In this document: in pieces, positions 1 to 64,000 of the stretch
Layout: each line of letters begins with the position of its first letter
Position numbering within the stretch: the stretch's first letter is position 1
Source: a virus
Lineage: Duplodnaviria; Caudoviricetes
IMG/VR virus record: IMGVR_UViG_3300009031_000221
Coordinates: 448,001 to 512,000 of that record
Direction: 5' to 3' (one strand)
Length of the DNA stretch: 64,000 bases
Notes under the pieces: generated by a model
The model's database searches: none
Told to the model about the DNA's origin: nothing
The model's input: only the letters and a program-made list of their open reading frames with translations
Translations under genes and position numbers: made by a program

Positions 1-964
1 AACGGGTAGCCTCTTTGTTCCCCTTGTAGTAGGAAACAGACTGTAGGTTGGCTGGTGCATCCCCGCAATAGGCACATGAACTTTGGAACATGGATTGTGC
101 CTCGAGGATAGTCAAATTGTAATCTAGACCCTTACGTTTAGCCCGTGCTTTGTATCCTTGGACTAACCCTCGGGCCTGGATCTCTGTAACGGCGTGTATG
201 TTGGTTGGAACTACCCCTTCCGTTATCCGTGCCGCCCAAGCATAGAACTCCGCTACCGATAACGATGCTTTCATGTAATTGCATACCCCACAGCAAGGCA
301 CGCAATTAGATTCTGTGTAGCCTAGGGCACTGTCTATACGGTCAACCCCGTTATGGTACAAATCTTTCCCGTAACTGGTATTGGAACGTTGGACACTTTG
401 AGGGGATGCCCCGCAGTAATTGCATTCCTGCAGAATCAAGGCCTTTAGCTGATCCTTGGTCAAATCAAATGACAAACCTCGTTTCAAAGCCCCTAGTCTG
501 TAGGTATGCCAAACGTTGTTACTTTGAGTATCGGGACGAGAACGCCGGACAAATCCGCATTCTTTGCAACTTTGGCTTCGACCCTCACGTAATGTTTTGC
601 CTTCAATAAGCGCTTCCGTGCCACATGTACAACGACAGCGGAATCCGAATCGGTTTGCGGCAATGTCCTTCTCATATGAAAGTACCGTCCACAACCCTAT
701 TTGGGTGCCCTGAGGTATCATTTCAGCCTGATTGGCACATCCGCAACTTCTGGATATCGGCACCAACCTTCGGATGCATATCACCTTTTCAGTTCCACAA
801 TCACAACGGCATAGCATCTCCGAACGTCCCTTATGAGGAACGAGAGCGATTGCCGTTAGCATCCCAAACTTCTGCCCAACGTAACGGCTTACACTTCGGT
901 TGCTAACTTGACTGCCTTCTTCTCCATGTCCGCCAACACCAACTCCCGAATGATCTGCACCCAT
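1..964 (-). CDS. HNH-type homing endonuclease, 3' end runs off the window
   Basis: Manual translation (absent from ORF track): two GQKFGxLT/CRCxCG repeats, then KRGLSFDLT..CNYCG..NGVDRIDSALGYTESNCVPCCGVCNYMK and the start of a second such unit; start uncertain. Confidence 0.85.
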   Translation of the reverse strand, partial: MGADHSGVGVGGHGEEGSQVSNRSVSRYVGQKFGMLTAIALVPHKGRSEMLCRCDCGTEKVICIRRLVPISRSCGCANQAEMIPQGTQIGLWTVLSYEKDIAANRFGFRCRCTCGTEALIEGKTLREGRSQSCKECGFVRRSRPDTQSNNVWHTYRLGALKRGLSFDLTKDQLKALILQECNYCGASPQSVQRSNTSYGKDLYHNGVDRIDSALGYTESNCVPCCGVCNYMKASLSVAEFYAWAARITEGVVPTNIHAVTEIQARGLVQGYKARAKRKGLDYNLTILEAQSMFQSSCAYCGDAPANLQSVSYYKGNKEATR

Positions 965-1053
965 GGTATCCGCCTCCGTAGGGATTCTGCCCGTAGGTAA
1001 TCCATCATGTCCTGGTCGAGGTAAATTCTAGCCGCATGTTTCGTTGTTGTCAT
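889..1053 (-). CDS. Small ribbon-helix-helix-like DNA-binding protein (54 aa)
   Basis: Manual translation MTTTKHAARIYLDQDMMDYLRAESLRRRIPWVQIIRELVLADMEKK; beta-alpha-alpha pattern; AAGGTAGG upstream. Confidence 0.6.
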   Translation of the reverse strand: MTTTKHAARIYLDQDMMDYLRAESLRRRIPWVQIIRELVLADMEKKAVKLATEV

Positions 1054-1088
1054 CGTTTGATCCTACCTTGATCCTACCGGAGTGGGGG

Positions 1089-1104
1089 CATAAGCATTCT
1101 ACCG
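1089..1104 (-). promoter_or_regulatory. Weak class B motif (CGGTAG-AATGC-TTATG)
   Basis: Spacing matches class B; upstream of 889..1053. Confidence 0.35.
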
Positions 1105-1169
1105 AGAGTAGGCTCATTGAGACGGTGTTTGGGGTATTACATGACATCTCACATCCAAGTGGGTAAAAG

Positions 1170-1403
1170 GTGAAAACCATGTTGAACAAGTTCTATACTG
1201 AAGATGGCGTTTATGTTGATCAAACGGATACCGAAGTTTCGCCTCGCGTGGGTGTCAATGCTATTGTTGAACTTAGGGGCATTCCTTACTACATCATGTG
1301 CATCAATTACGACAATGCGAACAACGTGGGGGATGCCGTCCAGGAACGTTGGTTTTATGTCAAAAAGGTGGAAAAGATTCAGTCTATCAAAACGACCCGG
1401 TAA
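1170..1403 (+). CDS. Hypothetical protein
   Basis: 77-aa ORF, fits gene packing. Confidence 0.65.
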   Translation: MKTMLNKFYTEDGVYVDQTDTEVSPRVGVNAIVELRGIPYYIMCINYDNANNVGDAVQERWFYVKKVEKIQSIKTTR

Positions 1404-1405
1404 GG

Positions 1406-1432
1406 CTTACTTTCCTCTTCCTCGGCGTAGAT
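1406..1432 (+). promoter_or_regulatory. Class A promoter motif
   Basis: CTTACT-N13-GCGTAGAT. Confidence 0.85.
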
Positions 1433-1470
1433 AGATCGTGGGCGACGGATGATCGCTTTGAAGGCATGTC

Positions 1471-2250
1471 GTGGACGACATCGTAGGCATGTTCATTGTT
1501 TTGTGTGCAAATCTCGGGTGGATCATTCTTGTTTTGGTGTGGATCAATTACAAGGCGTCCAGGGCTTTCAAAAGGATGGGTTGGGGCTGGCCAAAGTGGA
1601 TCGACCCTGATGAATGGGAACGCATCAGGGAGACCAAACAGGAAACAGCGGATGCCATCAAGGCGGAGGCCCGTAAGAACTACGAAGCTGCATTTGAAGC
1701 ATGCAAGGCATGGTGGATCCTAGATGAAAGGAGTGCGTATCCATTAGGTTGGGATTCCATCAAAGATTTCTTACCCGTCGAACAGCGGATGGAAGTCGAA
1801 ACCAAGGTGAATGAATCAGAGACCTCTGAGAGGGAAGCTAGGGATCGAGGGTGGTTAGCATACACCAGTGGTTCCGCTGTAGAGGTCTCGAAAGAACAGT
1901 GGGATGCCGATTGGGAAACTTCTAAGGACGAATTGTACGCCTTAATAGGTCGTGCCCGATACTGCATGGTGCAGGACATTCTCGGGCCTCCCCCATATGA
2001 GCGGGCTACCATTAGTGGCACTGATGCGACCCTTGTTGAGTCTTTGGAGGGTCTTCGGGACAGGTTCTTTCAAGATCCCTGGGATGACAAAGCCAAATAC
2101 CTCGACCAATCCGTGTCGGATGACGACGCCATGTTGTGGTCACCCGATAGTAACCTGACTGGTTCGGGTTACGCGGAATTGCAAAATAAACGCAATGTCA
2201 TCCGACATCGTGTCAAATATGTGCCATCCCAGATGGTGTCAAATCTTTGA
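1471..2250 (+). CDS. Membrane-anchored hypothetical protein
   Basis: N-terminal hydrophobic helix, 259 aa, behind class A promoter. Confidence 0.75.
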   Translation: MDDIVGMFIVLCANLGWIILVLVWINYKASRAFKRMGWGWPKWIDPDEWERIRETKQETADAIKAEARKNYEAAFEACKAWWILDERSAYPLGWDSIKDFLPVEQRMEVETKVNESETSEREARDRGWLAYTSGSAVEVSKEQWDADWETSKDELYALIGRARYCMVQDILGPPPYERATISGTDATLVESLEGLRDRFFQDPWDDKAKYLDQSVSDDDAMLWSPDSNLTGSGYAELQNKRNVIRHRVKYVPSQMVSNL

Positions 2251-2305
2251 CGGGTAAAGGATTACCCTTGGACGTGACTGCGTAGTTTCTAGTAGGAGGT
2301 TCCCT

Positions 2306-2986
2306 GTGTGCCGAATTCCGATCGTTGCTCTATGCATGTTCGCTACCATGACTCCGCTCAACGCTTTCGCTGGGTGTGAGAAAGACACTGACTGCAAAGG
2401 GGAACGGGTCTGTGTTAGTGGACTTTGCATCTATCCCGATCGGGTGCCCCTAACCCCAGCAACCCTGGACGTAGCGAAGCCAACGGGGTTCCGTCACGGC
2501 CCTATCATTTTGGCGGGGTTCCACACGTATGGTTGGACGGGGGGTATGACCGGAACCTATGGTTTGATGTACGCCTTCGAGTACCGTCCTGTCTATTTCA
2601 CCCTTGAGGCACTTACAAATCCAAATCGACCCCCAGAGGGTTTGTTTGGCGGATTGGGCATTGGCATGGGATGGCTGTTCCCCGTGCGGGGTTCAATCGT
2701 ATTGGGGCTCACTGGAGCCTTTGGGATTTGGGGTTCTCAAAGAAGCGACTGGACCTACGGCGGTTTGACTTATGATGGTCAATGCTGTGTCAAAGTTACG
2801 ACTTTTGACAAGGTTAAGATTTACGGAATGCTGTCCAGCTTCATCAGGTTCGGGTCATCCTGGACGTTTTCCCTGGGGCCAAGACTGGGGGTTGGGGAAC
2901 GTTACCGTTCTGATGTTGACACAAATACATCATCAGGCACATTGGGGGTGCTCATTCAGACAGGATACCTGTTTGGGGGTAAGTGA
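2306..2986 (+). CDS. Secreted/outer-membrane beta-barrel-like protein with Cys-rich N-terminal motif
   Basis: Signal peptide (..AFA), CEKDTDCKGERVCVSGLC, alternating Gly/aromatic strands, C-terminal GYLF; AGGAGG RBS. Confidence 0.65.
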   Translation: MCRIPIVALCMFATMTPLNAFAGCEKDTDCKGERVCVSGLCIYPDRVPLTPATLDVAKPTGFRHGPIILAGFHTYGWTGGMTGTYGLMYAFEYRPVYFTLEALTNPNRPPEGLFGGLGIGMGWLFPVRGSIVLGLTGAFGIWGSQRSDWTYGGLTYDGQCCVKVTTFDKVKIYGMLSSFIRFGSSWTFSLGPRLGVGERYRSDVDTNTSSGTLGVLIQTGYLFGGK

Positions 2987-3005
2987 CCCTGAAGGGACAG
3001 ATACT

Positions 3006-3239
3006 GTGAAAGTGTACCAACCAATAGTCACGGGTCGGGATGACGCTTTCAATGGGAAAGAGTTTACCTATCGGTCAAAGGTACTATTCCGAACGATGGA
3101 AAGGGCTGAAAAGGCTTTGCCTGGATGGGTCGCGAGGTTGGAACAGGAAGATCAAAGACCTGGGACGATGGTGAAAATCGATTATCGCAAGGCGAAAACC
3201 CGCATCATGGAACTTGAACTCGAGGACGAAACGGAGTAG
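3006..3239 (+). CDS. Hypothetical protein
   Basis: GTG start within track ORF 2772..3239. Confidence 0.6.
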   Translation: MKVYQPIVTGRDDAFNGKEFTYRSKVLFRTMERAEKALPGWVARLEQEDQRPGTMVKIDYRKAKTRIMELELEDETE

Positions 3240-3247
3240 GAGGCGCC

Positions 3248-3595
3248 ATGGCAATTAGCGGATTCGCATTGGAACGGCTTGGCCCTCATCAATACACTTC
3301 CAAGGAAAAGGAAGGGAAGGAAACCAAGTTCATTTGCTCCGGCGTGGTTGTCTATGCGGAGACGGAAGAAATGGCACGCCAGATAGCGGCTACTCCCCGT
3401 GCCCTGCAACCGGGACAAAAGATCCTTCCGAACAACACCATTGATCCACCCCCGCCCTACTCATGGTGTGTAGATGAAGACCCGGCGGCATGGTTGGATC
3501 CTACCAAGACTTCTTGCAAGTCATTCCCGGTAGGCCCTGAAATCGAAACCCAAGAAGGACGTGGCTACGCTCAATTCCTGGAGGTGGTACGATGA
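3248..3595 (+). CDS. Hypothetical protein
   Basis: AGGAGG RBS, 115 aa. Confidence 0.7.
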   Translation: MAISGFALERLGPHQYTSKEKEGKETKFICSGVVVYAETEEMARQIAATPRALQPGQKILPNNTIDPPPPYSWCVDEDPAAWLDPTKTSCKSFPVGPEIETQEGRGYAQFLEVVR

Positions 3596-3789
3596 CGGAT
3601 AGCAACGAACGCATTGTGTGGAAGTTCCTCCTGTGGCCTCGCTATGGGCGGAATGGCTGGAAGTGGTTGTGTGGGGCGAATGTCCGGGAAGTGGTGGCAG
3701 TTAGGTACGGCTACATTGGAGGGCCTTGCGAACATGGCCCCGTATCATCTACCTGGATCGAAACAGGACTTGCGGAGGACTACGAATGA
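3592..3789 (+). CDS. Hypothetical protein, paralog of next gene
   Basis: RIVWKFLLWPRYG motif; ATGA overlap. Confidence 0.7.
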   Translation: MTDSNERIVWKFLLWPRYGRNGWKWLCGANVREVVAVRYGYIGGPCEHGPVSSTWIETGLAEDYE

Positions 3790-4007
3790 TCTACAAGACT
3801 AAAGCCTATTTGAAAGACCGTGAGGGCGAAGAGCGTGTCGTCCGCAAATTCCTCCTGTGGCCCCGCCGGTTTGGCAATGAGAAGCTTGGCCGATGGATGG
3901 AATATGCCTGGATCCGTGAGAAGGTTCAGCTATTCCATGATGACTACGAAGGGGATGCATGGAAATGGCATGAAGTCGGCTTCTATGACATCTCGGCAGG
4001 GGTCTAG
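3786..4007 (+). CDS. Hypothetical protein, paralog of previous gene
   Basis: RVVRKFLLWPRRFG motif; ATGA overlap. Confidence 0.7.
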   Translation: MIYKTKAYLKDREGEERVVRKFLLWPRRFGNEKLGRWMEYAWIREKVQLFHDDYEGDAWKWHEVGFYDISAGV

Positions 4008-4295
4008 ATGTCCATCCCTACTCTTGAAGGCGAAATGTGCTATCAAGCATCCCGCCTTTCGGATGATGGTTTCCGTACTGCATGCGATGCTATGCTGGAT
4101 CTCCTAGCTCCCAGCGCAAATAAAACCCCTTATGTATTTCCATCATTCGATGATTTTAATCGGTGGTGTGTTTGTACTCAGCAACATGTACACGGTTGGC
4201 GTAATAACTTTGACGGGACTTTGACGCCTATGGTCCGTGAAGGTCCAGAACTAACGCCCCTGGATATTCGAGTTCGCTATCCCGTTTCTAGGTAG
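4008..4295 (+). CDS. Hypothetical protein
   Basis: 95 aa, abuts previous stop. Confidence 0.6.
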   Translation: MSIPTLEGEMCYQASRLSDDGFRTACDAMLDLLAPSANKTPYVFPSFDDFNRWCVCTQQHVHGWRNNFDGTLTPMVREGPELTPLDIRVRYPVSR

Positions 4296-4296
4296 A

Positions 4297-4323
4297 CTTA
4301 CTTTCATGCTGAGATGCGTAGAA
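4297..4323 (+). promoter_or_regulatory. Class A promoter motif
   Basis: CTTACT-N13-GCGTAGAA(T). Confidence 0.85.
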
Positions 4324-4357
4324 TGCCCTGACGCAGTAACCCCACCTGGAGCTTCCC

Positions 4358-5491
4358 ATGCTATTCGAGAAGAATCTGAATACCTACACCCCTACTCATG
4401 AGGGGGCAATCCCGGACATCCACAAGGCACTTCCGGTCGGCAACTTCATCATCAAAGCCACGATGACGGGATCCTTGTACTTCGAGCAAGTGGATCCCTT
4501 CACCATGCCCCCGAAGATGTACGGGGATACCAAGCAGCGGGCGGAACGTATCCTGAAGACCTTCCATAGCCGTCCTCTGGCTACGGGCGTCCTCCTGAGC
4601 GGGGAGAAGGGTTCCGGTAAGACCCTGTTGGCCAAGTACTTGGCACAAAGCAGCGGTTTGCCCTGCATCCTGGTCAATGCCCCCTTGGCGGGTGACAAGT
4701 TCAACAAGTTGCTTCAGGACGTGGAACAACCCGCAATCGTCCTGTTCGATGAATTCGAGAAGGTCTACGACAACGAGAACGGTGGACAGGACGCAATCCT
4801 CACCCTACTTGATGGCGTGTTCTCTTCCAAGAAGTTGTTCCTGCTGACGTGCAATGATGTGTACGCCATCAATCGGCATATGAAGAATCGTCCCGGACGT
4901 ATCTTCTACGCCATCAACTTCAAGGGCTTGTCGATCGACTTCATCGCCGAGTACTGCCAGGATCGCCTGAACAACAAGGCACACATCGACTTGGTGTGCA
5001 ATCTTGCCATGATGTTCGAGGCTTTCAACTTCGACATGCTGGCAGCACTGGTTGAGGAAATGAACCGGTACGATGAAGGCCCCACGGACGCATTGAAGAT
5101 GCTGAATGTCCTGCCGGATACCTTCTCGGAATACGGCACCTTCCAGGTTCAGTTGCTTGTTGATGGCAACCCTGTGGAGATTACCAACCCGAAGAAGGGG
5201 TTGTTCAACACCAATCCGGCATTCCTGGATCAGTTCTCGATCATCTACAAGAAGCCCAAGTCCCGCAAGAAGGACGAACCTCGGGATGATGACGATGATG
5301 ATTACCCCCGGAACAATGAGATCCGGTTGGTGTTCTTCAAGCGTCACATCAAGCATGTGAACCGGGAAACCGGGGCGTACACGTTCATCAATGATGAGGG
5401 CATCACCGCCATTGTCACCAAGTCGGCATCGGCTGGGGGCATGGGATTCCACAATGCGTTCATGGGCCCGCAGGAAGAGGATGCAGTATGA
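4358..5491 (+). CDS. AAA+ ATPase
   Basis: Walker A GEKGSGKT, Walker B IVLFDEFEK, sensor LLTCN, Arg finger RPGR. Confidence 0.92.
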   Translation: MLFEKNLNTYTPTHEGAIPDIHKALPVGNFIIKATMTGSLYFEQVDPFTMPPKMYGDTKQRAERILKTFHSRPLATGVLLSGEKGSGKTLLAKYLAQSSGLPCILVNAPLAGDKFNKLLQDVEQPAIVLFDEFEKVYDNENGGQDAILTLLDGVFSSKKLFLLTCNDVYAINRHMKNRPGRIFYAINFKGLSIDFIAEYCQDRLNNKAHIDLVCNLAMMFEAFNFDMLAALVEEMNRYDEGPTDALKMLNVLPDTFSEYGTFQVQLLVDGNPVEITNPKKGLFNTNPAFLDQFSIIYKKPKSRKKDEPRDDDDDDYPRNNEIRLVFFKRHIKHVNRETGAYTFINDEGITAIVTKSASAGGMGFHNAFMGPQEEDAV

Positions 5492-5859
5492 AGATTGCCG
5501 TTGACTTCGATGGGACCGTTGTAGAACATCGGTATCCCCTTGTTGGGAAAGATATTCCGCATTGCCAGGATGTCTTGAAGGCACTGGTAGCCAAGGGCCA
5601 TCAACTCATTCTGTTTACCATGCGGAGCGGGGACACCCTTGCAGATGCCGTGAAGTGGTATGCAGATCGGGACATTCCTTTGTACGGGGTAAATACCAGC
5701 CCTGGGCAGGGTGCTTGGACGCAATCGCCCAAGGCATATGCACACATCTACATTGATGATGCTGCCTTGGGTTGCCCTCTCACCCGTCCCTGGAATGATC
5801 GCCCCTTCGTGGATTGGGAACAGGTTGAGTTGCTACTGCAAGCCCAAGGCGTTCTGTAG
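5488..5859 (+). CDS. HAD-superfamily phosphatase (minimal)
   Basis: IAVDFDGT, LFTMR, YIDD motifs. Confidence 0.88.
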   Translation: MKIAVDFDGTVVEHRYPLVGKDIPHCQDVLKALVAKGHQLILFTMRSGDTLADAVKWYADRDIPLYGVNTSPGQGAWTQSPKAYAHIYIDDAALGCPLTRPWNDRPFVDWEQVELLLQAQGVL

Positions 5860-5861
5860 AG

Positions 5862-5888
5862 CTTACTTCTTGACCTAGCAGCGTAGAT
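5862..5888 (+). promoter_or_regulatory. Class A promoter motif
   Basis: CTTACT-N13-GCGTAGAT. Confidence 0.85.
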
Positions 5889-5925
5889 CGGGTATCCCTC
5901 TAGGCAAAGAGGGCACGACGACGTT

Positions 5926-6831
5926 ATGGGACAAAAGTCACGCATCACCCCGGTAGAACCCCCTACGAAAAATGCAGGGCTTGTACGGAAGAACACCGTG
6001 CGGGCCGATGTGAAGATCAAGCGGGAATTCGATCAACCGTTGAATGTGAAACGGCTCCCGCATCCTACGGGGCCGAAGCTCCAAGGCTACATTTGCGCTG
6101 CGTCCTGGGAAGTCATCACGGATGATGACCAAACCCTTCGGTTCCTCATGTTGGAAGACCAACTGAAGAATACGCAACGGTTGTTCCACGGCACCCCGGC
6201 TGTAAACATCGGGGACATCGTACAAATGGGACTACGCCCTGGTAAATGGGGCATGTTCGGTGCCGGTATCTACACGGGCGGCATCGGCAAGGCTATCAAT
6301 TACGCCCACGGATTTGGGGCACACTACGTTCTTGAGGTCGATGTCATCCTGGGGAAGGTCAAGGAATGCCTTGGTGCGGAGAAATGGGCGTACAAAAGGC
6401 TGCTAGACGCGGGATTCAACTCCGTTGGCGGCTTTGCCAACCTCACATCTTCCTGGGGCGGCAAACTTCGCCACAATGAATACGTTGTCTACGACCGGGA
6501 ACAAGTTCTGATCCAGAAGGTTCACGAGTACCAACGGGATTACTCCATTGCTGCGACCTACCCTACGCAAGGTGCTTGCAATCTGATTGTGGAGAAAGAT
6601 ATCGTCCCCACGAAGGGGCTCCGTACTTTCAAGGATGTCCTGGCCAAGCAGCCCTGTGGCAAGATCGCCTATCGGCGATGCACTACCAAGGTAACTAATA
6701 CTGGCCCGTTCGATTCCATTTGGATTTGCAATAATTGCCTCGAGAAATACAAGATTCGCATTGGTTCCAAGGTTGAGGCACGTTTTGGGACTTATCAATT
6801 GCGGAATCAGATCATCACTATCACGGGCTAG
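5926..6831 (+). CDS. PARP/ARTD-family ADP-ribosyltransferase with C-terminal Cys cluster
   Basis: LFHGT (H), GMFGAGIY..KAINY (Y), HNEYVVYD (E) triad. Confidence 0.85.
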   Translation: MGQKSRITPVEPPTKNAGLVRKNTVRADVKIKREFDQPLNVKRLPHPTGPKLQGYICAASWEVITDDDQTLRFLMLEDQLKNTQRLFHGTPAVNIGDIVQMGLRPGKWGMFGAGIYTGGIGKAINYAHGFGAHYVLEVDVILGKVKECLGAEKWAYKRLLDAGFNSVGGFANLTSSWGGKLRHNEYVVYDREQVLIQKVHEYQRDYSIAATYPTQGACNLIVEKDIVPTKGLRTFKDVLAKQPCGKIAYRRCTTKVTNTGPFDSIWICNNCLEKYKIRIGSKVEARFGTYQLRNQIITITG

Positions 6832-6832
6832 A

Positions 6833-6859
6833 CTTACTATGTGTTGAGAATGCGTAGAT
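6833..6859 (+). promoter_or_regulatory. Class A promoter motif
   Basis: CTTACT-N13-GCGTAGAT. Confidence 0.85.
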
Positions 6860-6893
6860 AGGGCATGACGTAGACCGTCCTAAGGAATCAAAC

Positions 6894-7274
6894 ATGCCCC
6901 GTTTTTCGCACTTGTCTCATCTGTCCTTCGTTGTCCGTCCCGAGATGTATGAGGAAGCCATTCGTGCCGTCAAGGCAGCGCTACCGGGCCTCCGGAATGT
7001 TCGGCACATCGTAGCCTCTGGCCATGTCCGTTGCACCAACGAGCACGTGGATAAGCTGAAGGAAACCCTCCTCCCGTTCGTTATGGCCAACACCATCATG
7101 ATTCAACCCGATACCCGGTTTGAGCCGGATCCCGTGGTAAATCCTGAGGTGGCTGCCGGGGAGAAGCGTCTCGAGGCTGCCTTTGAGAATCTGTTTGGCA
7201 GGATTGAACAGAAGGCAAGTGCCAATATGGCACGCTTCCTTCATGCTGCGGCAGACTTCGTCGAGAAGCTCTAG
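6894..7274 (+). CDS. Hypothetical protein
   Basis: TAAGGAA RBS, 126 aa. Confidence 0.75.
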   Translation: MPRFSHLSHLSFVVRPEMYEEAIRAVKAALPGLRNVRHIVASGHVRCTNEHVDKLKETLLPFVMANTIMIQPDTRFEPDPVVNPEVAAGEKRLEAAFENLFGRIEQKASANMARFLHAAADFVEKL

Positions 7275-8275
7275 TCCTGATGCCCGTCCTGGTACGCATC
7301 CAAGGCATTCACGATGCGGCTAACTAGCGGGTGACGTACAACGTCTTCAGGCCCGAAGCTGAACACCTCGATACCTTCGACCTTGCCAAGGGCGTTGACG
7401 ATGTTGGACAATCCGCTCTGACCCCTCAAGAGGTCAGTTTGCGATGCATCCCCCGTAATAACGCACTTGGAATGTTCACCCATACGGGTCATCAACATGA
7501 CCAGTTGAGTCCAGGTGCAGTTCTGCGCCTCATCAAGCAGAATGAACGCATCATTCAGGGTACGACCCCGCATGAAGGCTAGCGGGGCGATTTCAATCCG
7601 TCCATCCCTACGCATCGCTTCGATGTAGGGCTTGCCTGCTAGAATGTTCAAAGCATCATAGATAGGCTGCAGGTACGGGTCAACCTTGTCCGCGAATGAC
7701 CCGGGCAGAAACCCGAGCTTTTCCCCAGCCTCTACCGCGGGACGGGTGATGATGATCCGTTTTACGTCGTCATGTTCCAAGGCCTTGAGTGCCTGGGCTA
7801 CAGCAATGAAGGTCTTGCCCGTACCAGCAGGGCCAAGTCCAAATACCATGTCATTACTGCGAATCGCATCCATATAATCACGCTGCCGCTGATTCTTCGG
7901 TTGAATCATAACGTGGACTTTCGCCATTGGCGGCGTGACCACGAAGTCCGGCTTCTTCCCCTTGTAAGTGTTGCTGCTTTCACGACGTGCCCTAGCAGGC
8001 TTTGACATAGTGCTCCTTGGTTGATCCCCCTCCGCCTGTTGCTTCATCTTGGTAATCATAGCACGAGCCTCGTTGAACTCCTGGCCGGGATTGCCATGGA
8101 GTAGAACGCGGTAGGCTCGCACCTGAACCTGGATGCCGTACTGACGAAGGGTTTGAATGTTAGACCGTTGTGGCCCGAGAAAACGACGAAAGGACTCAGG
8201 ATCGCGGAACTGAAACACCTGGCAACTTGTACCGCGTGTCATCCCATGTCCCCCATCGATGAGCAAGTAGCTCAT
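7271..8275 (-). CDS. phoH: PhoH-like ATPase
   Basis: GPAGTGKT, ITRPAVEAGEKLGFLPG, LAFMRGRTL, DEAQN, TGDxSQTDL. Confidence 0.95.
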   Translation of the reverse strand: MSYLLIDGGHGMTRGTSCQVFQFRDPESFRRFLGPQRSNIQTLRQYGIQVQVRAYRVLLHGNPGQEFNEARAMITKMKQQAEGDQPRSTMSKPARARRESSNTYKGKKPDFVVTPPMAKVHVMIQPKNQRQRDYMDAIRSNDMVFGLGPAGTGKTFIAVAQALKALEHDDVKRIIITRPAVEAGEKLGFLPGSFADKVDPYLQPIYDALNILAGKPYIEAMRRDGRIEIAPLAFMRGRTLNDAFILLDEAQNCTWTQLVMLMTRMGEHSKCVITGDASQTDLLRGQSGLSNIVNALGKVEGIEVFSFGPEDVVRHPLVSRIVNALDAYQDGHQD

Positions 8276-8340
8276 ACACTATGCAACTCTCATAACGCTC
8301 CTATTGGGACTTTTATAGCCCTATCTTGAACATTCGGACA

Positions 8341-8367
8341 CTTACTTTCGGATAGTTCAGCGTAGAT
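8341..8367 (+). promoter_or_regulatory. Class A promoter motif
   Basis: CTTACT-N13-GCGTAGAT. Confidence 0.85.
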
Positions 8368-8402
8368 AGATGGTAGGGCGAATGACCCTTAGGAAATCGA
8401 CC

Positions 8403-8753
8403 ATGAGCACCGTTCGTATCACCTTCACCCCGCCCACGGACCTGACCCCCAGGGTCACGATCATCAAGGCTCTCCGGGAGTTCTATGGCCCCACCAAACT
8501 GAACCTCAAGGACGCCAATGACATCATCAAGGCGGGAGTCCACGATTGCGATTCCGGGAACGCCTATGTTGTGTGCAACATCCTCCGGGACAGCACCACC
8601 AACGTCGCTGTCCTGGGCAATCCTCATGATGACCGTACGATGGCCCTGAGCCGCCTCTACACCTCCTACAAGGTGATTGAGGATCGCATGGTCACGAAGT
8701 TCGCCCACAAGATGGCGGATCTTCTCGATTGGATGAATCAACCTTCCAAGTAA
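8403..8753 (+). CDS. Protein with ribosomal L7/L12 C-terminal-domain-like motif
   Basis: RVTIIKALREFYGPTKLNLKDANDIIK resembles bL12 KxxVIKxVRxxxGLGLKEAKxLVE. Confidence 0.55.
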   Translation: MSTVRITFTPPTDLTPRVTIIKALREFYGPTKLNLKDANDIIKAGVHDCDSGNAYVVCNILRDSTTNVAVLGNPHDDRTMALSRLYTSYKVIEDRMVTKFAHKMADLLDWMNQPSK

Positions 8754-8765
8754 GGAATCAACACC

Positions 8766-9116
8766 ATGGCACCCAAGGCAAAATCATCCAACTCGCCCAA
8801 GATTGCAGGGGAAGTCCATGCCCGCATCTGGAATGCGAGCCAGTCCTGGTTCGATGAGCGCATGTACAAGGTCGTCCTCCTTGGGGTGACCTACACGATC
8901 CGTACGAGGATCCGTCGCAACGCCTACGATGACCAGAGTCATGCCATTGTGGAGGTATTGGACGGGCTGAAGTGGAGCACCCTGTCAAGCCTCGATACGA
9001 GCCTGTGGCCCCTGATGGCACGGACAGTGAAATATGTTGACCGTGATGTCAAGGGCGTTAGCTTTGACTCCCTGGTCGGCATCCTGGTAAATGACGCCTA
9101 CATGATCCTCGGCTAG
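8766..9116 (+). CDS. Hypothetical protein
   Basis: TAAGGAA RBS, 116 aa. Confidence 0.75.
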   Translation: MAPKAKSSNSPKIAGEVHARIWNASQSWFDERMYKVVLLGVTYTIRTRIRRNAYDDQSHAIVEVLDGLKWSTLSSLDTSLWPLMARTVKYVDRDVKGVSFDSLVGILVNDAYMILG

Positions 9117-9361
9117 GCGACCTTCGTATCCCGCTTCTTATTCTTCTCATCCTGAATAGCATCCTGGAGTCCTGTGACAATGGGTCCAGGTGTGGGGTTA
9201 TCTACTAGACGCAAATCCCCCTGCGGAATGTTATTCTTGCTAAGCACGGTCTTTTCAAGCAGCATCAATAGCCCAACAAAGGCAAGGCTGGCTAGCAGCA
9301 CCAAGCCCGGGGCGAACAATACAATGCTCAGAATCAAGTGCGATGTAAACGACGTATCCAT
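9113..9361 (-). CDS. Small membrane protein
   Basis: Long hydrophobic N-terminus, basic C-tail; AAGGAG RBS. Confidence 0.7.
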   Translation of the reverse strand: MDTSFTSHLILSIVLFAPGLVLLASLAFVGLLMLLEKTVLSKNNIPQGDLRLVDNPTPGPIVTGLQDAIQDEKNKKRDTKVA

Positions 9362-9504
9362 GGGGACTCCTTGTGTTAGATGGTAGGATCCTCCCCACCG
9401 TCATGATCACAATGTATCCTCATGCTGTCCCCGCCACCATTGGCGGAAGCTACCATTTCGCATGCAGTCAACCATGCAATTCGGCATGGTATAAATGCAC
9501 CATA

Positions 9505-9550
9505 AACGAAAACGCCCTCCCAGGATGGTCCTTGGGAGGGCGTTTTCGTT
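9505..9550. terminator. Intrinsic terminator (possibly bidirectional)
   Basis: AACGAAAACGCCCTCCCA..TGGGAGGGCGTTTTCGTT inverted repeat. Confidence 0.8.
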
Positions 9551-9568
9551 CATTACGGACAGGTCGGG

Positions 9569-9766
9569 CTACTTCGCGTCAACCGTCACATCCGCAGGCA
9601 CGTCTACTGCCGACACGTCAGCCGCAACGTCAACGGACACGTCCGCATCCGAAGCATCGGCATCCGTGAGAACGTCCGCTGTCGCAGACTTCTCATCCGT
9701 CTTCGAGCAGCCGAGGGTCAAGCCAAGGCACAGTGCCAGGCATAGGGTCGAAAGAATCAACTTCAT
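9569..9766 (-). CDS. Small acidic lipoprotein
   Basis: Signal peptide II with lipobox LTLGC, then D/A/V/S-rich repeats. Confidence 0.8.
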   Translation of the reverse strand: MKLILSTLCLALCLGLTLGCSKTDEKSATADVLTDADASDADVSVDVAADVSAVDVPADVTVDAK

Positions 9767-9865
9767 GGTTTCCTTTTCTTATTGACCCCTTGGGTATTCG
9801 GGTCGGGTTTTGAAGTCGGCACTATACACCATCGTTGGCGAAAGTACCAGTCCACCGGAGGATCT

Positions 9866-9892
9866 ATCTACGCATACCAGTAGGAAAGTAAG
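9866..9892 (-). promoter_or_regulatory. Class A promoter motif
   Basis: Reverse CTTACT-N13-GCGTAGAT. Confidence 0.85.
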
Positions 9893-9953
9893 TCCCCCAA
9901 GGAAATCTTATCCACAGGGGGCTCAATAGCGACTCCTTTGGGTATTACTCTAT

Positions 9954-10784
9954 GTGCTATTGGAATCGAATGTAGGAGGATGTGTGGCTAGGAAAACTTC
10001 ATCAGCAGCCGTTGCCAGCGTACCGGCAACCCAATATCGTCCCGAGAAGTACCCGAGACTTCGCAACGATTACAAGAAGATTCAGGTAGAACTGAATGGT
10101 TGCTGGACTTGGTTGGGGGGCGATATAGAAATGGGGGTTGCCTATTATATCTATGGCTTGCTGAATGATTCTATTCCAAAGGGTAGCAAGATTCTGTTGG
10201 ATTGTGGCAATGCCAATTGCGTGTGCCCCTTTCATATGCAGGTACAAGTACCTCGTTTTAGTTACGATTTTAGAAAGACTTGGGCATATGTTCCTCCGAT
10301 GGATCCCACAAGGGTTGTCCCCCAAGAACTTCAGAAGCCCAAGCGTGCCCCGGCAACACCTCAGCTAAAAAAGGTTGTCCAACCCCCGCCTCCAAAGCAT
10401 GTTCCGGCACCTATCATCGTGCCCCCGAAGCCCGTTGTCGTGGCCCCGGTCATTCCGCAGCCTATCACCCCTGCGTTGCCTACGTGTCATCGTGGTCATC
10501 CTATGACCCCAGAGAATACGTTGAGCAAGTCCAATCGGGGATGTCGTATTTGCAAGCAGGCACGGGATCGGGAGTTCGCGGCTAATAAGCGTTTCCAGAA
10601 GAACAATCCGGGTCAGCCTTATGTCCCACCTCCCCCGCCGCCTGTTGTAAAGAGTTGTCAACGGGGACATCCTCAGACCACAGCTAACCAGTACGTCTAC
10701 CCTGACGGCCTCAAGAAGGAATGCCTGATCTGCAAGGGTATTCGGGACAAGGCTCGCAAAGAGAAGCTAAAGGCGGCGAGGTAG
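9954..10784 (+). CDS. Degenerate HNH-like protein with Pro-rich linker and two CxxGH zinc-finger repeats
   Basis: GCWTW..LLDCGNANCVCPFH; CHRGH..GCRIC and CQRGH..ECLIC. Confidence 0.7.
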   Translation: MLLESNVGGCVARKTSSAAVASVPATQYRPEKYPRLRNDYKKIQVELNGCWTWLGGDIEMGVAYYIYGLLNDSIPKGSKILLDCGNANCVCPFHMQVQVPRFSYDFRKTWAYVPPMDPTRVVPQELQKPKRAPATPQLKKVVQPPPPKHVPAPIIVPPKPVVVAPVIPQPITPALPTCHRGHPMTPENTLSKSNRGCRICKQARDREFAANKRFQKNNPGQPYVPPPPPPVVKSCQRGHPQTTANQYVYPDGLKKECLICKGIRDKARKEKLKAAR

Positions 10785-10785
10785 A

Positions 10786-10812
10786 CTTACTTTCGGGCAG
10801 AAGTGCGTAGAT
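10786..10812 (+). promoter_or_regulatory. Class A promoter motif
   Basis: CTTACT-N13-GCGTAGAT. Confidence 0.85.
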
Positions 10813-10892
10813 AGGGTGTGGGGTCGGCGAATGATTGACCCCAGTCCCTAGATGCTAGACACGAGGCAGATGACCTCGTACAGGAGTCCTCC

Positions 10893-11714
10893 ATGTCACT
10901 CATTGCCAACGCTTTTGTGTCCGATCCCGCCCTCGCGGCCCCCATCGCCCAGTCCGCGGACTGGCGTTCGGCCACCCTCGACCTGATCACGTTCCTGATT
11001 GGCCGTGGCGATTGCTTCAGCTCTGGCGAGATCGCCACCGCCCTCCGCGTCCACCGCACCGACTTGCGCTTTTCCGTGCCCAACCTGGGCGAGTACGTCC
11101 GTGACCTGTTCTACGGTGGTTCGATGCCGCAGTACAAGGAAGACGACGGTACCGGCCAGTTGGACTCGGTTTCGGTCTCCATGAGCCCCCGCACCACGCA
11201 GGGCCTCTACCCGGATCGCACCCCCGAGGGTGTCCAGGTGTTCGTCTACGGCCCGTCGCAGGGTGCGTGTGATTCGCACGAGTTCGAGGTCTTCATCCCG
11301 AACCCCTCCGCGGGTGAGACGATGGCTTCGGCTCCGGTTCCGGCCACGCCGACCAGCGTCAAGGTTCCCAAGGGTGGCGGCGTGTTCATCGGCGGCGCCC
11401 AGACGCCCCTGACGAACATCCAGGGCAAGGTGTGGCCCGATGGGCGCCTCAGCATCCCCCGCAGCGCCTTCGAGGCCTGCGTTCACATGAACGGCACCTC
11501 CATGCGTGGCGGTGACCCGGTCTACGTGAAGTGCTCCGCCACGGAAGCGGTTGTCACCCTGACGGATGACGGTACGGGCAACGCGAAGTCCTACGACCTC
11601 ACCCGCGACAATGGCCGCATCGCCTTCAAGGCGCCGGCGGGTCTCGCCGCCTTCGTGCCCGGCGATACCTACGACCTGGTGGTCACGGCCGGCAAGATCA
11701 CCGTCGCCCTCTAG
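10893..11714 (+). CDS. Hypothetical protein, probably highly expressed
   Basis: 273 aa, strong C/G third-position bias, own promoter and terminator. Confidence 0.8.
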   Translation: MSLIANAFVSDPALAAPIAQSADWRSATLDLITFLIGRGDCFSSGEIATALRVHRTDLRFSVPNLGEYVRDLFYGGSMPQYKEDDGTGQLDSVSVSMSPRTTQGLYPDRTPEGVQVFVYGPSQGACDSHEFEVFIPNPSAGETMASAPVPATPTSVKVPKGGGVFIGGAQTPLTNIQGKVWPDGRLSIPRSAFEACVHMNGTSMRGGDPVYVKCSATEAVVTLTDDGTGNAKSYDLTRDNGRIAFKAPAGLAAFVPGDTYDLVVTAGKITVAL

Positions 11715-11749
11715 GGACGGTAGACCAAGTTGGGTGGGAAGTGCCCCGA

Positions 11750-11788
11750 ACGCCCGCCTCCTCGGTAATATACTGAGGAGGCGGGCGT
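11750..11788 (+). terminator. Stem-loop terminator
   Basis: ACGCCCGCCTCCTC / GAGGAGGCGGGCGT. Confidence 0.65.
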
Positions 11789-11815
11789 CATCGTTTCTAG
11801 CCTCAGGAATATCCC

Positions 11816-12211
11816 ATGGATTTTGTCTCCGGAACCAAGGAAGTGATTACCCCTGAATCCATCAGGGCTGCCATCCGAGAAGTGTTCCCTGGGGCTAATG
11901 TCGAACTCATAGGATTCACTGGCGGCACGGTTATCCATACCCGAATATGGCAATTCACCATGGATATTACCCTGACCACCAACCCCATCGTCTACAGCGA
12001 GAAGGCGGGTGAAGTGCGTATGGTCCTTCAGTGGAAATCCCCCGATGGGAAACCTGTCACCATCAACAGCTTCGCAGGACGAGTCCTCGAGCAACATGGT
12101 GCCATCCGTGCATTCGTCATATCTACCAGGGCGTATCTTGATGGCATCATCGCGGCTATCACCATGGCGGAAGAAGACCCACCTCCGGAACCCGAAGCGA
12201 ACCTTGTATGA
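11816..12211 (+). CDS. Hypothetical protein
   Basis: AGGAA RBS, 131 aa. Confidence 0.7.
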   Translation: MDFVSGTKEVITPESIRAAIREVFPGANVELIGFTGGTVIHTRIWQFTMDITLTTNPIVYSEKAGEVRMVLQWKSPDGKPVTINSFAGRVLEQHGAIRAFVISTRAYLDGIIAAITMAEEDPPPEPEANLV

Positions 12212-12858
12212 ATATCCTTTTTCTTGATTTCGATGGCGTGCTAAATAGGGATCGAACATGGCGTGCCATGAACAAGGATCCCGACCTACAGCATGACCCC
12301 ATTAATCACCTGGATGCCGAACTTTGCTCCCGTGTCCAAGAAGCCTGCGATGGTGCTGGGATTGATGCTATCGTCCTGTCCACTTCATGGCGGAAACGGT
12401 TTGCTCTCGATGAAATCAAGGCATGGCTTGCAGCTAAAGGCCTGACGATTCCAATCATCGGCAGGACACCATTCATCCATGCTCGTCCAGAATTCTGCCA
12501 GAAGATGTCCGATTATGACCCCATGTGGTCACAGATTGGTAGGGGCATGGAGATTCAATGGTGGCTCAGGCGCTATCGTCCAGATGATGCCTGGAGGGAA
12601 GATCACATCGTCATCCTTGACGATGAACGCACAATGGGTAGCCTGAACCCCTGGCTCATTCGTTGCCATCCCAAGTATGGATTCCTGCCATCTCAATATG
12701 CACAGTTCGCAAAGACCCTGGAAAAGCCTCTGACCAAACTCGAATGGGTTCATGATGCCCTGCGGTGCCATGCACTCGAGCACAGGCCTCCGCTTGGCCC
12801 TATTACAATCGAGATCAACCCTGTGATGAATGCTACCGGCAGGACTTCTTCGGATTAG
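12208..12858 (+). CDS. HAD-family phosphatase (RNA-repair-associated HAD type)
   Basis: ILFLDFDGVLN, VLSTSWR, GRT, RGMEIQWWL, VILDD. Confidence 0.85.
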   Translation: MNILFLDFDGVLNRDRTWRAMNKDPDLQHDPINHLDAELCSRVQEACDGAGIDAIVLSTSWRKRFALDEIKAWLAAKGLTIPIIGRTPFIHARPEFCQKMSDYDPMWSQIGRGMEIQWWLRRYRPDDAWREDHIVILDDERTMGSLNPWLIRCHPKYGFLPSQYAQFAKTLEKPLTKLEWVHDALRCHALEHRPPLGPITIEINPVMNATGRTSSD

Positions 12859-13547
12859 CGTCTATTCCGATACAGCATTGTGCGATGCACGGAAGGGTTG
12901 AATCCTAACGCACCCTTCATGGGCGGATCCACAACCCGATTGATGTCATCCCGTAGGAATCCCACGGCGGCAACTTCCTTGCGTTCATTCAGAATCTTGA
13001 CAACTCCTTCCATGGCAAGTTCCATCAAGAACTCGTTATCCTCTGCGTAGGCAAAGTATCCACCCTCATATCGGATCTCCCGAATCATTGCCCAAGGGCC
13101 TTGGGCACGGCGAATAGTCCGTTGCTTCCACTGAGGGTCGTTGAATATCGTCCCCACCATGAGGCCACTACCGGTGAAGGACTTGAAGCCTTGCTCATTA
13201 GACCATCGCAAGGTCTTGCCCCATGCTGTGGTTGCAAACCCTTCCTTCTCCTGGATTCCAAATGGGCGAATTCGATCAATAAAACTGATGACCATTACCG
13301 CAAGTCGATTGGCATCACTCATGGTTTTCCCAATGAGCAACGCATCCGACCCGTTGATAAGGGATGCAGTCGCATGGGCACACATCCACGTCGAGGCACC
13401 AATTCCGCAGTAGGCACCATTTTCATCCATCATGTCAAGCTCGCCAAAGCTTGCATAGGAGCGAACGTTGGCGGCGTGCTTCTTGGTTATGAAGGTGTCC
13501 AATTCTTCAAATCCCATGCGCTCATAGACATCTTCAATGGTTACCAT
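12855..13547 (-). CDS. Hypothetical protein
   Basis: Within track ORF 12855..13619; start moved to reduce overlap. Confidence 0.65.
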   Translation of the reverse strand: MVTIEDVYERMGFEELDTFITKKHAANVRSYASFGELDMMDENGAYCGIGASTWMCAHATASLINGSDALLIGKTMSDANRLAVMVISFIDRIRPFGIQEKEGFATTAWGKTLRWSNEQGFKSFTGSGLMVGTIFNDPQWKQRTIRRAQGPWAMIREIRYEGGYFAYAEDNEFLMELAMEGVVKILNERKEVAAVGFLRDDINRVVDPPMKGALGFNPSVHRTMLYRNRR

Positions 13548-14133
13548 ATTGCCCCATGATTTCTTCCCATGAACGGATTCGGGGTTCCTGGAAGATAGGA
13601 AATCCGTGTGCAAAGTCATCTAGGAATGAGAATGAAACCCCATACCGTGCCCATCTAGCCATCACAGAATCTGTGTCGAACGTGACCCCGTGATAGGCCC
13701 AACCATCAGGGATGTCCCCAAACACCCTATCCCGAAGCCGACCTTTACGCAGGGGTGTATGCCACCTCCACGTCAAGTCCACAACCTTGCCATTGATCGC
13801 GACCCAGCCATGCAATACAGGCCAGTGAGACAGGCCCATGGCCAACCCTTCGCAATACCTAAGAGTGCCCGTAGAATCCGCCAACGCAACCTTCTGTGCG
13901 TTGTGAAAGCACTCCTGAATCTTGAACCGACTGCCTGAGGCTTCTACCGCAGAAAATACAATGTCCCGTTCTTCATGGGTCAATGGGTGTGATGCTAACG
14001 GATTGCCATGGTCAAGGACGTAATCCTCTGGGCCATAGTAATAGAAGCCCTTGGGCAGATGCAGCCCCAGCTTACGCTTGAATTGCGTCGTTTCAATGAG
14101 GTAACGGAAAAGCTGGGTATCTGATGCATTCAT
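13534..14133 (-). CDS. Hypothetical protein
   Basis: 199 aa; CFHNA..YCEG..HGW conserved-looking core. Confidence 0.7.
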   Translation of the reverse strand: MNASDTQLFRYLIETTQFKRKLGLHLPKGFYYYGPEDYVLDHGNPLASHPLTHEERDIVFSAVEASGSRFKIQECFHNAQKVALADSTGTLRYCEGLAMGLSHWPVLHGWVAINGKVVDLTWRWHTPLRKGRLRDRVFGDIPDGWAYHGVTFDTDSVMARWARYGVSFSFLDDFAHGFPIFQEPRIRSWEEIMGQYGNH

Positions 14134-14172
14134 TGCATTCTCAATACCCTAGACAGGCGTAAGCCGATCTAC

Positions 14173-14478
14173 CTAATCGAGGTCGAAGCCGTCGATCTCA
14201 TCGTTGAGGTCATCCCCTTCAAGATCATCCTCGAGATCGTCAAGATCATCGGGATCCTTATCAAGATCATCCTCATCGTCTTCCTCTTCATCGTCGTCAA
14301 CATTACCGTGCCGCTTGGAACGAATCCTTACCGGACCATCGTCATCAAATGACAACTCCCGTTCGGACTCATCCTCGTCCTCTTCTTCGTCCTCGTCATC
14401 ATCGAACCCCTCATCAAGGTCATCATCCTCATTGAGATCGTCGTCTTCTTCATCTTCCCATTCGTCATCGTAAGACAT
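14173..14478 (-). CDS. Extremely acidic low-complexity protein
   Basis: 101 aa dominated by D/E with one central basic patch RIRSKRH; GGAG RBS. Confidence 0.75.
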   Translation of the reverse strand: MSYDDEWEDEEDDDLNEDDDLDEGFDDDEDEEEDEDESERELSFDDDGPVRIRSKRHGNVDDDEEEDDEDDLDKDPDDLDDLEDDLEGDDLNDEIDGFDLD

Positions 14479-14489
14479 GTCGCACTCCG

Positions 14490-14687
14490 TTAGTTGCGGG
14501 CTAATTCGTTGCAGCGTTGCAGAAACTCATCCGGTTCCATGGTATCAAATTCCTTGCACATCGGGATTCCGTGTGCAAGGAAACTTTTATCATTTGCATG
14601 TACCCCTGCGGACACAATTTGGTTACAGAAGGGACAGCTAAAATCGACCATTTCAACAATTTCATCTTCTGGCATCGCATACCTCAC
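14490..14687 (-). CDS. Small Cys-containing protein
   Basis: CPFC..H..C, 65 aa. Confidence 0.6.
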   Translation of the reverse strand: MRYAMPEDEIVEMVDFSCPFCNQIVSAGVHANDKSFLAHGIPMCKEFDTMEPDEFLQRCNELARN

Positions 14688-14719
14688 AACCTTAAAGGCG
14701 TATAGGAAAGCGATTGCGA

Positions 14720-15316
14720 TTAGACCTTGTATTTGGGATCGAGCAATTGGTCCGCCAATTCCCGCATCTGAATTTCTTCGGGCGAGGGATCGAAAGCGTG
14801 GCGATCTTCATCATCGAAGCAGTCACAATCAAATGCCGCCAGCTTGGCACGTTCATCCGCATACCATTTGAGAACTTCCAACGCCTTTTCCGCGTCCAGG
14901 TAATCCGCATCGGGGACGGTTTGCCGCAAGATGTCTACGCAGCTATGGAAGTAAGGCTGGGCATCTTCATCCGTGGCATTGCAAGGAGTAAATCCATCCC
15001 CGAAACCATAACGCATGTAGCCGATGCCCGGTTCGCCATCATCCTGGATCTGGTAGCCGATGAAATGTGCGATGTTCTCCAGGAATGCAATTCCCCGGGC
15101 ATAGGAGATCTGGGGGAAGCTGTGCAAATTCCGCCCATCCCCACCGAACACGCTATAGATGGCATGCCGATCCGCAGTCATAAAGGCATACGCCAAGGCA
15201 CGAATGGTGGCATCACTGGAATTGAGCACCGATCGAATCGCCTTGAAGGCATCATCGCAACGCGCCGATTCCGTAGCCATGTGCGAGGCCTTGAGATCCT
15301 TTACATTATCCGGCAT
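14720..15316 (-). CDS. Hypothetical protein
   Basis: 198 aa, follows rtcB. Confidence 0.7.
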   Translation of the reverse strand: MPDNVKDLKASHMATESARCDDAFKAIRSVLNSSDATIRALAYAFMTADRHAIYSVFGGDGRNLHSFPQISYARGIAFLENIAHFIGYQIQDDGEPGIGYMRYGFGDGFTPCNATDEDAQPYFHSCVDILRQTVPDADYLDAEKALEVLKWYADERAKLAAFDCDCFDDEDRHAFDPSPEEIQMRELADQLLDPKYKV

Positions 15317-15317
15317 G

Positions 15318-16508
15318 TCACTCTCCGCCTGCCTTGAAGTTGTAGATCGGCTTCAACTTGTCCACAACTTCCACCGTGTCACCGATGTAGGACGCCACAT
15401 CTACCGAGTCCTTGTATGCCATCGGCGACTCATCCAGCGTTCCCTGCCCGATGCAAGACGACCATACCCCCGAATCCGCCATGACTTGCTTGAACTCCGT
15501 CACACCAAGCTCTCGCTTTGCCTGCGACCGGGACATCTTGCGTCCCGCACCGTGAGGTGCCGAGTTGTTCCAATCCGGGTTACCCTTGCCCTTCCCGATG
15601 ACCACGCCATCCCGCATGTTCCACGGAATGATGACCGTTTCGCCCAGCTTTGCAGAGATCGCACCCTTGCGGATGATATCGTCATCACCGATGAAGTTGT
15701 GAACCGAGGTCACGATCTCCGCATCGCGGATCTTCACGTCGAAGAAATCCGCCAGGACATCCATCATGACCAACCGGCTCAGCATTGCGAACTTCTGGGC
15801 AATCCGCATGTCCCGCAGATAGCTCTGAGCATCATCGCCCTCGAGCCACTCCAGGCCATTCTTCCTCCCCATGGACGCAACCGCCTTCTTCTGGTGGAAC
15901 TCCGCGATCTTCAGGCCGAAGTTACGGCTACCCGAGTGAACGATGAGCCACAGCGCCTCGTCCAACCCGCGTCCGATCTCAATGAAGTGGTTGCCCCCAC
16001 CCAGGGAACCCGGCTGGCACCACACCTTGGAGATGTCCGAACCGACACGCTGAGCCAAGTTGCCAACGTCCTTCTCGAAGCCCTCCCAGTCCGATCCCCG
16101 GGAGAACCACAGCTTATACAGCCACTCCCGGCGCTTGGACGGGCGCTCCAATGAGGAGAAACCGGAAGGAACGTTCTTCCGTAGGTAGCGGTCGAACTCC
16201 GGCAAAATGGATTCAATCTTGCCAATCTTGTGGCTCTTGGATTCCGTTCCGCCCAGGCGCATCGCCTGAACACCGCAACCAATATCGACGCCAACAACGT
16301 TCGGGATGACCTTATCCGACAGCGGAGACGTGAACCCGACAACCGCACCCTTGCCCGCGTGAACGTCAGGCATGATACGGATTTGGCAACCCGCGAATGC
16401 AGGGCTGTTCAAGAAATCGTAGATCTGAGCAACAGCGTGCTGCTCGATGTCATTCGTGAACACCTTGCAACCGGTGTACTGTCCTTGATATTCCAACGGG
16501 TTTTCCAT
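15318..16508 (-). CDS. rtcB: RNA 3'-phosphate/cyclic-phosphate ligase RtcB
   Basis: MPDVHAGKG, GVDIGCG, GGGNHFIE, VHSGSR, HN, SAPHGAGR, DESPMAYK. Confidence 0.96.
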   Translation of the reverse strand: MENPLEYQGQYTGCKVFTNDIEQHAVAQIYDFLNSPAFAGCQIRIMPDVHAGKGAVVGFTSPLSDKVIPNVVGVDIGCGVQAMRLGGTESKSHKIGKIESILPEFDRYLRKNVPSGFSSLERPSKRREWLYKLWFSRGSDWEGFEKDVGNLAQRVGSDISKVWCQPGSLGGGNHFIEIGRGLDEALWLIVHSGSRNFGLKIAEFHQKKAVASMGRKNGLEWLEGDDAQSYLRDMRIAQKFAMLSRLVMMDVLADFFDVKIRDAEIVTSVHNFIGDDDIIRKGAISAKLGETVIIPWNMRDGVVIGKGKGNPDWNNSAPHGAGRKMSRSQAKRELGVTEFKQVMADSGVWSSCIGQGTLDESPMAYKDSVDVASYIGDTVEVVDKLKPIYNFKAGGE

Positions 16509-16514
16509 GATATC

Positions 16515-16859
16515 CTACTTCAGGCTATTAGCCTTCTCCGTCATCCCACGAGTGACGTATTCTCCGGTACAAACTCTCAAGGCATGCTTTGCCTTATTCG
16601 ACAGGAAGTTGATCATCCCACCGCCAACATGATTCGTCACGGCGTTCAGAGGGTTTTTTGCCGTACCCCCATTCTCAGGGCGATCCAGATTGTAGCACTC
16701 CCACATACCTGTTGACGGAATGAATTGAAGCACCCCGATAAACTCATTTTCTCCGAACCAGATCTCGGCGGCATGCCCCTCCAGCACCTTGACAATCCAC
16801 GGCGAAGTAGATCCTTCACGGATACCAAACAGGGACTTGATTTCTTCAATCGGGGTCAT
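16515..16859 (-). CDS. Hypothetical protein
   Basis: 114 aa, AAGGAA RBS. Confidence 0.65.
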   Translation of the reverse strand: MTPIEEIKSLFGIREGSTSPWIVKVLEGHAAEIWFGENEFIGVLQFIPSTGMWECYNLDRPENGGTAKNPLNAVTNHVGGGMINFLSNKAKHALRVCTGEYVTRGMTEKANSLK

Positions 16860-16870
16860 TCAGGGGTTCC

Positions 16871-17131
16871 TTACAATTTGTTGTAGACTTCAACGGCCTT
16901 GTTGGCATCCACTCGCAGGCAGCGGACGTTATCGCGGGTCAACCCGGATCCGCAAGGGTACCGGTAGACGACCGTATACACGCCGGCACGGGGGTAGAAG
17001 TACATCCGCCTGGGGAAACGGACATTCACACCGGGACCTTCCGCCACGATGACTGCCGTATCCGATCGCGACCGAACCGACTTCGCAAGTACTTCGTTGA
17101 TATTCAGCATTGACGTTCCTTTGCCTCGCAT
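16871..17131 (-). CDS. Hypothetical protein
   Basis: Behind class A promoter. Confidence 0.65.
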   Translation of the reverse strand: MRGKGTSMLNINEVLAKSVRSRSDTAVIVAEGPGVNVRFPRRMYFYPRAGVYTVVYRYPCGSGLTRDNVRCLRVDANKAVEVYNKL

Positions 17132-17148
17132 TATGCGGGCTACGTATC

Positions 17149-17175
17149 ATCTACGCTGGACTCTCAGGAAGTAAG
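17149..17175 (-). promoter_or_regulatory. Class A promoter motif
   Basis: Reverse CTTACT-N13-GCGTAGAT. Confidence 0.85.
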
Positions 17176-17499
17176 CTACGGCTCGAGCGTGTCCCTCTTG
17201 AATAGTTTGCTGAGCCTTGCTTCGACCTTCTCACGCGCCTTTGGAAGTGCCTTGATGGTACGAAGCATTTCACGATGCGAAATGACCTTATCCGCAGCCA
17301 GGATCTTGACCTTGTTCTCCGCCTCATCTCGATAGGCGAAAACAAATACCTCTGCTCTGGCACGGGCGCTAATATGCAGCAACGCCCACACAAGATCAAG
17401 GGTCGCACCAAGTAGAACGATGACCGCCATAACGATCATCACACCCTTGTAGTCCACATGCGCTAGAATCCAACCCATCGTAGAGACCTCATAGCCCAA
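17176..17499 (-). CDS. Membrane protein
   Basis: Hydrophobic segment VMIVMAVIVLLGATLDLVWALL. Confidence 0.7.
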   Translation of the reverse strand: MGYEVSTMGWILAHVDYKGVMIVMAVIVLLGATLDLVWALLHISARARAEVFVFAYRDEAENKVKILAADKVISHREMLRTIKALPKAREKVEARLSKLFKRDTLEP

Positions 17500-17516
17500 C
17501 GCACGGGCTATGGGTC

Positions 17517-17543
17517 ATCTACGCTGGATTTTTTGGAAGTAAG
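17517..17543 (-). promoter_or_regulatory. Class A promoter motif
   Basis: Reverse CTTACT-N13-GCGTAGAT. Confidence 0.85.
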
Positions 17544-17552
17544 CCTACAGGC

Positions 17553-17864
17553 CTAGCAGTCGTCGCCTTCGTAACGGGGGTATGCCCAACCGTTACGATC
17601 GATGTGCCAAGGCGTATTGGTTCCGTCATGCACTTCATCCTGCAGCATGTTGTAAAGCATGCTCGAGCAGGGCTGTACGATAACTTCAACCTTGGTAGAC
17701 AAACCGGGCTCGTATTCGTCGAGCCACTTCACGGCATCCTTCGCAGCTGCCCGTGCTGAAGTGCTGGCACCCCAGATAACGCCGCCCACGCCGCCATAGT
17801 AGGTCTTCCCCTCAAACTGGAAGTCATTGTTGACGTACGCGATATGATACAAGTTACTAGTCAT
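17553..17864 (-). CDS. Hypothetical protein
   Basis: 103 aa, GAGGAA RBS. Confidence 0.7.
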   Translation of the reverse strand: MTSNLYHIAYVNNDFQFEGKTYYGGVGGVIWGASTSARAAAKDAVKWLDEYEPGLSTKVEVIVQPCSSMLYNMLQDEVHDGTNTPWHIDRNGWAYPRYEGDDC

Positions 17865-17941
17865 TCTTTCCTCGTAGTGGTGTAGGTATGATGATAGGTG
17901 AGGCTGGCATCCTTTGCCATGCCCTCACCGTGTTCATCACA

Positions 17942-17968
17942 TTCTACGCACTATGAACGGAAACTGAG
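17942..17968 (-). promoter_or_regulatory. Degenerate class A promoter
   Basis: CTCAGT-N13-GCGTAGAAT. Confidence 0.55.
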
Positions 17969-17982
17969 TCTAGCAAGGATGA

Positions 17983-18825
17983 TTACTTTTCATTCGCTTC
18001 GGCATCGGCAACCATCTTGGCGAACTCAGCCTTCCATCCACCGGGGCGCTTACCCAAAGTTCCGATGTACAGAACATCGCCCTTGACAGGGTTAATGGAA
18101 GTCGGGTACTGGTCACGCTGGGCAGAGAACACGGTGAAGTAATAGCCGTTCTTTCCCATCGCCTGCTTCAGGGGGTTGCCAGAATAGTAGACGCGGATAC
18201 GGGATTCGCCCTGTACGTTACCCTTGTCAACATATTCCTCAATCAGCTTGATACGATCAGCAGACGGTGGCTTCGCCGTCTTGTCGCTAATGTAAACCAC
18301 TTCGATCATAGCACGTTGGTTGGCGCCGCCCGCATCCGAAGGGGTGTAACGATACAACCCGGTCTTGCTGCCGGATTCCTTGCCCTCAAAGCGTCCCTGA
18401 CCAAAGTCGCGAACCCCATCAGTGAATGCAATGATAACGGCATCGCCATCTACATCAACGACATTGCCTACCTTGCCGTCAAATTGTTCGCAGATGTCCG
18501 TGTTCTTTGGGTTCGTGTTCTTGGCAGCCTTGCACTCAACCATTTCACCCTTCTCAAGGGGGCCACGGGTTTGCTTGACGCCTTCTTCTTGCATTGGAAC
18601 ATGCAGACGATCCAACACCCTCTGGCATTCGTTCTTATCGAACTTCTCGCCCTTCATGATGCACCATGCGACAAACATTTCACTCTCCTCAGAGAATGAA
18701 AGCTTCGTGGAAGCCAATCGGGCATCCGTGTCCATGGTGTGCTCACGAATCACCGGCATCAGGTGCTCTTGCAACTGAGGGTATTCATGGGCCAAACGAA
18801 TCAGTTGCTTGATACGGTCATTCAT
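17983..18825 (-). CDS. Class B protein with N-terminal LAHxxPxL tag
   Basis: MNDRIKQLIRLAHEYPQLQEHLMPVIREH; class B motif upstream. Confidence 0.8.
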   Translation of the reverse strand: MNDRIKQLIRLAHEYPQLQEHLMPVIREHTMDTDARLASTKLSFSEESEMFVAWCIMKGEKFDKNECQRVLDRLHVPMQEEGVKQTRGPLEKGEMVECKAAKNTNPKNTDICEQFDGKVGNVVDVDGDAVIIAFTDGVRDFGQGRFEGKESGSKTGLYRYTPSDAGGANQRAMIEVVYISDKTAKPPSADRIKLIEEYVDKGNVQGESRIRVYYSGNPLKQAMGKNGYYFTVFSAQRDQYPTSINPVKGDVLYIGTLGKRPGGWKAEFAKMVADAEANEK

Positions 18826-18889
18826 TGTATGCGTCCTTCCTATAGGTCAATGGGGGAGATGCGTTCGGTAGCTCTCCTACAAGCGAACT

Positions 18890-18905
18890 TATAGAAGAGC
18901 TACCG
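18890..18905 (-). promoter_or_regulatory. Class B promoter motif
   Basis: CGGTAG-CTCTT-CTATA; inverted copy CGGTAG-CTCTC-CTACA at 18866..18881. Confidence 0.7.
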
Positions 18906-18922
18906 AATGCGATGATGTATGA

Positions 18923-18949
18923 CTTACTTTACCGATCCACAGCGTAGAT
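18923..18949 (+). promoter_or_regulatory. Class A promoter motif
   Basis: CTTACT-N13-GCGTAGAT. Confidence 0.85.
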
Positions 18950-18988
18950 AGGCTACGGGGCGCATACGATGGCCCGAAGGAACCGACG

Positions 18989-19450
18989 ATGATCAAGCTT
19001 ACCGCCAAGAAGTATCGCCACTTCAACATCGGCCATGAGGGCGGGGCCATGTCCTGCGAACTCTACGTTGATGGCGTTCTGGCGGCACACGTTGAGAACG
19101 ACGGCACCGGTAGCTCGAACAAGTACACCTGGGTCGGCCCCTATGAGAAGTGCCACTCCATCAACGTCCCCGCGGACATCGCGGCACACGTCGAAGCGCA
19201 GCCCGAAGTCGATTACCACGGCTACAAGATGAAGCCCAACTTGGACATGCTGGTTGATGATGCCTGCTACGACTTCCAGATGAACCGCAAATTGACCATT
19301 CGCTGCAAGAAGGTGACGGTGTTCCGCTTCCCGACTGACCCGAAGGATCACTATCGCGAGTACGCCAAGCCCTTCACGCCCGCCATTGCGGCGGCGATTC
19401 GTGCCAAGCACCCGAATGTCATCATCATCAACGAGACCCTGGGGGCGTAG
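18989..19450 (+). CDS. Hypothetical protein
   Basis: 153 aa, GAAGGAA RBS. Confidence 0.8.
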   Translation: MIKLTAKKYRHFNIGHEGGAMSCELYVDGVLAAHVENDGTGSSNKYTWVGPYEKCHSINVPADIAAHVEAQPEVDYHGYKMKPNLDMLVDDACYDFQMNRKLTIRCKKVTVFRFPTDPKDHYREYAKPFTPAIAAAIRAKHPNVIIINETLGA

Positions 19451-19452
19451 GA

Positions 19453-19479
19453 CTTACTTCTAGCCCAATCCGCGTAGAT
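19453..19479 (+). promoter_or_regulatory. Class A promoter motif
   Basis: CTTACT-N13-GCGTAGAT. Confidence 0.85.
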
Positions 19480-19484
19480 AGAGT

Positions 19485-19570
19485 GTGGTGATAGTTTAGT
19501 TGTGAAAACAGCAGGACAACCCAAGCGGCAAACCTGTCATTCGCGGAATCGAAGCCCGCTCACCACCCCA
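19485..19570 (+). ncRNA. tRNA-His-like RNA with 17-nt anticodon loop and degenerate T arm
   Basis: Acceptor GTGGTGA/TCACCAC + C-CCA; D stem GTTT/AAAC; AC stem GCAGG/CCTGT; 5-nt variable loop; T arm GCGGA-ATCGAAG-CCCGC. Confidence 0.75.
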
Positions 19571-19585
19571 AACGAGGTCTATCCA

Positions 19586-20035
19586 ATGAAGTTGAAAACT
19601 TTCCACCGCTACTCCGGGAGTATTACAGTCGCGGAAGTGCCCTGGTACACGTGGCTTTGGGCTCAGTTGTTCCGCCCATTAGGTTTCACCCTTTTCATCG
19701 TCGCATGTGGCTTCGGGATCGCCCAGATCCCGAAGCCCGATTACAGCTATCATCACCACTACGACGGCGTCGAATCCGTGCTGCTCCAAACGCAGCGTTC
19801 GGCTTCATTCATCGTTGTGATGCCCGATGGCACGCGGAAAGTGCAAGGCAATGAGTTCGGCGCCATCACCCTGATCTACGATGTGCCGGAAGGAAAACTT
19901 GGATGGGCGGACGCTACGCGGGATCGCGATTCGAATAATGAACAGGTCGTCATCCACACGCACGCAAAAGATCTGCAAGGCGGGGGCTGGGATCACGGAA
20001 AAGGGGGTAAAGGAACCACGGTACTGATTCCATGA
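19586..20035 (+). CDS. Membrane-anchored hypothetical protein
   Basis: TM segment LFRPLGFTLFIVACGFGIA; GAGG RBS. Confidence 0.7.
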   Translation: MKLKTFHRYSGSITVAEVPWYTWLWAQLFRPLGFTLFIVACGFGIAQIPKPDYSYHHHYDGVESVLLQTQRSASFIVVMPDGTRKVQGNEFGAITLIYDVPEGKLGWADATRDRDSNNEQVVIHTHAKDLQGGGWDHGKGGKGTTVLIP

Positions 20036-20838
20036 ACGAACGACCTCCATGCCGAGATTGTGGGAACTCGCAATACCATGCGGTGTCCTGTGAACATGCT
20101 TTCAGCCCCACGACACCGATCCTATCCCGGCATCGTGCCTATGGCCCATTGCCTTCCATGCTTGAAATATTGATGACGAAAGGAAAACTCATGCCCCCAT
20201 TGCCATCCCTTCGAGACATTTTGCCGGCAGGAACAATCATCACGCCTGTGCGTATGCCTGGGGGACTTCCCCCCCGTCATGACATTCTCATCAATGACTT
20301 CGTTCGTCGGCAGACGGCGGATTCCAAGCATTCCCATTGGATCCTCTCCGATGATGACTTGTTGGAACGCATCGAGGAAGCCTGGAGCCAGCAACGCCCA
20401 GGCTACCGTGATGGTGTCGTACTTGTGCCCGTGAACCCCCAGGGATTCTACACGTCCATCGTGACCCTCCAGGAAGGGGACAAGCTCATTGGGCAATTCA
20501 AGCGCCGCAAGGATGGAGAGGATCCCCGCAAGTCCACGATCAAGGATCGTGGGGACACTCCTTTGGAAGAGCTGAAGCAGCCCGCTGTCCTGGTTGACAT
20601 CATCCTCTACCGGGATGACGTGCTTGCGGAAGACAATGAACAAACAGGCCACGAGTGGAACATCATATCGATCAACGCCTACCCGACGAACGAGATCGCA
20701 CCGATCCACCCGGACGTGTTGATCGCCAACCACTTCCACCTGTCCGGTGGAACTGCCACGGGCATGACCCCAGAGCAGTTCGAGACCCAGATGCGTGAAT
20801 CCGTCCTGTACTGGAAGGACAAGGCAATGGTCGGCTAA
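20032..20838 (+). CDS. DUF3228-like protein
   Basis: GYRDGV..RRKDGEDPRK..VDIILY..W.IISINA..PIHP..NHF..SGGT pattern (recognised from memory); start may be downstream. Confidence 0.65.
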   Translation: MNERPPCRDCGNSQYHAVSCEHAFSPTTPILSRHRAYGPLPSMLEILMTKGKLMPPLPSLRDILPAGTIITPVRMPGGLPPRHDILINDFVRRQTADSKHSHWILSDDDLLERIEEAWSQQRPGYRDGVVLVPVNPQGFYTSIVTLQEGDKLIGQFKRRKDGEDPRKSTIKDRGDTPLEELKQPAVLVDIILYRDDVLAEDNEQTGHEWNIISINAYPTNEIAPIHPDVLIANHFHLSGGTATGMTPEQFETQMRESVLYWKDKAMVG

Positions 20839-21077
20839 TGGAACCCCTTACCCCAGATAAATGCACCAAGTGTAGCGGGGATACCGAAGAATGGTACTGC
20901 TACTGCACATGGGGATGTGAGGGCTGTGGTCTGAACCGTAAATGCCGAAAATGCGGATACGTATTCAAAGTCTACACACCGGAACAATTGGAAGAGAAAA
21001 AGAAGCAACGGCTAATCAGCCAAGCGGCAAGCAAAGCCGGGCATGAGGCTAGACTACGTAGGCAAGGAAAACGATGA
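20838..21077 (+). CDS. Small Cys-rich zinc-ribbon protein
   Basis: CTKC..CYC..CEGC..CRKC. Confidence 0.65.
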   Translation: MEPLTPDKCTKCSGDTEEWYCYCTWGCEGCGLNRKCRKCGYVFKVYTPEQLEEKKKQRLISQAASKAGHEARLRRQGKR

Positions 21078-21271
21078 AGGTAGCCCCCCGTAAATTTCGT
21101 TGTGCCGTTTGTGGAAAAGAAGTGGCCGGCAGGCTTCCCCGTGGTGGTGACGGCACCTTCTTCTATCCCCGAAAGCACAATGTAAACGGAACCATTTGCA
21201 CCGGGGTCTATTCAGAAGCAGAATGGATGACTGACAAGCCAAAGTGACATCGCCTCGGGTACAGTTCCCGC

Positions 21272-21553
21272 ATGGGCAAACGTATCCGATCGACAGTTCG
21301 ATGTCCGTTCTGTGATATGGCGTATGAGTCATTTCGCTCCCCTGCCGTGCCATCTTTCCAAGAGGCGTATTCCATCAAGATTGAGGCTAGCCGCGATTCC
21401 CACGCTAACGGGGACTACAGCGACAATGCCTATCGAGGAACCGTCCTAGGGCTAATGCGGCTCGCTAAAATGGCAGCGTGGAAGGACGAACACCTTTATT
21501 GGTGCCAAGTCGAATATGAATCCCATTCAGTAGAGGAACAAATCCCCTTCTAG
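21272..21553 (+). CDS. Hypothetical protein
   Basis: CPFC, 93 aa. Confidence 0.6.
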   Translation: MGKRIRSTVRCPFCDMAYESFRSPAVPSFQEAYSIKIEASRDSHANGDYSDNAYRGTVLGLMRLAKMAAWKDEHLYWCQVEYESHSVEEQIPF

Positions 21554-21570
21554 GGGTATAGGGAAATACC

Positions 21571-21780
21571 ATGTCATTCTATCGACAGAATCAAGCTCAA
21601 ATCGATCGCCAAAACCAATGGGAACAATCCCACGGCATGCGTCGGCGCCCTATAGACCTTGAATACCAACCTGAGCCCGATCCAAATGCCCCCAGGGAAC
21701 GAATCATCCCTTCCGTCATTGGCGATTGGAAACCTGATGACCGTCCAACCCATGGGGATGGATCCGTAGGAATCATCTAA
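21571..21780 (+). CDS. Hypothetical protein
   Basis: 69 aa, first gene of operon. Confidence 0.6.
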   Translation: MSFYRQNQAQIDRQNQWEQSHGMRRRPIDLEYQPEPDPNAPRERIIPSVIGDWKPDDRPTHGDGSVGII

Positions 21781-22445
21781 TGATCAACGCATACCGAAAA
21801 CGCTTCCCTCAACGCCATACCGTTCTACCGGTCGTCCATGTCACGTCTTTGGAACAAGCCATCCGCAACGTCGAAATCGCTATCAATGCTGGTGCCGATG
21901 GTTGCTTCCTGATCAATCACACGATGACGTGGCAAAAGCTAATAGAAATCCACCAAACCGTATCGGAACAGTTCCCGGGTTTCTGGATCGGGGTCAATCT
22001 TTTGGATCTATTTCCGAACCAAGCGCTGAACAAAGTCCCGCACTACATGCCGGGTTTGTGGATGGACAGCTATGACGCCAACCGAGTAGATCACTATTTG
22101 GGGTTGTTGTTCGGTGGGGTAGCCTTCAAGTACCAAGCACCGGTAGCGGACGTAGCTGCCGCCGCACGTCAGGCATGCCAATACATGGACGTGGTTGTCA
22201 CGTCAGGTGTTGGGACAGGCAAAGCCCCGCCCGTAGCCAAGATCAAATCCATGAAGGAAGCCATCGGGGATTTCCCCCTTGCCATCGCTTCAGGTATCAC
22301 AACCCGAAACATCATCGACTTCCTGCCCTACGCGGATTCCTTCATGGTGGCAACGGGCATCTCCGCATCAGAAGATGAGTTGGATCCGGGCCTGACTGAC
22401 GTGTTGGTACGTATGGTCAGGGCATACGATGAACCCATTTCATAG
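21780..22445 (+). CDS. BtpA/SgcQ-family TIM-barrel protein
   Basis: VLPVVHV, GADGCFLIN, IGVNLL, GGVAFKY, DVVVTSGVGTG, IASGIT, VATG. Confidence 0.85.
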   Translation: MINAYRKRFPQRHTVLPVVHVTSLEQAIRNVEIAINAGADGCFLINHTMTWQKLIEIHQTVSEQFPGFWIGVNLLDLFPNQALNKVPHYMPGLWMDSYDANRVDHYLGLLFGGVAFKYQAPVADVAAAARQACQYMDVVVTSGVGTGKAPPVAKIKSMKEAIGDFPLAIASGITTRNIIDFLPYADSFMVATGISASEDELDPGLTDVLVRMVRAYDEPIS

Positions 22446-22453
22446 GTGATTGA

Positions 22454-23113
22454 ATGTACTACATCTTCGAGGGTATTGATGGATCAGGGAAGGACTGTCA
22501 GGCGGATTTGCTTGTCCATTACCTGACTAGGGACAAATCCTTTATTCCTACAAATCGAGTAGGGATCATGTCCAAGCCGTTAGCCCCTTACACACATCGT
22601 ATCAATGAACCGGACGCATCTAGCCCTACGGGGCGACTCCTCCGTGAATGTCTAAAGTCTGGGGCATATCCTACGGCTCATGCCGCCATGTTCCTCGCCG
22701 ATCGCATGGCATTACATGCCAAGATTCTGCCTTTCGTAGAAGCAAACCATGAAGTGGTTTCTAGTAGGTCATTCCTAAGTACCCTAGTATATCAGCAAGA
22801 GCAATGGCCCGGGCCTGAAGGATTGCAATGGCTTTTCGATCTACACCGGATGTTGCCTTGCAAGGCGGATTTCATATTCGTATTGGATGTTGATCCTGAT
22901 GTTGGGTTGGAACGGGTAGGAAAGCGGTCGAAGGATCTCGAGCTATACGAACGCTTGGATATCCAGTCCCGCAATAGGCGGAGATACCTTGCCCTGGCGA
23001 AGGATGAAAGGTTGAGTCAGTTTCTGACACCTAAAGGAAAAGTGATAGTAATTGACGCCATGGGCGAACCGGTGGCTGTACACAAAAAGGTCTTGGAGGC
23101 CATGGGGAGGTAA
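22454..23113 (+). CDS. tmk: Thymidylate kinase
   Basis: IFEGIDGSGK, EP, LFxADR-like MFLADR, SRSFLSTLVYQ, IDA. Confidence 0.9.
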   Translation: MYYIFEGIDGSGKDCQADLLVHYLTRDKSFIPTNRVGIMSKPLAPYTHRINEPDASSPTGRLLRECLKSGAYPTAHAAMFLADRMALHAKILPFVEANHEVVSSRSFLSTLVYQQEQWPGPEGLQWLFDLHRMLPCKADFIFVLDVDPDVGLERVGKRSKDLELYERLDIQSRNRRRYLALAKDERLSQFLTPKGKVIVIDAMGEPVAVHKKVLEAMGR

Positions 23114-23116
23114 GTC

Positions 23117-23650
23117 GTGGGAGGAAAGAATAAGGAACTCGCCAACATGAAGCGTAGGCAGAAGGCGGCTGAGAAGGCAAAGGTTCGGCGAGCTACCAAG
23201 AAGTATACCCCTGCATCGCCCGTCCAAGGGATGGGAAACCAAAGTGGCATCATGAACGTTAGTCTTGAAGATTTCCCAGAAGAAGCACACTTGTTCTGGC
23301 TGGCGCATGGTGTCAACTGCATCGTGTCGGATTATGACAAGGGAACCTGGAGCCCTCTGTTTGAGGGAATCTACGAGGGGAATTCCCCTGACCCAGAATC
23401 TATTGCCCAAGCCATCATGGACAAGTACAACGTCAATGACAAGGAATGGCCTGTAGAGGCCAAGTCCGCCCTTGCGTGGACTGTCACGGAACGCCATGTC
23501 GTCTACGTCTACTACCGGGAAGCGATCCGTCGTCTCACCGCCGCCCATGGTGGAGATGCCGATATCGAATCCATGAGCCGTCAACCGCACAACCCCATCG
23601 TATGGGCAATGTTCGCCTATCTGAAAGAGAAGACCCTCAAGAGGAAGTAA
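23117..23650 (+). CDS. Hypothetical protein
   Basis: 177 aa, GGAGG RBS. Confidence 0.75.
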   Translation: MGGKNKELANMKRRQKAAEKAKVRRATKKYTPASPVQGMGNQSGIMNVSLEDFPEEAHLFWLAHGVNCIVSDYDKGTWSPLFEGIYEGNSPDPESIAQAIMDKYNVNDKEWPVEAKSALAWTVTERHVVYVYYREAIRRLTAAHGGDADIESMSRQPHNPIVWAMFAYLKEKTLKRK

Positions 23651-23653
23651 CAC

Positions 23654-24043
23654 ATGCAAGTATCCATTGTTCACCAAAACCTGGATCCAGTCATCTATCT
23701 GGATGCGGAAAATGGCATCACGTTGTTGTTCTACAACCCCAACCCAGGCACCACGCTTGGTGAAATGGATGAATATTCCTTCGACCGCATGTCCCCCTAC
23801 TATGTGCCCGCAAGTCAAGCTCAAGACTTGAGGCGGATGCTGGTTGACCTTCGGTCACCGGAATCCATCATCAATGAATTGGGCTTGACAACACGTAGCT
23901 ATGCCTGGGTCGAATCTTACATCAATCCACCGGAACCTATACGGGCACGGTTAGACTCGTCCGGTAGACTGATGGGTCGCCGACCCCGCCTTGTTCATGG
24001 TGGGATTGCAGGCTTGCGGACAATAGACGGCAATGAATGGTAA
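23654..24043 (+). CDS. Hypothetical protein
   Basis: 129 aa. Confidence 0.7.
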   Translation: MQVSIVHQNLDPVIYLDAENGITLLFYNPNPGTTLGEMDEYSFDRMSPYYVPASQAQDLRRMLVDLRSPESIINELGLTTRSYAWVESYINPPEPIRARLDSSGRLMGRRPRLVHGGIAGLRTIDGNEW

Positions 24044-24058
24044 CCATAAGGAATTAAC

Positions 24059-24298
24059 ATGAAACCAGTAGCATGTACAGGCGTAAACATCTACAACGGC
24101 GGAGTCACCTTTCAAGTCCTCGATGAGGGTGAGTTTGGCCCGTCTTTGGAAATCACTTCTAGTTCCTTCGGGAACATGAACCACACATTCCAAATCTACT
24201 TGACACCGGACTCCCTTCATGACTTGGCAGAGGTATTCAAGAAGGCTGCGGAACACAAGTTTACGGGACAGTATGTCCATGCCGCCAAATGCGATTGA
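24059..24298 (+). CDS. Hypothetical protein
   Basis: TAAGGAA RBS. Confidence 0.7.
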   Translation: MKPVACTGVNIYNGGVTFQVLDEGEFGPSLEITSSSFGNMNHTFQIYLTPDSLHDLAEVFKKAAEHKFTGQYVHAAKCD

Positions 24299-24304
24299 AA
24301 GGAA

Positions 24305-24931
24305 ATGATGCGAAAGCCAAATAACAAGGAACTGAAAGATATCAAACGCTACGCTTATGGCAGGCTTTGTTGGTGGAGCGAGGATATCGCCAAGGCCAAA
24401 GCTATCGTTGTAGCGCGGATCAAGGAAGACCGTGCCAATCCCGACAAACGGGATCCTGAGGTATTGAAGAAAGACCTTCGCAAGGCAGGACGCATTATAG
24501 CAAAACGCTATCGGGAAGATGCCCAAACTATTCGTGCTATCTGGAGAAATCCAAGCAATTACCGGAATATCCTAAAGCAGTGCATTATTGGCAGGTATAT
24601 CAGTACTCCTGAGGGAAGGACAAAGCTTGCCGAATCTATGACACAGCCTCTTCGTTGTGGCGGCAAGGACTACATCAACGGTGTAGGCTATACCAAGTAC
24701 GGCGGAAAGATGTTGACGGATGCGGAGTGCGAGATTCTACGGAAACGCAACAATGGGTCGGTAGTAGATTTGGGACATAGCTACCACTGCCCTGAATGCT
24801 ATGACCCCAGGACGCATCAAATTATTCCTGGATGTGTTCATTGTGCGGGCACGGGCGATTCCGAATGGTATCGTAACCTCCTACGTACGCATGTCCCTAA
24901 CAAGGGTACATGGAAACCCTCGGAGGCATAG
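24305..24931 (+). CDS. Basic protein with C-terminal CxxC..CxxC
   Basis: 208 aa; internal STPEGRTKLAESMTQPLR motif. Confidence 0.7.
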   Translation: MMRKPNNKELKDIKRYAYGRLCWWSEDIAKAKAIVVARIKEDRANPDKRDPEVLKKDLRKAGRIIAKRYREDAQTIRAIWRNPSNYRNILKQCIIGRYISTPEGRTKLAESMTQPLRCGGKDYINGVGYTKYGGKMLTDAECEILRKRNNGSVVDLGHSYHCPECYDPRTHQIIPGCVHCAGTGDSEWYRNLLRTHVPNKGTWKPSEA

Positions 24932-24934
24932 CAC

Positions 24935-25327
24935 ATGAACCTCGATGACGCGATTCTACATGCCCGGCATCAATCCTGCCAAGGTGGGGAATGCGGAGCG
25001 GAACATGACCAGTTAGCTATGTGGCTCGAGGAACTCCGTAACCTACGGGCAGAGCAAGCACGTCGTCATGGGGAATCGAAGGAAGCAGTCCTTGAGGTTC
25101 TGGAGAACGCGGAAGCTTGGACAGCGGATGGATTCGAGGATGCCTTGGTAGGGTATGCGGACGTGGCGCAACGAACCATTGCGGTCTATGACTACGAATC
25201 GTGTGTCGAGATTCTGATGTCCCGGGATGGAATGACCCGCGAAGGGGCTGAGGAATTCATTGAATTCAACGTTATTGGGGCGGATGTCGGGAAAGGAACT
25301 CCAGCATTTGCAACCCTCATCAAATAA
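24935..25327 (+). CDS. Conserved phage hypothetical protein
   Basis: DGFEDALVG..AVYD..EFIEFNVIGA.VG..TP pattern common in phages. Confidence 0.75.
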   Translation: MNLDDAILHARHQSCQGGECGAEHDQLAMWLEELRNLRAEQARRHGESKEAVLEVLENAEAWTADGFEDALVGYADVAQRTIAVYDYESCVEILMSRDGMTREGAEEFIEFNVIGADVGKGTPAFATLIK

Positions 25328-25337
25328 GGAAACGAAC

Positions 25338-25679
25338 ATGGCTATTCTAGGTGTAGCGGGAAACAACCCCAATGGAAACGTGGTGATTCTGTCTGCGGAT
25401 GACGCGGATGATGCGACCACGGCACAAATGTTGGAACAGGCAAAGTTGGCCTTCATTGATACTGCCAAGTATATCATCGTCGCGAATGTGGATATCTATA
25501 CGAATACCCTGGATCTCAAGTACCTTGAAGGAAAGGTGCTATTCCTCCATGGGGAGGATATGAGCATGGACCAAGTCGATACCCTTCAAGGTCTTGTATC
25601 AGATGCTGTTGGGGATACCGATGTTGGCGTAATCATCACGAACTTTGAGATCAATACGCGGGTGGTTGAATGTCGGTAA
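25338..25679 (+). CDS. Hypothetical protein
   Basis: TAAGGAA RBS. Confidence 0.7.
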   Translation: MAILGVAGNNPNGNVVILSADDADDATTAQMLEQAKLAFIDTAKYIIVANVDIYTNTLDLKYLEGKVLFLHGEDMSMDQVDTLQGLVSDAVGDTDVGVIITNFEINTRVVECR

Positions 25680-25993
25680 ACAAGTACACCATGCTCGTGG
25701 AGAAGCTCGCTACGGATGGCAAAGGCCAGATGACGTGCTTCGGCCAATCCATGATGCCTATCCTCAAGTCCGGTGGAACCGTCACCTTTGAGAAGCGGGA
25801 CTCCTATGCGGTAGGGGACATGGTATTCGCGAAGGTCAGGGGACGCTACATAGATTGTCATTTGATTACAAAGGTTGGTTCGGATGGCAGGTTCATGATT
25901 GCCAATAACCATGGATGGGAAAACGGTTGGACGGACACCATTTACGGCAAGGCAGTTTCTGTGACCTACAAAGGCGAAACCAAGGAGTTGTAA
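25670..25993 (+). CDS. S24/S26 peptidase-like protein
   Basis: GQSMMPILKSG..GDMVFAKV..H. Confidence 0.7.
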   Translation: MSVNKYTMLVEKLATDGKGQMTCFGQSMMPILKSGGTVTFEKRDSYAVGDMVFAKVRGRYIDCHLITKVGSDGRFMIANNHGWENGWTDTIYGKAVSVTYKGETKEL

Positions 25994-25995
25994 CC

Positions 25996-26778
25996 ATGTG
26001 TGGAGCTACGTCAGACCTAATCATTTACGAAGGGCGGGCATATTCAGGTATGATCCGTGACATGGTTCCACGTCATTCTACGGTGCCGGATTACGAAAAC
26101 ATGAACTGTTTCGGGTCTAGCCACATCTTGATATTTCAGGCAGGGTTAGGCGAACCAATTGTAGCCCCATGGTTACTCATTCGTACCCCCACGAAAGAAA
26201 ATGGCCCTGTCATAGATGAAATGCAGCCTGAGCCAATCCCCAAGTCTATTGACGGGGTTGTATTGTCGGGCGTGTTTCGCCACATTGATTCATTCGGGTG
26301 CGGTTATCGCCTTGACACAACGTACCAGTATTTGTTTCAAGACGTCATACTGTTCCTCTATGACAACATAGAGTGCACTGAGCATGAACTAGTGATACGG
26401 AATTCCAAAGTCGTAGAACTCCGTAGCCTGGGTCCTGTCGCATATGAACGAGATCCGCCTGAAAAGTTGAAAAAAAGGTACAACATCATCGCCCGTATGA
26501 TGCGTGAACCAAATTGGCGCAACCGCATTTGGCGCACATTCACTGGATCCGACGCACTTCGCCTAAGGATGAATTACAGAGGACTGTGGGAAGGCGAATA
26601 CGAGTTCTTGTCTGAGGATGAGTTTTGGCAAGTCATTGAAAGGCATGCCAGCAGTTCCGGGCGCCTTAGTCTAGCTAGTGCTGTAATCGATGTGTCCGAC
26701 ACCCCCGTAAGAGGCCTCCATCAATTCCCGCATCCGTTTGTACGTCGAACCAAAGACATAGTTCAGTTCATACATTGA
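25996..26778 (+). CDS. Hypothetical protein
   Basis: AAGGAG RBS; within track ORF 25915..26778. Confidence 0.6.
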   Translation: MCGATSDLIIYEGRAYSGMIRDMVPRHSTVPDYENMNCFGSSHILIFQAGLGEPIVAPWLLIRTPTKENGPVIDEMQPEPIPKSIDGVVLSGVFRHIDSFGCGYRLDTTYQYLFQDVILFLYDNIECTEHELVIRNSKVVELRSLGPVAYERDPPEKLKKRYNIIARMMREPNWRNRIWRTFTGSDALRLRMNYRGLWEGEYEFLSEDEFWQVIERHASSSGRLSLASAVIDVSDTPVRGLHQFPHPFVRRTKDIVQFIH

Positions 26779-26788
26779 GAGAAACGAA

Positions 26789-27697
26789 ATGAAAACCAAA
26801 GTCCTGTTTGACATGGAAACGGGTGACCCGGATGACGTACTCACCCTGGCCTTGTTGGCTACGCATCCGAAGGCGGATCTACTTGGCGTGACCATCACTC
26901 CGGGTACTCCTGACCAAGTAGGCATCGTTCGTCATGTTCTAGATGCCGTGGGTCGTGGGGATCTTCCTGTGGGTGCATTCAACCTGGATCATGGGAAATC
27001 TTGCGTATCCGAATGGCACTACAAGACGTTCGGCAAAGTCCCACCAAGTAGGAACGCCCTCAAGGGCTGGGAAACCCTTTGTGACTTGTGGGACGAAGAC
27101 GTGACTTTGATCACGGGCGGACCCTTGAAGAACGTTGGGGCATTACTTCACCAATTTCAGGCTGCCTGGAACAACGGTATCAAGAATCACCTTTGGCGTT
27201 TCGATGTAGGGAACATTGTCGTCCAAGGCGGGTTTGCCGGGGATGGGGTTGTGCCTTTTGAAATGCAATTGCCCAAGTTCCACGGACGAACCACGTGCCC
27301 AACGTACAACTTGAATGGCGATCCCACGTCTGCCAAATCCGTTCTGGCATTTGAGGAACTACGGGGCAAGCGGCACTTCGTGTCCAAGAACGTTTGTCAT
27401 GGTGTTGTCTACGACCGGGAGATGCACGATATCGTATGTGCCGTCCCATGTCCCCATCCAGGCCTCGCCCTCATCAAACGGTCCATGGATGCCTACGTTG
27501 CCGGGGACGGCGCTAAGGCCTTGCATGACCCCTTGGCTGCCATGTGTGCCCTATACCCTGAGATTGGGGTATGGGCAGAAGTAGAGATCTATCGGGAACG
27601 TGGAGAGTGGGGATCCAAGCTATCCCCCGGATCAGGAACATGGATCCTGATTGGATATGACAGGAAGCGCTTCTTGGAAGCCTTCTGCGAGGTCTAA
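26789..27697 (+). CDS. Inosine/uridine-preferring nucleoside hydrolase family
   Basis: DMETGDPDD, TGGPLKN, QGG, YNLNGDP, LHDPLA. Confidence 0.88.
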   Translation: MKTKVLFDMETGDPDDVLTLALLATHPKADLLGVTITPGTPDQVGIVRHVLDAVGRGDLPVGAFNLDHGKSCVSEWHYKTFGKVPPSRNALKGWETLCDLWDEDVTLITGGPLKNVGALLHQFQAAWNNGIKNHLWRFDVGNIVVQGGFAGDGVVPFEMQLPKFHGRTTCPTYNLNGDPTSAKSVLAFEELRGKRHFVSKNVCHGVVYDREMHDIVCAVPCPHPGLALIKRSMDAYVAGDGAKALHDPLAAMCALYPEIGVWAEVEIYRERGEWGSKLSPGSGTWILIGYDRKRFLEAFCEV

Positions 27698-27700
27698 TCC

Positions 27701-27889
27701 CTACATGTCAATGATGAACACGCCGCGTTCGGAATCGACGTCATCGTCGGATTGAGCGCTGGTAGGCCTATCGGTAAATCCTGGGGGCATTGATTCAGGC
27801 ATCGGCAACCGAAGCATGGGTTGCACAGGTTTTACGGGTTGACGGATCTGCTCTTGACGCAACTGTTCAAGTTCTTCAAGCCATCCCAT
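27701..27889 (-). CDS. Hypothetical protein
   Basis: 62 aa, GAGG RBS. Confidence 0.65.
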   Translation of the reverse strand: MGWLEELEQLRQEQIRQPVKPVQPMLRLPMPESMPPGFTDRPTSAQSDDDVDSERGVFIIDM

Positions 27890-27891
27890 GG

Positions 27892-28221
27892 TTACACCTC
27901 TTCCAAATCCTTGTAGAACTTTGCCAGTTTGTCGGCCTCGAATCCCAAGCTCAGGTAGATGTCCCGTTCCATTCGCCGCACGTTGCGGTTCTCCTCCTCC
28001 GTTTCACTATAACCCCCGCGACGAAAGATGTCGAGGAGGGCGGAGTAGAACTCGAGTTCCAGGTCGGACTCGGGCTTGAACCCCTCCAGGGCACCCTTCA
28101 AGCAACGCATCATCAGGTAGCTCATGTGCGGAGTCGGGTTGAGCACAACTCCATCCAGGGATGGGGGAGCCAAAAAACACGAAGCGTTCAACAGAGATTC
28201 CAAGTCCTTGCGGATATCCAT
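27892..28221 (-). CDS. Hypothetical protein
   Basis: MDIRKDL start, GAGG RBS. Confidence 0.65.
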   Translation of the reverse strand: MDIRKDLESLLNASCFLAPPSLDGVVLNPTPHMSYLMMRCLKGALEGFKPESDLELEFYSALLDIFRRGGYSETEEENRNVRRMERDIYLSLGFEADKLAKFYKDLEEV

Positions 28222-28628
28222 TAGCCAGCCCTCCCCGCGATGCCCGTGATCTGATCGCCGCCACCGCCACCATGGGTCGGGCTGCTTCCTGGGCCATACC
28301 AACGATCATGGGGATTGCTGCTGAACGTGCGGACATCGCGCTGTGGCGTGACACCCTTCAGGTTCAACCCGTAGCCTTCCAGCATGATGCGAAGGGTCGT
28401 GTTGTAGATGCCCGTGTACAGGTGCAACTTGACCAGTTCCGAGGTCGTGAACGTGTCCCGGTCGCTATCCATCATGAACTGGACGAAGTCTTCCACGGAT
28501 GCGAATTCCGGTTCCTCCTCCAGTTCCGGGGGAAGCTCCGGGTTCTCCATGTGGCGGAAGTCCGCATCACCCTTGCCGAAGCGGGGTTCGGGCTTCTCTT
28601 TCTCAGGGACGTAGGAAGTGCGTGCCAT
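28221..28628 (-). CDS. Hypothetical protein
   Basis: 135 aa, behind class A promoter. Confidence 0.75.
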   Translation of the reverse strand: MARTSYVPEKEKPEPRFGKGDADFRHMENPELPPELEEEPEFASVEDFVQFMMDSDRDTFTTSELVKLHLYTGIYNTTLRIMLEGYGLNLKGVTPQRDVRTFSSNPHDRWYGPGSSPTHGGGGGDQITGIAGRAG

Positions 28629-28666
28629 GTTCGGTTCCTTCAGGCGTCGTTCGCGCCCTATGTAGG

Positions 28667-28693
28667 ATCTACGCTGGCAGGAGCGAAAGTAAG
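28667..28693 (-). promoter_or_regulatory. Class A promoter motif
   Basis: Reverse CTTACT-N13-GCGTAGAT. Confidence 0.85.
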
Positions 28694-28694
28694 C

Positions 28695-28895
28695 CTAAAG
28701 CATGCCCATCATTATCAACGTGCCCCCGAAACATCCGGCGCTGCCGACCAACAGGATGGCTTTGTAGAACCACGGGACACCTGACCAATTGTCCCCATCA
28801 TTGACGCTGATGACGTAGAGAAGGGTTCCCGCGGATGGCAGTCCGAAGACAAGGATAAGCATAAGTCCTTGGATGATGTTCGTAGGGATGTTCAT
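28695..28895 (-). CDS. Small two-TM membrane protein
   Basis: Two hydrophobic helices. Confidence 0.7.
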   Translation of the reverse strand: MNIPTNIIQGLMLILVFGLPSAGTLLYVISVNDGDNWSGVPWFYKAILLVGSAGCFGGTLIMMGML

Positions 28896-29344
28896 GCCTT
28901 GTCACCTTGGGCATCCCACCCATAATTGTCCTGCTTCTTCGCAGCCTTGCGGGACAATTCCTGGGGCAGGGGCTTGGTGCAAACGAACTGCAACACCGGC
29001 CAATGGTTGAGTTCCTCGAACACCGTCCAACCCTGCTCCTCGGCGAAGATCTTGGCAACACGTGTTGCCTCCGCACCGAAGTAGGCATACGAATGGGATC
29101 CGAAGCCTTGCAGTGGCAGGGTCATGTTGTAGGCGTCTTCCACTGCCTGGTAATCGACGGTGACCACGAAGGTGTAATCGTAGGTATTTTCCTGAACCTT
29201 GAGCTTGCCGCCCCTGACCGTCATTTCCATGGGACGGCTACTGTAGCCACAGGTGCTACTGCCATGGATGGTGATGGGGTACGTCTTTTCAGCAATGGTG
29301 CCGTTGGCCTGTTCAATGCCGTTACGATACATTCCGAGGTTCAT
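28892..29344 (-). CDS. Hypothetical protein
   Basis: MNLGMY start, GGAG RBS. Confidence 0.7.
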   Translation of the reverse strand: MNLGMYRNGIEQANGTIAEKTYPITIHGSSTCGYSSRPMEMTVRGGKLKVQENTYDYTFVVTVDYQAVEDAYNMTLPLQGFGSHSYAYFGAEATRVAKIFAEEQGWTVFEELNHWPVLQFVCTKPLPQELSRKAAKKQDNYGWDAQGDKA

Positions 29345-29367
29345 TGTGCATTCTCCAAGTTCAGATG

Positions 29368-29775
29368 TTAGGGTTCCCAACCCTCGAGGGTGCAACCGCC
29401 ATCCATCGGGTTCGATTCCGGGTTGATGACCCGATCCCCGACGATGAAACGGCCGCGGGAAATCGGCTCCGCATCCAAGATGGTCGTGCGGTACTTGCCG
29501 TTCTTGGCGTACTGCGAAGACAAACGCTTGTTCGCATGGAACTCACGCTCCGCACCGTAGGCCAAATCAAGCGTCGAGTACGGGCCAACGATGTGGTTCT
29601 CGTCCTGGCAACACGTGCATCCCGTACGGCATTCCACGAAGAAGAGTTCCTGCGTGACAGGCGCCTCTTCATATTCTCGCCCAGTGCAGGGCGGGGCATC
29701 GTCAGTAGTCCCGCCTGCCATGTCCGTACAATAGCCACAACGAGTGCAAGTTCCAAATGTCCAATCGTGCTGCAT
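29368..29775 (-). CDS. Cys-containing hypothetical protein
   Basis: 135 aa, behind class A promoter. Confidence 0.7.
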   Translation of the reverse strand: MQHDWTFGTCTRCGYCTDMAGGTTDDAPPCTGREYEEAPVTQELFFVECRTGCTCCQDENHIVGPYSTLDLAYGAEREFHANKRLSSQYAKNGKYRTTILDAEPISRGRFIVGDRVINPESNPMDGGCTLEGWEP

Positions 29776-29815
29776 CGTTCGTTCGTTCCTTGAAGGACTT
29801 CATGCCCTACCATCT

Positions 29816-29842
29816 ATCTACGCTACTAGAAGGGAAAGTAAG
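29816..29842 (-). promoter_or_regulatory. Class A promoter motif (divergent pair)
   Basis: Reverse CTTACT-N13-GCGTAGAT. Confidence 0.85.
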
Positions 29843-29857
29843 TCATGACCCGTTGGA

Positions 29858-29884
29858 CTTACTTTCTTGGGGAGGAGCGTAGAC
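29858..29884 (+). promoter_or_regulatory. Class A promoter motif (divergent pair)
   Basis: CTTACT-N13-GCGTAGAC. Confidence 0.85.
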
Positions 29885-29922
29885 AGGCTACCCGGGCGTC
29901 AATGCCCTGCTAGGAGGCACAC

Positions 29923-30360
29923 ATGGATCTCAATCAAGCGTCGGAACAGGAACTTCAAGAGGAACTCCGGAAACGGATGACCCAGCGTGTGGCAACGGCT
30001 CTTCAAGACGTAGAAGCCCAGATGCAGGCCACCATCCTGAAGGAGCGCCTCCGCCTTGGCGATGACGAAGAAGTCCTTGTGTCGCTGCATTCCCTGCCCG
30101 TGGGCAGCCTCTTCGTGACCCGGGAACGCTACACCCCGGAGACGACCTATCAGCGGACCTACAAGGTTCAGAACTGTCCGACTCGCAATTCCGTGGGTAT
30201 CCTGGATGTGACCAATGGCGACATTGGCATGGTTTGGACTCGTTCCGGAGGCGGCAAGTACATCAATTACCTGGTGGTCAATGGGCATCAACTCGTTCTG
30301 GCGGCAGGGGATGTCCCCCGGTGGCACGACAAGGTCATCCCTCTCCTGTACAAGGGCTAG
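29923..30360 (+). CDS. Hypothetical protein
   Basis: AGGAGG RBS, 145 aa. Confidence 0.8.
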   Translation: MDLNQASEQELQEELRKRMTQRVATALQDVEAQMQATILKERLRLGDDEEVLVSLHSLPVGSLFVTRERYTPETTYQRTYKVQNCPTRNSVGILDVTNGDIGMVWTRSGGGKYINYLVVNGHQLVLAAGDVPRWHDKVIPLLYKG

Positions 30361-30411
30361 GGGTACTGAAAGTTCTCCCAATAGGGTAGAACCAGTCCCG
30401 GAGGTTCATTA

Positions 30412-31266
30412 ATGGCAACTGCAGGCAGTATTCCCGAGAAACTCGTCGTTGTTCTGAAGAATTCTTGCAAACACAAATGGCAAGGAGGAGAATTCGTAGC
30501 TCCTGATGCCTATGTCACCGATGCAAAGTCCAAGACTGCATTGGAGACAGCAAGGAATTGGGCAGTCCGTACCTACGGATACCAAACAGCTCCGGATGCT
30601 AATACCACTTCCCCCGCCATCGTCGAAATCGACAATGAACCCTTCAACACCCTTCGCATTGTCGGAATGGAAGAGCGTGGGGAAGGCGGGCGTGCATGGA
30701 AGGTCATCACACCTCAAGGTTGGATCGTTGACCTTCGTGAAGACGTATTCATGGAGGCACTGTTTGGGCATCGCATCACCAATACTGCGGGGCTTGAAAT
30801 CAAAGGGCCGTTCCGTTGGGTTGTCAATGGATCACAGATGCGACTTGCCCTGGTAGACTCCTCCTTGTACCGGGACATTGCCAAGCTCGACGCCATCAAG
30901 AAGTTGCCTCAGGCAGGCAAAATCCCGGCTGCATCCTTGGTAGTAGGTGGCCTCTATACTTCCCTTGGATGGAAGGATCGGCGTTACAACAGATCCCGAT
31001 ACAGCGTTTTCCTGGGCCATGTTCGGCACAAGGGCAAGAAGGCCTTCGCATGGTATGAATGCTATGCGTCACATCCCATCACAAACGCCGATATTATTTC
31101 AGTACAACAGGAAATCAATCGGTGGGCAACGGGGCATATTACCATCACAGGTGCCTTGTCATGTACCGAATTCGCAGGGACGATCATCGTCCCGCCTCAG
31201 AAGCCCGCGAAAATCTACAATGGTTACGGGGACACTGTAGACGTGGGGGACTTGGACTGGCTGTAA
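30412..31266 (+). CDS. Hypothetical phage protein
   Basis: GGAGG RBS; GGRAWKV..G..VDLREDV pattern. Confidence 0.8.
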   Translation: MATAGSIPEKLVVVLKNSCKHKWQGGEFVAPDAYVTDAKSKTALETARNWAVRTYGYQTAPDANTTSPAIVEIDNEPFNTLRIVGMEERGEGGRAWKVITPQGWIVDLREDVFMEALFGHRITNTAGLEIKGPFRWVVNGSQMRLALVDSSLYRDIAKLDAIKKLPQAGKIPAASLVVGGLYTSLGWKDRRYNRSRYSVFLGHVRHKGKKAFAWYECYASHPITNADIISVQQEINRWATGHITITGALSCTEFAGTIIVPPQKPAKIYNGYGDTVDVGDLDWL

Positions 31267-31919
31267 CCAGCCTTGTATTCGTGGTTGTCCCACCAAGTCC
31301 GTAGGCGTGCCACATTCCGTTCCGCTTCCTTGACCACTTCCTCAGTCACCTGATCCCTGCATCCTACTCCTCCCCCACAGCCCCCGTCACACCAAACAAC
31401 ATGCAGTGCCGCCAGTTGCTTGTTCCGATATTCTGCAACCTCTTGTGCAGTACGGATTTGCTTTTGCAAGGAACGGATGTGCTTGGTCATCGTCGCAAGG
31501 ATATCCTTTTCCCGTGGAGCCCAGGGATCGTACTGACGCATCCTGCGGATAGAATCATCCACTTCCTTCCGCCGTTCCTCGGGAGTCTCGGCACGGTACA
31601 AGCGTAGCTGTGCCTCAAGCTCCTTGATCTTCTTGCGGGATGATAGAAGCGCTTCCGCCATGAACTCAATGACAATCTTGACACGTTGAATGTCATCCCG
31701 CTCCTCCCCCCAGAAGATTTCCTTCCAATAGAACTCCTTGGCGAGGTTGAATCGGGTCAATACCTCCAATGCCCCGTTCTGGTATTTATCCAGTGCGGTT
31801 TTGGCATCTTCCCACTGCCCCCGAAACTTCCGGTAATTCCAGTTCTCCGTTTCCACCGCCCGTTGAAGGCGTTCAATTTCCTTGTCCATTGGTTTTTCCT
31901 TTGTAGCGAACCAACTCAT
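31224..31919 (-). CDS. Coiled-coil hypothetical protein
   Basis: 231 aa, heptad-rich. Confidence 0.7.
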   Translation of the reverse strand: MSWFATKEKPMDKEIERLQRAVETENWNYRKFRGQWEDAKTALDKYQNGALEVLTRFNLAKEFYWKEIFWGEERDDIQRVKIVIEFMAEALLSSRKKIKELEAQLRLYRAETPEERRKEVDDSIRRMRQYDPWAPREKDILATMTKHIRSLQKQIRTAQEVAEYRNKQLAALHVVWCDGGCGGGVGCRDQVTEEVVKEAERNVARLRTWWDNHEYKAGYSQSKSPTSTVSP

Positions 31920-32413
31920 AGCTTGACCTCATCGGGATACAGAGTCATCAGGTCGCGGAGCCGTTGCCGGTCATTCGCTTCATTCCGAATACGGGCCTCC
32001 TTGATAAGTTCTTCCTTCCGTGCATCATCCTCGGCCTTAATCTTGGCAGCCTCTTCATTCCGTTTTGCAACCACCACGGAGGCCTCGGCGAGTGCTACCT
32101 TGCCGCCATCAGCAAGTTCAGACAGGGAAATATACTTCTCATGTGTCCAACCCCCATCACCACGGTAAGCCGCATACTCGTGAAGATGGACCGTGACACC
32201 ACCCCAATCTTCGATCTCGATGCTATCAATCTCAGGGCGCTTCATGAATATTGGGGTCTTTCCATCCCGGCTAATCCACCAGGGATCCAGGTCGTAATGT
32301 GCCCAGAAGTATTCCTCCGCAAGGCTACGGAGAATATTGGTGCAACGCATGAGGTTTTCAAGTTGTTTGGCCGAATAGGTCTTATTCGGGTCTCGATCCA
32401 TCTCGTACATCAT
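31916..32413 (-). CDS. Hypothetical protein, paralog of next gene
   Basis: LAEEYFWAHY; C-terminal RLRDLMTLYPDEV. Confidence 0.75.
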   Translation of the reverse strand: MMYEMDRDPNKTYSAKQLENLMRCTNILRSLAEEYFWAHYDLDPWWISRDGKTPIFMKRPEIDSIEIEDWGGVTVHLHEYAAYRGDGGWTHEKYISLSELADGGKVALAEASVVVAKRNEEAAKIKAEDDARKEELIKEARIRNEANDRQRLRDLMTLYPDEVKL

Positions 32414-32982
32414 TTGGCAATGACCTCCGGGTATTTCTCCGCCAGTTCCTTCAACCGCTTCTTGTCCGCCGCTACCTGCTGCCGACGTTCCTTCTCCTCG
32501 GCCTTGACCTTTGCCGCTGCTTCCGCTGCCTTCTTCGCCTCATGCGTGGCCTTCAAATCCGCCAAGATAGCGGTTTGATCCATCCACAGGTAGGACAACG
32601 GGAAAGTGTAGGTATGTGAATCATCCCCACAGCACCCACGCCCACAAGCACGAGCACGGGCATCAACCTCAATCATCGCCGGGATCTCCGTGATGGTGGT
32701 CAGTTTACCCGTCCAATTGCACTTGTCACAACCCGCACCGGACTTGTACTTGGGGTCGTCCCCGCTGAAACAAGGGCACGTTTCCGTAACCTTGTTCGTT
32801 CGGGCATCCAGGAAGGATACTTCAATCCAGGGGTCATGACGGAAACCGGTGAACCAATCTCCGTCCTCATCCCACTCTGGTTCCGCCCTATAGCGTGCCC
32901 AGAAGTAATTCGCTGCCAACTGTGTCACGATCTCTCGACCGCGAAGCATATCCACGACTTGTTCTTCGGTGTAAGTTTTCAT
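32410..32982 (-). CDS. Hypothetical protein, paralog of previous gene
   Basis: LAANYFWARY; C-terminal RLKELAEKYPEV. Confidence 0.75.
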   Translation of the reverse strand: MKTYTEEQVVDMLRGREIVTQLAANYFWARYRAEPEWDEDGDWFTGFRHDPWIEVSFLDARTNKVTETCPCFSGDDPKYKSGAGCDKCNWTGKLTTITEIPAMIEVDARARACGRGCCGDDSHTYTFPLSYLWMDQTAILADLKATHEAKKAAEAAAKVKAEEKERRQQVAADKKRLKELAEKYPEVIAK

Positions 32983-33003
32983 GTTGTTTCAGCCCAGGGG
33001 GAC

Positions 33004-33044
33004 GAGGACAGCAGGACGAGTATCGAACCCGCCCTGCTGTCCTC
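33004..33044. terminator. Stem-loop
   Basis: GAGGACAGCAGG / CCTGCTGTCCTC. Confidence 0.55.
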
Positions 33045-33051
33045 ATTCCGA

Positions 33052-33708
33052 TCAGGCTGCCTCCTGCTTCGGGGCCTTGGCGGCATCCAAAGCAGCCTGA
33101 GCCGCTTCCAACTTGACGATAGCCTTATCCCGATTGGTTACGATGTACGCCAAATCCAGTTCATAGCGGGTGGTAGCCATACCCTTGGACTTCGCATGTG
33201 CCATGTCCCGGGCAATGCGATCCATCTTGACAACCCACTCCTTGACCTGAACCTGGGCGGCGCCCACGGCAGTCATCTTGGAATGGAGCGCCTCAATGGT
33301 TGCCTTGTCCGTGACGATCTGGTCACGGGTGACGGCACCCACATCCAGCCACATCTGAACGTGGCTCAACGTGTTGTACTTGGTCTCGGTTTCCTTGTAT
33401 CCCGCCTTACCCTCACCCAGGTCATTCGGGATGAAGGAAGCGATCTTCGTAGCCAACCGCTCCTTCTCATACCGCAAGGATGAATCGTAGCCGTAGAACC
33501 CGGCACGCAAATACCGGGGATTGGACTCGATCTGAAGGTAGGTACGGCCACGCAAGAAGCAGTAGGCCAACAAACGGCAACGGCGATCATCCGAAGAGGT
33601 CTTGAAAGGCCCCTTCTTCGCATCTTCCGTGTCGGACTTGATGGAGTCCTTCAAATTGGCCAGAGCCGACTGGTACTGAGGATTAACGATGTAGGTCTTG
33701 GTATTCAT
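33052..33708 (-). CDS. Hypothetical phage protein
   Basis: RLLAYCFLRGRTYLQIE pattern; MNTKTY start. Confidence 0.75.
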   Translation of the reverse strand: MNTKTYIVNPQYQSALANLKDSIKSDTEDAKKGPFKTSSDDRRCRLLAYCFLRGRTYLQIESNPRYLRAGFYGYDSSLRYEKERLATKIASFIPNDLGEGKAGYKETETKYNTLSHVQMWLDVGAVTRDQIVTDKATIEALHSKMTAVGAAQVQVKEWVVKMDRIARDMAHAKSKGMATTRYELDLAYIVTNRDKAIVKLEAAQAALDAAKAPKQEAA

Positions 33709-33709
33709 T

Positions 33710-33870
33710 GCTGCGTATCCCTTTGCCCCCGAGTCCCGCCTGTGGCGTGGATGGTAGTGGGGGCGTTTGATTGTTTGTTCAGACACTAGAATCTAGCTGA
33801 ACAAACAACCGGGGGGGCCGCGGCAATGATGTACTTACGTGTGGGGCAAACGAGTCATGGTTTTCATCTC
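33710..33870 (-). promoter_or_regulatory. Structured leader with uORF
   Basis: GGAG-RBS uORF MTRLPHT* (33835..33858), 12-bp hairpin TTGTTTGTTCAG/CTGAACAAACAA, alternative C-run/G-run pairings. Confidence 0.45.
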
Positions 33871-33891
33871 CAATGGCACAATAAGCAATTC

Positions 33892-34194
33892 TCAGTGCCC
33901 TGTCAAGTGCCTTACAGGCAATTCGTACAGGACGAACATCGTGGTCACAACACTACCCGATAGAATGACTCTGTATTCAAGGTTACCCGGCTTTTCATGA
34001 ACCCACCATACAGTAGGGACTCCCGTCATGATTCCAAGTCCCGCCATTACCCATCGAACAACTTCCGGCATCGGTCCAATCAATCGAAGGACTTCCGGCA
34101 TCGACCCAATCAAGATATTGAAGCAACCTATGATGATGCATGCGGCACACATCTTGGCTACGTCATTCTTGACTTGGGCCGATACCGTCGTCAT
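33892..34194 (-). CDS. Three-TM membrane protein
   Basis: Three hydrophobic segments; directly after pspA. Confidence 0.7.
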   Translation of the reverse strand: MTTVSAQVKNDVAKMCAACIIIGCFNILIGSMPEVLRLIGPMPEVVRWVMAGLGIMTGVPTVWWVHEKPGNLEYRVILSGSVVTTMFVLYELPVRHLTGH

Positions 34195-34199
34195 TTCGA

Positions 34200-34979
34200 T
34201 TACGCCTGCACGCTGGTGGTGTTCGGCGTCAGCAGGGCGCTGAGGTCAGCGTTGCTCGCAGCCGGTGCCGCCAAGGCGGGGGTTGCGGGCTGAACGATGT
34301 GGGCTTCCACGGGCAAACCCAGCATCTCCGCCAGGGTCGCCTGCTCGAGAGCCTTCTGCTCTGCCTCGGTCGTCAGGAACGTAGACGAAGCAAGGGCATC
34401 CGTCGCGACGCGGGTGATGCCTTCCGCATTCGCCGCACGCTCGTCAAGCGAAGCCTCGATCTTGCTGAGGCCACTGCCGGAGGTGTCGAACACCTGAACC
34501 GAAATCATCTTGGCGAGATCCGCCTGCGACTCCAGCATCTCGGCCTTGGAGATCTTGCCCTTCACACGCTCGATGCGCTCGCGGGCTTCCTTGACGAAGA
34601 CATCACGCTGGCGGGTCTGGAGCTTGTAGGCCTCCTCCGAATGATCCCACTGCGACTGGTTCTCCGTAATCTCCGACTGCAGACGCTTGACCGTCATGGC
34701 GTACTGGCCCGCACGATCCGTCAGGCCGGCAGCATTCGCCGAAAGCATTGCCGCCTTCGCCTTGGCAAGCTCCGCCGTGGCGGTCGCGATCTGCATCTTC
34801 AGGCGGTTGCTCAACCCCTGGGACTTGCCGAGGGACTGGTTGTAGTTCGCCACCGCCAAGTTGTACTTGTCAACCTCGTTGGCCAACATCGCCTTGGGAT
34901 TGGCGTCCTCCGAATTGCTCACGAACAAGCTGAAGAAGCCCCTGAAGAGGTTCCCGATACGCCGAAACAAATTGAACAT
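34200..34979 (-). CDS. pspA: PspA/IM30-family protein
   Basis: MFNLFRRIGNLFRGF amphipathic N-helix, EDANPKAML, long coiled coil, IEASLDER. Confidence 0.85.
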   Translation of the reverse strand: MFNLFRRIGNLFRGFFSLFVSNSEDANPKAMLANEVDKYNLAVANYNQSLGKSQGLSNRLKMQIATATAELAKAKAAMLSANAAGLTDRAGQYAMTVKRLQSEITENQSQWDHSEEAYKLQTRQRDVFVKEARERIERVKGKISKAEMLESQADLAKMISVQVFDTSGSGLSKIEASLDERAANAEGITRVATDALASSTFLTTEAEQKALEQATLAEMLGLPVEAHIVQPATPALAAPAASNADLSALLTPNTTSVQA

Positions 34980-35028
34980 GAATGTATTCCTCGCTATTTG
35001 TGGGGCGTTGGTTAGCCCTGGTTTCGTA

Positions 35029-35055
35029 ATCTACGCACTATGATCTAGAAGTAAG
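35029..35055 (-). promoter_or_regulatory. Class A promoter motif
   Basis: Reverse CTTACT-N13-GCGTAGAT. Confidence 0.85.
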
Positions 35056-35073
35056 TCTACTGGAGTTGGAAAA

Positions 35074-35466
35074 TTAGGATTTCGGGGTGGCACCACATGG
35101 AATGACATGGACCATCTTGCATTGGATAACCGAAGGCTCCCAAAGCCGATGGTCAATCCGGCAATCGAAATCGGCACATGTCCCCTTGTTCAGGATGGCA
35201 CACCGGGTAGACAAACATTCGATCGCCAAGCTGCCGTCCCCGCCACCCACGTTCGTTACTTCATCCGAAGCCGTGTAGGGGCTCAACAGGATGGCAAACT
35301 TCTGCCCGCTTGCCATCGGTACACCGGAATACCGGGAACCCTCCGTGACCACCATGCCATTGACGGCACGGACGTACATGGGATCCTTCCATTTGATGAG
35401 CCCGTAAACAAGGAGGAGAAGAACAGCAACAACCGCAGCAATGATAAGTTTCGTTTTCATATTCAT
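35074..35466 (-). CDS. Membrane-anchored Cys-rich protein
   Basis: N-terminal TM helix, five Cys. Confidence 0.7.
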   Translation of the reverse strand: MNMKTKLIIAAVVAVLLLLVYGLIKWKDPMYVRAVNGMVVTEGSRYSGVPMASGQKFAILLSPYTASDEVTNVGGGDGSLAIECLSTRCAILNKGTCADFDCRIDHRLWEPSVIQCKMVHVIPCGATPKS

Positions 35467-35475
35467 CCTTTAGGG

Positions 35476-35561
35476 CGCCTCTAGTAGGATTCGAACCCAC
35501 GTTGTATCTTACGACAAGCCGGGTTAAAGTCGGCTCCCATCGTCCACTCGGGCATAGAGGC
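35476..35561 (-). tRNA. Class II tRNA with anticodon UUA (putative ochre suppressor)
   Basis: Acceptor GCCTCTA/TAGAGGC, G73; D stem CCC/GGG; AC stem GCCG(A.C)CGGC with loop CT-TTA-AC; long variable arm; T arm GTGGG-TTCGAAT-CCTAC; no encoded CCA. Confidence 0.8.
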
Positions 35562-35568
35562 GACGCTT

Positions 35569-35832
35569 CTAATTGATCCCTGACACACTCTCAATGGATT
35601 CCTGACGAATCATGGCATTCGCAGGATTCTCATCCTCAAGCACCCGCAGTCTCGAGTACAACTCGAGGGTGAGTTCCTGAGGCATTTCACAGATGGAATC
35701 CAGCTTCGCTGCCATCTTGACGATGGACAACAGGCACAACTTATTTGAAACACCGGACATAGATGCGGATGCGATTACCTCGCATAGACGCCCTTCTAGT
35801 TCCTGCAACTGCAATGCTTCCGGACTCGCCAT
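35569..35832 (-). CDS. Hypothetical protein
   Basis: 87 aa, AGGAG RBS. Confidence 0.65.
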   Translation of the reverse strand: MASPEALQLQELEGRLCEVIASASMSGVSNKLCLLSIVKMAAKLDSICEMPQELTLELYSRLRVLEDENPANAMIRQESIESVSGIN

Positions 35833-35855
35833 GTGAATTCTCCTGTTGACGACCT

Positions 35856-35882
35856 ATCTACGCATACTAGATCGAAAGTAAG
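35856..35882 (-). promoter_or_regulatory. Class A promoter motif (divergent pair)
   Basis: Reverse CTTACT-N13-GCGTAGAT. Confidence 0.85.
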
Positions 35883-35898
35883 TCTCCATCAAGCCGGA

Positions 35899-35925
35899 CT
35901 TACTTTCAGGCCTAACTGCGTAGAT
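35899..35925 (+). promoter_or_regulatory. Class A promoter motif (divergent pair)
   Basis: CTTACT-N13-GCGTAGAT. Confidence 0.85.
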
Positions 35926-35964
35926 GTGGCGCATACCCGTGCATCAACGGGAACAAGGAGCCCT

Positions 35965-38676
35965 ATGTATCGTTTGATTCTCGCAGCTTTCCTACTGATC
36001 ATGGCACCCGGGACGACATTCGCCCTGGGCATGACCGTTGGCGGATCCCCGGAAGATCGATTCTTGGCGGGTCCAGTCCAGGCGCCCAAGCGTGTGGATG
36101 GCCAGTTTGTCTATACGGTGCCGGCGGACTTCAATCCCCCGGGCATCCACCAGAACGGGCTGCAGGAAATCCAGGCGGCGGCAAAGGCACTCCACTTCCC
36201 CTTCTACGTCGTGATCGTCGATAGCATTCCCGATCTCACCGATGTTCAAGTAGCGGAAGCCCGGCACCGGGAATACACGGAAAACGGAATCGAACTGCAG
36301 ATGGCATACGCGGTTGACAAGATCGTTGAGGAATGGGCAAGCTACGGGAGCTACGATGCTAGCCGTACCTCCGCATTCCTGTTGTCCTACCATCCCCGCC
36401 AGTACCGCATGTTGGCTGGCGCCAAGTGGAAGCTGGACTTGGGAATCCGAAGGGACAAGCTTGATCCCTACCTGAACCTATTCAAGCGCTCCGCAATGGG
36501 TTCATCCAAAGATCCCAAGGCGGGCATCATCAATCTCATGGGCACCTTCGATGAGTTCGTGTTCGATCAAACCGACCCAGGTCGAATCAAAGCCCGTGCC
36601 GAAGCCGCTGCGAAGGCCTTGGAAGCGGAACGCGCCCAAGCAATCGCCATCGCACTGGCTACGGCAAAGGGACGCCTAGGCAACCTCCAGCTCCAGTCCA
36701 AGGAACTCCTGAAGGGCGATAAATCCCACCTTCCCGATACCAAGGCACTTGAAGCGGCGCTTCGCCATGTAGACACTCTATCAGATGCCGATTACCAAAG
36801 GGCTGGCCCAGTGAATGCCGAAGCGGATTCCCTGTTGGCGGCATACACCCCTGTCAAGGTATATTATGATGCCAAGGAACAAAAAGCCCTCGTGGATGCC
36901 TTCTGGTACTACTTCTCATGGTTCATGTTCTTGTGTGGCATTTGTTTCCTCATCGGAATGTACCTGATGCGTCGTTCCCGCTACTTGAGCCTCATCCAGG
37001 AGTTCGCACAGGATTACAAGGATTGGGATGACAAGGTCAAGGCAGCTGCGGGGCGCTACGTTGACGCCTACTCGAATCGGGACAACATCATCGGATTGCA
37101 TGACACGGAAGGAAAAACCAAGACCCTGTGGGATGCCCTGTCCTTTGAGATCGATGACATCTGGGTCGGCGTCAAGGCCATCGAGAGCCACATTGCAGAG
37201 TGCAAGACATTGGCAGCAAAGGCCAACGTGTTCTACATCACCCCACTCCTTGACGCCATCAGCAACCTGGATCGTGCCTTCACCTTCGATACCGGTCAGG
37301 TCAACGTGGATGAACTGTTCGGGCGGGACACGAAAACCATTCGTGTTGTCCCGAGTTCCTTCGCCCAGACATTGCAGCAGCGATTCAAGAACAACCAGGA
37401 ATCCTGGGACCGAATCAAGCGGGCTGCGGATATTCGTATGCCTGACCAGTGTGCATCCAATTTGTTCCCGCATCTACCCCTGACCAATCTCATGAGGGCG
37501 GCGGCAAAGTTGGGCATCCCGGATGCATGGTACAACGACCACCCGCTCGCCGGGGATGACGCTTCGGATGCCGCGGTGTGGGAAGCGGCGGATAGCCTTC
37601 GTGTGAAGGATCCGATTGCCTACCTGGATGCAATTGAGGCACTGAAGGCTCAGGAACGCAAGGTTATTGCCCGCCACGATCGCTTGGTCAATGCGCTGAG
37701 CCTGATCAAGCCAGTGAAGGTGGATAGCCTTCCCGCGTTCGAGTCCGCCTTCGACGCATCGGATGACCCCGCCATCACCCTGTCCAATGCCCGTGATACG
37801 GAACATCGGCTTGCCGGCCTCCTGGAATCCAAAGCGGAAACCAAGGCTGTGGATGCTATTGATGCATACGTCGCGGATATCGTGGCGCTCTACACGAAGG
37901 TCAAGGCACAAGTCGGCACCATCACAGCGGCCGTCAAGGATGCCAATGATGCTGTCAGGGCTGCAGATGCAGCATACCCCAAGAAGTTGGGTGTGGATGC
38001 CGCCATCTGCGTCAAATCCGCAGCCCGGATTCACCTCAACATCGAGGTTGCCAATACGAACCTCAAGTCGGGGGATGATCTCACCGCTCAAGGTCGCATC
38101 GCATTCCTCAGGGCCAACGAAGCCCTGAAGTCGGGACGGCACTTGGAAGCCCTGCGGAAGGCATCATCTGCATCTACGTTGTACGCCAACGCCCGCAAGG
38201 CCTATGAGAAGGCAGTTAGCTACTGCGGTGAATTGGATCGCTCCAGGGCGGCATTTGAGGCCAAGGTTGGCAAGATGGCATCCATCCGCGAAGAACACAT
38301 GCGGCGTGTCAAGCAGTACCATGGGGCGCCCATCCGCCTCAAGTCCTACTCGGCACCCTCTGTGTCCAACGTGATGGACTATAGCATCGCCCTGAGCGCC
38401 CTCAGTGCCCAGGAATCGGCGTGGGAACGTGAATCCCGCCAAGTCCAGTCCGCCTATGAGGCAGAGCAAGCTCGGCAACGTGCTGAACGGGATGAGCAGG
38501 ATCGCCGTGAACGTCAAGCCATTGCTGCGGCGGCAGAAGCGGCCGCTTCCGCCCGCCGTGCCGCATCCTACAGCAGCTACAGCAGCGGTTACACCAGCTA
38601 CAGCAGTGGGGGATCGGATTCCGGGGGCGGAAGCTGTGGCGGTGGGGGATCGGATTCCGGTGGTGGCGGCTGGTAG
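35965..38676 (+). CDS. Large membrane protein: signal peptide, TPM-like domain, TM helix, long helical region, Gly/Ser tail
   Basis: MYRLILAAFLL start with AAGGAG RBS; FYVVIVDSI; TM FWYYFSWFMFLCGICFLIG; tail GGSDSGGGSCGGGGSDSGGGGW typical of TPM-domain proteins. Confidence 0.75.
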   Translation: MYRLILAAFLLIMAPGTTFALGMTVGGSPEDRFLAGPVQAPKRVDGQFVYTVPADFNPPGIHQNGLQEIQAAAKALHFPFYVVIVDSIPDLTDVQVAEARHREYTENGIELQMAYAVDKIVEEWASYGSYDASRTSAFLLSYHPRQYRMLAGAKWKLDLGIRRDKLDPYLNLFKRSAMGSSKDPKAGIINLMGTFDEFVFDQTDPGRIKARAEAAAKALEAERAQAIAIALATAKGRLGNLQLQSKELLKGDKSHLPDTKALEAALRHVDTLSDADYQRAGPVNAEADSLLAAYTPVKVYYDAKEQKALVDAFWYYFSWFMFLCGICFLIGMYLMRRSRYLSLIQEFAQDYKDWDDKVKAAAGRYVDAYSNRDNIIGLHDTEGKTKTLWDALSFEIDDIWVGVKAIESHIAECKTLAAKANVFYITPLLDAISNLDRAFTFDTGQVNVDELFGRDTKTIRVVPSSFAQTLQQRFKNNQESWDRIKRAADIRMPDQCASNLFPHLPLTNLMRAAAKLGIPDAWYNDHPLAGDDASDAAVWEAADSLRVKDPIAYLDAIEALKAQERKVIARHDRLVNALSLIKPVKVDSLPAFESAFDASDDPAITLSNARDTEHRLAGLLESKAETKAVDAIDAYVADIVALYTKVKAQVGTITAAVKDANDAVRAADAAYPKKLGVDAAICVKSAARIHLNIEVANTNLKSGDDLTAQGRIAFLRANEALKSGRHLEALRKASSASTLYANARKAYEKAVSYCGELDRSRAAFEAKVGKMASIREEHMRRVKQYHGAPIRLKSYSAPSVSNVMDYSIALSALSAQESAWERESRQVQSAYEAEQARQRAERDEQDRRERQAIAAAAEAAASARRAASYSSYSSGYTSYSSGGSDSGGGSCGGGGSDSGGGGW

Positions 38677-38858
38677 TCACACAAAGCCGTAGGGATTAGG
38701 GCGAGAGTTCTAAGGCCCAAGAGCGTGTCTACCGGACTCCTTGACTATCCGGTATGACGTGCGAATTCTTGTCAATCCTTAGACCGATTGTGAATTTGAC
38801 GAGCGGAAGTATTGCAGATTTGTGACTTCACAAGGATTCCGCTACGGCTTTGCGTGAC
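38676..38858 (-). ncRNA. 183-nt structured intergenic RNA candidate
   Basis: 17-bp terminal stem GTCACGCAAAGCCGTAG/CTACGGCTTTGTGTGAC (G.U only on minus strand) enclosing nested stems TCTAAGG/CCTTAGA, CAAGA/TCTTG, TACCGGA/TCCGGTA, TTGTGAA/TTCACAA. Confidence 0.65.
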
Positions 38859-38876
38859 ACACTATCATACCCGCAT

Positions 38877-39350
38877 TCACGGAATATCGAATCGGACATT
38901 CTCACCGTCCCACCACCCAACACGTCCTCGAACTGTGGGCATCCCTGATCGGGCTTCTGCACTCCGCACTAGGAACTTGGCATAAGCAGGGGGAACCCCT
39001 GCCGCAGTGGATATGGTGATATGTGGAATTCGCCCTCGGGGTGCTAAAATGCTAGGCGGGTCTACTACCACGGCCTGCCCTTTAGCATCCTCCGCATAGC
39101 CTACAATCTTCAACGCTATGAACTTCCCTAATGGAAGTTCCTCAAGGCGGGGATCCCCACCGTCATGGTGCGTCCATATAGTCATATGATGGGCAAACAG
39201 TTCTGAATGAACCTGTCCAAACCGATCGACTAATCGACGTTGATCCATGGGAGACAGAAACACTGCCGTATAAAGGGGAGTGCCTATGAATTCGGCAACA
39301 ACATGCCGTATCCACCGGGATGCCACACGATGTTTAGGGCTTTGTTGCAT
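38877..39350 (-). CDS. 2H phosphoesterase with N-terminal RVASRW tag
   Basis: Two HxT motifs: HHMTI and PHITIS. Confidence 0.8.
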   Translation of the reverse strand: MQQSPKHRVASRWIRHVVAEFIGTPLYTAVFLSPMDQRRLVDRFGQVHSELFAHHMTIWTHHDGGDPRLEELPLGKFIALKIVGYAEDAKGQAVVVDPPSILAPRGRIPHITISTAAGVPPAYAKFLVRSAEARSGMPTVRGRVGWWDGENVRFDIP

Positions 39351-39798
39351 GCGATGCAGAATTAGGGCTAGCCAATGCAGATGATCCAGCAGCCACGCTC
39401 TTCAGCTTTTCTGTTAGAACCGTTCCCATGATACTGCCTCCAACACCAAGTGCCGCTACAGCAACGGCAGCAATAATCTTGTGCCGAGTGGTCTTGAACC
39501 ATTCATGCACAGCCAATTGCTGTTGGATGCGTGGCAACTCCGTCATCAATATGGAGTCTACCTTGGTATCCAAATGGTCAACTCGGGTTCCAAGTTGACG
39601 CATCTCAGACACATGTGCAGGACATTGTGCATTCAGCACGTTCCAATGTTCTCGAATATCGGAAAGGCTAGTCGTGAGGTCATCCACGTTAGCCTTTACC
39701 TCCGCCACATCAGCTTTGATGGACTTCAGTTCCCCAATATCACCCTTGATTTCCATCAAGGTATCCACAACCCATTTATCTTCGGCAGTCAATGGCAT
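39334..39798 (-). CDS. Coiled-coil protein with C-terminal TM helix
   Basis: Heptad repeats then IIAAVAVAALGVGGSIMG. Confidence 0.7.
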   Translation of the reverse strand: MPLTAEDKWVVDTLMEIKGDIGELKSIKADVAEVKANVDDLTTSLSDIREHWNVLNAQCPAHVSEMRQLGTRVDHLDTKVDSILMTELPRIQQQLAVHEWFKTTRHKIIAAVAVAALGVGGSIMGTVLTEKLKSVAAGSSALASPNSASHATKP

Positions 39799-39811
39799 CT
39801 TTCCCTCACAA

Positions 39812-40882
39812 TTAATCGTTACATAGGGACAGTTGCTTGGTGATGTAAGTCTTTGCCGTAGCCAACTCTTTGGCTAGGTTTCTTCCATCTACGTCAGGCA
39901 AGAACCTTGGGCTCCCGCTCAACCTTCGCAATGATTTCCCAAAGAATCCAAGGATCTTTTGTGCCATAGTTGAATCCACAAGGGCGACTGTATCCAGAAG
40001 CCTCACTGCTTGATTCAACTCCGATTCAATGACTGCCGATTTGCCTGTTCCTGCAATTTCCAATAGGGCTTGGCTAATTGCATCATGTACCATTCGCAGC
40101 GCTGGAATGCATCGTGTTACAGACTGTGAACCCCATCCAAAGCCCGTACTCCTAGTCAGGCCTACTGGGTATTCACCCATCGGAAGCTTGTGTCCATCCG
40201 GTGTCACATGCTTCGGTCCAAACGCATCTACATAACCATGTGCTATTCGTTTGGCATAGTGAGTTTGCAACTCACGCCTTGCCGCGGCCTCTGTCGGAAA
40301 TAAACCACGGGGATCTTCATCGAACTGGGTTCCATCGATGCGTCCCGTCTGCCCCGAGTCTGTCAAAGCACCCCAACGGCGGATGACCCGGTATCCACCA
40401 TCAGCAGGGATAACCAATCCCTCATAGAATTTCGAGTTGTTATTTTTCGGATTGACCTGATAGACCATGAATGCGTTATCGTCATTCACGGCAGCCTTGG
40501 TCAATCCCTGAGCCAACAGAATCGGCTTGTGTGCCACGCGATGCAGGATTGCCATCTTCTCGAAGTTCGTTAGTGACGCCCAACGGGTACTGGCACGAGG
40601 AAAACATAGGGAAGCAACTCGCATCTCCTCCCATGCAATCTTCTGATCCGCGGCATAAACAACCATTGCACGCTTGGCAACCTTCGCAGCCAGAGCCGTT
40701 TCTCCACGTTGATACTTCTGGGACAATTCCGACCATGTACGCTGGTTGAAATCCTGAAGGTAAGGGCTATCTGGATCAACCATAGCCGGGGCTTTTACCT
40801 TGCCGATATCTTTGGGATCCATGTTATTCTGTGCCATTGATATCATCCCCGTGAATTCGTGTTCGTATGATCCTTCATACAC
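39812..40882 (-). CDS. WGR-domain protein with N-terminal propeptide-like region
   Basis: NNNSKFYE..YRVIRRWGAL..GQ..A..EL..YAKRIAHGY; multiple K/R-x-A motifs upstream. Confidence 0.8.
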   Translation of the reverse strand: MYEGSYEHEFTGMISMAQNNMDPKDIGKVKAPAMVDPDSPYLQDFNQRTWSELSQKYQRGETALAAKVAKRAMVVYAADQKIAWEEMRVASLCFPRASTRWASLTNFEKMAILHRVAHKPILLAQGLTKAAVNDDNAFMVYQVNPKNNNSKFYEGLVIPADGGYRVIRRWGALTDSGQTGRIDGTQFDEDPRGLFPTEAAARRELQTHYAKRIAHGYVDAFGPKHVTPDGHKLPMGEYPVGLTRSTGFGWGSQSVTRCIPALRMVHDAISQALLEIAGTGKSAVIESELNQAVRLLDTVALVDSTMAQKILGFFGKSLRRLSGSPRFLPDVDGRNLAKELATAKTYITKQLSLCND

Positions 40883-40893
40883 CTACAGTGACT

Positions 40894-40909
40894 TATTGAA
40901 TGCCTACCG
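40894..40909 (-). promoter_or_regulatory. Class B promoter motif
   Basis: CGGTAG-GCATT-CAATA. Confidence 0.65.
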
Positions 40910-41016
40910 AGCCCCCGACGATCTAAATGTGATCACGGAGCCTATTTCATCCCTAGATAGGTTGAGTTCTGCTTCGTTAAGGGTAGAAACATAAGGGCAT
41001 AAGGAGGCCCATACGA

Positions 41017-43455
41017 ATGAGTTTGTCTAAATTCGCACTTCGCAACTTTGCAGGAAAGCCTGTCAAATACTTCACCGTTGAGTCCGAAGACCTGGGTTCT
41101 ACCCAGGCCCCCGCTGCGGTCAAGAAGCCCTCGCACCACATTCTGGTCATTGACCGATCAGGTTCAATGTATGGGGACATGGCAGCAATGACTGCCACCG
41201 TTGAGAAGCTATTGACATTGGCAGAGTTCAATGATGACAGCCAACGTGTCAGCTTGATTTCCTACTCGTCCATGGGCGATGTGAAGTTGCACTTCAACAA
41301 GGTCACTGTTGGGGATGTCATGCAGCCGGGTTCGCCCTACCTGCAGGCCATTCGTTCCATTCGGGTTACGGGTTTGACGTGCATTTCGCAGTCCCTGTCC
41401 TTGGCAGAGGGTCTGGTAGACGACAACGAAACAACCTGCATTTCGTTGCATACTGATGGTTACGCCAATGACCGTAGCCCTTCCCAGGAAACTCGGGACA
41501 TTCAGACGGCACTTGACAAGCTGAAGAAGCACCCTGCCCTGTTCGTCAATACGGTAGCACACCGCGATTGGTGCGACTTCAACCTGATGTCAAGCATCGC
41601 CAATCAGATGTCTGGCGTATGCATCCAGGCAAAGGGTATCAAGGGTGTCTACGATGCCCTGTACAACACGCAAGGCCTGTTGAACAAGGGTGTGGAAACC
41701 GCCATTGGGGCTTCCATCGGGGACGCATCCTACGTTGGATTTGTATCCCTGTCTGCCAAGAAGGTTCTGGGTTCCAATGCCTCGATTATGGTCAAGGGAT
41801 TGTTGGACTCGGATGACAAGACCGTCTATCGGTACACCGAGGTAGACGAGGCATCCTACAACGCATCCACGGCTACTGAGAATCCCTACAAGGCAATTCA
41901 GGTCTACGCCCGTTGCCAGTTGGCGGAAGGGAATTTGAACGCAGCCAAGTATGCCTTGGTGTCCTTGCGGAACTTGGATTTGCTGAAGAAGCACTATCGG
42001 GCATTGGTAGGAACTGAGGTAGCCGCCCTGGTTGCGGATCTCGAACAGTCCCTGTTCAGCCAGGAGAAGTGGGCATCCTCAGCGGATTACGGCTTGGGCG
42101 CCTCATCGGCTACCGTACTCCAGGTTCTGTCTGTCCTGGGTCAGTATCCCAAGGCGGTCATGGTCAATGTCAAGCGCCTGTCGGCAAACTACAAGCGTCG
42201 CGGCCTCAAGAAGGTTGCCGGTGTCCGTAAGGAAGACGGAACCTTGGAAGCCCCCACCACGATCTCAATGGATCGTTTCCCCGGTGATTACCTTCCCCTG
42301 GGTTCTGTAGACGCCAACCGCAACACGGCAACGATCAACATCCTCGTGTCCAAGCACATTCAGTTGGTCACCGCGGGTGTCATTGTCGAAGAAGTAGCGG
42401 GTATCAAGCTGGACAACCTGAAGGACTTCCGCAACTTCACCATCGTTGGTGACGGTCAGGTTTGCACGCCCATTCTGCCCATCAAGGTGTCCGATAAGCG
42501 TTGCTTCAAGGCATTGGCGGACTTGGGCGTTGTGTCGGGAGACTTCGATCCCAACACGGAGTATGACATCGCATTGGGCGATCTTCCCCTGGTAGATTTC
42601 GATGCTTCGTTCGCTGTACCGGCGGATACCTTTGGAACCTTGGCACGCTTGACGGCTGTGTCCAAGATTCTGTCTGCGGTATCCAAGGAATCGTCGGAAG
42701 CATATACGGCAGAGCAGATCGCGGCATTGAAGGGTCATTACTTGACTTCATCGTTGTACTTCTCGCCCCCGACCACCAACTCGTACACGGATTTGACGGA
42801 GGCCTTGAACAAGGGTGAAGTGGATTCACGGTTGAGCTACAAGGTGGAAATCGGAACGGCAGATATCACGGCCTTGTCGAAGTTGCCTTCCGCCAATGCG
42901 TTCCTTGAGCGTCGGTTCACCCTGACGGTTGATGGTGCGGATGTGCCCAAGCCAAAGATGACGGAGTTCCTGAATCCTGATGCAGTGTGGGGAGTCAAGG
43001 CCTTGGGTCCGAAGATCAAGTTGACCCCGGTCGATGAACTTCTGTTCCCGTTGTTCTCCGAATTCCTGGGGTTGACTACGTATTCGACCTTCTCCAAGAC
43101 TCTGCATGACCTGGATGCATCCTTGGACGTAGATGTATCCGCCGTGCTGGCACATTGCATGACTCCGGACGGATTGGTAGAATTCCTGTCCAAGGCACGC
43201 AAGATGGTAGATTCTGCGATCGATGACATCTACACCAAGACGGTTTCCCCGTTGGTATTCTTTGTCGGCTCTACCGGTATCGTACCGGATGAGTTCGGTT
43301 GCAAGGCAATGTCGGCAGAGCAGATCGAGGCGAAGTTCCCCACGATCACTTTGTCCAAGGATGAGAAGGATGGGACGTTCTTCGTTCTGCCCAACGATGT
43401 CCTGCTGACGGTATTCACCAAGGGTGAGTACTTCACCGTGGCGGAAGCCGCGTAA
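41017..43455 (+). CDS. Large vWA-domain protein (812 aa)
   Basis: ILVIDRSGSM MIDAS motif, LISYS, GLT, LHTDG; TAAGGAGG RBS. Confidence 0.85.
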   Translation: MSLSKFALRNFAGKPVKYFTVESEDLGSTQAPAAVKKPSHHILVIDRSGSMYGDMAAMTATVEKLLTLAEFNDDSQRVSLISYSSMGDVKLHFNKVTVGDVMQPGSPYLQAIRSIRVTGLTCISQSLSLAEGLVDDNETTCISLHTDGYANDRSPSQETRDIQTALDKLKKHPALFVNTVAHRDWCDFNLMSSIANQMSGVCIQAKGIKGVYDALYNTQGLLNKGVETAIGASIGDASYVGFVSLSAKKVLGSNASIMVKGLLDSDDKTVYRYTEVDEASYNASTATENPYKAIQVYARCQLAEGNLNAAKYALVSLRNLDLLKKHYRALVGTEVAALVADLEQSLFSQEKWASSADYGLGASSATVLQVLSVLGQYPKAVMVNVKRLSANYKRRGLKKVAGVRKEDGTLEAPTTISMDRFPGDYLPLGSVDANRNTATINILVSKHIQLVTAGVIVEEVAGIKLDNLKDFRNFTIVGDGQVCTPILPIKVSDKRCFKALADLGVVSGDFDPNTEYDIALGDLPLVDFDASFAVPADTFGTLARLTAVSKILSAVSKESSEAYTAEQIAALKGHYLTSSLYFSPPTTNSYTDLTEALNKGEVDSRLSYKVEIGTADITALSKLPSANAFLERRFTLTVDGADVPKPKMTEFLNPDAVWGVKALGPKIKLTPVDELLFPLFSEFLGLTTYSTFSKTLHDLDASLDVDVSAVLAHCMTPDGLVEFLSKARKMVDSAIDDIYTKTVSPLVFFVGSTGIVPDEFGCKAMSAEQIEAKFPTITLSKDEKDGTFFVLPNDVLLTVFTKGEYFTVAEAA

Positions 43456-43463
43456 GGAGACCT

Positions 43464-43667
43464 ATGAGGAATGACTTGAGGACGGCACAGGTACTTCAGA
43501 AAGACGGGAATTGGATGAATGTTCAGTTCATGTCATTGCGGAAGGGTGACCGGTTCCGGCTGGTAGAACCTGAAGGGGAACTCGTGGATGATGGGGAAGA
43601 AGCGATTGCTTCGGCGGATCCCTATGTGGCCAATGGGACTCATATCATTCGGTGTGATGTCGTCTAA
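43464..43667 (+). CDS. Hypothetical protein
   Basis: TAAGGAG RBS, 67 aa. Confidence 0.7.
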   Translation: MRNDLRTAQVLQKDGNWMNVQFMSLRKGDRFRLVEPEGELVDDGEEAIASADPYVANGTHIIRCDVV

Positions 43668-43677
43668 GGGATCCTCC

Positions 43678-43719
43678 AAAAACGCGAACGCCCCGGTTGA
43701 CCTTCAACCGGGGCGTTCG
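43678..43719 (-). terminator. Intrinsic terminator
   Basis: CGAACGCCCCGGTTGA/TCAACCGGGGCGTTCG; U-tract only on minus strand. Confidence 0.85.
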
Positions 43720-43737
43720 TGCAACTAAGGAGGTAAC
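43678..43737 (-). ncRNA. Putative anti-Shine-Dalgarno small RNA (~58 nt)
   Basis: Class A promoter, then UUACCUCCUUAGUUGCA, a 16-bp hairpin and CGUUUUU; no ORF. Confidence 0.65.
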
Positions 43738-43742
43738 ACTCT

Positions 43743-43769
43743 ATCTACGCACTCCAGATAGAAAGTAAG
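43743..43769 (-). promoter_or_regulatory. Class A promoter motif
   Basis: Reverse CTTACT-N13-GCGTAGATAG. Confidence 0.85.
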
Positions 43770-43771
43770 TC

Positions 43772-44416
43772 TTAGGCCTTGCCGTTCGGAACAACTTCCT
43801 GCTGCATCCAGTGCTTGTCCGTCTGAACGTGGGATTCCCGAACAAACTTCGCCGTGGCGCTCCAGAAATCCTCATAGCGGAACCTCGCCGCATCCCGGAC
43901 AACGTAGCCTTCCTGCACGCCTCCGAAGCGGGAAACGCCCGTGTAGCACGCCTTGACATCCTCCACGTTCCACGGCCCCCGATACAATACCGGGACATGC
44001 TCGAGGCCAAGCAGGCCACACCACTCAACGGTGTCGTCCCAGGACAGGCACACGTTGTTCTCGTCATAGATGCCGAAGACGAGGAAGTAGGACGGCAACG
44101 CCGTGTAACCGATGCTGTGCCGTGCGTAGACGTTCTCGCCGCACACACGCCAATTCTCCGGGATGTCATGTCCAACCTGAGCCGCGAAGGCACGGAGCCA
44201 GTCACGGGACGGGTGGGACTTCGAGTCCAGGGAACGGGCATGCGTCCGTCCGCCATGATAGATGGTGGTATTCTCGCCGTCAGCCTTCTCAGTCACGATG
44301 ACTTCGCGGCAACGCTCAAATGCCCAGTTGATCATCTTGAGGGTATGCGTCTTGTCGTCATCGGTGCGACCCAATGACCAAGGGCAATGAAATGTGCGGG
44401 GGTGCTTGGCTTCCAT
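43772..44416 (-). CDS. ATP-dependent RNA ligase (Rnl2-like nucleotidyltransferase domain)
   Basis: Motif I TEKADGEN, CGEN, VFGIYD, QEGYVVR, AKFVR. Confidence 0.9.
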   Translation of the reverse strand: MEAKHPRTFHCPWSLGRTDDDKTHTLKMINWAFERCREVIVTEKADGENTTIYHGGRTHARSLDSKSHPSRDWLRAFAAQVGHDIPENWRVCGENVYARHSIGYTALPSYFLVFGIYDENNVCLSWDDTVEWCGLLGLEHVPVLYRGPWNVEDVKACYTGVSRFGGVQEGYVVRDAARFRYEDFWSATAKFVRESHVQTDKHWMQQEVVPNGKA

Positions 44417-44456
44417 GACACGTTCCTAAGGGTCGTCGTTTGCGCCCCTATGTATC

Positions 44457-44483
44457 ATCTACGCTGTCGATGGGAAAAGTAAG
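44457..44483 (-). promoter_or_regulatory. Class A promoter motif
   Basis: Reverse CTTACT-N13-GCGTAGAT. Confidence 0.85.
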
Positions 44484-44485
44484 TC

Positions 44486-44534
44486 AAAAACGCGAAAGGC
44501 TCAGGCGGCTTATTTGGTCCGCCTGAGCCCCTCG
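44486..44534 (-). terminator. Intrinsic terminator
   Basis: CGAGGGGCTCAGGCGG/CCGCCTGAGCCTTTCG (G.U on minus strand) + CGTTTTT. Confidence 0.85.
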
Positions 44535-44538
44535 TTTT

Positions 44539-44726
44539 GTGCCAATTGCCGAACCTTATGGCTTCTTCTAATCACTCTGGCAAGATCCTAGTGGCTTGCT
44601 TTCCGATTCGGCATCTCTCCTTCTCTCTACTCTGCCAGGAGTAGCTTTTAGGGCGGACTCACGCATCCCATTAATCCAGGGCCCTTCCGGGTAGGGGAAT
44701 CGAACGCCCCGTGCATCATCCGGCAC
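44539..44726 (-). ncRNA. ~190-nt structured ncRNA with predicted loop-loop pseudoknot
   Basis: Bounded by class A promoter and terminator; 5' GUGCC pairs with 3' GGCAC; T-loop-like GGGGCGUUCGAUUCCCC; hairpin loop CUGGCA complementary to UGCCAG. Confidence 0.7.
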
Positions 44727-44731
44727 ACTGT

Positions 44732-44758
44732 ATCTACGCTGAACGAGTGGAAAGTAAG
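44732..44758 (-). promoter_or_regulatory. Class A promoter motif
   Basis: Reverse CTTACT-N13-GCGTAGAT. Confidence 0.85.
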
Positions 44759-44759
44759 T

Positions 44760-45014
44760 CTACGCGGCCTCCACAACAACGACCAAACCCAAGTTAGGGC
44801 CTCGGACTTCATGCACATCGATATGCCCATCCATGTAGGAAACGATGTGCCGTTCAGGGCTCGATGCGGTTCCCTGGGTGCTCTTCCTCCCGCATACCGT
44901 GCGAAGGACGTTATTGTCCAACACTTGCATGCCCCGTTCCAAGGCGGACTTGGAGTAGATGTGGAACTTCATATGAGGCTGCAGCGCCTTGAATTGATCG
45001 AAACGGTCATTCAT
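44760..45014 (-). CDS. Hypothetical protein
   Basis: 84 aa. Confidence 0.65.
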   Translation of the reverse strand: MNDRFDQFKALQPHMKFHIYSKSALERGMQVLDNNVLRTVCGRKSTQGTASSPERHIVSYMDGHIDVHEVRGPNLGLVVVVEAA

Positions 45015-45016
45015 GA

Positions 45017-45676
45017 TTACGCCTCCACCGCATTGAATTCATCCACAATCAACTGACGCCAAGCGATTTCCCGATCGAGGATGTGCAAGGTGCTTTCGGC
45101 ATCCAGACACAGGCACAGGCGCTCGATCAGGCAGGTCGGGTTCGGAACCAGGGGGAAGTCCCCGCCGTACGTGATCCCGGTGACGCGGGACAAAGCCGCC
45201 GACACCGTGAATGCCTTGGCAAAGGGGAACCAGAACACCGTAGGCTTGACCTCATCCCCCTCCTGAACCATGGCCACATTGGCGTAGGGGTTGCCGTGGT
45301 GCAGGAAGAACCCCGGACGAACCATCCCCTCCACAGGGCTATCCTTGGGGAACAGCAAGGCCTTCGCCCGCTTCAGGACTTCGACTTCCTGGATCTTCGT
45401 ATCCATTTGTTCCGCACCCGCCTGAACCGCACCCTCGCGAATGGCCTCTCGGGTCGGACCATAGTGCGGCTGGTCAAATGCCATCTCGCCATTGCCGTTG
45501 AAAAACTGGACGTTGAATTGGCCGCAAGGGCAAAACCAACCAGAGCCGGGAGCGGCGACGTTGGAAGTCTTGCGGCACTGGCTGCAACGGGCGCCGATGA
45601 AGTGGTGATGGTGGCGGAAGATGTCAACGATCTGATCGTGGTTGTACATCATCTGCTTGGGGGTCGGGGTATGCAT
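45017..45676 (-). CDS. Hypothetical protein with N-terminal Cys motif
   Basis: CSQC..CPC; GAGGAA RBS. Confidence 0.7.
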   Translation of the reverse strand: MHTPTPKQMMYNHDQIVDIFRHHHHFIGARCSQCRKTSNVAAPGSGWFCPCGQFNVQFFNGNGEMAFDQPHYGPTREAIREGAVQAGAEQMDTKIQEVEVLKRAKALLFPKDSPVEGMVRPGFFLHHGNPYANVAMVQEGDEVKPTVFWFPFAKAFTVSAALSRVTGITYGGDFPLVPNPTCLIERLCLCLDAESTLHILDREIAWRQLIVDEFNAVEA

Positions 45677-45714
45677 GATTCCTCGTTCGTTGGGGGCGTC
45701 GATGCCCACGTATC

Positions 45715-45741
45715 ATCTACGCTGAACTTCGGAAAAGTAAG
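45715..45741 (-). promoter_or_regulatory. Class A promoter motif
   Basis: Reverse CTTACT-N13-GCGTAGAT. Confidence 0.85.
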
Positions 45742-45743
45742 TT

Positions 45744-46169
45744 CTAAATCTGCTTGCCCACATCAGGGCCAACCGCATCCAATAGCCGTTGGTTGTAGCC
45801 CTTGAAGGCTGCGTCATCATGGGTCAATGCCTCGGACTTGACCCATGCAACGGTGATCCCCTTTTCGATCTCGTAGGGTTCCGTGGGGATTGAACCCTGT
45901 ACCTTGCCAACGAAGATCTCGTTCCAGTGGGTATTGGGGCCTTCGCACCAATCGGCAAATACGGGCTCGAGATCCGTAATCCGAATGCCCGTTTCTTCCA
46001 GTAGTTCTCGGGCTGCGGCATCCCTCAGGGATTCGCAACCATCGGCCTTCCCGCCGGGCAGCCCGTATGTATTGGGGATGCCTCGGCGGGTCGTAGCCAG
46101 GATGAGTCCATCAGCGTTCCGAATCAGAACGCAAGCGCAGGGGATAGGGGAGCGGGGGCCGGCAGTCAT
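45744..46169 (-). CDS. NUDIX hydrolase
   Basis: PGGKADGCESLRDAAARELLEETG Nudix box. Confidence 0.92.
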   Translation of the reverse strand: MTAGPRSPIPCACVLIRNADGLILATTRRGIPNTYGLPGGKADGCESLRDAAARELLEETGIRITDLEPVFADWCEGPNTHWNEIFVGKVQGSIPTEPYEIEKGITVAWVKSEALTHDDAAFKGYNQRLLDAVGPDVGKQI

Positions 46170-46174
46170 GGCAA

Positions 46175-46624
46175 TTACTCCGTAACGGGCGGGGCGGGCA
46201 GTTCCGTGAACCAGGCCTTGTCGAAGGCGATGTAGGCATCACGGGGAGACTGACCCTCGCCGATGACGCCGCCGTAGATGGCAACCCAGACGTACGTGAT
46301 CTCGCTGCTGTTGGCGCCGTAGCAACGGGCCTCCTTGGACAGCACCGGGCGGAAGATCATGCACGGACGGGCATCGCGGGCACGCTTTTCCTCGAGGACT
46401 GCGACGTGCTTATTCTTGACCTCCCGAAGGGCATCCTCCGCGGAGTTCTGGACGGCGCGGATGGAGTTGTTGGTGGTGTCCTTCACGCTGCCGACATCCG
46501 CGGCAAATCCCCTGCGGAAGCTATTGCAGACACTCGAGAATTCTCCCATAGCCGTCAGGAAGGCATCGCGAATGTCGCGACGCAGGAGATCCTGCTGGGT
46601 TTCGTTGAGCAAATTGGCGGTCAT
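46175..46624 (-). CDS. Hypothetical protein
   Basis: 149 aa, GGAGG RBS. Confidence 0.75.
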   Translation of the reverse strand: MTANLLNETQQDLLRRDIRDAFLTAMGEFSSVCNSFRRGFAADVGSVKDTTNNSIRAVQNSAEDALREVKNKHVAVLEEKRARDARPCMIFRPVLSKEARCYGANSSEITYVWVAIYGGVIGEGQSPRDAYIAFDKAWFTELPAPPVTE

Positions 46625-46667
46625 GATAGGTTCCTCCGTGTGTGTTAGGCGTCATCGCCTACATACC

Positions 46668-46694
46668 ATCTACGCTGTCGATGGGAAAAGTAAG
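46668..46694 (-). promoter_or_regulatory. Class A promoter motif
   Basis: Reverse CTTACT-N13-GCGTAGAT. Confidence 0.85.
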
Positions 46695-46910
46695 TCACGT
46701 CAATGGAACAATAGCCTCAGCCGCCGCTTGCCGTGTCTTGTAAACCGGTGCCCTGGGATTCCGCGAGGCTACAAGGTCGGCTTGATTGAGCCAACGCTTG
46801 TCCCCGCCTACCACGGAACCGATGAACTTGGTTCCGTCAAATACAGAGTACATGCTTCGACCGGTACCCCAGCCATCCTCGGATTTCTTGAATGTAAACT
46901 TCATGTTCAA
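46695..46910 (-). CDS. Hypothetical protein
   Basis: 71 aa. Confidence 0.65.
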   Translation of the reverse strand: MNMKFTFKKSEDGWGTGRSMYSVFDGTKFIGSVVGGDKRWLNQADLVASRNPRAPVYKTRQAAAEAIVPLT

Positions 46911-47617
46911 CCTTGCTGAGGGGATTCCCCCATGGAATAGGGATTCGTCTCTTTCCGTTGTGCATCCCAGATGCGATGCAGCGGGGTGATCCGAATCCCG
47001 TTCACGTTGACGCCACCATCAACATTTTGGATAGGCCCATAGATCATGTCATCGAGGTTATCGAGGCCGGTGATACCTGGGAGGCTGACAAGCACCAGGA
47101 ACCCATCGGGTTTGTTGCCGATGTAGGTCATTGTTGCACGCCGAGTGACCAGAGCACGCCAGTAGACGAGACATGCCTGTGCCCGTTGTTCCGCCGTCAC
47201 CCGCTGCATGTTGTGGTAATGCAACACGTCAGGAGTGGAAATCGATGGATCCAACTCACATTGTGCCGCCATCATACTTGCGATGCGTTCCGCCGACCAG
47301 CCCCGGTTATGAGGGCAAGCGCAGGTATGCATGTGCTGAAGGATCTCCCGGGCAACTGCAAGAGCGTTCATACGAGGGGGCACGCTTTCACGGGGAAGTT
47401 CTCCCTCAGGTTGATAATTCCAGGGTTCCCGCTTGAAGCCCCCGCAGCCAGACCAAGGGGATCCATCAGCCGTGAATACAACGCGCTTGCCTTTGACATG
47501 TACGACCACTTCACCGTTTGCCACACCCTGAATCAGGCCGTAGGGTTCCACAGTGCCCTTCCACATGTACGCCGGGGCTTCCGAAAAGTACACGCGATTT
47601 CCAATCTGAGCGTTCAT
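46907..47617 (-). CDS. Hypothetical protein
   Basis: 236 aa, ATGA overlaps. Confidence 0.7.
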   Translation of the reverse strand: MNAQIGNRVYFSEAPAYMWKGTVEPYGLIQGVANGEVVVHVKGKRVVFTADGSPWSGCGGFKREPWNYQPEGELPRESVPPRMNALAVAREILQHMHTCACPHNRGWSAERIASMMAAQCELDPSISTPDVLHYHNMQRVTAEQRAQACLVYWRALVTRRATMTYIGNKPDGFLVLVSLPGITGLDNLDDMIYGPIQNVDGGVNVNGIRITPLHRIWDAQRKETNPYSMGESPQQG

Positions 47618-47808
47618 GACTTCCTCGCTTTGTAGGCTTCTTCATCCCGACGTTCGTACACATGACGGGTCATAGGGGTTTTCACTTCAGGCGGCTGAAT
47701 GACCGTGCCATCCAACCGCAAGGTGAACGTAGAAAGTTCAACGGAAGGCTTTCCATCCTCCAGGACTTCCACGCGGCCATCCTTGATGATGATGGTCATG
47801 TTCTTCAT
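47614..47808 (-). CDS. Hypothetical protein
   Basis: MKNMTII start overlapping upstream stop. Confidence 0.6.
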   Translation of the reverse strand: MKNMTIIIKDGRVEVLEDGKPSVELSTFTLRLDGTVIQPPEVKTPMTRHVYERRDEEAYKARKS

Positions 47809-48062
47809 TCCGTTACCCCATTCTTCTTGGGCCAAGTGATAGTGTAGCCCCCAAAATCATCCTTCGAACCCCAGGTCACCTTGTACCCGGCTTCCACCAG
47901 GGCATTCTCCACACCCGGGAAGTATTCCCCCCGGACGATGACCGTGAACTTCCCGTCTCGGGCTTCCTTGAGGATGTAGTCCTCAATGCCACGCAGGACG
48001 GCCTTCTGCTTCTCCGAACCCAAGGAATTCGACAAGGTAGATGCTTCCGCAGCGGTCATCAT
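47805..48062 (-). CDS. Hypothetical protein
   Basis: 85 aa, AGGAG RBS. Confidence 0.7.
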   Translation of the reverse strand: MMTAAEASTLSNSLGSEKQKAVLRGIEDYILKEARDGKFTVIVRGEYFPGVENALVEAGYKVTWGSKDDFGGYTITWPKKNGVTE

Positions 48063-48103
48063 GGATCGCTCCTACAGGTTGGGGGCATATGCGCCCACAG
48101 TCT

Positions 48104-48130
48104 ATCTACGCTGATTGCTTGGAAAGTAAG
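48104..48130 (-). promoter_or_regulatory. Class A promoter motif
   Basis: Reverse CTTACT-N13-GCGTAGAT. Confidence 0.85.
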
Positions 48131-48137
48131 CCTCGTA

Positions 48138-48902
48138 TCACAACTTTTTGCTCAAATGAGTGCGGCAAGATTTAGGCAAGTTGCACGTTGTCCTATCAGG
48201 GCTATACCGGAATCTAGGCCTTGTAACAGGATCTCCACAAACAACGCATGTCCGCACTTCAGCATGTCTACGTGGGGGATGATTACTAGTCCTTTTCCGA
48301 TAGGCATTTACATCTAAAATCTCAAGATTCAACGGATCATCATTAGTTTTTACCATGTCGACATGGAACACTCGTTCATTCGGCAATAATGAACGCCCCA
48401 ACTTTTCCTCCGCAACTATAATAGCACGTTTCACGTAACCCTTATGTGACAATGGATGTTCCGAATTCCGGATATAGACAAATTTGCCTTGGACAATCTG
48501 GCCCCCATTCCAGTTGCCATGATTTGATCCTGTAGCATGATGAACAGTGTTCCCTTTTCCACCTATAACGGCAGCGCTGATCTTCCTCTTGGTTTCATCG
48601 GAACATTTTCCCCCCAAACCTCCATACTTGCAGTTGTAACCGTCATGAACACAATTCAACTTGGCAATCCAGGCAATTTCGAGAGCGTTCAAATCATCTT
48701 GCGTACCGTAGGGAGGTAATTCTTCAAGGATGTCAAATTGGAATGCCCCCGATCCATATTTGGCAAATGCTTTGTATAGCTTCACTTGAGCTTTGTGAGG
48801 CATATTCCCGTAGCTTTTCCATCGTTTTTCGATGTCCCAACTTTGCCCTACGTATGCTTTGCTATTTATGGTATTGGTGATTCTGTATATGCCAATGGTC
48901 AT
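48138..48902 (-). CDS. GIY-YIG homing endonuclease with C-terminal HNH-like module
   Basis: GIYRITNTINSKAYVGQS..R..Y..E..YN; ERVFHVDMVKTNDDPLNLEIL; AT-richer. Confidence 0.88.
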   Translation of the reverse strand: MTIGIYRITNTINSKAYVGQSWDIEKRWKSYGNMPHKAQVKLYKAFAKYGSGAFQFDILEELPPYGTQDDLNALEIAWIAKLNCVHDGYNCKYGGLGGKCSDETKRKISAAVIGGKGNTVHHATGSNHGNWNGGQIVQGKFVYIRNSEHPLSHKGYVKRAIIVAEEKLGRSLLPNERVFHVDMVKTNDDPLNLEILDVNAYRKRTSNHPPRRHAEVRTCVVCGDPVTRPRFRYSPDRTTCNLPKSCRTHLSKKL

Positions 48903-49408
48903 GGGTTACCACCATAATTGGGAAGTACCCACACTTGTTCGGTATCATACAGGACTTTTTCTGTTCTTGGTGGATGTACGGGAAGAAGCACAACCTTTGT
49001 GATCGTTTTTGAAGGTTTTACTTCCCCTGACCCTGCACAAAATTCGCATTGACGATGTTCCATCACATGATACAGAATCCGAGGATCATACCCTTTATCA
49101 ATACCGCTATCATCAGGGCATAGGCGGACAATGGCGCCTATAGGCGCCATTAATGCCCCCACAGGGGGAGGATATATGGCATAGTAATGCTGGATTGATC
49201 CTTGGATTTTTCGGAACTTGTCCGATCTTAGCTGAGCCGTATTATGTAACCATGTTTCGGCGTCCTTCAGGCGGACGACATGCCAACTCCCCCATTTTCT
49301 ACATGGCAACTCACCGGACTTCAAAGCCCTGCGAACCATATTCTCGGACACACCCAGATGTTTGGCAACTTCAACGGGGGTCATCCCCGGAACTTCATAG
49401 CTTGACAT
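48899..49408 (-). CDS. Excisionase/MerR-type HTH DNA-binding protein
   Basis: TPVEVAKHLGVSENMVRRALKSGELPCRKWG. Confidence 0.8.
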   Translation of the reverse strand: MSSYEVPGMTPVEVAKHLGVSENMVRRALKSGELPCRKWGSWHVVRLKDAETWLHNTAQLRSDKFRKIQGSIQHYYAIYPPPVGALMAPIGAIVRLCPDDSGIDKGYDPRILYHVMEHRQCEFCAGSGEVKPSKTITKVVLLPVHPPRTEKVLYDTEQVWVLPNYGGNP

Positions 49409-49446
49409 TAGCAATACCATCCGCCGCAGATGTGCGACTCAATATG

Positions 49447-49475
49447 ATGGTAGGTAATACCTAGCTTCCTGTCAA
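49447..49475 (-). promoter_or_regulatory. Canonical sigma70-type promoter
   Basis: TTGACA-N17-TACCAT upstream of HTH + GIY-YIG. Confidence 0.6.
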
Positions 49476-49494
49476 GAGTAAGCTGCGCTATTTC

Positions 49495-49806
49495 CTACAC
49501 GCACAGATTTTCGCTGGCGGCTAAAGCTTTGTCCAAGTCCGATCCAATCAGGGCGTACAGTTCATCAGGGCTATAGCCCGGAAGTGCCGTTCCCGTGGAG
49601 TGCCAGTGTTCCGCTTTCACGTGGCACACCGGACACAAGGAAATGCCGTTTTCCGGCACGTAACCGCCATTAGGCATGTCATGGCGATCTAGGATATGAT
49701 GAGCGTCTAGAGGGCCATCTTGACGGCATACACGGCATTTGTAGCCGTCCCGTGCAAAGGTTCTATCCCTGAACTGCTGCCGAACCTGTTTCTTGTCCAG
49801 CTTCAT
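49495..49806 (-). CDS. Small HNH endonuclease
   Basis: CRVC..DAHHI..NGISLCPVCH. Confidence 0.88.
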   Translation of the reverse strand: MKLDKKQVRQQFRDRTFARDGYKCRVCRQDGPLDAHHILDRHDMPNGGYVPENGISLCPVCHVKAEHWHSTGTALPGYSPDELYALIGSDLDKALAASENLCV

Positions 49807-49812
49807 GTGAAC

Positions 49813-50295
49813 CTACAAAGGGCGGACATCCGCATCGGGGAGACGCGCCTCAAGATATGGGATGATTTCAGACAAAGGAGTCCCCCCACTGTCATATACG
49901 TCAATGCACAGATCCAGGATCATCGGGGATACCGTGTATGGGCCATCCCGGTAATCGGGCATCCCATCCGTCAATACCACAACCCGACCTTCCTGACGGG
50001 TGATCCACAGCAGTTCCGCCGCTTTGTCCAGTGCCTCGTAGAGCGGAGTTCCACCCGCTCCGAACCGGGGGAACGTATCGACTGGAACCTCAGGGTTCCG
50101 AGTCCAAGGTACTACAACCTCGATTTTGTGGCCGAACAATACGATTGCGTACTCCGTGCAAGGGCACAATCTAGCAACGTATCCTTGGGCAACCTCGGAG
50201 AGGTGTTGTAAAATCGTGGTGTTGCCTTTGTGACAAGTGCCTGTAGAACCTGAAGCATCAATCAGAAATACCGTACGCATGTTCACTCCTGCCAA
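49813..50295 (-). CDS. Small vWA-domain protein
   Basis: VFLIDASGST, VLFG, GGTP, LTDG. Confidence 0.8.
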   Translation of the reverse strand: MAGVNMRTVFLIDASGSTGTCHKGNTTILQHLSEVAQGYVARLCPCTEYAIVLFGHKIEVVVPWTRNPEVPVDTFPRFGAGGTPLYEALDKAAELLWITRQEGRVVVLTDGMPDYRDGPYTVSPMILDLCIDVYDSGGTPLSEIIPYLEARLPDADVRPL

Positions 50296-50304
50296 TCGTA
50301 TTTG

Positions 50305-50736
50305 TTATCCCGCCGAAGCATCGTCCCCGTCCATGTCTCCATCATCCACTGGATTGTCATCATCCAAAGTGTGGAGGAGCGCATCGTCCGAAAGGTCACA
50401 TGATGCCAGCAAAGCCCGCAAAGAGTCATTCACGACGGGGCAATAGGTCTCGGTAACATCGATGTCGATAGCATCCAATGCCGCATCCGCGGCCTTCATG
50501 GCGGCATCATGGTCTAGGGCGGATCCAACCGCGTAGATATACGTGGGTTCTACATCCAAAGAGGACACGCACCACACAACGTTGGGTGCCCTGCCGCGAA
50601 CGACCATTAGGCAATCGTCCGTATCATCCAAAGCCCGTACGTGTGTACGCTTGCCAAAAAGCCCCTTGTCCAATTCTTGCCACGGGGACAAACGACCGGC
50701 ATTCCTTACCGCAATGAATTCATGGATATTGCTCAT
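50305..50736 (-). CDS. Hypothetical protein
   Basis: 143 aa, acidic C-terminus. Confidence 0.7.
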   Translation of the reverse strand: MSNIHEFIAVRNAGRLSPWQELDKGLFGKRTHVRALDDTDDCLMVVRGRAPNVVWCVSSLDVEPTYIYAVGSALDHDAAMKAADAALDAIDIDVTETYCPVVNDSLRALLASCDLSDDALLHTLDDDNPVDDGDMDGDDASAG

Positions 50737-51200
50737 CTGGACCCGTTCCTTTTGGACTTCTTGGTGTTCTTGGACTTGGAAGATTCCTCGGCATACCGAG
50801 TGTTGTAATCCCGGATGGTTTGGGGATTCCGCAAATCAATGCCATAGTTGTTGCACATGATGCGGACATCCGGGTCTTCCAGGCAGTCTTCAAATGAATT
50901 GTATTCGCTGATCAACTGGGACAACGTATGGACATCCCACACAAGGTCGAATTCGTAGGGAAGTTGGGGATCTTCGGCATTGGGGAAGTCCCGAAGGTAC
51001 GGAAGGTATTCCCACGTGTCCATTTCTTCCCGGGTCGCTTGGCCGTGCTTGTGTTCGGTTCGCCAAGACACCAACGGAACCGCATTACCACCGCCGCCAT
51101 AGGTGTAAACAATGTCCCCTTGCTTGGGACGACGGTAGTACCCACCGATGACTACGGTGTTCTTGTGCTTGTCCCCTTGAACTGTGCATTTGATGGACAT
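50733..51200 (-). CDS. Hypothetical protein
   Basis: 155 aa, behind class A promoter. Confidence 0.7.
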   Translation of the reverse strand: MSIKCTVQGDKHKNTVVIGGYYRRPKQGDIVYTYGGGGNAVPLVSWRTEHKHGQATREEMDTWEYLPYLRDFPNAEDPQLPYEFDLVWDVHTLSQLISEYNSFEDCLEDPDVRIMCNNYGIDLRNPQTIRDYNTRYAEESSKSKNTKKSKRNGSR

Positions 51201-51237
51201 GATCAGTTCCTTCGGGGGATCGTATGACCCGCATCCT

Positions 51238-51264
51238 ATCTACGCATGCGGGGACGAAAGTAAG
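51238..51264 (-). promoter_or_regulatory. Class A promoter motif
   Basis: Reverse CTTACT-N13-GCGTAGAT. Confidence 0.85.
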
Positions 51265-51266
51265 CC

Positions 51267-52007
51267 CTACCAGCAGATGTTAAATCCTGGGTGCTCTTTG
51301 CCGATTAGCAATTTGGTTGCCACGGCAAGGGTTGGATTGATCAAGGGGCCGGAACCAAACGACACGGTTTGATTCCGTACGTACACCTTGCTCAGGGTGT
51401 CCTCCCATCCTTCAAACATGACACGCCCGCCGTTCCCGTTGATGTAGCGGCAAACCAGAGCGGATGCCGCATTCAGATCGGCAGTGACAGACTTGGCACA
51501 CCCGATGCCAGAACACCAAGCGTATCCAATGAATTCACGCACAGTGTGGGCATCTTCGTAGACAAACAGGCAGTCGCAATCCACGTAGCCCATATACGTG
51601 TCATCCAAGTCCAACCGTACATCGGTAATGCAACTTGCCTGCCAACCCTGCTCCGTCAGAGCCTTTGCTCCGGGGGTATATGGAAAGTTCTTGGCATCCA
51701 CGATGAGATTAGACAACAAACCCGGTTCCGATTCCAACCAGATTTCTGCCGTGACACGGGTAAATTCCTGGCACTCCATGACTTCCATGTCAGATGAGGC
51801 CTCTACCTCGGCCACGGTCTTCGTGACTCGCATGCCTTCATCGTCAAACCAAGTCCAGCACCGTTCGCCCTGGGTGAATCGAAGGCGCAACCTGACCAAG
51901 GGATCAGGCAAATCGTAATGGGCAAGGTTCGCAGCGATAGATTCCTTCATCGCGAGGAGCCGGTCACATTCTCGTTCCAACTCTGTTGCCAAGTCAGGTG
52001 CTGTCAT
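51267..52007 (-). CDS. Hypothetical protein
   Basis: 246 aa, GAGGGG RBS. Confidence 0.7.
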   Translation of the reverse strand: MTAPDLATELERECDRLLAMKESIAANLAHYDLPDPLVRLRLRFTQGERCWTWFDDEGMRVTKTVAEVEASSDMEVMECQEFTRVTAEIWLESEPGLLSNLIVDAKNFPYTPGAKALTEQGWQASCITDVRLDLDDTYMGYVDCDCLFVYEDAHTVREFIGYAWCSGIGCAKSVTADLNAASALVCRYINGNGGRVMFEGWEDTLSKVYVRNQTVSFGSGPLINPTLAVATKLLIGKEHPGFNICW

Positions 52008-52076
52008 TTGTCCCCCTCAGTGTGATTTGCCCTGTAGACGCAGCATTCGATCGATGTATGACAAGCCGTCTACGCA

Positions 52077-52116
52077 AACGGGGAGCGGAGTACTCCACAT
52101 ACTCCGCTCCCCGTTG
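52077..52116. terminator. Stem-loop terminator
   Basis: AACGGGGAGCGGAGTA / TACTCCGCTCCCCGTT. Confidence 0.75.
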
Positions 52117-52123
52117 TTTGGTG

Positions 52124-52930
52124 CTACGCCGCCTTGGCGATGACGTTCATGATGTCGTCAGTGACCAGGAAGCCCGCCTTCGAGGCAGCAACGGCAGCCG
52201 TGCCGCCGGCGTTGAGGATGAAGTCCGCACCCGGCTCGAGGGGGTACGAAACGTACTTGCCGACCGGCAGCTTGTACTTGAGCGCATCCTTCGCACGGGT
52301 CTTCGGGGCGCTGTTCGGCTCCGGGGCATCGCCGTTCGGCGCCGGGGTCAGGACGGTCTTGTAGATCTGGAGGCCCTGCAGGTACACGGTGCCCGGCAGC
52401 GGCGCCTTCTCATCGCCCGTGCAGTTGCGGCACTTGCAATCGTAGGACGTGCCCTCCGAATCCGACTCGCCCTTCACGCACTTGTAGACCTTGCTGCCAC
52501 GAACCGTCTCGCCGTTCACGACCAGCGGGGTGTAGACGTGCGCCGTGGTGCTTTCGTTCTCGCCCGCCAAGGACTTCTCGAAAGACGCCTTGAGTTCCGC
52601 ACGGGCTTCCTCCACGTCCGCAACCGTGACCTTGTGACCCTTCTCGGCGAGGTCGGCAACGATCACATCCGCGGCGATGCCCGGCAGGGCGTCCAAGGAA
52701 CGCTGCACAAGGCGGTCGTACCGGAAGCCGGTGACAACAACCACATGCACCTGTTCATCACCGTAGAGCTTGCGGTCGGCACCCTTGCCGACCATCTTGC
52801 CCTTCTTCTTCGTGATGAGGCCGGTGAACGTGCCAACGCGAGCATCCGCCAAGAGAGCGGCCAAGAGGGGGCTATTCGAGTTCGTATTCATGGTTTCCAT
52901 CCTTCGTCTGAGGTTGTCAGGGTTGGTCAT
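52124..52930 (-). CDS. Hypothetical protein, paralog of 57435..58199
   Basis: Shared KKG..YGDE.VHV..TGF.Y..L..RS and KT.AKD.LK..LPVG.YV motifs; strong codon bias. Confidence 0.85.
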   Translation of the reverse strand: MTNPDNLRRRMETMNTNSNSPLLAALLADARVGTFTGLITKKKGKMVGKGADRKLYGDEQVHVVVVTGFRYDRLVQRSLDALPGIAADVIVADLAEKGHKVTVADVEEARAELKASFEKSLAGENESTTAHVYTPLVVNGETVRGSKVYKCVKGESDSEGTSYDCKCRNCTGDEKAPLPGTVYLQGLQIYKTVLTPAPNGDAPEPNSAPKTRAKDALKYKLPVGKYVSYPLEPGADFILNAGGTAAVAASKAGFLVTDDIMNVIAKAA

Positions 52931-52948
52931 TCGCCGCCCCTATGTGGT

Positions 52949-52975
52949 ATCTACGCTCAACTTCGGAAAAGTAAG
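52949..52975 (-). promoter_or_regulatory. Class A promoter motif
   Basis: Reverse CTTACT-N13-GCGTAGAT. Confidence 0.85.
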
Positions 52976-53003
52976 TCACACCAGGTGTGATAAACGCTAG
53001 GGC

Positions 53004-53064
53004 AAAACGCACCGTGCCCCCGTCAACTGGCCCCCGAGGGGCGCTGCTGTTGACGGGGGCACGG
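53004..53064 (-). terminator. Intrinsic terminator
   Basis: CCGTGCCCCCGTCAAC/GTTGACGGGGGCACGG + TGCGTTTT. Confidence 0.8.
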
Positions 53065-53200
53065 CTAGACACTTCACAACAAAATCAAAATAAATAATAA
53101 TGTGTGGGTTAGGCCATGATACACCTTCCTTTTCATTATTCGTCGGCTATGCCGGATGGGGTTGTCGTTCCTTGTCCATGGGGCCTTCGCGTTCCCCGCT
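53004..53200 (-). ncRNA. ~195-nt promoter-to-terminator unit with minigene and U-rich tract
   Basis: AAGGAAGG-N6-ATG GCC TAA, then ATTATTATTTATTTTGATTTTGTTG before terminator; overlapping 20-aa ORF lacks an RBS. Confidence 0.55.
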
Positions 53201-53207
53201 ACATCCT

Positions 53208-53234
53208 ATCTACGCTCGAAGCGGGAAAAGTAAG
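53208..53234 (-). promoter_or_regulatory. Class A promoter motif
   Basis: Reverse CTTACT-N13-GCGTAGAT. Confidence 0.85.
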
Positions 53235-53238
53235 TCAC

Positions 53239-53811
53239 TCAACCCCAATAATCGCTCCAAGACGAGTTTTTATCGTAGCAACAGTACGGATCCCAACGAC
53301 CCCCTGACTTCTTGACCCTTTCGGCATGCTGCGGATGCTTGGAGATTTCATCCTCCCGGTCAATGTCCCGCATGAAGGCCCGAATGACCTCATAGGTACG
53401 GTCATCCTTGTCGATGTTGCATAGACCCTGAATCACCGTCACCTGTGCCATGAGGTTCCGCTGGTCATCCCCCACGGCATCATCCATGCAGATGCCCGGC
53501 TGTTCACGACCATTGAACACCCATTTGTTGTCACTCAACTCATGGAGTGCCAGGAGGAACCCGGTACACGTCAGGGGATCCTGAGCCAGTACCATCTTGA
53601 CGAATTCGTCGTGGGCATTCTCCGGCACATCCTTTTGCCCCCACATCGGAGGCAGTGCCGCCATACGCTTGATCTCGTTGTAGATGCGGGTCATCCTGGA
53701 GTGTGTCAGGGACGAAATGCCCTCGCCGGAGTAGTATTCCGGTCGGGTGCTCATTCCGCATCCACCCCTCAAATCAGACCGGTAAATGAAATCGATAAGT
53801 TCCTGATTCAC
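53239..53811 (-). CDS. Hypothetical protein
   Basis: 190 aa, AGGAGG RBS. Confidence 0.75.
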   Translation of the reverse strand: MNQELIDFIYRSDLRGGCGMSTRPEYYSGEGISSLTHSRMTRIYNEIKRMAALPPMWGQKDVPENAHDEFVKMVLAQDPLTCTGFLLALHELSDNKWVFNGREQPGICMDDAVGDDQRNLMAQVTVIQGLCNIDKDDRTYEVIRAFMRDIDREDEISKHPQHAERVKKSGGRWDPYCCYDKNSSWSDYWG

Positions 53812-53820
53812 GATGGCCTC

Positions 53821-54057
53821 CTACCAGTCAATCCAGATGCGACCCAGGGTGATTCCCCGAGTAGAAAACCCTAAGTTGCAACTGTATGCACCCCAGGCAA
53901 CCTTGACCTCCCCGCCATGACACAGCGGATAGATATCGGATGAACGGGGATCCCGCTTGGCAAGGGAGATGAACAGGTTGCCCGTTCGATCCCGACCCCA
54001 GTACAGGAATCCATCTTTGGGCAATCGTTGCCATCCCATGGTCTTGGAATTACTCAT
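53821..54057 (-). CDS. Hypothetical protein
   Basis: AAGGAGG RBS. Confidence 0.65.
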   Translation of the reverse strand: MSNSKTMGWQRLPKDGFLYWGRDRTGNLFISLAKRDPRSSDIYPLCHGGEVKVAWGAYSCNLGFSTRGITLGRIWIDW

Positions 54058-54220
54058 TGGAACCCTCCTTTGGAGGCATGACGATAGAAAAATCAGGACA
54101 TTGGCACACGATGTTCCGCTTGATGTCCGTATTGCTAGCCGCTTGCTTCAGCACCCAACCACAGTTCGGGCATATGAAGGGCTTGCCTGATACCAGCCAT
54201 TTTTTGCCTTCCCTGTCCAT
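54050..54220 (-). CDS. Small zinc-ribbon protein
   Basis: CPNC..CQC; GAGG RBS. Confidence 0.6.
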   Translation of the reverse strand: MDREGKKWLVSGKPFICPNCGWVLKQAASNTDIKRNIVCQCPDFSIVMPPKEGSNE

Positions 54221-54222
54221 GG

Positions 54223-54504
54223 TTACTGCCTCGGGGGACCATCCGGCACCGGCGGCAAATCCTGCCACCTTTGGGGCATCATTGGCTTGGGCGTGGCGGG
54301 CTGTGCCTTTGTCACGCACAGGCATTGGTGTGCCATGAGTTCCGCCGACTGCCCATCAGGGCACGTCATCTTGGAACATTCCTTGTGGTTGTCGCACACG
54401 CATACGGCAACCACAATGACAATCAGGAGTCCGATCAACGTCCCCCAAAAGCCGCCGCCAAGGCCGGCAAAGATTGCAAAGTCGAGATCACTATCGTCCA
54501 ACAT
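54223..54504 (-). CDS. Membrane-anchored Cys-rich protein
   Basis: TM helix, six Cys, Pro-rich tail. Confidence 0.7.
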   Translation of the reverse strand: MLDDSDLDFAIFAGLGGGFWGTLIGLLIVIVVAVCVCDNHKECSKMTCPDGQSAELMAHQCLCVTKAQPATPKPMMPQRWQDLPPVPDGPPRQ

Positions 54505-54514
54505 GATTCACCTT

Positions 54515-54730
54515 CTAGCCCACGTTGATGTGGAAGCAGTTGCAACGGCACGAGAACATGATGATGTTCGCGGGCTTCGGGGTCTTGCCTTCCCGACGTG
54601 CCCGGGAGTTCGCCACGGCAGTTTCCCACCGGATCTCCCCCAGGTGCCCCTGCGGGATGAACCGATTGTACGGGTCACGGTTTCGAATGGGGCGCCCCCG
54701 GTAATCTTTGGGGCCTTGTGCTTTCTTCAT
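54515..54730 (-). CDS. Small basic protein
   Basis: MKKAQ start, GAGG RBS. Confidence 0.6.
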   Translation of the reverse strand: MKKAQGPKDYRGRPIRNRDPYNRFIPQGHLGEIRWETAVANSRARREGKTPKPANIIMFSCRCNCFHINVG

Positions 54731-54766
54731 GGGGAACCTCAATGCGAAATCTATCCGCATTACCCT

Positions 54767-54793
54767 ATCTACGCCGCACCTTCGGAAAGTAAG
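54767..54793 (-). promoter_or_regulatory. Class A promoter motif (divergent pair)
   Basis: Reverse CTTACT-N13-GCGTAGAT. Confidence 0.85.
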
Positions 54794-54815
54794 TGCTCGA
54801 TCCTACCATCCAGGA

Positions 54816-54842
54816 CTTACTTATTGCTAATCCGGCGTAGAT
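54816..54842 (+). promoter_or_regulatory. Class A promoter motif (divergent pair)
   Basis: CTTACT-N13-GCGTAGAT. Confidence 0.85.
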
Positions 54843-54882
54843 AGAAGGTAGGCACAGACGATGCCACAAGGAACGAAAACGA

Positions 54883-55137
54883 ATGCCGCCCCGTAAACCC
54901 AAGTCCAAAGGCCGTGAAGGCTATATCATCACCCTGCGTAAGGGAGACCTGTGCCAAGCCCTGCCCACTAGCGCAGATGTCATCAATCTCCTGACGGATG
55001 AACAAGCACGATCCCTTCCCACCCTTTGTGGGGTATGGGTAACCGAGAAGGAAGCGGAGAAGGCCCTTATCGGGTTGCCGCCGGAACTCCTCGCCCTCGT
55101 CGAGATACTCCCCGTCTGGGTCACCGTCCGGAGATAG
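54883..55137 (+). CDS. Hypothetical protein
   Basis: 84 aa, AAGGAA RBS. Confidence 0.7.
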   Translation: MPPRKPKSKGREGYIITLRKGDLCQALPTSADVINLLTDEQARSLPTLCGVWVTEKEAEKALIGLPPELLALVEILPVWVTVRR

Positions 55138-55139
55138 CT

Positions 55140-55802
55140 ATGCATCTTGCCAGTGTGATTTTGTACATTTACGTCAAGGTTGCACTCGCTGCCTTCGCAG
55201 TGTTCATCCTGTCAGAGATTGGAACTTCCCTGATTCGCCCGGAATATCCCGCATGGCTCAAGTCACATCATGAGGGATCCAACAAAACCCCCAATGCAGG
55301 TAAGTTCATCCTGATGTGGCTGCTCCTATGTATCCCCATCACGATTGACATGTTCATTGCATTCTCGAAAGGCCAAACGTTCCTCGAACGGTTGACCCTT
55401 CGCGGCATCAAAAACGAGGAAGAAAAGAAGGCACAAGAAGCCAAAGTAGCGGATGCCCGAAAACTCCTCCTCGCCGTAGTGAAGGACGGCACGTTCACTT
55501 GGCACCCAATAGAACAAGACGGCATGCGTGCCCTTGTCCTAGTTCGTCACGTCCCGGGTTATAACTTGTTGACCCATGTGATTGTCATACATGACCTTCG
55601 CACTGGAAAAGTCGATTGCATGCGGGCAATGCCAAACATCCATGATAGTCTTGTATGGTTCCAAACATTTGCCCTGCAAGAAGCTATGGACAAGTGCATT
55701 GAGGACTACGATTGGGCTATCATGTGTTTCCCCGGTATGAATGACTGCCAACGCAGGGCTTGGAAAGAAGCAAAAAAGGCAATGAATGCTGATATTTCTT
55801 GA
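55140..55802 (+). CDS. Two-TM membrane protein
   Basis: MHLASV start, GGAG RBS, two hydrophobic helices. Confidence 0.7.
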   Translation: MHLASVILYIYVKVALAAFAVFILSEIGTSLIRPEYPAWLKSHHEGSNKTPNAGKFILMWLLLCIPITIDMFIAFSKGQTFLERLTLRGIKNEEEKKAQEAKVADARKLLLAVVKDGTFTWHPIEQDGMRALVLVRHVPGYNLLTHVIVIHDLRTGKVDCMRAMPNIHDSLVWFQTFALQEAMDKCIEDYDWAIMCFPGMNDCQRRAWKEAKKAMNADIS

Positions 55803-56391
55803 TATTGATGGGGTGTTGGTTCTGAATGGACGAAAGTTCGAGCGGAAGCTCGTCAACCACTTGAACAACCTCATTGCAACCTACTTCTGGAAATCCGGGA
55901 AAAACGTTGAAATCGTATTCAACTCTGCATGGAACGTCAACCCCATTGATGACATGAAGAAGTGGCTTGCGGAAGCTGGGTTCCTCTATACGAATTGCAT
56001 CATCGGAAAGACACCCGGTACAAGCGGCGGCGGCGAATTGATCCGTCGTTGGCTCACCACCAACAACCGCGTTGGGGAACCCTTTATCCTCCTCGATGAC
56101 TCGAGCCATGATATTCAGGCCATGTGGTGCCGGATTGCACAGTCCGTAACATCCAAAGGATTCAATCGCACCGTTGCCCGTAAAGCGGAAACCATCATGT
56201 TGCGGAAAATCACTGAGGATGGGGAACGCAAGGCGGCGTGCGAAAACCTATTGGCACAAGCGCTCCGTGTACAAAAGGCATCATGGTTGACGGCGGATCA
56301 GAAGGCAGACCTTGCGGCAGTTGATTGCGCCTTGCTTCAGGAACTGCTATTGAAGCCCCACTTCCTCGAGCATGCATTCCTGAAACCCTGA
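55786..56391 (+). CDS. HAD-family phosphatase (RNA-repair-associated HAD type)
   Basis: IFLDIDGVL, VFNSAW, GKT, ILLDD. Confidence 0.82.
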   Translation: MLIFLDIDGVLVLNGRKFERKLVNHLNNLIATYFWKSGKNVEIVFNSAWNVNPIDDMKKWLAEAGFLYTNCIIGKTPGTSGGGELIRRWLTTNNRVGEPFILLDDSSHDIQAMWCRIAQSVTSKGFNRTVARKAETIMLRKITEDGERKAACENLLAQALRVQKASWLTADQKADLAAVDCALLQELLLKPHFLEHAFLKP

Positions 56392-56394
56392 TTT

Positions 56395-56410
56395 CGTTAG
56401 GCATCCTATA
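56395..56410 (+). promoter_or_regulatory. Class B promoter motif
   Basis: CGTTAG-GCATC-CTATA. Confidence 0.6.
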
Positions 56411-56434
56411 CCAACCGGTATATGAGGTGCTTCA

Positions 56435-57088
56435 ATGTCCATACGAACAGAATCTGCTGAACGTGTTGCTTCCACTTGGCGTGTAGCATCCGAATTTTGG
56501 AATCGGCTAAGCCGTTCCGTTCCAATGTATACGGACGATGCTCTCCGTACTTTAGGACTATCCTCAGGTGCTAGCCCCGAAGAAATCAAATCCGCCTATC
56601 GCAAGATGATGATGCTTCATCATCCTGATCGCGGAGGAGACACAGCCAAGGCACAGCAAATTAATGAGGCATACGCACAACTGAAAGAAGGCATCACCAT
56701 CAATCGCCCCTATGGCTATTCCCGCCCTACTCCTACGCCCCCACCTCGTCCAGCCCCGCCTCGCCCTACCCCTACGCCACCCCCAAGGCCAACTCCATCA
56801 GCAAACCCTCACATAAGGGTAACGTGGAGGATGGCTGAGAATCTAACGGGAATGCACGGGGAAAGCCGTCCGGACGCCAAAGACATCAAGCGGATTGATG
56901 ATATGATCGTGCGAGCCAAGGGCAACCCCGCCAAACTAGCGGCACTGGCTCAACAAATGGCCAGTTCTATTGACAGTATTGCAAAGGCTCTTCGCCGAGG
57001 TCGTGCAGCAGAAGAACATGCAGATAGCTCTGTGAATTATGCTTCACAGGTATTCTACACTCGTGCTCGGACCCTTGCCGGAGTGTAG
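56435..57088 (+). CDS. J-domain (DnaJ-like) protein with N-terminal RVA tag
   Basis: LGLSSGASPEEIKSAYRKMMMLHHPDRGGD..INEAY; Pro-rich linker. Confidence 0.9.
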   Translation: MSIRTESAERVASTWRVASEFWNRLSRSVPMYTDDALRTLGLSSGASPEEIKSAYRKMMMLHHPDRGGDTAKAQQINEAYAQLKEGITINRPYGYSRPTPTPPPRPAPPRPTPTPPPRPTPSANPHIRVTWRMAENLTGMHGESRPDAKDIKRIDDMIVRAKGNPAKLAALAQQMASSIDSIAKALRRGRAAEEHADSSVNYASQVFYTRARTLAGV

Positions 57089-57089
57089 G

Positions 57090-57260
57090 CTACTTGGAAC
57101 TGATTCGGTCGATACCCATGACAGCCATCGCAATGGCAAGGCCTGATAGACCCACACAAGTCACCCAGTACTGAGGACTTTGGTGCCAAGCAAAGTCTGC
57201 CCCAACAAGGTAGAGGATGCTCATCGCAATCATGATCCATCCGTAGCTAAAGCGTCCCAT
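57090..57260 (-). CDS. Small two-TM membrane protein
   Basis: MGRFSYGWIMIAMSILYLV.. Confidence 0.55.
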   Translation of the reverse strand: MGRFSYGWIMIAMSILYLVGADFAWHQSPQYWVTCVGLSGLAIAMAVMGIDRISSK

Positions 57261-57438
57261 TCGCAAAGTCCTTTTCAAGCTCGGCGAGGTCTTCACACTT
57301 GGCATCGTAGCACCCTTGGCAAAGCCCCGCCCATACCGGAGATTCCTTCTGACATTCGTGGCATGTATCAGACGGTGGCAGAGGGCTAATACTCGTATCC
57401 CCGTCAAAGAAATCTTTCAAATCCATCCGTTGCCTCAC
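57247..57438 (-). CDS. Small Cys-containing protein
   Basis: CHEC..CQGC. Confidence 0.6.
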   Translation of the reverse strand: MRQRMDLKDFFDGDTSISPLPPSDTCHECQKESPVWAGLCQGCYDAKCEDLAELEKDFANGTL

Positions 57439-58199
57439 ACTGCGATCTTGAACAATGAACGAATGGCATCAGGATCTACCGGAATACCGGCCTTCTTGGA
57501 ATGCGCTGCTGCTTCCGGGCCAATCTTGATTTCCGTCAACCGATCAGGCGTCAACGAATACCGGACATACAACCCAACCGGCAACATCGCCTTCAGGATA
57601 TCCTTGGCAACGGTCTTGGGCTTATGCTGTGCATGCCAATGTCCATTCACGGAAGGTTCCAGAACCTTCTCCCCCAGCTTGACGCCATCAATGTAGATCG
57701 TTCCCTTGACAAGGTTGTTCGTGCAGTCTCCCGCACCAACGTAGACCTGTGCCCCTAGGATGATCTGCCCGTCTACCTGAAGAGGTTCCCACGTCCGGGC
57801 ATATCCCGTATCTATGGTCTTGATGCCCTGGTAAGCCGCCGCGTTCAGGACATGTGTGAAATACTCATCTACTTCCTGAACCGCTTCCGCCACATCCTGA
57901 AGGGTCACGAGAGGATAACCCGCTTCCTGCGTAGCTTTCATCAAGCTTTTGAACAGCGAACCCTGACTCCAAATCTCATGGAGCTTCCTATGACTCCGTT
58001 CAATCAACGCCGAATACTGAAATCCCGTCCAGAAAAGGACGTGTACCTTTTCATCGCCATAAATAGCGTATTTCCCAAAGGTTCCGTGCCGCTCCCCTTT
58101 CTTGTGAAGGATCATCGACACCAGGGTTCCTTGGCCTAGATTGCCAATCCCTGTCAAGGAAGATGCGGTACGGGTATCATTTGCGTTGGTCGCGAGCAT
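57435..58199 (-). CDS. Hypothetical protein, paralog of 52124..52930
   Basis: Shared motifs; GGAGG RBS. Confidence 0.8.
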   Translation of the reverse strand: MLATNANDTRTASSLTGIGNLGQGTLVSMILHKKGERHGTFGKYAIYGDEKVHVLFWTGFQYSALIERSHRKLHEIWSQGSLFKSLMKATQEAGYPLVTLQDVAEAVQEVDEYFTHVLNAAAYQGIKTIDTGYARTWEPLQVDGQIILGAQVYVGAGDCTNNLVKGTIYIDGVKLGEKVLEPSVNGHWHAQHKPKTVAKDILKAMLPVGLYVRYSLTPDRLTEIKIGPEAAAHSKKAGIPVDPDAIRSLFKIAV

Positions 58200-58247
58200 G
58201 GTATGCCTCCAGGGAGATATACCCCAGGGGAACCAAAAGCGATCTAG

Positions 58248-58973
58248 CTAGTCCCTCTCGGAAGCCGTTAGGGTAGCCTTGCCTTCCCCAATCTCCCAAT
58301 CCTCAAAATCGTGTGGGGATCTAGGATGAGGAATGCCTATCTTCTCGTAACCCTCATCGGAGGTGACTCGAAGGGACTTAGGCAACCGTCCGTAGAACGA
58401 ATTCCAGTCCGGGGATTTCAGGGCAATTACCGCCAGATCTTCTGCAAGTTGCCGTTTCTCGGCATCCCCATGCGGGGCCTTCCAGGATCCTTCCAATGTG
58501 ACAGTCAACGTGGCCCATTCATCCACAGGGTAGGCTTCCATATTTGTGATCCTGACGGACTTAGGATCGATAACTTGATTCGATTCCATGTATCGATAGG
58601 CAACACGAGAAGCCAATTTACCAATAGGAGATTCACCTAATTCTTCTGCGGATATGCGATCCGCCTCGGGTTTCACTTTATTTGCCAACTTCACAGCTTC
58701 TTGAAGTGTGTCCACTGTCTGGGATGACCACCGATGTGCAGGGTTCCCTGTGTACCACACCACTCGAAATAGCTCCTTCTTGGATCCTGTGTGCCGTTGA
58801 TGAACGAAATTGACAGCGTAGAATGTAACAACCCGTTGTTCATAGGATTGGTCATGGGGGTCTAACCGCCACCGCTCAGCCTTAAGCCGTCGCATTACTT
58901 CTGCAACAGTAATGGTCAAAACCCGATCATTTGCGATCAAGTATCGAGCAATAATCCGTTGTGCCAATCCCAT
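58248..58973 (-). CDS. Two-domain class B protein with two RVA-type tags
   Basis: N-terminal LAQRIIARYL, internal LASRVAYRYM. Confidence 0.75.
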   Translation of the reverse strand: MGLAQRIIARYLIANDRVLTITVAEVMRRLKAERWRLDPHDQSYEQRVVTFYAVNFVHQRHTGSKKELFRVVWYTGNPAHRWSSQTVDTLQEAVKLANKVKPEADRISAEELGESPIGKLASRVAYRYMESNQVIDPKSVRITNMEAYPVDEWATLTVTLEGSWKAPHGDAEKRQLAEDLAVIALKSPDWNSFYGRLPKSLRVTSDEGYEKIGIPHPRSPHDFEDWEIGEGKATLTASERD

Positions 58974-58983
58974 GTTCTAACCC

Positions 58984-59478
58984 CTACTTCATGTACCGGG
59001 AAGCAACACGGGATGCAATCTTGCCATCCTTCATCCGTTGCCCCAACAAGTACAACGGCGTTTCGTGGCTATCCGCCAACCCGGCAAGGAAGTTATCCAT
59101 ACCAAGAGTGAGTTCCTCAGATTCATCTAGAGCATCAACAGTGTTGGTGATGGCATCCTGAAGCCCTTCCTCCACCATGTAAGCACGGGCAACAAGGTCA
59201 GGTTCCTCAGCCCACTTGGCTGCAAATGCTGCCTGCATACGAGTTTGTTGCACGAGGTCTACAGATTCTGTTCCATACATGGCAACCATCTTCTCTGCCA
59301 ACCCATCGATCTCGCCGGGGAAGCTTCCATAGAGGCGCCCAAACAATTCATGGTCGGCATAGAAGTTGGAACCCTTGGACTGCCAATGTGCCGTCCAGTG
59401 ATTCTGATAAGCAGCATGAAGGTATGCCAGCAATGTTTGGCAGGACTCGGTTTGTGCGGCTCGCTTATTCATGGTCAT
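58984..59478 (-). CDS. Dps-like ferritin-superfamily protein with C-terminal RVASRY tag
   Basis: AHWQSKGSNFYADHELF..LY..EIDGLAEK ferroxidase pattern. Confidence 0.85.
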   Translation of the reverse strand: MTMNKRAAQTESCQTLLAYLHAAYQNHWTAHWQSKGSNFYADHELFGRLYGSFPGEIDGLAEKMVAMYGTESVDLVQQTRMQAAFAAKWAEEPDLVARAYMVEEGLQDAITNTVDALDESEELTLGMDNFLAGLADSHETPLYLLGQRMKDGKIASRVASRYMK

Positions 59479-59482
59479 TTCC

Positions 59483-59947
59483 TCAATAGATGGTCACGTT
59501 GACGCGAAACGGATGCTTCGCATAAAACTCCGCAATCGCGAAGGATGAAACCCTCGGATACTTGCGTCCTGACCATACGTCCTCATGAACATGATCAGGT
59601 TGTACAGGGCCAAAGTCCTGCAAAGGTGTGGTCACAGAATCTACGACTATCTTACCGCCCGATGCTTTCGCCATGCGGCCTACGGTTGCCTTGATTACGG
59701 ATGCAATTCGTCCCGGTGTGATCTTGTCCGTGCTGTTCATGTCCTCCCGCTTGGGGACAGCCGCAAATACATGTATTTGACCCGTTACGTTAGGACCGTT
59801 CTCATTGTAACTGTCCACTCGTGCCCGATTGACACCCGGCAAGTCATGCAACTCATCCGCAATACCGTCCAACACAGCAATACGGGCAATATCCCGTCCT
59901 ATGAATTGACGTGCTACTCGATCAGCCATGAATTTACTAGGCATCAT
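59483..59947 (-). CDS. Class B protein with N-terminal RVA tag
   Basis: MADRVARQF. Confidence 0.75.
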   Translation of the reverse strand: MMPSKFMADRVARQFIGRDIARIAVLDGIADELHDLPGVNRARVDSYNENGPNVTGQIHVFAAVPKREDMNSTDKITPGRIASVIKATVGRMAKASGGKIVVDSVTTPLQDFGPVQPDHVHEDVWSGRKYPRVSSFAIAEFYAKHPFRVNVTIY

Positions 59948-59956
59948 ATGTAAGTC

Positions 59957-60319
59957 CTACATGAAGGCGTCAATTTCATTGAGCAGTTCTCGCACATGAC
60001 CTAGCGAACCGACGAATCCCCAGTTCTTGGGGTCTCGCTTGAATAGAATTACATCTTGCTTCAATTTTCGGCGGATACTGACCAAAAGGGCATCAATTTC
60101 AGCCATACGCTTCCGGTAAGCTTCTTCAGCAGTATCTTCGGCCACCCGACGCATCCATTGACGGGCTACACGTTCACTTGCGGTCTTGAATTCATAATCG
60201 GGCTTCATCTTCTTGTAGATGCCCATGATGTAGGCATAATCTTCGTCCTTGCCTTGTTCTTTGGCAATAGACTTGGCCTTCTGCCACTTCTTTTCGTCTT
60301 CAGGTGTCTTAGTAGGCAT
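59957..60319 (-). CDS. Two-domain class B protein with internal RVA tag
   Basis: MPTKTPEDEKKWQKAK domain, ASERVARQWMRRVAED, helical C-domain. Confidence 0.8.
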   Translation of the reverse strand: MPTKTPEDEKKWQKAKSIAKEQGKDEDYAYIMGIYKKMKPDYEFKTASERVARQWMRRVAEDTAEEAYRKRMAEIDALLVSIRRKLKQDVILFKRDPKNWGFVGSLGHVRELLNEIDAFM

Positions 60320-60358
60320 TACACAAACCCTTGGTACAAATCCTACCAAGGGCTATCG

Positions 60359-60374
60359 TATAAGGACGCTACCG
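60359..60374 (-). promoter_or_regulatory. Class B promoter motif
   Basis: CGGTAG-CGTCC-TTATA. Confidence 0.7.
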
Positions 60375-60683
60375 ATTCCCAGGAAACTTGCCGTGCATGA
60401 TGTCACGAATCATCTTGTTCGGATTCCTAGAGTCATTGTTGTGAATCAGAGATTCCATACGGCTTGCCATGGCAATCCACAACCGGTATTCCGCCAAGGT
60501 GGGGAGCGTACATTCATCCGCCATCTTGCGAAGGGCTTGGGGATCCGGCAGTGCTCTGCGATCCCGGCCACCGGGCAGGAGGTTACGAAACTCCAGGCAA
60601 TCCCCGCCGTACCAACCATGGGTGGAAATATGCTGAAAGCGCACAATGCGAACAGCCATCCGCTGAAGGTCGAGGGGAGTCAT
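60369..60683 (-). CDS. Hypothetical protein
   Basis: 104 aa. Confidence 0.6.
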   Translation of the reverse strand: MTPLDLQRMAVRIVRFQHISTHGWYGGDCLEFRNLLPGGRDRRALPDPQALRKMADECTLPTLAEYRLWIAMASRMESLIHNNDSRNPNKMIRDIMHGKFPGNR

Positions 60684-60686
60684 GGA

Positions 60687-61211
60687 TTAGCCCGCCTTGT
60701 GCGTGACAGCCAACACCACTCGGTGATGCGGACGACCCTCGTCCTGGCTATTTGCATCCGTGATCTGAACCTGCTGCACGGCGTCGATGTCCGTGAACAT
60801 GCTGACCTTGGGAACGGTTCGACCTTCATTATGAGGAACCACGTCTTCCCGCATGGAGGCGTAACCCTCATCCAGGGTGCGGAAGCCATCGGAGCGCCAG
60901 CACGAATCATGATACGAGGTCATCTTCCACTGCTCGGGCTTGACCGCTTCGAACCGACTGCCCGTGTACGCCCACACCTTCGTGTAATTGGTCAGGCGGG
61001 AAAACAGGAAGTGAAAGTACCGCGTGCTTTCCGCCGGCGTCTCGTTGTCATGAGGATCGGGGCACACGATGAGGCCCCCCGTACGGGACTTGGTTGCACC
61101 GTAATTGGTCATCGTGGCACGCATGCGGATGTACAATCCATGCTGGGTACCAACCGGCAGCATGTTTTCGACCAGTACCACAAGGGCATGTTCAGCGCGA
61201 AGTTCAAGCAT
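60687..61211 (-). CDS. Hypothetical protein
   Basis: 174 aa, GAGGAA RBS. Confidence 0.7.
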   Translation of the reverse strand: MLELRAEHALVVLVENMLPVGTQHGLYIRMRATMTNYGATKSRTGGLIVCPDPHDNETPAESTRYFHFLFSRLTNYTKVWAYTGSRFEAVKPEQWKMTSYHDSCWRSDGFRTLDEGYASMREDVVPHNEGRTVPKVSMFTDIDAVQQVQITDANSQDEGRPHHRVVLAVTHKAG

Positions 61212-61223
61212 GACTGGTTCCTC

Positions 61224-61568
61224 CTACAGGGTAATCATTGCGTCAAGCAATGCCTTGGCATTCTTGAGCCCGATTCCAGGAATGGCCTCAAGCATGAACT
61301 TCATGGCATTGAGGAGGTTGGGGTACTTGTAACCATCCGGATGCACGGAGAAGTGCCATGCGCTATGGCCAATCGGGGGCGGGGAACTGGATTTCCGACG
61401 ATCCGTGTAAAGGATTTCGCGTGCCTCCGCAAGCGTGTCATTCGATACAAGAACGACCGTGCCATCCTGCAACATGACCCGCTTGAAATTGCTCTGGCAC
61501 TTCGGGAGAAGGCTGATAAGGGATGTCATCGTCGTTTCCTTTAGATTCGTGCGACCAGATTTGCCCAT
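61224..61568 (-). CDS. Hypothetical protein
   Basis: True start probably MTSLIS (AAGGAA RBS). Confidence 0.65.
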   Translation of the reverse strand: MGKSGRTNLKETTMTSLISLLPKCQSNFKRVMLQDGTVVLVSNDTLAEAREILYTDRRKSSSPPPIGHSAWHFSVHPDGYKYPNLLNAMKFMLEAIPGIGLKNAKALLDAMITL

Positions 61569-61864
61569 GACGCCGCATCCGCCGCCTTGTCTTCCGCCAG
61601 GGTGATGCGATCCTCGCCAGCCAACGTGTCAACCGCTTCCGCCAGGAGGGCACCGAAGTTGATGCAGTTCCAACCCTCGCCGAAGTCGATCGCGAGGATG
61701 TTCCCGCGGTGCGATTCCAGGGTCGTCATGTACCAACCCGCACCAGCACCTTCCATCCGAAGGATCCAATCCTTCTTGGAAAAGCCCGGGCGATCCGTTT
61801 CGGTCAGGGTGACAGGGTAGGAATGCCCGCGGTTGTCAATGGCGCGAATGGTCAGGGTCTTCAT
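61541..61864 (-). CDS. Hypothetical protein
   Basis: 107 aa, behind class A promoter. Confidence 0.75.
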   Translation of the reverse strand: MKTLTIRAIDNRGHSYPVTLTETDRPGFSKKDWILRMEGAGAGWYMTTLESHRGNILAIDFGEGWNCINFGALLAEAVDTLAGEDRITLAEDKAADAASWANLVARI

Positions 61865-61912
61865 CGTAAGTTCCTCAGGGATGGTCGTGCCGTAGCAGCC
61901 TCCCTATGGATC

Positions 61913-61939
61913 ATCTACGCTGTCGAAGACGAAAGTAAG
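61913..61939 (-). promoter_or_regulatory. Class A promoter motif
   Basis: Reverse CTTACT-N13-GCGTAGAT. Confidence 0.85.
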
Positions 61940-61942
61940 TCA

Positions 61943-62140
61943 CTACTGGAAAAGATGATCCCCAGCCCGCAAAATCCTTTGAATGCGGCGCCTTCGTTCG
62001 ATGACACTTAGCACACCGATCACAACAGGAATGGCAGCAAGGGCAAAGAAGATTGCAGCAATCACCCCGGAATTGTGGACATGCCCATCCTCAGGAAGGA
62101 TGTCCCACCATGTTCCGAAATAGATCCACAGGTTATACAT
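61943..62140 (-). CDS. Small membrane protein
   Basis: One TM helix followed by RRRR. Confidence 0.65.
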   Translation of the reverse strand: MYNLWIYFGTWWDILPEDGHVHNSGVIAAIFFALAAIPVVIGVLSVIERRRRIQRILRAGDHLFQ

Positions 62141-62867
62141 CGATGATCAAGCTCTGGTTGAAGTCCGTGTCTTCCCGAGGATAGCCCAAAGGATTGCACA
62201 CGACCCGCGTGGCGTTGCCCGAACCCGTCAAGTAGTCACAGGGGCTATGCGTATGCCCGTGAATCCAGATTGCAGGCTCATGACGGTCAATCTCGGCATC
62301 CATTTCGCACACGAAGAACGCATTCAAGGCGCTACCCTTGTAGCGGGGATCCACCGACTGCTGCGACGGCAAGTGGTGCGTCACCACGATGTCTCCCGCT
62401 TCCATCCGCGAATCCAGGAAACGCCGTGAAGCCGAATTCGCATCATAGACCCAGGGCTTGAACCCCTTGATCAACTTGAAGTCCGCCAACTGATGTTCAT
62501 GCCAGAACGCCATGGGATTCTCGCGAAACCACAACGTGGCACCCAGGAACCGATGCCCCATGTGTTCCCACACTTCGTTCTCCAACCAATGCAGGTTCGG
62601 AATCAAAGCGTTGAACGACACTCGCATCGCTTCCACTTGATCAGGCGTGCTGTAGTACACGTCGTGGTTGCCATTGACCATGACAACCTGCGGATATTTC
62701 GCACAAATGCTTCGCAGCATCGTGCCGTATCCTTTATGACAGGCTTCCGCCAAATCCCCCGCGATGACCAGCACATCCACGTTCGTAGGATCCAGGCTTG
62801 CGATGAATGCAGCACCTTCATCCCTATGGAAGTCCAGGTGAAGGTCTGACAGGATTTGCATTCGCAT
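62133..62867 (-). CDS. Calcineurin-like metallophosphoesterase
   Basis: SDLHLD, AGDL, GNHD, THHLP, HGHTH. Confidence 0.92.
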   Translation of the reverse strand: MRMQILSDLHLDFHRDEGAAFIASLDPTNVDVLVIAGDLAEACHKGYGTMLRSICAKYPQVVMVNGNHDVYYSTPDQVEAMRVSFNALIPNLHWLENEVWEHMGHRFLGATLWFRENPMAFWHEHQLADFKLIKGFKPWVYDANSASRRFLDSRMEAGDIVVTHHLPSQQSVDPRYKGSALNAFFVCEMDAEIDRHEPAIWIHGHTHSPCDYLTGSGNATRVVCNPLGYPREDTDFNQSLIIDV

Positions 62868-62869
62868 GG

Positions 62870-63112
62870 CTACCGGCTCCTCTGATTGCGGTGCAATTGT
62901 ATCGCCTTCCTACCATCTGTCAACGCTTCTTCACGGGTGTTGAACGGCCCCGTCCAACCATCATCCGCACCCCACCAGTGCCCAGGAGATGAAGGAACCT
63001 TCACCTGGATACCAGAACGCTTCATCGCATCCACGTAGAACTGATCCACATAGATGACAGCGGGCTCCCGGCCCGTGAACCATTCAGCGATGCGATATGG
63101 TGTGTTCTTCAT
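62870..63112 (-). CDS. Hypothetical protein
   Basis: MKNTPY start behind class A promoter. Confidence 0.55.
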   Translation of the reverse strand: MKNTPYRIAEWFTGREPAVIYVDQFYVDAMKRSGIQVKVPSSPGHWWGADDGWTGPFNTREEALTDGRKAIQLHRNQRSR

Positions 63113-63145
63113 TTTCCATGACCCACAGGACATCCTGTGTGGTCT

Positions 63146-63172
63146 ATCTACGCTACTGAAGGAAGAAGTAAG
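63146..63172 (-). promoter_or_regulatory. Class A promoter motif
   Basis: Reverse CTTACT-N13-GCGTAGAT. Confidence 0.85.
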
Positions 63173-63179
63173 CCGAAGC

Positions 63180-63851
63180 CTAATCCATTGCACAATAGGT
63201 GTGATACTTGATGCCTTCTTTCTGCATGAGTTCCAAAATCTGATAGAACCGCAGATTCTGTACCTTCGCCATGTTGTCCTTGATCCAACGGTAGAACGCA
63301 GGGACAGATGCCTTCCCACCCTTTGCCGCGGGGATACATACTGGGAGGTTGTTCTTATCCATGCGATCCCGAATGACAAATGAATCATAGGTCGCTTCAA
63401 TGAATACATCCCCGGTACGAATCTCAATAGGTTCATATCCAGCGGGCATAACTGCGATACCCTTTTCCTGATGAACCTCAAGATCCAATCGTTCCCCCAA
63501 GGCCTTGGAACGACTTACAAGCTGTTGTGCCATCGCCAAAGCCGCATCATAACGCATGTTCTTCAAACGGAAACCGAACCTGATGATGTCATCGCCCAGA
63601 GCTTCATCCCGAACATCATCAATGTGGTATAGGGCGAATACATCAACGGTCTTGCCACGCTTACCGGCATTGGTCAGATCCCATACACGATAGGCTGTAC
63701 GGAAAGCATGGAACCGAATGTTTGGACCTTCAAAAGTATTCCCCGTCAATGCAGAATCTGCATGCTTGCGAAGCAATGGCACGAGATGCTTTCGCAATTC
63801 AGGGTTGCTATGTGCAAGTTTGGCAACACGATGATAGAGTTGATCAGGCAT
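63180..63851 (-). CDS. Class B protein with N-terminal LAHxxPxL tag
   Basis: MPDQLYHRVAKLAHSNPELRKHLVPLLRKHA. Confidence 0.8.
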   Translation of the reverse strand: MPDQLYHRVAKLAHSNPELRKHLVPLLRKHADSALTGNTFEGPNIRFHAFRTAYRVWDLTNAGKRGKTVDVFALYHIDDVRDEALGDDIIRFGFRLKNMRYDAALAMAQQLVSRSKALGERLDLEVHQEKGIAVMPAGYEPIEIRTGDVFIEATYDSFVIRDRMDKNNLPVCIPAAKGGKASVPAFYRWIKDNMAKVQNLRFYQILELMQKEGIKYHTYCAMD

Positions 63852-63890
63852 GTGTAGAGTCCTATGGGCAAAGTCCTATAGGTCATGCGC

Positions 63891-63906
63891 TATAGGATGG
63901 CTACCG
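63891..63906 (-). promoter_or_regulatory. Class B promoter motif
   Basis: CGGTAG-CCATC-CTATA. Confidence 0.7.
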
Positions 63907-63911
63907 CAAGG

Positions 63912-63938
63912 CTTACTTTTCGTCAGTTTAGCGTAGAT
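63912..63938 (+). promoter_or_regulatory. Class A promoter motif
   Basis: CTTACT-N13-GCGTAGAT; drives an ORF that runs off the window. Confidence 0.85.
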
Positions 63939-64000
63939 CCCTTGTGCCTCTATGAGGCCTTGGGAGTCATGATGTTGCTTGAAATGGGAATCGGGGATGC

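What the first reader, a model, noticed from the sequence alone, without database searches (positions are those of the whole stretch)
17983..63906. Candidate virion-cargo tagging system: class B promoter genes encode unrelated domains sharing RVAxR and LAHxxPxL peptide tags
Seen: a second motif CGGTAG-N5-YTATA (18890, 40894, 56395, 60359, 63891) precedes transcription units whose proteins share short amphipathic tags. Type 1: HRVASRWI (2H phosphoesterase), ERVASTWRVAS (J-domain), DRVARQF (59947), QRIIARYL and SRVAYRYM (58973), SRVASRYM (C-terminus of Dps-like), ERVARQWMRRVA (60319), KVAKR/RVAS/HRVAHK (WGR). Type 2: LIRLAHEYPQLQEHLMP (18825) and VAKLAHSNPELRKHLVP (63851). Tags sit at N-termini, C-termini or between domains and are typically followed by K/R-x-A. 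I saw none in class A genes. Established: T4 internal proteins use a capsid-targeting sequence removed by prohead protease, and phiKZ-like head proteins are cut at short motifs. Inference: a portable packaging/cleavage signal that loads diverse effectors into the head for injection. This is the strongest candidate for an undescribed system.
Basis: partly seen in the sequence, partly recalled or inferred. Interest (0 to 1): 0.88.

Follow-up and report, generated by a model that had tools for sequence, protein, structure and literature searches.

The report
Portable peptide tags in huge phage
A 536-kb phage and its many uncultured relatives attach two short, conserved helical peptides to the ends of dozens of unrelated late-expressed proteins; these are real portable docking tags, most likely used to load the proteins into the assembling phage head, but no packaging was shown.

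Summary
The window lies in a complete 536-kb phage genome whose capsid protein resembles that of Bacillus phage G.

Type 1 (RVAxR[YWF]) occurs 11 times in my 541 called proteins against 0.2 expected. It sits near protein ends (13 of 20, P about 5e-5), and its synonymous codon positions vary.

Type 2 is a 27-residue helix-kink-helix module, LRxxLIRLAHxNPELRxHLLPLLK. It has 9 copies in this genome, 11 matches in a 485-kb relative, and 2,408 metagenomic cluster representatives. It has no Pfam family and no name, and no paper holds the strings I searched.

Tags are gained, lost and swapped on orthologous bodies (Dps-like, WGR). Genes behind the class B promoter carry tags (at least 6 of 21); genes behind the 94-copy class A promoter do not (0 of 61). 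Class B also drives tail-sheath, endolysin-like and head-module genes, but ribonucleotide reductase too.

Tags are concentrated in the head-assembly module. The prohead protease has a conserved, loosely similar C-terminal tail.

The capsid-loading reading is therefore plausible (about 0.45) but circumstantial. No cleavage, binding or virion presence was shown.

Other first-stage readers of this scan noted the same motif elsewhere in this genome.

The parts
63891..63906 (-). Class B promoter motif (exact), 55 nt before the start of the type-2-tagged gene
63180..63851 (-). 223-aa protein with an N-terminal type 2 module (encoded about 63732-63851; HRVAKLAHSNPELRKHLVPLLRKHA). The body has no Pfam hit. 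In LR745208 the same tag plus body is the C-terminal half of a 588-aa protein.
60359..60374 (-). Class B promoter motif (exact) heading a five-gene minus-strand unit (60319 down to 57435)
59957..60319 (-). 120-aa protein with an internal double type 1 motif, ERVARQWMRRVA (aa 49-60). In relative P0274 this protein is fused to the Dps-like protein.
59483..59947 (-). 154-aa protein with an N-terminal type 1 motif, DRVARQF (aa 9-15)
58984..59472 (-). Dps/ferritin-like protein. A 14-residue C-terminal extension, DGKIASRVASRYMK, is appended after the conserved end of the fold (...HETPLYLLGQR).
58248..58973 (-). 241-aa protein with N-terminal QRIIARYL (aa 5-12) and interdomain SRVAYRYM (aa 122-129)
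57435..58199 (-). Last gene of the same unit; no tag found
56395..56410 (+). Class B promoter motif (one mismatch) before the J-domain gene
56435..57088 (+). DnaJ-domain protein with a tandem type 1 motif at the N-terminus, ERVASTWRVASEFW (aa 9-22)
40894..40909 (-). Class B promoter motif (one mismatch) before the WGR gene
39812..40837 (-). WGR-domain protein. Its N-terminal about 100 aa hold weak type-1-like pieces (KVAKRA, RVASL, HRVAHK). Orthologous bodies in P0034 and P0054 carry type 2 modules instead.
38877..39350 (-). 157-aa protein with two HxT motifs (2H-phosphoesterase-like; no Pfam hit) and N-terminal type 1 HRVASRWI (aa 7-14)
18866..18905 (.). About 40-bp palindrome holding two back-to-back class B motifs (18890- exact, 18866+ one mismatch)
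17983..18825 (-). 280-aa protein with an N-terminal type 2 module (IKQLIRLAHEYPQLQEHLMPVIRE, encoded about 18706-18825)

Best explanation
Type 1 ([S/Q]-R-V-A-x-R-[Y/W/F]-[L/M]) and type 2 (LRxxLIRLAHxNPELRxHLLPLLK, predicted helix-kink-helix) are portable docking peptides. They belong to a large clade of huge phages that share a phage-G-type HK97-fold capsid protein.

The peptides are appended to the N- or C-terminus, or between domains, of otherwise unrelated proteins. These proteins are transcribed from the class B promoter, the class that also drives tail-sheath, endolysin-like and head-module genes.

Shown here:
- The motifs are non-random, selected at the protein level, terminal and portable.
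- They are conserved across relatives and linked to class B promoters.
- They are concentrated in the head-assembly gene module.

Inferred:
- The tags bind a conserved component of the assembling prohead, either the scaffold core or the inner face of the very conserved capsid protein.
- Tagged enzymes and accessory proteins (Dps-like, J-domain, WGR, 2H-like, and the large multi-enzyme protein after the portal gene) are thereby enclosed and later delivered with the DNA.
- Multi-copy type 2 proteins would act as multivalent, scaffold-like core components.
- Whether the prohead protease removes the tags is unknown.
For: Non-randomness. Type 2 matches in the genome score E 5e-23 to 2e-8. An unbiased all-against-all BLAST of the proteome recovers type 2 as the main short module shared by unrelated proteins.

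Protein level: synonymous positions of the motif codons vary.

Portability:
- Dps-like orthologs end at ...LYLLGQR. After that they carry RVASRYMK, QRVASRYRR, QKVASRYLGR or ERVANAYV, or an N-terminal ARVASVY plus a C-terminal RRVAAAFL, or nothing.
- WGR bodies carry type 2 in P0034 and P0054, and a Dps-like body carries type 2 in P0138.
- The tagged 223-aa protein is fused behind another domain in LR745208.

Link between the two types: one type 2 copy reads LLRVASENP.

Spread: 2,408 representatives at E<=1e-3; 339 modules in 149 of the top 150 proteins (121 N-terminal, 56 C-terminal, 162 internal).

Head link:
- MCP at 137187-138062 matches PDB 6WKK phage G gp27 at E 1e-63.
- Portal, TerL and protease are identified.
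- Tagged genes lie between and beside them: 125762, 123917, 142303, the 1,798-aa protein directly after the portal, 157329, 158035 and 161411.
- In the syntenic locus L019 the slot of 158035 holds a 1,780-aa protein with 5 type 2 modules, a neighbouring 338-aa protein has one more, and a Dps-like gene sits in the head module.
- Type 1 position is conserved in the 125762, 142303 and 161411 families and in the large protein after the portal, across up to 6 relatives.
- The protease C-terminal tail EA[KR]TLIRL[GA]xLLS is conserved in 6 of 6 relatives.

Promoter link: 0 of 61 class A against at least 6 of 21 class B first genes are tagged. Three of the 4 exact class B sites precede type 2 genes. 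Class B precedes tail sheath and an endolysin-like gene.

Precedent: T4 IPIII and P1 DarB terminal capsid-targeting signals (PMC9024508). The giant-phage protease gp245 loses a C-terminal propeptide, and head proteins lose N-terminal ones (PMC10052503).
Against: - There is no direct evidence that any tagged protein is in a virion.
- No receptor was identified.
- Class B also drives ribonucleotide reductase, so it is not strictly a 'virion' class.
- Many tagged genes lie far from the head module.
- The scaffold's own conserved C-terminal peptide (LWESAPDVSKVFNG), the likeliest capsid-binding element, is unrelated to either tag.
- The resemblance of the protease tail, the scaffold 'CIRIARAML' and the p300 'LDRIASLMQ' to the tags is weak. 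None scores with the type 1 or type 2 profiles.
- Phage G and Tunturi_5, which share the capsid-protein family, have neither tag.
Confidence: 0.45

Rival explanations
1. The tags dock onto some other common hub that is not the prohead. Candidates are a chaperone system (the phage J-domain protein with host DnaK), a replication or assembly factory, a membrane site, or each other (self-association into a condensate). They would co-localise late accessory proteins without packaging them.
For: - Basic amphipathic helices are generic interaction elements.
- Many tagged genes are outside the head module.
- The bodies include a J-domain protein and enzymes that could act in the cytoplasm.
- Multi-copy type 2 proteins with long acidic or lysine-rich linkers look like multivalent scaffolds of the kind that drive condensates.
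- Class B also drives RNR.
Against: - Tags are concentrated in the conserved head-assembly module, and their positions there are conserved.
- No candidate alternative hub was found.
Confidence: 0.28
2. The conserved part is mainly a recognition or cleavage site for the prohead protease (the K/R-x-A or h-x-E end of the motifs), not a targeting element.
For: - Type 2 ends in a conserved [KR]-[EKQ]-A.
- Several type 1 copies are followed by E (RYME, RYLE, RFLE).
- T4-like and phiKZ-like proteases cut after x-x-E motifs (PMC10052503).
- Interdomain copies occur in the 1,798-aa multi-enzyme protein.
Against: - Many copies lie 2-15 residues from the C-terminus, where cutting would remove almost nothing.
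- The conserved core (R-V-A-x-R-aromatic; 27 residues for type 2) is much larger than a protease site.
- The protease specificity is unknown, and the protease has no match in the PDB by sequence.
Confidence: 0.1
3. The tags are arginine-rich nucleic-acid-binding peptides that hold proteins on phage DNA or RNA, so that any packaging would be passive, along with the DNA.
For: - Both tags carry a net positive charge.
- One tagged body is Dps-like, a DNA-binding family.
- Lysine-rich tails occur in some type 2 proteins.
Against: - The conserved positions are as much hydrophobic or aromatic (V, A, Y/W, L, P) as basic.
- Linkers between type 2 copies are strongly acidic.
- No known nucleic-acid-binding family matched.
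Confidence: 0.08
4. The motifs are chance, a compositional artefact, a DNA-level repeat, or simply the shared N-terminus of one paralogous family.
For: R, V and A are common residues, and some quoted examples (KVAKR, RVAS in the WGR protein; RVARIYM inside the capsid protein; RIATRYF inside the RNB domain) are probably not tags.
Against: - 11 observed against 0.2 expected, and controls give 0-2.
- There is a terminal bias.
- Synonymous positions vary.
- The same motif occurs on orthologs in distant relatives.
- Only the tag region matches between tagged proteins.
- Type 2 E-values go down to 1e-26 in a 1.8-billion-protein library.
Confidence: 0.02

Closest known systems
T4 internal-protein capsid targeting sequence (CTS) and the P1 DarB N-terminal packaging signal
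   Same: A short terminal peptide on otherwise unrelated, anti-defence-type proteins that are enclosed in the head and injected. The peptide is portable to foreign proteins (PMC9024508, and its citation of Mullaney and Black 1996).
   Different: - Those signals are N-terminal only and are used by a handful of proteins. The P1 paper discusses a consensus among Dar N-termini, but the snippet I read is cut, so I cannot say whether one was found.
- Here a sharp consensus is shared by dozens of proteins, at either end or between domains, often in several copies, and across thousands of metagenomic proteins.
- Function is untested here.
Encapsulin cargo-loading peptides
   Same: - A conserved short peptide at the end of unrelated cargo, including ferritin-like proteins.
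- An HK97-fold shell.
- Gain and loss of the peptide on orthologous cargo.
   Different: - Encapsulin peptides are typically described as extended Gly/Ser/Leu-rich segments (from memory, not tested here). These tags are basic amphipathic helices with no sequence likeness.
- The shell here is a DNA-packaging tailed-phage head with a separate scaffold and protease.
C-terminal tail or propeptide of prohead proteases (HK97 gp4 from memory; SPN3US gp245, PMC10052503)
   Same: The protease here has a 150-residue C-terminal extension. It ends in a conserved helix, EAKTLIRLGKLLS, that shares LIRL[AG] with type 2. Such tails are what bring proteases into proheads in HK97, and in SPN3US the C-terminal propeptide is auto-cleaved.
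   Different: The similarity to the tags is a 5-6 residue word that scores with neither tag profile. No test of targeting was possible.
Polyvalent or MuF-type head proteins and phiKZ inner-body or ejection proteins
   Same: A very large multi-enzyme protein (2H, nucleotidyltransferase, topoisomerase IB) is encoded directly after the portal gene. Many accessory proteins are presumably carried in the head (PMC13282480).
   Different: In what I read of those systems (PMC13282480 passages, PMC10052503), I saw no shared consensus tag described; I did not search for this specifically.

Membership tests
T4/P1-type capsid targeting sequence | A terminal peptide sufficient to bring a foreign protein into the prohead | not testable with these tools
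   Needs an encapsidation assay. Only the position (13 of 20 copies terminal) and portability are shown.
T4/P1-type capsid targeting sequence | Carrier proteins are found in virions and are encoded with, or expressed with, head genes | tested here: inconclusive
   Tags are enriched in the head module and behind class B promoters. No virion proteome exists for this clade, and the Tunturi_5 paper has none.
T4/P1-type capsid targeting sequence | Removal of the signal by the prohead protease at a defined site | not testable with these tools
   A conserved [KR]-x-A end on type 2 is compatible with this but is not evidence of cutting.
Encapsulin cargo-loading peptide | Short conserved terminal peptide shared by unrelated cargo proteins | tested here: met
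Encapsulin cargo-loading peptide | HK97-fold shell protein encoded in the same genome | tested here: met
   MCP matches PDB 6WKK gp27 at E 1e-63; precomputed family PF25209 Phage_capsid_4.
Encapsulin cargo-loading peptide | The peptide binds the inner face of the shell protein | not testable with these tools
   No usable result was obtained; see Tried and rejected.
Encapsulin cargo-loading peptide | The shell is a DNA-free nanocompartment without portal, terminase or tail | tested here: not met
   Portal, TerL, protease, scaffold and tail sheath are all present.
Pfam LRV repeat (PF01816) | Match to the family profile, or profile similarity to bona fide LRV repeats | tested here: not met
   No PF01816 match in the genome. 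hhalign of type 2 against the LRV repeats of P0080 gives probability 0.1%.
Any curated protein family (Pfam, PHROGs) | Type 2 module covered by an existing model | tested here: not met
   No family covers the module in 10 + 121 type-2-bearing proteins or in the window proteins.

The most novel reading that the evidence does not exclude
A widespread clade of huge phages uses consensus, encapsulin-like cargo-loading peptides: a minimal 8-residue helix and a 27-residue helix-kink-helix. These peptides bind the near-invariant capsid protein or its scaffold core. Any late protein can then be made a head-delivered effector simply by gaining the tag. That would amount to a natural, programmable protein-delivery code with thousands of clients.
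Probability: 0.33. Interest if true: 0.85.

Novelty: new variant of a known kind. Interest (0 to 1): 0.68.

Why it matters
How jumbo and huge phages choose the many proteins they carry in the head is largely open. In the reviews read here, the known signals (T4, P1, HK97) each serve only a few proteins.

A sharp, portable consensus tag would help in three ways:
- The 'packaged proteome' of uncultured huge phages could be predicted from sequence alone.
- It would point to which accessory enzymes (Dps-like, J-domain, WGR, 2H-like, multi-enzyme proteins) may act at the moment of injection.
- It would offer a compact handle for loading foreign proteins into phage heads.

Whatever its function, the 27-residue module is a large protein family (2,408 cluster representatives) with no Pfam model or source name, and I found no paper describing it.

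Tried and rejected
1. Complex prediction of the capsid protein (alignment A3) with a type 2 peptide (alignment A2): 'no answer', score 0.00, controls not run. This is no evidence either way.
2. Type 2 as a Pfam LRV repeat: rejected.
3. Close relatives in IMG/VR through the 788-aa head-module protein: none found. A megablast of the window against phage records also gave nothing.
4. Tunturi_5 (cultured, same capsid family) as a source of virion proteomics: the paper has none, and the genome has neither tag. Phage G likewise has neither tag.
5. Literature search for the peptide strings: nothing relevant.
6. Pfam on 10 type-2-tagged proteins of LR745208 and on 121 metagenomic ones: almost no known domains, only WGR x2, RelA_SpoT x1, DUF7717 x2 and zinc ribbons. 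The 'diverse effectors' claim therefore rests on few identified bodies.
7. Protein Atlas search for the 151-aa type 2 protein: only untagged viral hypothetical proteins resemble its body.
8. The protease tail, the scaffold 'CIRIARAML' and the p300 'LDRIASLMQ' as true copies of the tags: kept only as leads, since neither profile scores them.
9. The class B motif is not conserved in LR745208, so the promoter-tag link could be tested in this genome only.
10. My gene calls come from a home-made Markov caller that covers 80% of the genome. Some starts are wrong, for example the J-domain gene, so counts per gene are approximate.


Full report
**Context**

The window is bases 448001-512000 of a single 536,053-bp contig. 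The contig has 52% G+C, 68 tRNA genes and a tmRNA. It is listed as a complete virus record. No gene finder was available, so I trained a 3-periodic Markov model on the genome's own long ORFs. It called 541 genes covering 80% of the sequence, and counts per gene are therefore approximate.

The capsid protein is at genome 137187-138062(-). It matches the solved phage G capsid protein gp27 (PDB 6WKK) at E 1e-63. It is at least 88% identical in more than 120 metagenomic cluster representatives, out of 2,101 hits, many of them on 350-520 kb contigs. TerL, the prohead protease and the portal were identified by PHROGs and by similarity to phage G and Tunturi_5. The nearest deposited genome is LR745208.1, a 485-kb uncultured phage with TerL 57% and capsid protein 88% identical. 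I fetched it whole.

The class B motif CGGTAG-N5-YTATA has 3 exact copies in the window against 0.03 expected, and 9 with one mismatch against 0.58 expected. Genome-wide there are 4 exact and 28 one-mismatch copies. Of these 32, 27 are intergenic, mostly 50-60 nt before a start codon.

RVA.R[YWF] occurs 11 times in the called proteome. Per-protein shuffles give 0.2 on average and never more than 3, and permuted patterns give 0-2. The DNA pattern for R-V-A-x-R-Y is found 10 times in this genome against 2 for the reversed control. It is found 0 times in phage G and 0 times in Tunturi_5.

Synonymous positions of the motif codons differ between copies, so selection acts on the peptide and not on a DNA repeat. 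Of 20 good copies, 13 lie within 25 residues of a protein end against 4.9 expected (P about 5e-5).

Some quoted pieces are probably not tags. These include the weak KVAKR and RVAS in the WGR protein and RVARIYM inside the capsid fold.

**Type 2 is much bigger than reported**

The LAHxxPxL pieces belong to a 27-residue module, LRxxLIRLAHxNPELRxHLLPLLK[E/Q]A. AlphaFold predicts helix 4-18, a break at the N-P, and helix 20-43, with pLDDT above 90 over the core.

The genome has 9 matches in 7 proteins. Four are single N-terminal copies, two proteins have tandem N-terminal copies, and one copy is C-terminal. LR745208 has 11 matches.

A profile of the four clearest copies was searched against 1.84 billion representatives. 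It found 2,408 proteins at E<=1e-3 and 125 at E<=1e-10. In the top 150 proteins there are 339 modules: 121 N-terminal, 56 C-terminal and 162 internal. Most proteins have 2-5 copies separated by acidic or lysine-rich linkers.

None of these proteins is named or covered by Pfam. No paper holds the peptide strings. Their genomic contexts are those of relatives of this phage.

An all-against-all BLAST of the proteome, run without any prior pattern, recovers type 2 as the main short segment shared by otherwise unrelated proteins.

**The two tags are related and interchangeable**

One type 2 copy in this genome reads LLRVASENP where the others read LIRLAHENP. The R-V-A-S core of type 1 therefore looks like a variant of the first helix of type 2.

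Orthologous bodies swap tags:
- The WGR body of the window protein carries type 2 modules in P0034 and P0054.
- A Dps-like body carries type 2 in P0138.
- Among 22 Dps-like orthologs the fold ends at ...HETxLYLLGQR. After that come RVASRYMK, QRVASRYRR, QKVASRYLGR or ERVANAYV, or an N-terminal ARVASVY plus a C-terminal RRVAAAFL, or nothing.
- The 223-aa type 2 protein of the window is the C-terminal half of a 588-aa protein in LR745208, with the tag then internal.

This is the behaviour of a portable short linear module, not of a paralogous family.

**Link to promoters**

The other abundant promoter, class A (CTTACWT-N12-GYGTAGAT), has 94 copies with invariant spacing. It precedes 61 called genes, none of them tagged.

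Class B precedes 21 called genes. At least 6 of these are tagged by a strict pattern. The genes at 466825, the J-domain gene, the WGR gene and the ORF at 529812 are further cases missed by the pattern or by my gene starts. Three of the four exact class B sites lie 55-80 nt before type 2 genes. The fourth heads the five-gene unit at window 60319-57435, in which four proteins carry type 1.

Class B also precedes a 1,770-aa tail-sheath protein, an endolysin-like protein, head-module genes and ribonucleotide reductase. I read it as a middle or late class, not a purely structural one. LR745208 has neither motif, so this link can be tested in one genome only.

**Link to the head**

The head module is syntenic in six relatives: this genome, LR745208, L019 and L032-L035. 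The order is TerL, portal, a 1,300-3,000-aa multi-enzyme protein (PolyA_pol and Topoisom_I domains), a p300 protein, a p205 protein, protease, scaffold, a p230 protein and the capsid protein.

Tags within or beside this module:
- The multi-enzyme protein has type 1 copies in every relative, some at conserved positions.
- p205 has RVAQAFVKQA at the same interdomain site in 5 of 6 relatives.
- The 130-aa family of 125762 ends in type 1 in at least four genomes (this one, LR745208, L033, L035).
- The 161411 family starts with a type-1-like motif, [KR][ST]VA[SRG]RW.
- 157329 has a type-1-like piece (QVAARHM) at its N-terminus and type 1 at its C-terminus.
- 158035 starts with type 2.
- In L019 the slot of 158035 is filled by a 1,780-aa protein with five type 2 modules. 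Its neighbour carries another, and a Dps-like gene lies inside the module.

The protease has a long C-terminal extension ending in EA[KR]TLIRL[GA]xLLS in all six relatives. It shares LIRL[AG] with type 2. Such tails bring proteases into proheads in other phages, and in SPN3US the C-terminal propeptide is cut off (PMC10052503). This resemblance, and similar R-h-A helices in the scaffold and in p300, score with neither tag profile. They are leads only.

The scaffold's own C-terminal peptide, LWESAPDVSKVFNG, is different from the tags. It recurs inside one other protein.

**Interpretation**

I am confident (about 0.9) that these are portable docking peptides.

The most economical target is the assembling prohead, which gives capsid loading as in T4 IPIII or P1 DarB (PMC9024508). 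Three points support this:
- the tags' concentration and positional conservation in head-module proteins;
- the late-type promoter;
- the near-invariance of the capsid protein, which would suit a hub bound by many clients.

I put this at about 0.45. Nothing shows presence in virions, cleavage or a receptor. Class B is not purely structural. Phage G and Tunturi_5 share the capsid family without the tags.

Rivals, with rough odds:
- docking to another hub, or self-association: 0.28;
- a protease site: 0.10;
- nucleic-acid binding: 0.08;
- artefact: 0.02.

**Comparison and novelty**

The system would work like capsid-targeting sequences and, in logic, like encapsulin cargo-loading peptides: a conserved terminal peptide, a ferritin-like client and an HK97-fold shell. 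It is not an encapsulin system, because portal, terminase and tail are present, and the sequence does not resemble the peptides of the known systems.

A shared consensus used by dozens of proteins per genome, at either end and in multiple copies, was not described for any phage in the papers I could search. Other first-stage readers of this scan noted the same motifs elsewhere in this genome. Those notes were unchecked, and I count them only as leads.

Noticed in passing
window 24308-24931 (+): This 207-aa protein carries a copy of the capsid protein's N-terminal arm (MCP aa 2-40, NILKQCIIGRYISTPEGRTKLAESMTQPLR) fused to a zinc-ribbon body. A second capsid fragment (MCP aa 51-98) lies in genome 312934-313602(-). 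It could be a co-assembly handle or a decoy.
   Followed up: partly
window 18856-18915: The exact class B motif (18890-) and its one-mismatch twin (18866+) are the two arms of one palindrome of about 40 bp, that is, back-to-back divergent promoters.
   Followed up: partly
window 35473-35562 (-): ARAGORN calls a tRNA with anticodon UUA (ochre suppressor type), far from the main tRNA arrays.
   Followed up: no
genome 213608-213694 (-), locus L031: A C-terminal type 2 copy (SSLRHNLIRLATAKPELRKHIVPLLRKH, then stop) ends an ORF next to the tRNA array. It is the only C-terminal type 2 in this genome.
   Followed up: partly
genome 129428-130648 (-) and 139022-140776 (-): The last 13 residues of the acidic, EF-hand-containing scaffold (LWESAPDVSKVFNG) recur inside an unrelated 406-aa protein. 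This is a third shared short peptide in the head region.
   Followed up: partly
whole genome: Class A promoter CTTACWT-N12-GYGTAGAT: 94 copies with invariant spacing. Neither class A nor class B is present in the 485-kb relative LR745208, where several type 2 genes instead share GGCTATCC about 25 nt before the start.
   Followed up: partly
genome 137187-138062 (-): The capsid protein is extraordinarily conserved: at least 88% identity in more than 120 cluster representatives and 2,101 hits. Neighbouring head proteins are only 30-60% identical between the same genomes.
   Followed up: partly
loci L019, L034; genome 15510-20048 (+): Inteins and homing endonucleases interrupt core genes in this clade: the portal in L019, the protease in L034, and the UvrD-like helicase in this genome.
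   Followed up: no
genome 142939-143844 (-) and P0002, P0003, P0010, P0013: A further shared module, SDEPYMK[AG]EFTQQE, links the head-module p300 protein to multi-type-2 proteins of relatives. The C-terminal 80 residues of the 1,798-aa protein, and a repeat in 199490-201670, are likewise shared with type 2 proteins.
   Followed up: partly

Follow-up and report, generated by a model that had tools for sequence, protein, structure and literature searches.

A conserved, non-decoding tRNA-derived cloverleaf at the predicted 5' end of a huge-phage mRNA

The window analysed here (the whole 64,000-nt stretch of DNA) comprises bases 448001-512000 of a 536,053-bp virus record; the public runs that hold this stretch are four DNA runs of one groundwater study, and no RNA run is listed. 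Within it, an element with the shape of a tRNA is placed between a putative promoter and two genes. The features of the locus are as follows.

19453-19478, plus strand: core of a putative phage-specific promoter, CTTACTT-N12-GCGTAGA (from pattern counts over the genome)
19484-19487, plus strand: putative transcription start zone, with the pyrimidine-purine steps T19484/G19485 (positions 6/7 after the core) and T19486/G19487 (positions 8/9)
19485-19570, plus strand: tRNA-derived, non-decoding cloverleaf RNA of 86 nt (from the sequence, ARAGORN at 80%, the comparison with an ortholog and a covariance model)
19485-19491 (GTGGTGA) with 19560-19566 (TCACCAC), plus strand: acceptor stem of 7 bp, from the sequence
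19494-19509, plus strand: D arm, with a 4-bp stem GTTT/AAAC and the loop AGTTGTGA, from the sequence
19511-19537, plus strand: anticodon-type arm, with a 5-bp stem GCAGG/CCTGT that includes a G.U closing pair, from the sequence
19516-19532, plus strand: 17-nt loop ACAACCCAAGCGGCAAA, replacing the 7-nt anticodon loop (sequence and ortholog alignment)
19538-19542, plus strand: variable loop of 5 nt, from the sequence
19543-19559, plus strand: deviant T arm GCGGA-ATCGAAG-CCCGC, identical in both phages that carry the element, from the sequence
19567 and 19568-19570, plus strand: C73 and the encoded CCA, from the sequence
19574-19577, plus strand: GAGG, likely to be the ribosome-binding site (8 nt ahead of the ATG, 3 nt beyond the CCA)
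19586-20035, plus strand: first open reading frame (ORF) of the predicted transcript, 149 aa; its ATG follows the CCA by 15 nt, and a hydrophobic stretch lies close to its N-terminus
20032-20838, plus strand: DUF3228 gene with a Cys-rich N-terminal extension, the second downstream gene

No relatives of the 149-aa first ORF were found outside this phage, and the DUF3228 structures available are uncharacterised ones only (2pd0, 4fbd); therefore, the cargo of the transcript gives no functional clue. The DUF3228 proteins of this phage group (window 20032-20838 and, in the second carrier described below, L089:4818-5567) share an N-terminal CxxC...C extension, which gene callers mostly cut off, calling 188 aa versus the 249-268 aa of the extended form. 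A gene for an RtcB RNA ligase lies 3 kb upstream of the element on the minus strand (window 15318-16508, Pfam E 4e-62). The genome as a whole encodes 68 tRNA genes and a tmRNA according to ARAGORN, most of them clustered at 208-260 kb; these cover 19 amino acids, all but Cys, and a UAA-reading tRNA lies inside the window. ARAGORN also reports a tRNA with a four-base anticodon (tgaa) at genome 213498-213586 (plus strand), which could possibly be of the frameshift-suppressor type or another look-alike.

Every item of the cloverleaf that the first-pass annotation had described (the 7-bp acceptor, C73, the CCA, the 17-nt loop and the T loop ATCGAAG) is present in the sequence. The element resembles the canonical tRNA (RF00005) in its acceptor, D stem, variable loop, T arm, core bases and discriminator plus CCA, and its arms have the standard lengths. 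The core tertiary bases U8, A14, A21, G15-C48, G18-U55, C56, G57 and A58 (standard tRNA numbering) are kept. It departs from the canonical form in the T loop and elbow, where the contacts G19-C56, T54-A58 and G53-C61 are lost through U19, through A54 in place of T54 and through an A53/C61 mismatch in the T arm, as well as in its leaderless start and in the 17-nt loop. This loop contains no U in either phage, has neither U33 nor GUG, and may form a CC/GG mini-helix near its apex, around which three variable bases are located. The claim that the element has no usable anticodon thus holds in both carriers: since the loop lacks U altogether, U33 is impossible and the element cannot decode.

Standard tools overlook the element. 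ARAGORN at default settings makes no call at 19485-19570, and Rfam yields no tRNA match at the gathering score or at E<=10, the element lying below the RF00005 threshold (at E<=10 over 19300-19750, two chance matches were obtained, neither of them tRNA). At an 80% threshold, ARAGORN reports a cloverleaf with ends exactly at 19485-19570, so that the tool check proposed in the first-pass annotation fails for ARAGORN at default settings and for Rfam and succeeds, at the exact ends, for ARAGORN at 80%. We then used a covariance model, R1, made of the window element and its one ortholog. With filters off, R1 could be aligned from end to end with 66 of the phage's ordinary tRNAs; it scored highest against tRNA-Lys(UUU), at 41 bits (E 2e-9), followed by tRNA-Ala(UGC) at 39 bits and tRNA-Gly(CCC) at 34 bits, and in each of these the alignment sets the 17-nt loop against the 7-nt loop of the tRNA. 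Based on this full-length match to the phage's tRNAs, the element is a genuine tRNA derivative and not a chance fold. No second copy was found elsewhere in the phage's own genome. Among the loci of related phages, the best non-self R1 matches are two stop-codon-reading tRNAs, a UUA tRNA at L089:1490-1566 (plus strand), which starts 14 nt after a promoter core, and a CUA tRNA at L085:9961-10036 (minus strand).

An ortholog is present in one other phage, represented by L089 and L090 (an ENA scaffold of 231 kb) and by a 355-kb contig. It is located at L089:4721-4805, behind the same promoter and again starting at position 7, and it precedes by 12 nt the ATG of DUF3228 itself; the gene that follows the element therefore differs between the two phages. 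Between the window element and the L089 copy, 17 of 86 alignment columns differ. Six of these differences fall into three pairs in which both bases have changed and pairing is kept (3:80 and 5:78 in the acceptor, 11:24 in the D stem), and at pair 7:76 an A-U is replaced by G.U. The terminal pair of the anticodon-type stem, a G.U that has become A/A, is the only pair broken. Three further differences lie at or beside the apex of the large loop, three in the variable loop (including a 1-nt indel), and two turn the CCA into GAA. No change is seen in the D loop, anywhere in the T arm or at 14 of the 17 large-loop bases. When 16 random substitutions were thrown onto the element sequence, an outcome of three or more compensated pairs and no more than one broken pair arose by chance with a frequency of 1.8e-4; this covariation evidence is one pairwise comparison between the two known carriers. 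The adjacent DUF3228 genes are identical at 68% of protein, 70% of DNA and 49% of third-codon positions, so that silent sites between the two phages are near saturation, while the element itself is 80% identical. Based on the compensated stems and on 80% identity in the element versus 49% at silent sites, we conclude that the RNA structure is under purifying selection and that the long loop, the odd T loop and U19 are probably part of what is selected.

These data bear directly on whether the element is a decaying tRNA pseudogene or a functionless chance cloverleaf. Such an origin would account for scores below the ARAGORN default and Rfam thresholds, for folding z-scores that are modest (-2.2 and -1.2) and for the absence of the element from most relatives. 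It does not sit well with 80% conservation beside DNA that is 49% identical at silent sites, with substitutions that are compensatory, or with two phages keeping the same "defects" together with the element's own promoter, and we consider it very improbable. The earlier statement that the element is not subject to simple decay is borne out by the L089 ortholog, which retains every one of the odd features and whose stem changes are compensated, and the covariation to be checked for in related phages is found there as the three compensated pairs. The opposite outcome, a normal tRNA-His in relatives and random decay here, is not what L089 shows. A protein-coding interpretation was also rejected, as the 1-nt indel and the differing spacer lengths between the carriers break any shared frame.

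The same comparison can be read in terms of a regulatory leader that is only partly tRNA-like, in which a protein or ligand would control the downstream ribosome-binding site through a D-region hairpin (15-19 with 24-28) or through pairing of GUUGU in the D loop with ACAAC in the 17-nt loop. These two motifs are complementary and invariant across the two phages. RNAalifold and the minimum-energy fold of the window element prefer the 15-19/24-28 hairpin, which two one-sided changes fit and which is as compatible with the substitutions as the cloverleaf D region. However, it takes the cloverleaf D stem to account for the compensated change at column 11, the minimum-energy fold of the L089 copy is the cloverleaf, and longer folds taking in the ribosome-binding site have nothing in common between the two phages. 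We therefore regard control of this kind as improbable.

The tRNA-His label of the first-pass annotation is weak. The element's likeness to tRNA-His stands insofar as G1-C72, U2-A71 and C73 are shared with the tRNA-His of the phage, and falls short in that G-1 and GUG are absent: base -1 is T in both carriers (T19484), while the phage's real tRNA-His has G-1, GUG and CCA. Moreover, the GUGG start and the CCA are not conserved in L089, and the D and T arms are closer to the phage tRNA-Ala and tRNA-Lys. With only these three features in common, we do not find a tRNA-His identity convincing. The conservation of C73 in both carriers is nevertheless worth noting because, to our knowledge, C73 in bacteria is confined to tRNA-His.

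Another possibility is that the element becomes a decoding tRNA once a 10-nt insert is removed from its loop, perhaps with rejoining by RtcB, and so might supply the missing tRNA-Cys. When introns are allowed, ARAGORN does report a tRNA-Cys(GCA) whose loop contains a 10-nt insert; the genome has tRNAs for every amino acid but Cys, and the RtcB gene is 3 kb away. The register that gives GCA here gives GAA (Phe) in L089, so the match between this reading and the missing tRNA-Cys is probably a coincidence. No intron register yields U33, those that keep a conserved triplet giving C33; the insert position, 31/32, is no known intron site, and both T loop and elbow depart from the canonical form. As discriminator the element has C73 in place of the U73 that bacterial tRNA-Cys carries, and there are relatives with RtcB and without the element. 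Introns in phage tRNAs have been reported, as in the "enigmatic" introns of Lak megaphage tRNAs (Devoto et al. 2019, PMC6784885), with which the element shares extra conserved sequence in the anticodon loop and a phage genome of >500 kb. In the Lak tRNAs, however, removal of the insert gives a recognisable type and anticodon, whereas in the element U33 is absent from every register and the two phages have no anticodon in common. We thus see hardly any chance that the element is spliced into a decoder.

Further candidates were weighed. Against a link to RtcB stands its equal presence in relatives that lack the element, including L087 and L091, where it lies in the same neighbourhood. The bacterial Y RNA YrlA has a tRNA-like domain, a Ro/Rsr partner and is often encoded beside RtcB, and the element is like it in being a putative non-decoding tRNA mimic near an RtcB ligase gene. 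In contrast, YrlA ends in a Ro-binding stem, while the ends of this element form an acceptor stem, the genome has no TROVE/Ro gene and there is no Rfam match; a Y-RNA-type mimic, for which the lead was PMC7824862, was therefore rejected. A decoy for anticodon nucleases, which like a modulator of a synthetase or RelA was among the roles conjectured earlier, is disfavoured and appears unlikely because a 17-nt loop without U, found in both phages, is unlike the anticodon loop of any tRNA.

The element starts at a promoter of a type that is widespread in this genome. The pattern CTTACTT-N12-GCGTAGA has 135 matches in a loose form (spacer 11-14, up to one mismatch per half), compared with 7-8 in shuffled genomes, and 127 copies in a strict form (spacer 12, at most one mismatch overall). 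A standard sigma-70 scan did not pick up the core, and we hence take the promoter to be phage-specific. Within the window, copies are found for example at 1406, 4297, 5862, 8341, 18923 and 19453 on the plus strand and at 17175, 17543, 28693 and 29842 on the minus strand, and the related phages L087, L089, L092 and L094 use the same promoter. The 33-nt block at 19449-19481, which comprises the promoter with its spacer, recurs with 97% identity at genome 338578-338610 (minus strand), and this suggests a recent duplication of that promoter copy. Many copies of the promoter are followed by a hairpin of the type GGGCAC..GAYGATGCCC, then by an AGGAAC-like ribosome site and an ATG. At 43669-43769 of the window (minus strand), a promoter is followed by a short transcript with an anti-Shine-Dalgarno-like GUUACCUCCUUAG, a strong hairpin and a T run, which is a candidate small RNA. 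At 44640-44758 (minus strand), it is followed by a leader with a T-arm-like hairpin GGGG-CGTTCGATT-CCCC; a second tRNA-derived leader at 44640-44727 on this strand was rejected, as it folds no better than shuffles and offers a weak hint only.

The bases that follow GCGTAGA point to the start site. Among the 127 promoters, a pyrimidine stands at position 6 in 110 cases and at position 8 in 89, and a purine at position 7 in 110 and at position 9 in 105; positions 10-12 are G-rich, forming the foot of the 5' hairpin in many of the listed transcripts. At the element, these two purine positions correspond to G19485, with which the acceptor begins (position 7), and to G19487 (position 9). Given the pyrimidine-purine steps at 6/7 and 8/9, transcription probably starts at acceptor base 1 or 3, and the assertion that the element starts at a class A promoter is upheld, its core lying at 19453-19478 with the element beginning at position 7 after it. 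Where a real tRNA of the phage has such a promoter within 400 nt upstream, it begins at position 39 at the earliest and 336 at the latest, and the leaderless placement thus seems peculiar to this element within the phage. Leaderless tRNA genes that start at +1, need no RNase P and yield a 5' triphosphate were reportedly described by Randau and colleagues in 2008 for Nanoarchaeum equitans. There too the promoter is placed for a start at tRNA position +1; however, those are working tRNAs in an archaeon without RNase P, whereas the element is a single, non-decoding look-alike in a phage whose real tRNAs have leaders.

On its 3' side, the element runs into the downstream gene. A scan for terminator-like sites on the plus strand within 18800-21000 found none, no terminator separates the element from the ORF, and the distance to the start codon is 12-15 nt in both phages. 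With no terminator, and with GAGG and an ATG just after the CCA, the element would head an mRNA. In any read-through transcript from the promoter at 18923, it would be internal.

The DUF3228 gene made it possible to follow the locus in other phages. Its homologs are many, some on contigs of 0.2-0.5 Mb, and we fetched the syntenic regions for about a dozen DUF3228-bearing relatives (protein-guided loci L085-L102 and L128). Their gene order is DUF3228, a BtpA-like gene and thymidylate kinase; upstream, RtcB is often found on the opposite strand. Among the relatives examined, only the L089/L090 phage has the element; in the others, the upstream gene runs straight into DUF3228, so the operon can do without the element. 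A search with R1 of 21 whole IMG/VR records with DUF3228 gave no match, an empty result that proves little, and blastn of the "phages" collection gave no match to the element. Two different pattern pairs, matched exactly against IMG/VR and JGI metagenomes, returned nothing or one chance match inside an ORF (L127), while promoter-pattern scans with the GTGG start returned zero matches and scans with the core alone single chance matches.

This layout raises the question of whether the element acts purely in cis, as a 5'-terminal module that protects the mRNA end or as punctuation at which RNase P or RNase Z would cut read-through transcripts from the upstream promoter and so set the 5' end, stability or translation of the mRNA. 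The element starts a few nucleotides from where many other transcripts carry their 5' hairpin, and its occurrence in place of that ordinary hairpin by itself fits a purely cis role. It is held 12-15 nt from the start codon in both phages though the next gene differs, it has no terminator of its own, and none lies between it and the upstream gene in the window. The sequence layout also shows what characterises a t-element, a tRNA-like fold that abuts an mRNA end and is co-transcribed with it. However, a hairpin already protects the end at other promoters, and a full cloverleaf needs another reason; the processing enzymes need no anticodon arm, yet 14 of 17 bases of the large loop are invariant; and the cut would give the mRNA an unstructured leader with a 5' monophosphate, a state in which bacterial mRNAs are usually less stable. 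We consider either form of this cis role possible but on the whole unlikely. Plant-mitochondrial t-elements would be its closest precedent: these tRNA-like cloverleaves at mRNA ends are thought to be cut by RNase Z or RNase P, and stable t-element RNAs have been detected to which C or CCA had been added (Forner et al. 2007, PMC1920247). The likeness lies in a non-canonical tRNA-like fold placed directly at an mRNA end and co-transcribed with it. T-elements differ in residing inside long organellar transcripts and in having a canonical T arm, GGTTCRANYCC, while the phage element is predicted to begin at the first base of its transcript, has a deviant T loop and a conserved large loop, and its cleavage is a prediction.

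Based on these findings, we tentatively favour a different proposal, to which we assign a probability of roughly 45%: that a copy of a tRNA has been turned into a selected, non-decoding mimic that is released from the mRNA and serves as a competitor or regulator of a tRNA-handling protein. A tRNA core with a 7-bp acceptor and a discriminator is most simply viewed as a putative substrate for tRNA-handling proteins. In addition, the invariance of the D loop, the T arm and 14 of 17 bases of the large loop suggests a product with a partner of its own. For RNase P, RNase Z and CCA-adding enzymes, the acceptor/T-arm half of a tRNA suffices. We favour a released mimic over a role in cis because the large loop and the D loop are invariant although processing needs only that half.

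Under this proposal, the transcription start would be acceptor base 1 or a base no more than 2 nt from it; no RNase P cut would then be needed, and the RNA would carry a 5' triphosphate. The element would be made as the 5' end of the operon mRNA, and the tRNA 3'-end machinery of the host or phage would then cut after the discriminator or the CCA, with RNase Z acting where the CCA is not encoded (as in L089), RNase E and exonucleases acting where it is encoded, and a nucleotidyltransferase adding CCA. A stable RNA of about 83-86 nt would be released as the main product, and the mRNA would keep a short leader carrying a monophosphate. Through its tRNA body the RNA would contact a tRNA-handling protein, the invariant large loop, the D loop and the altered T loop would give specificity, and the released RNA would be a competitor or regulator and not an adaptor.

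The 3' ends of the two copies are in keeping with such processing. Only about one third of the phage's tRNA genes encode CCA (as counted from the tRNA list), and a nucleotidyltransferase domain of the PolyA_pol/CCA-adding type is encoded at genome 148264-148713 (minus strand), in an open frame reported as 1808 aa; therefore, the difference between CCA here and GAA in L089 fits ordinary tRNA 3' maturation. Since this pattern is like that of genuine tRNA genes matured at their 3' ends, cleavage after the discriminator or the CCA is to be expected. It should be noted that recognition by tRNA enzymes is not assured given the altered elbow contacts (G19-C56, T54-A58 and G53-C61). When the phage genome was searched for sequences antisense to the 17-nt loop, the matches were at chance level only.

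We further speculate that the RNA could serve two purposes, a 5'-triphosphate mimic released by 3' processing neutralising a host factor that recognises tRNA, while the cut itself times a nucleotide-metabolism operon. The U-free 17-nt loop and altered elbow would in that case bind a defence nuclease or sensor, or a tRNA enzyme. This dual use appears to us distinctly unlikely.

Several known RNAs resemble parts of what is proposed here. The tRNA-miRNA leaders of MHV68, which are cut by RNase Z, and the mascRNA of MALAT1 are likewise tRNA-shaped, non-aminoacylated RNAs joined to a functional RNA and split from it by tRNA-processing enzymes; they differ in being eukaryotic and Pol III or nuclear, and in having miRNAs or a lncRNA as partners, not a bacterial-type mRNA. 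Non-decoding tRNA look-alikes are also found in phages, among the stable RNAs of T4 and T5, and the insert-bearing Lak tRNAs mentioned above belong with them. What is new is the combination of a 17-nt U-free loop, an altered elbow, a predicted leaderless start at a phage promoter and a predicted fusion to an mRNA.

Huge phages carry dozens of tRNAs, and this element provides a clean, small case of an RNA that is clearly tRNA-derived, selected and non-decoding. If it is used in cis only, tRNA-processing enzymes would shape phage mRNAs, as they do in plant mitochondria. Should the RNA be released and bind a host factor, it would represent a new type of phage counter-measure or regulator, and a dual-purpose RNA, if true, would be of a kind not described for bacteriophages.
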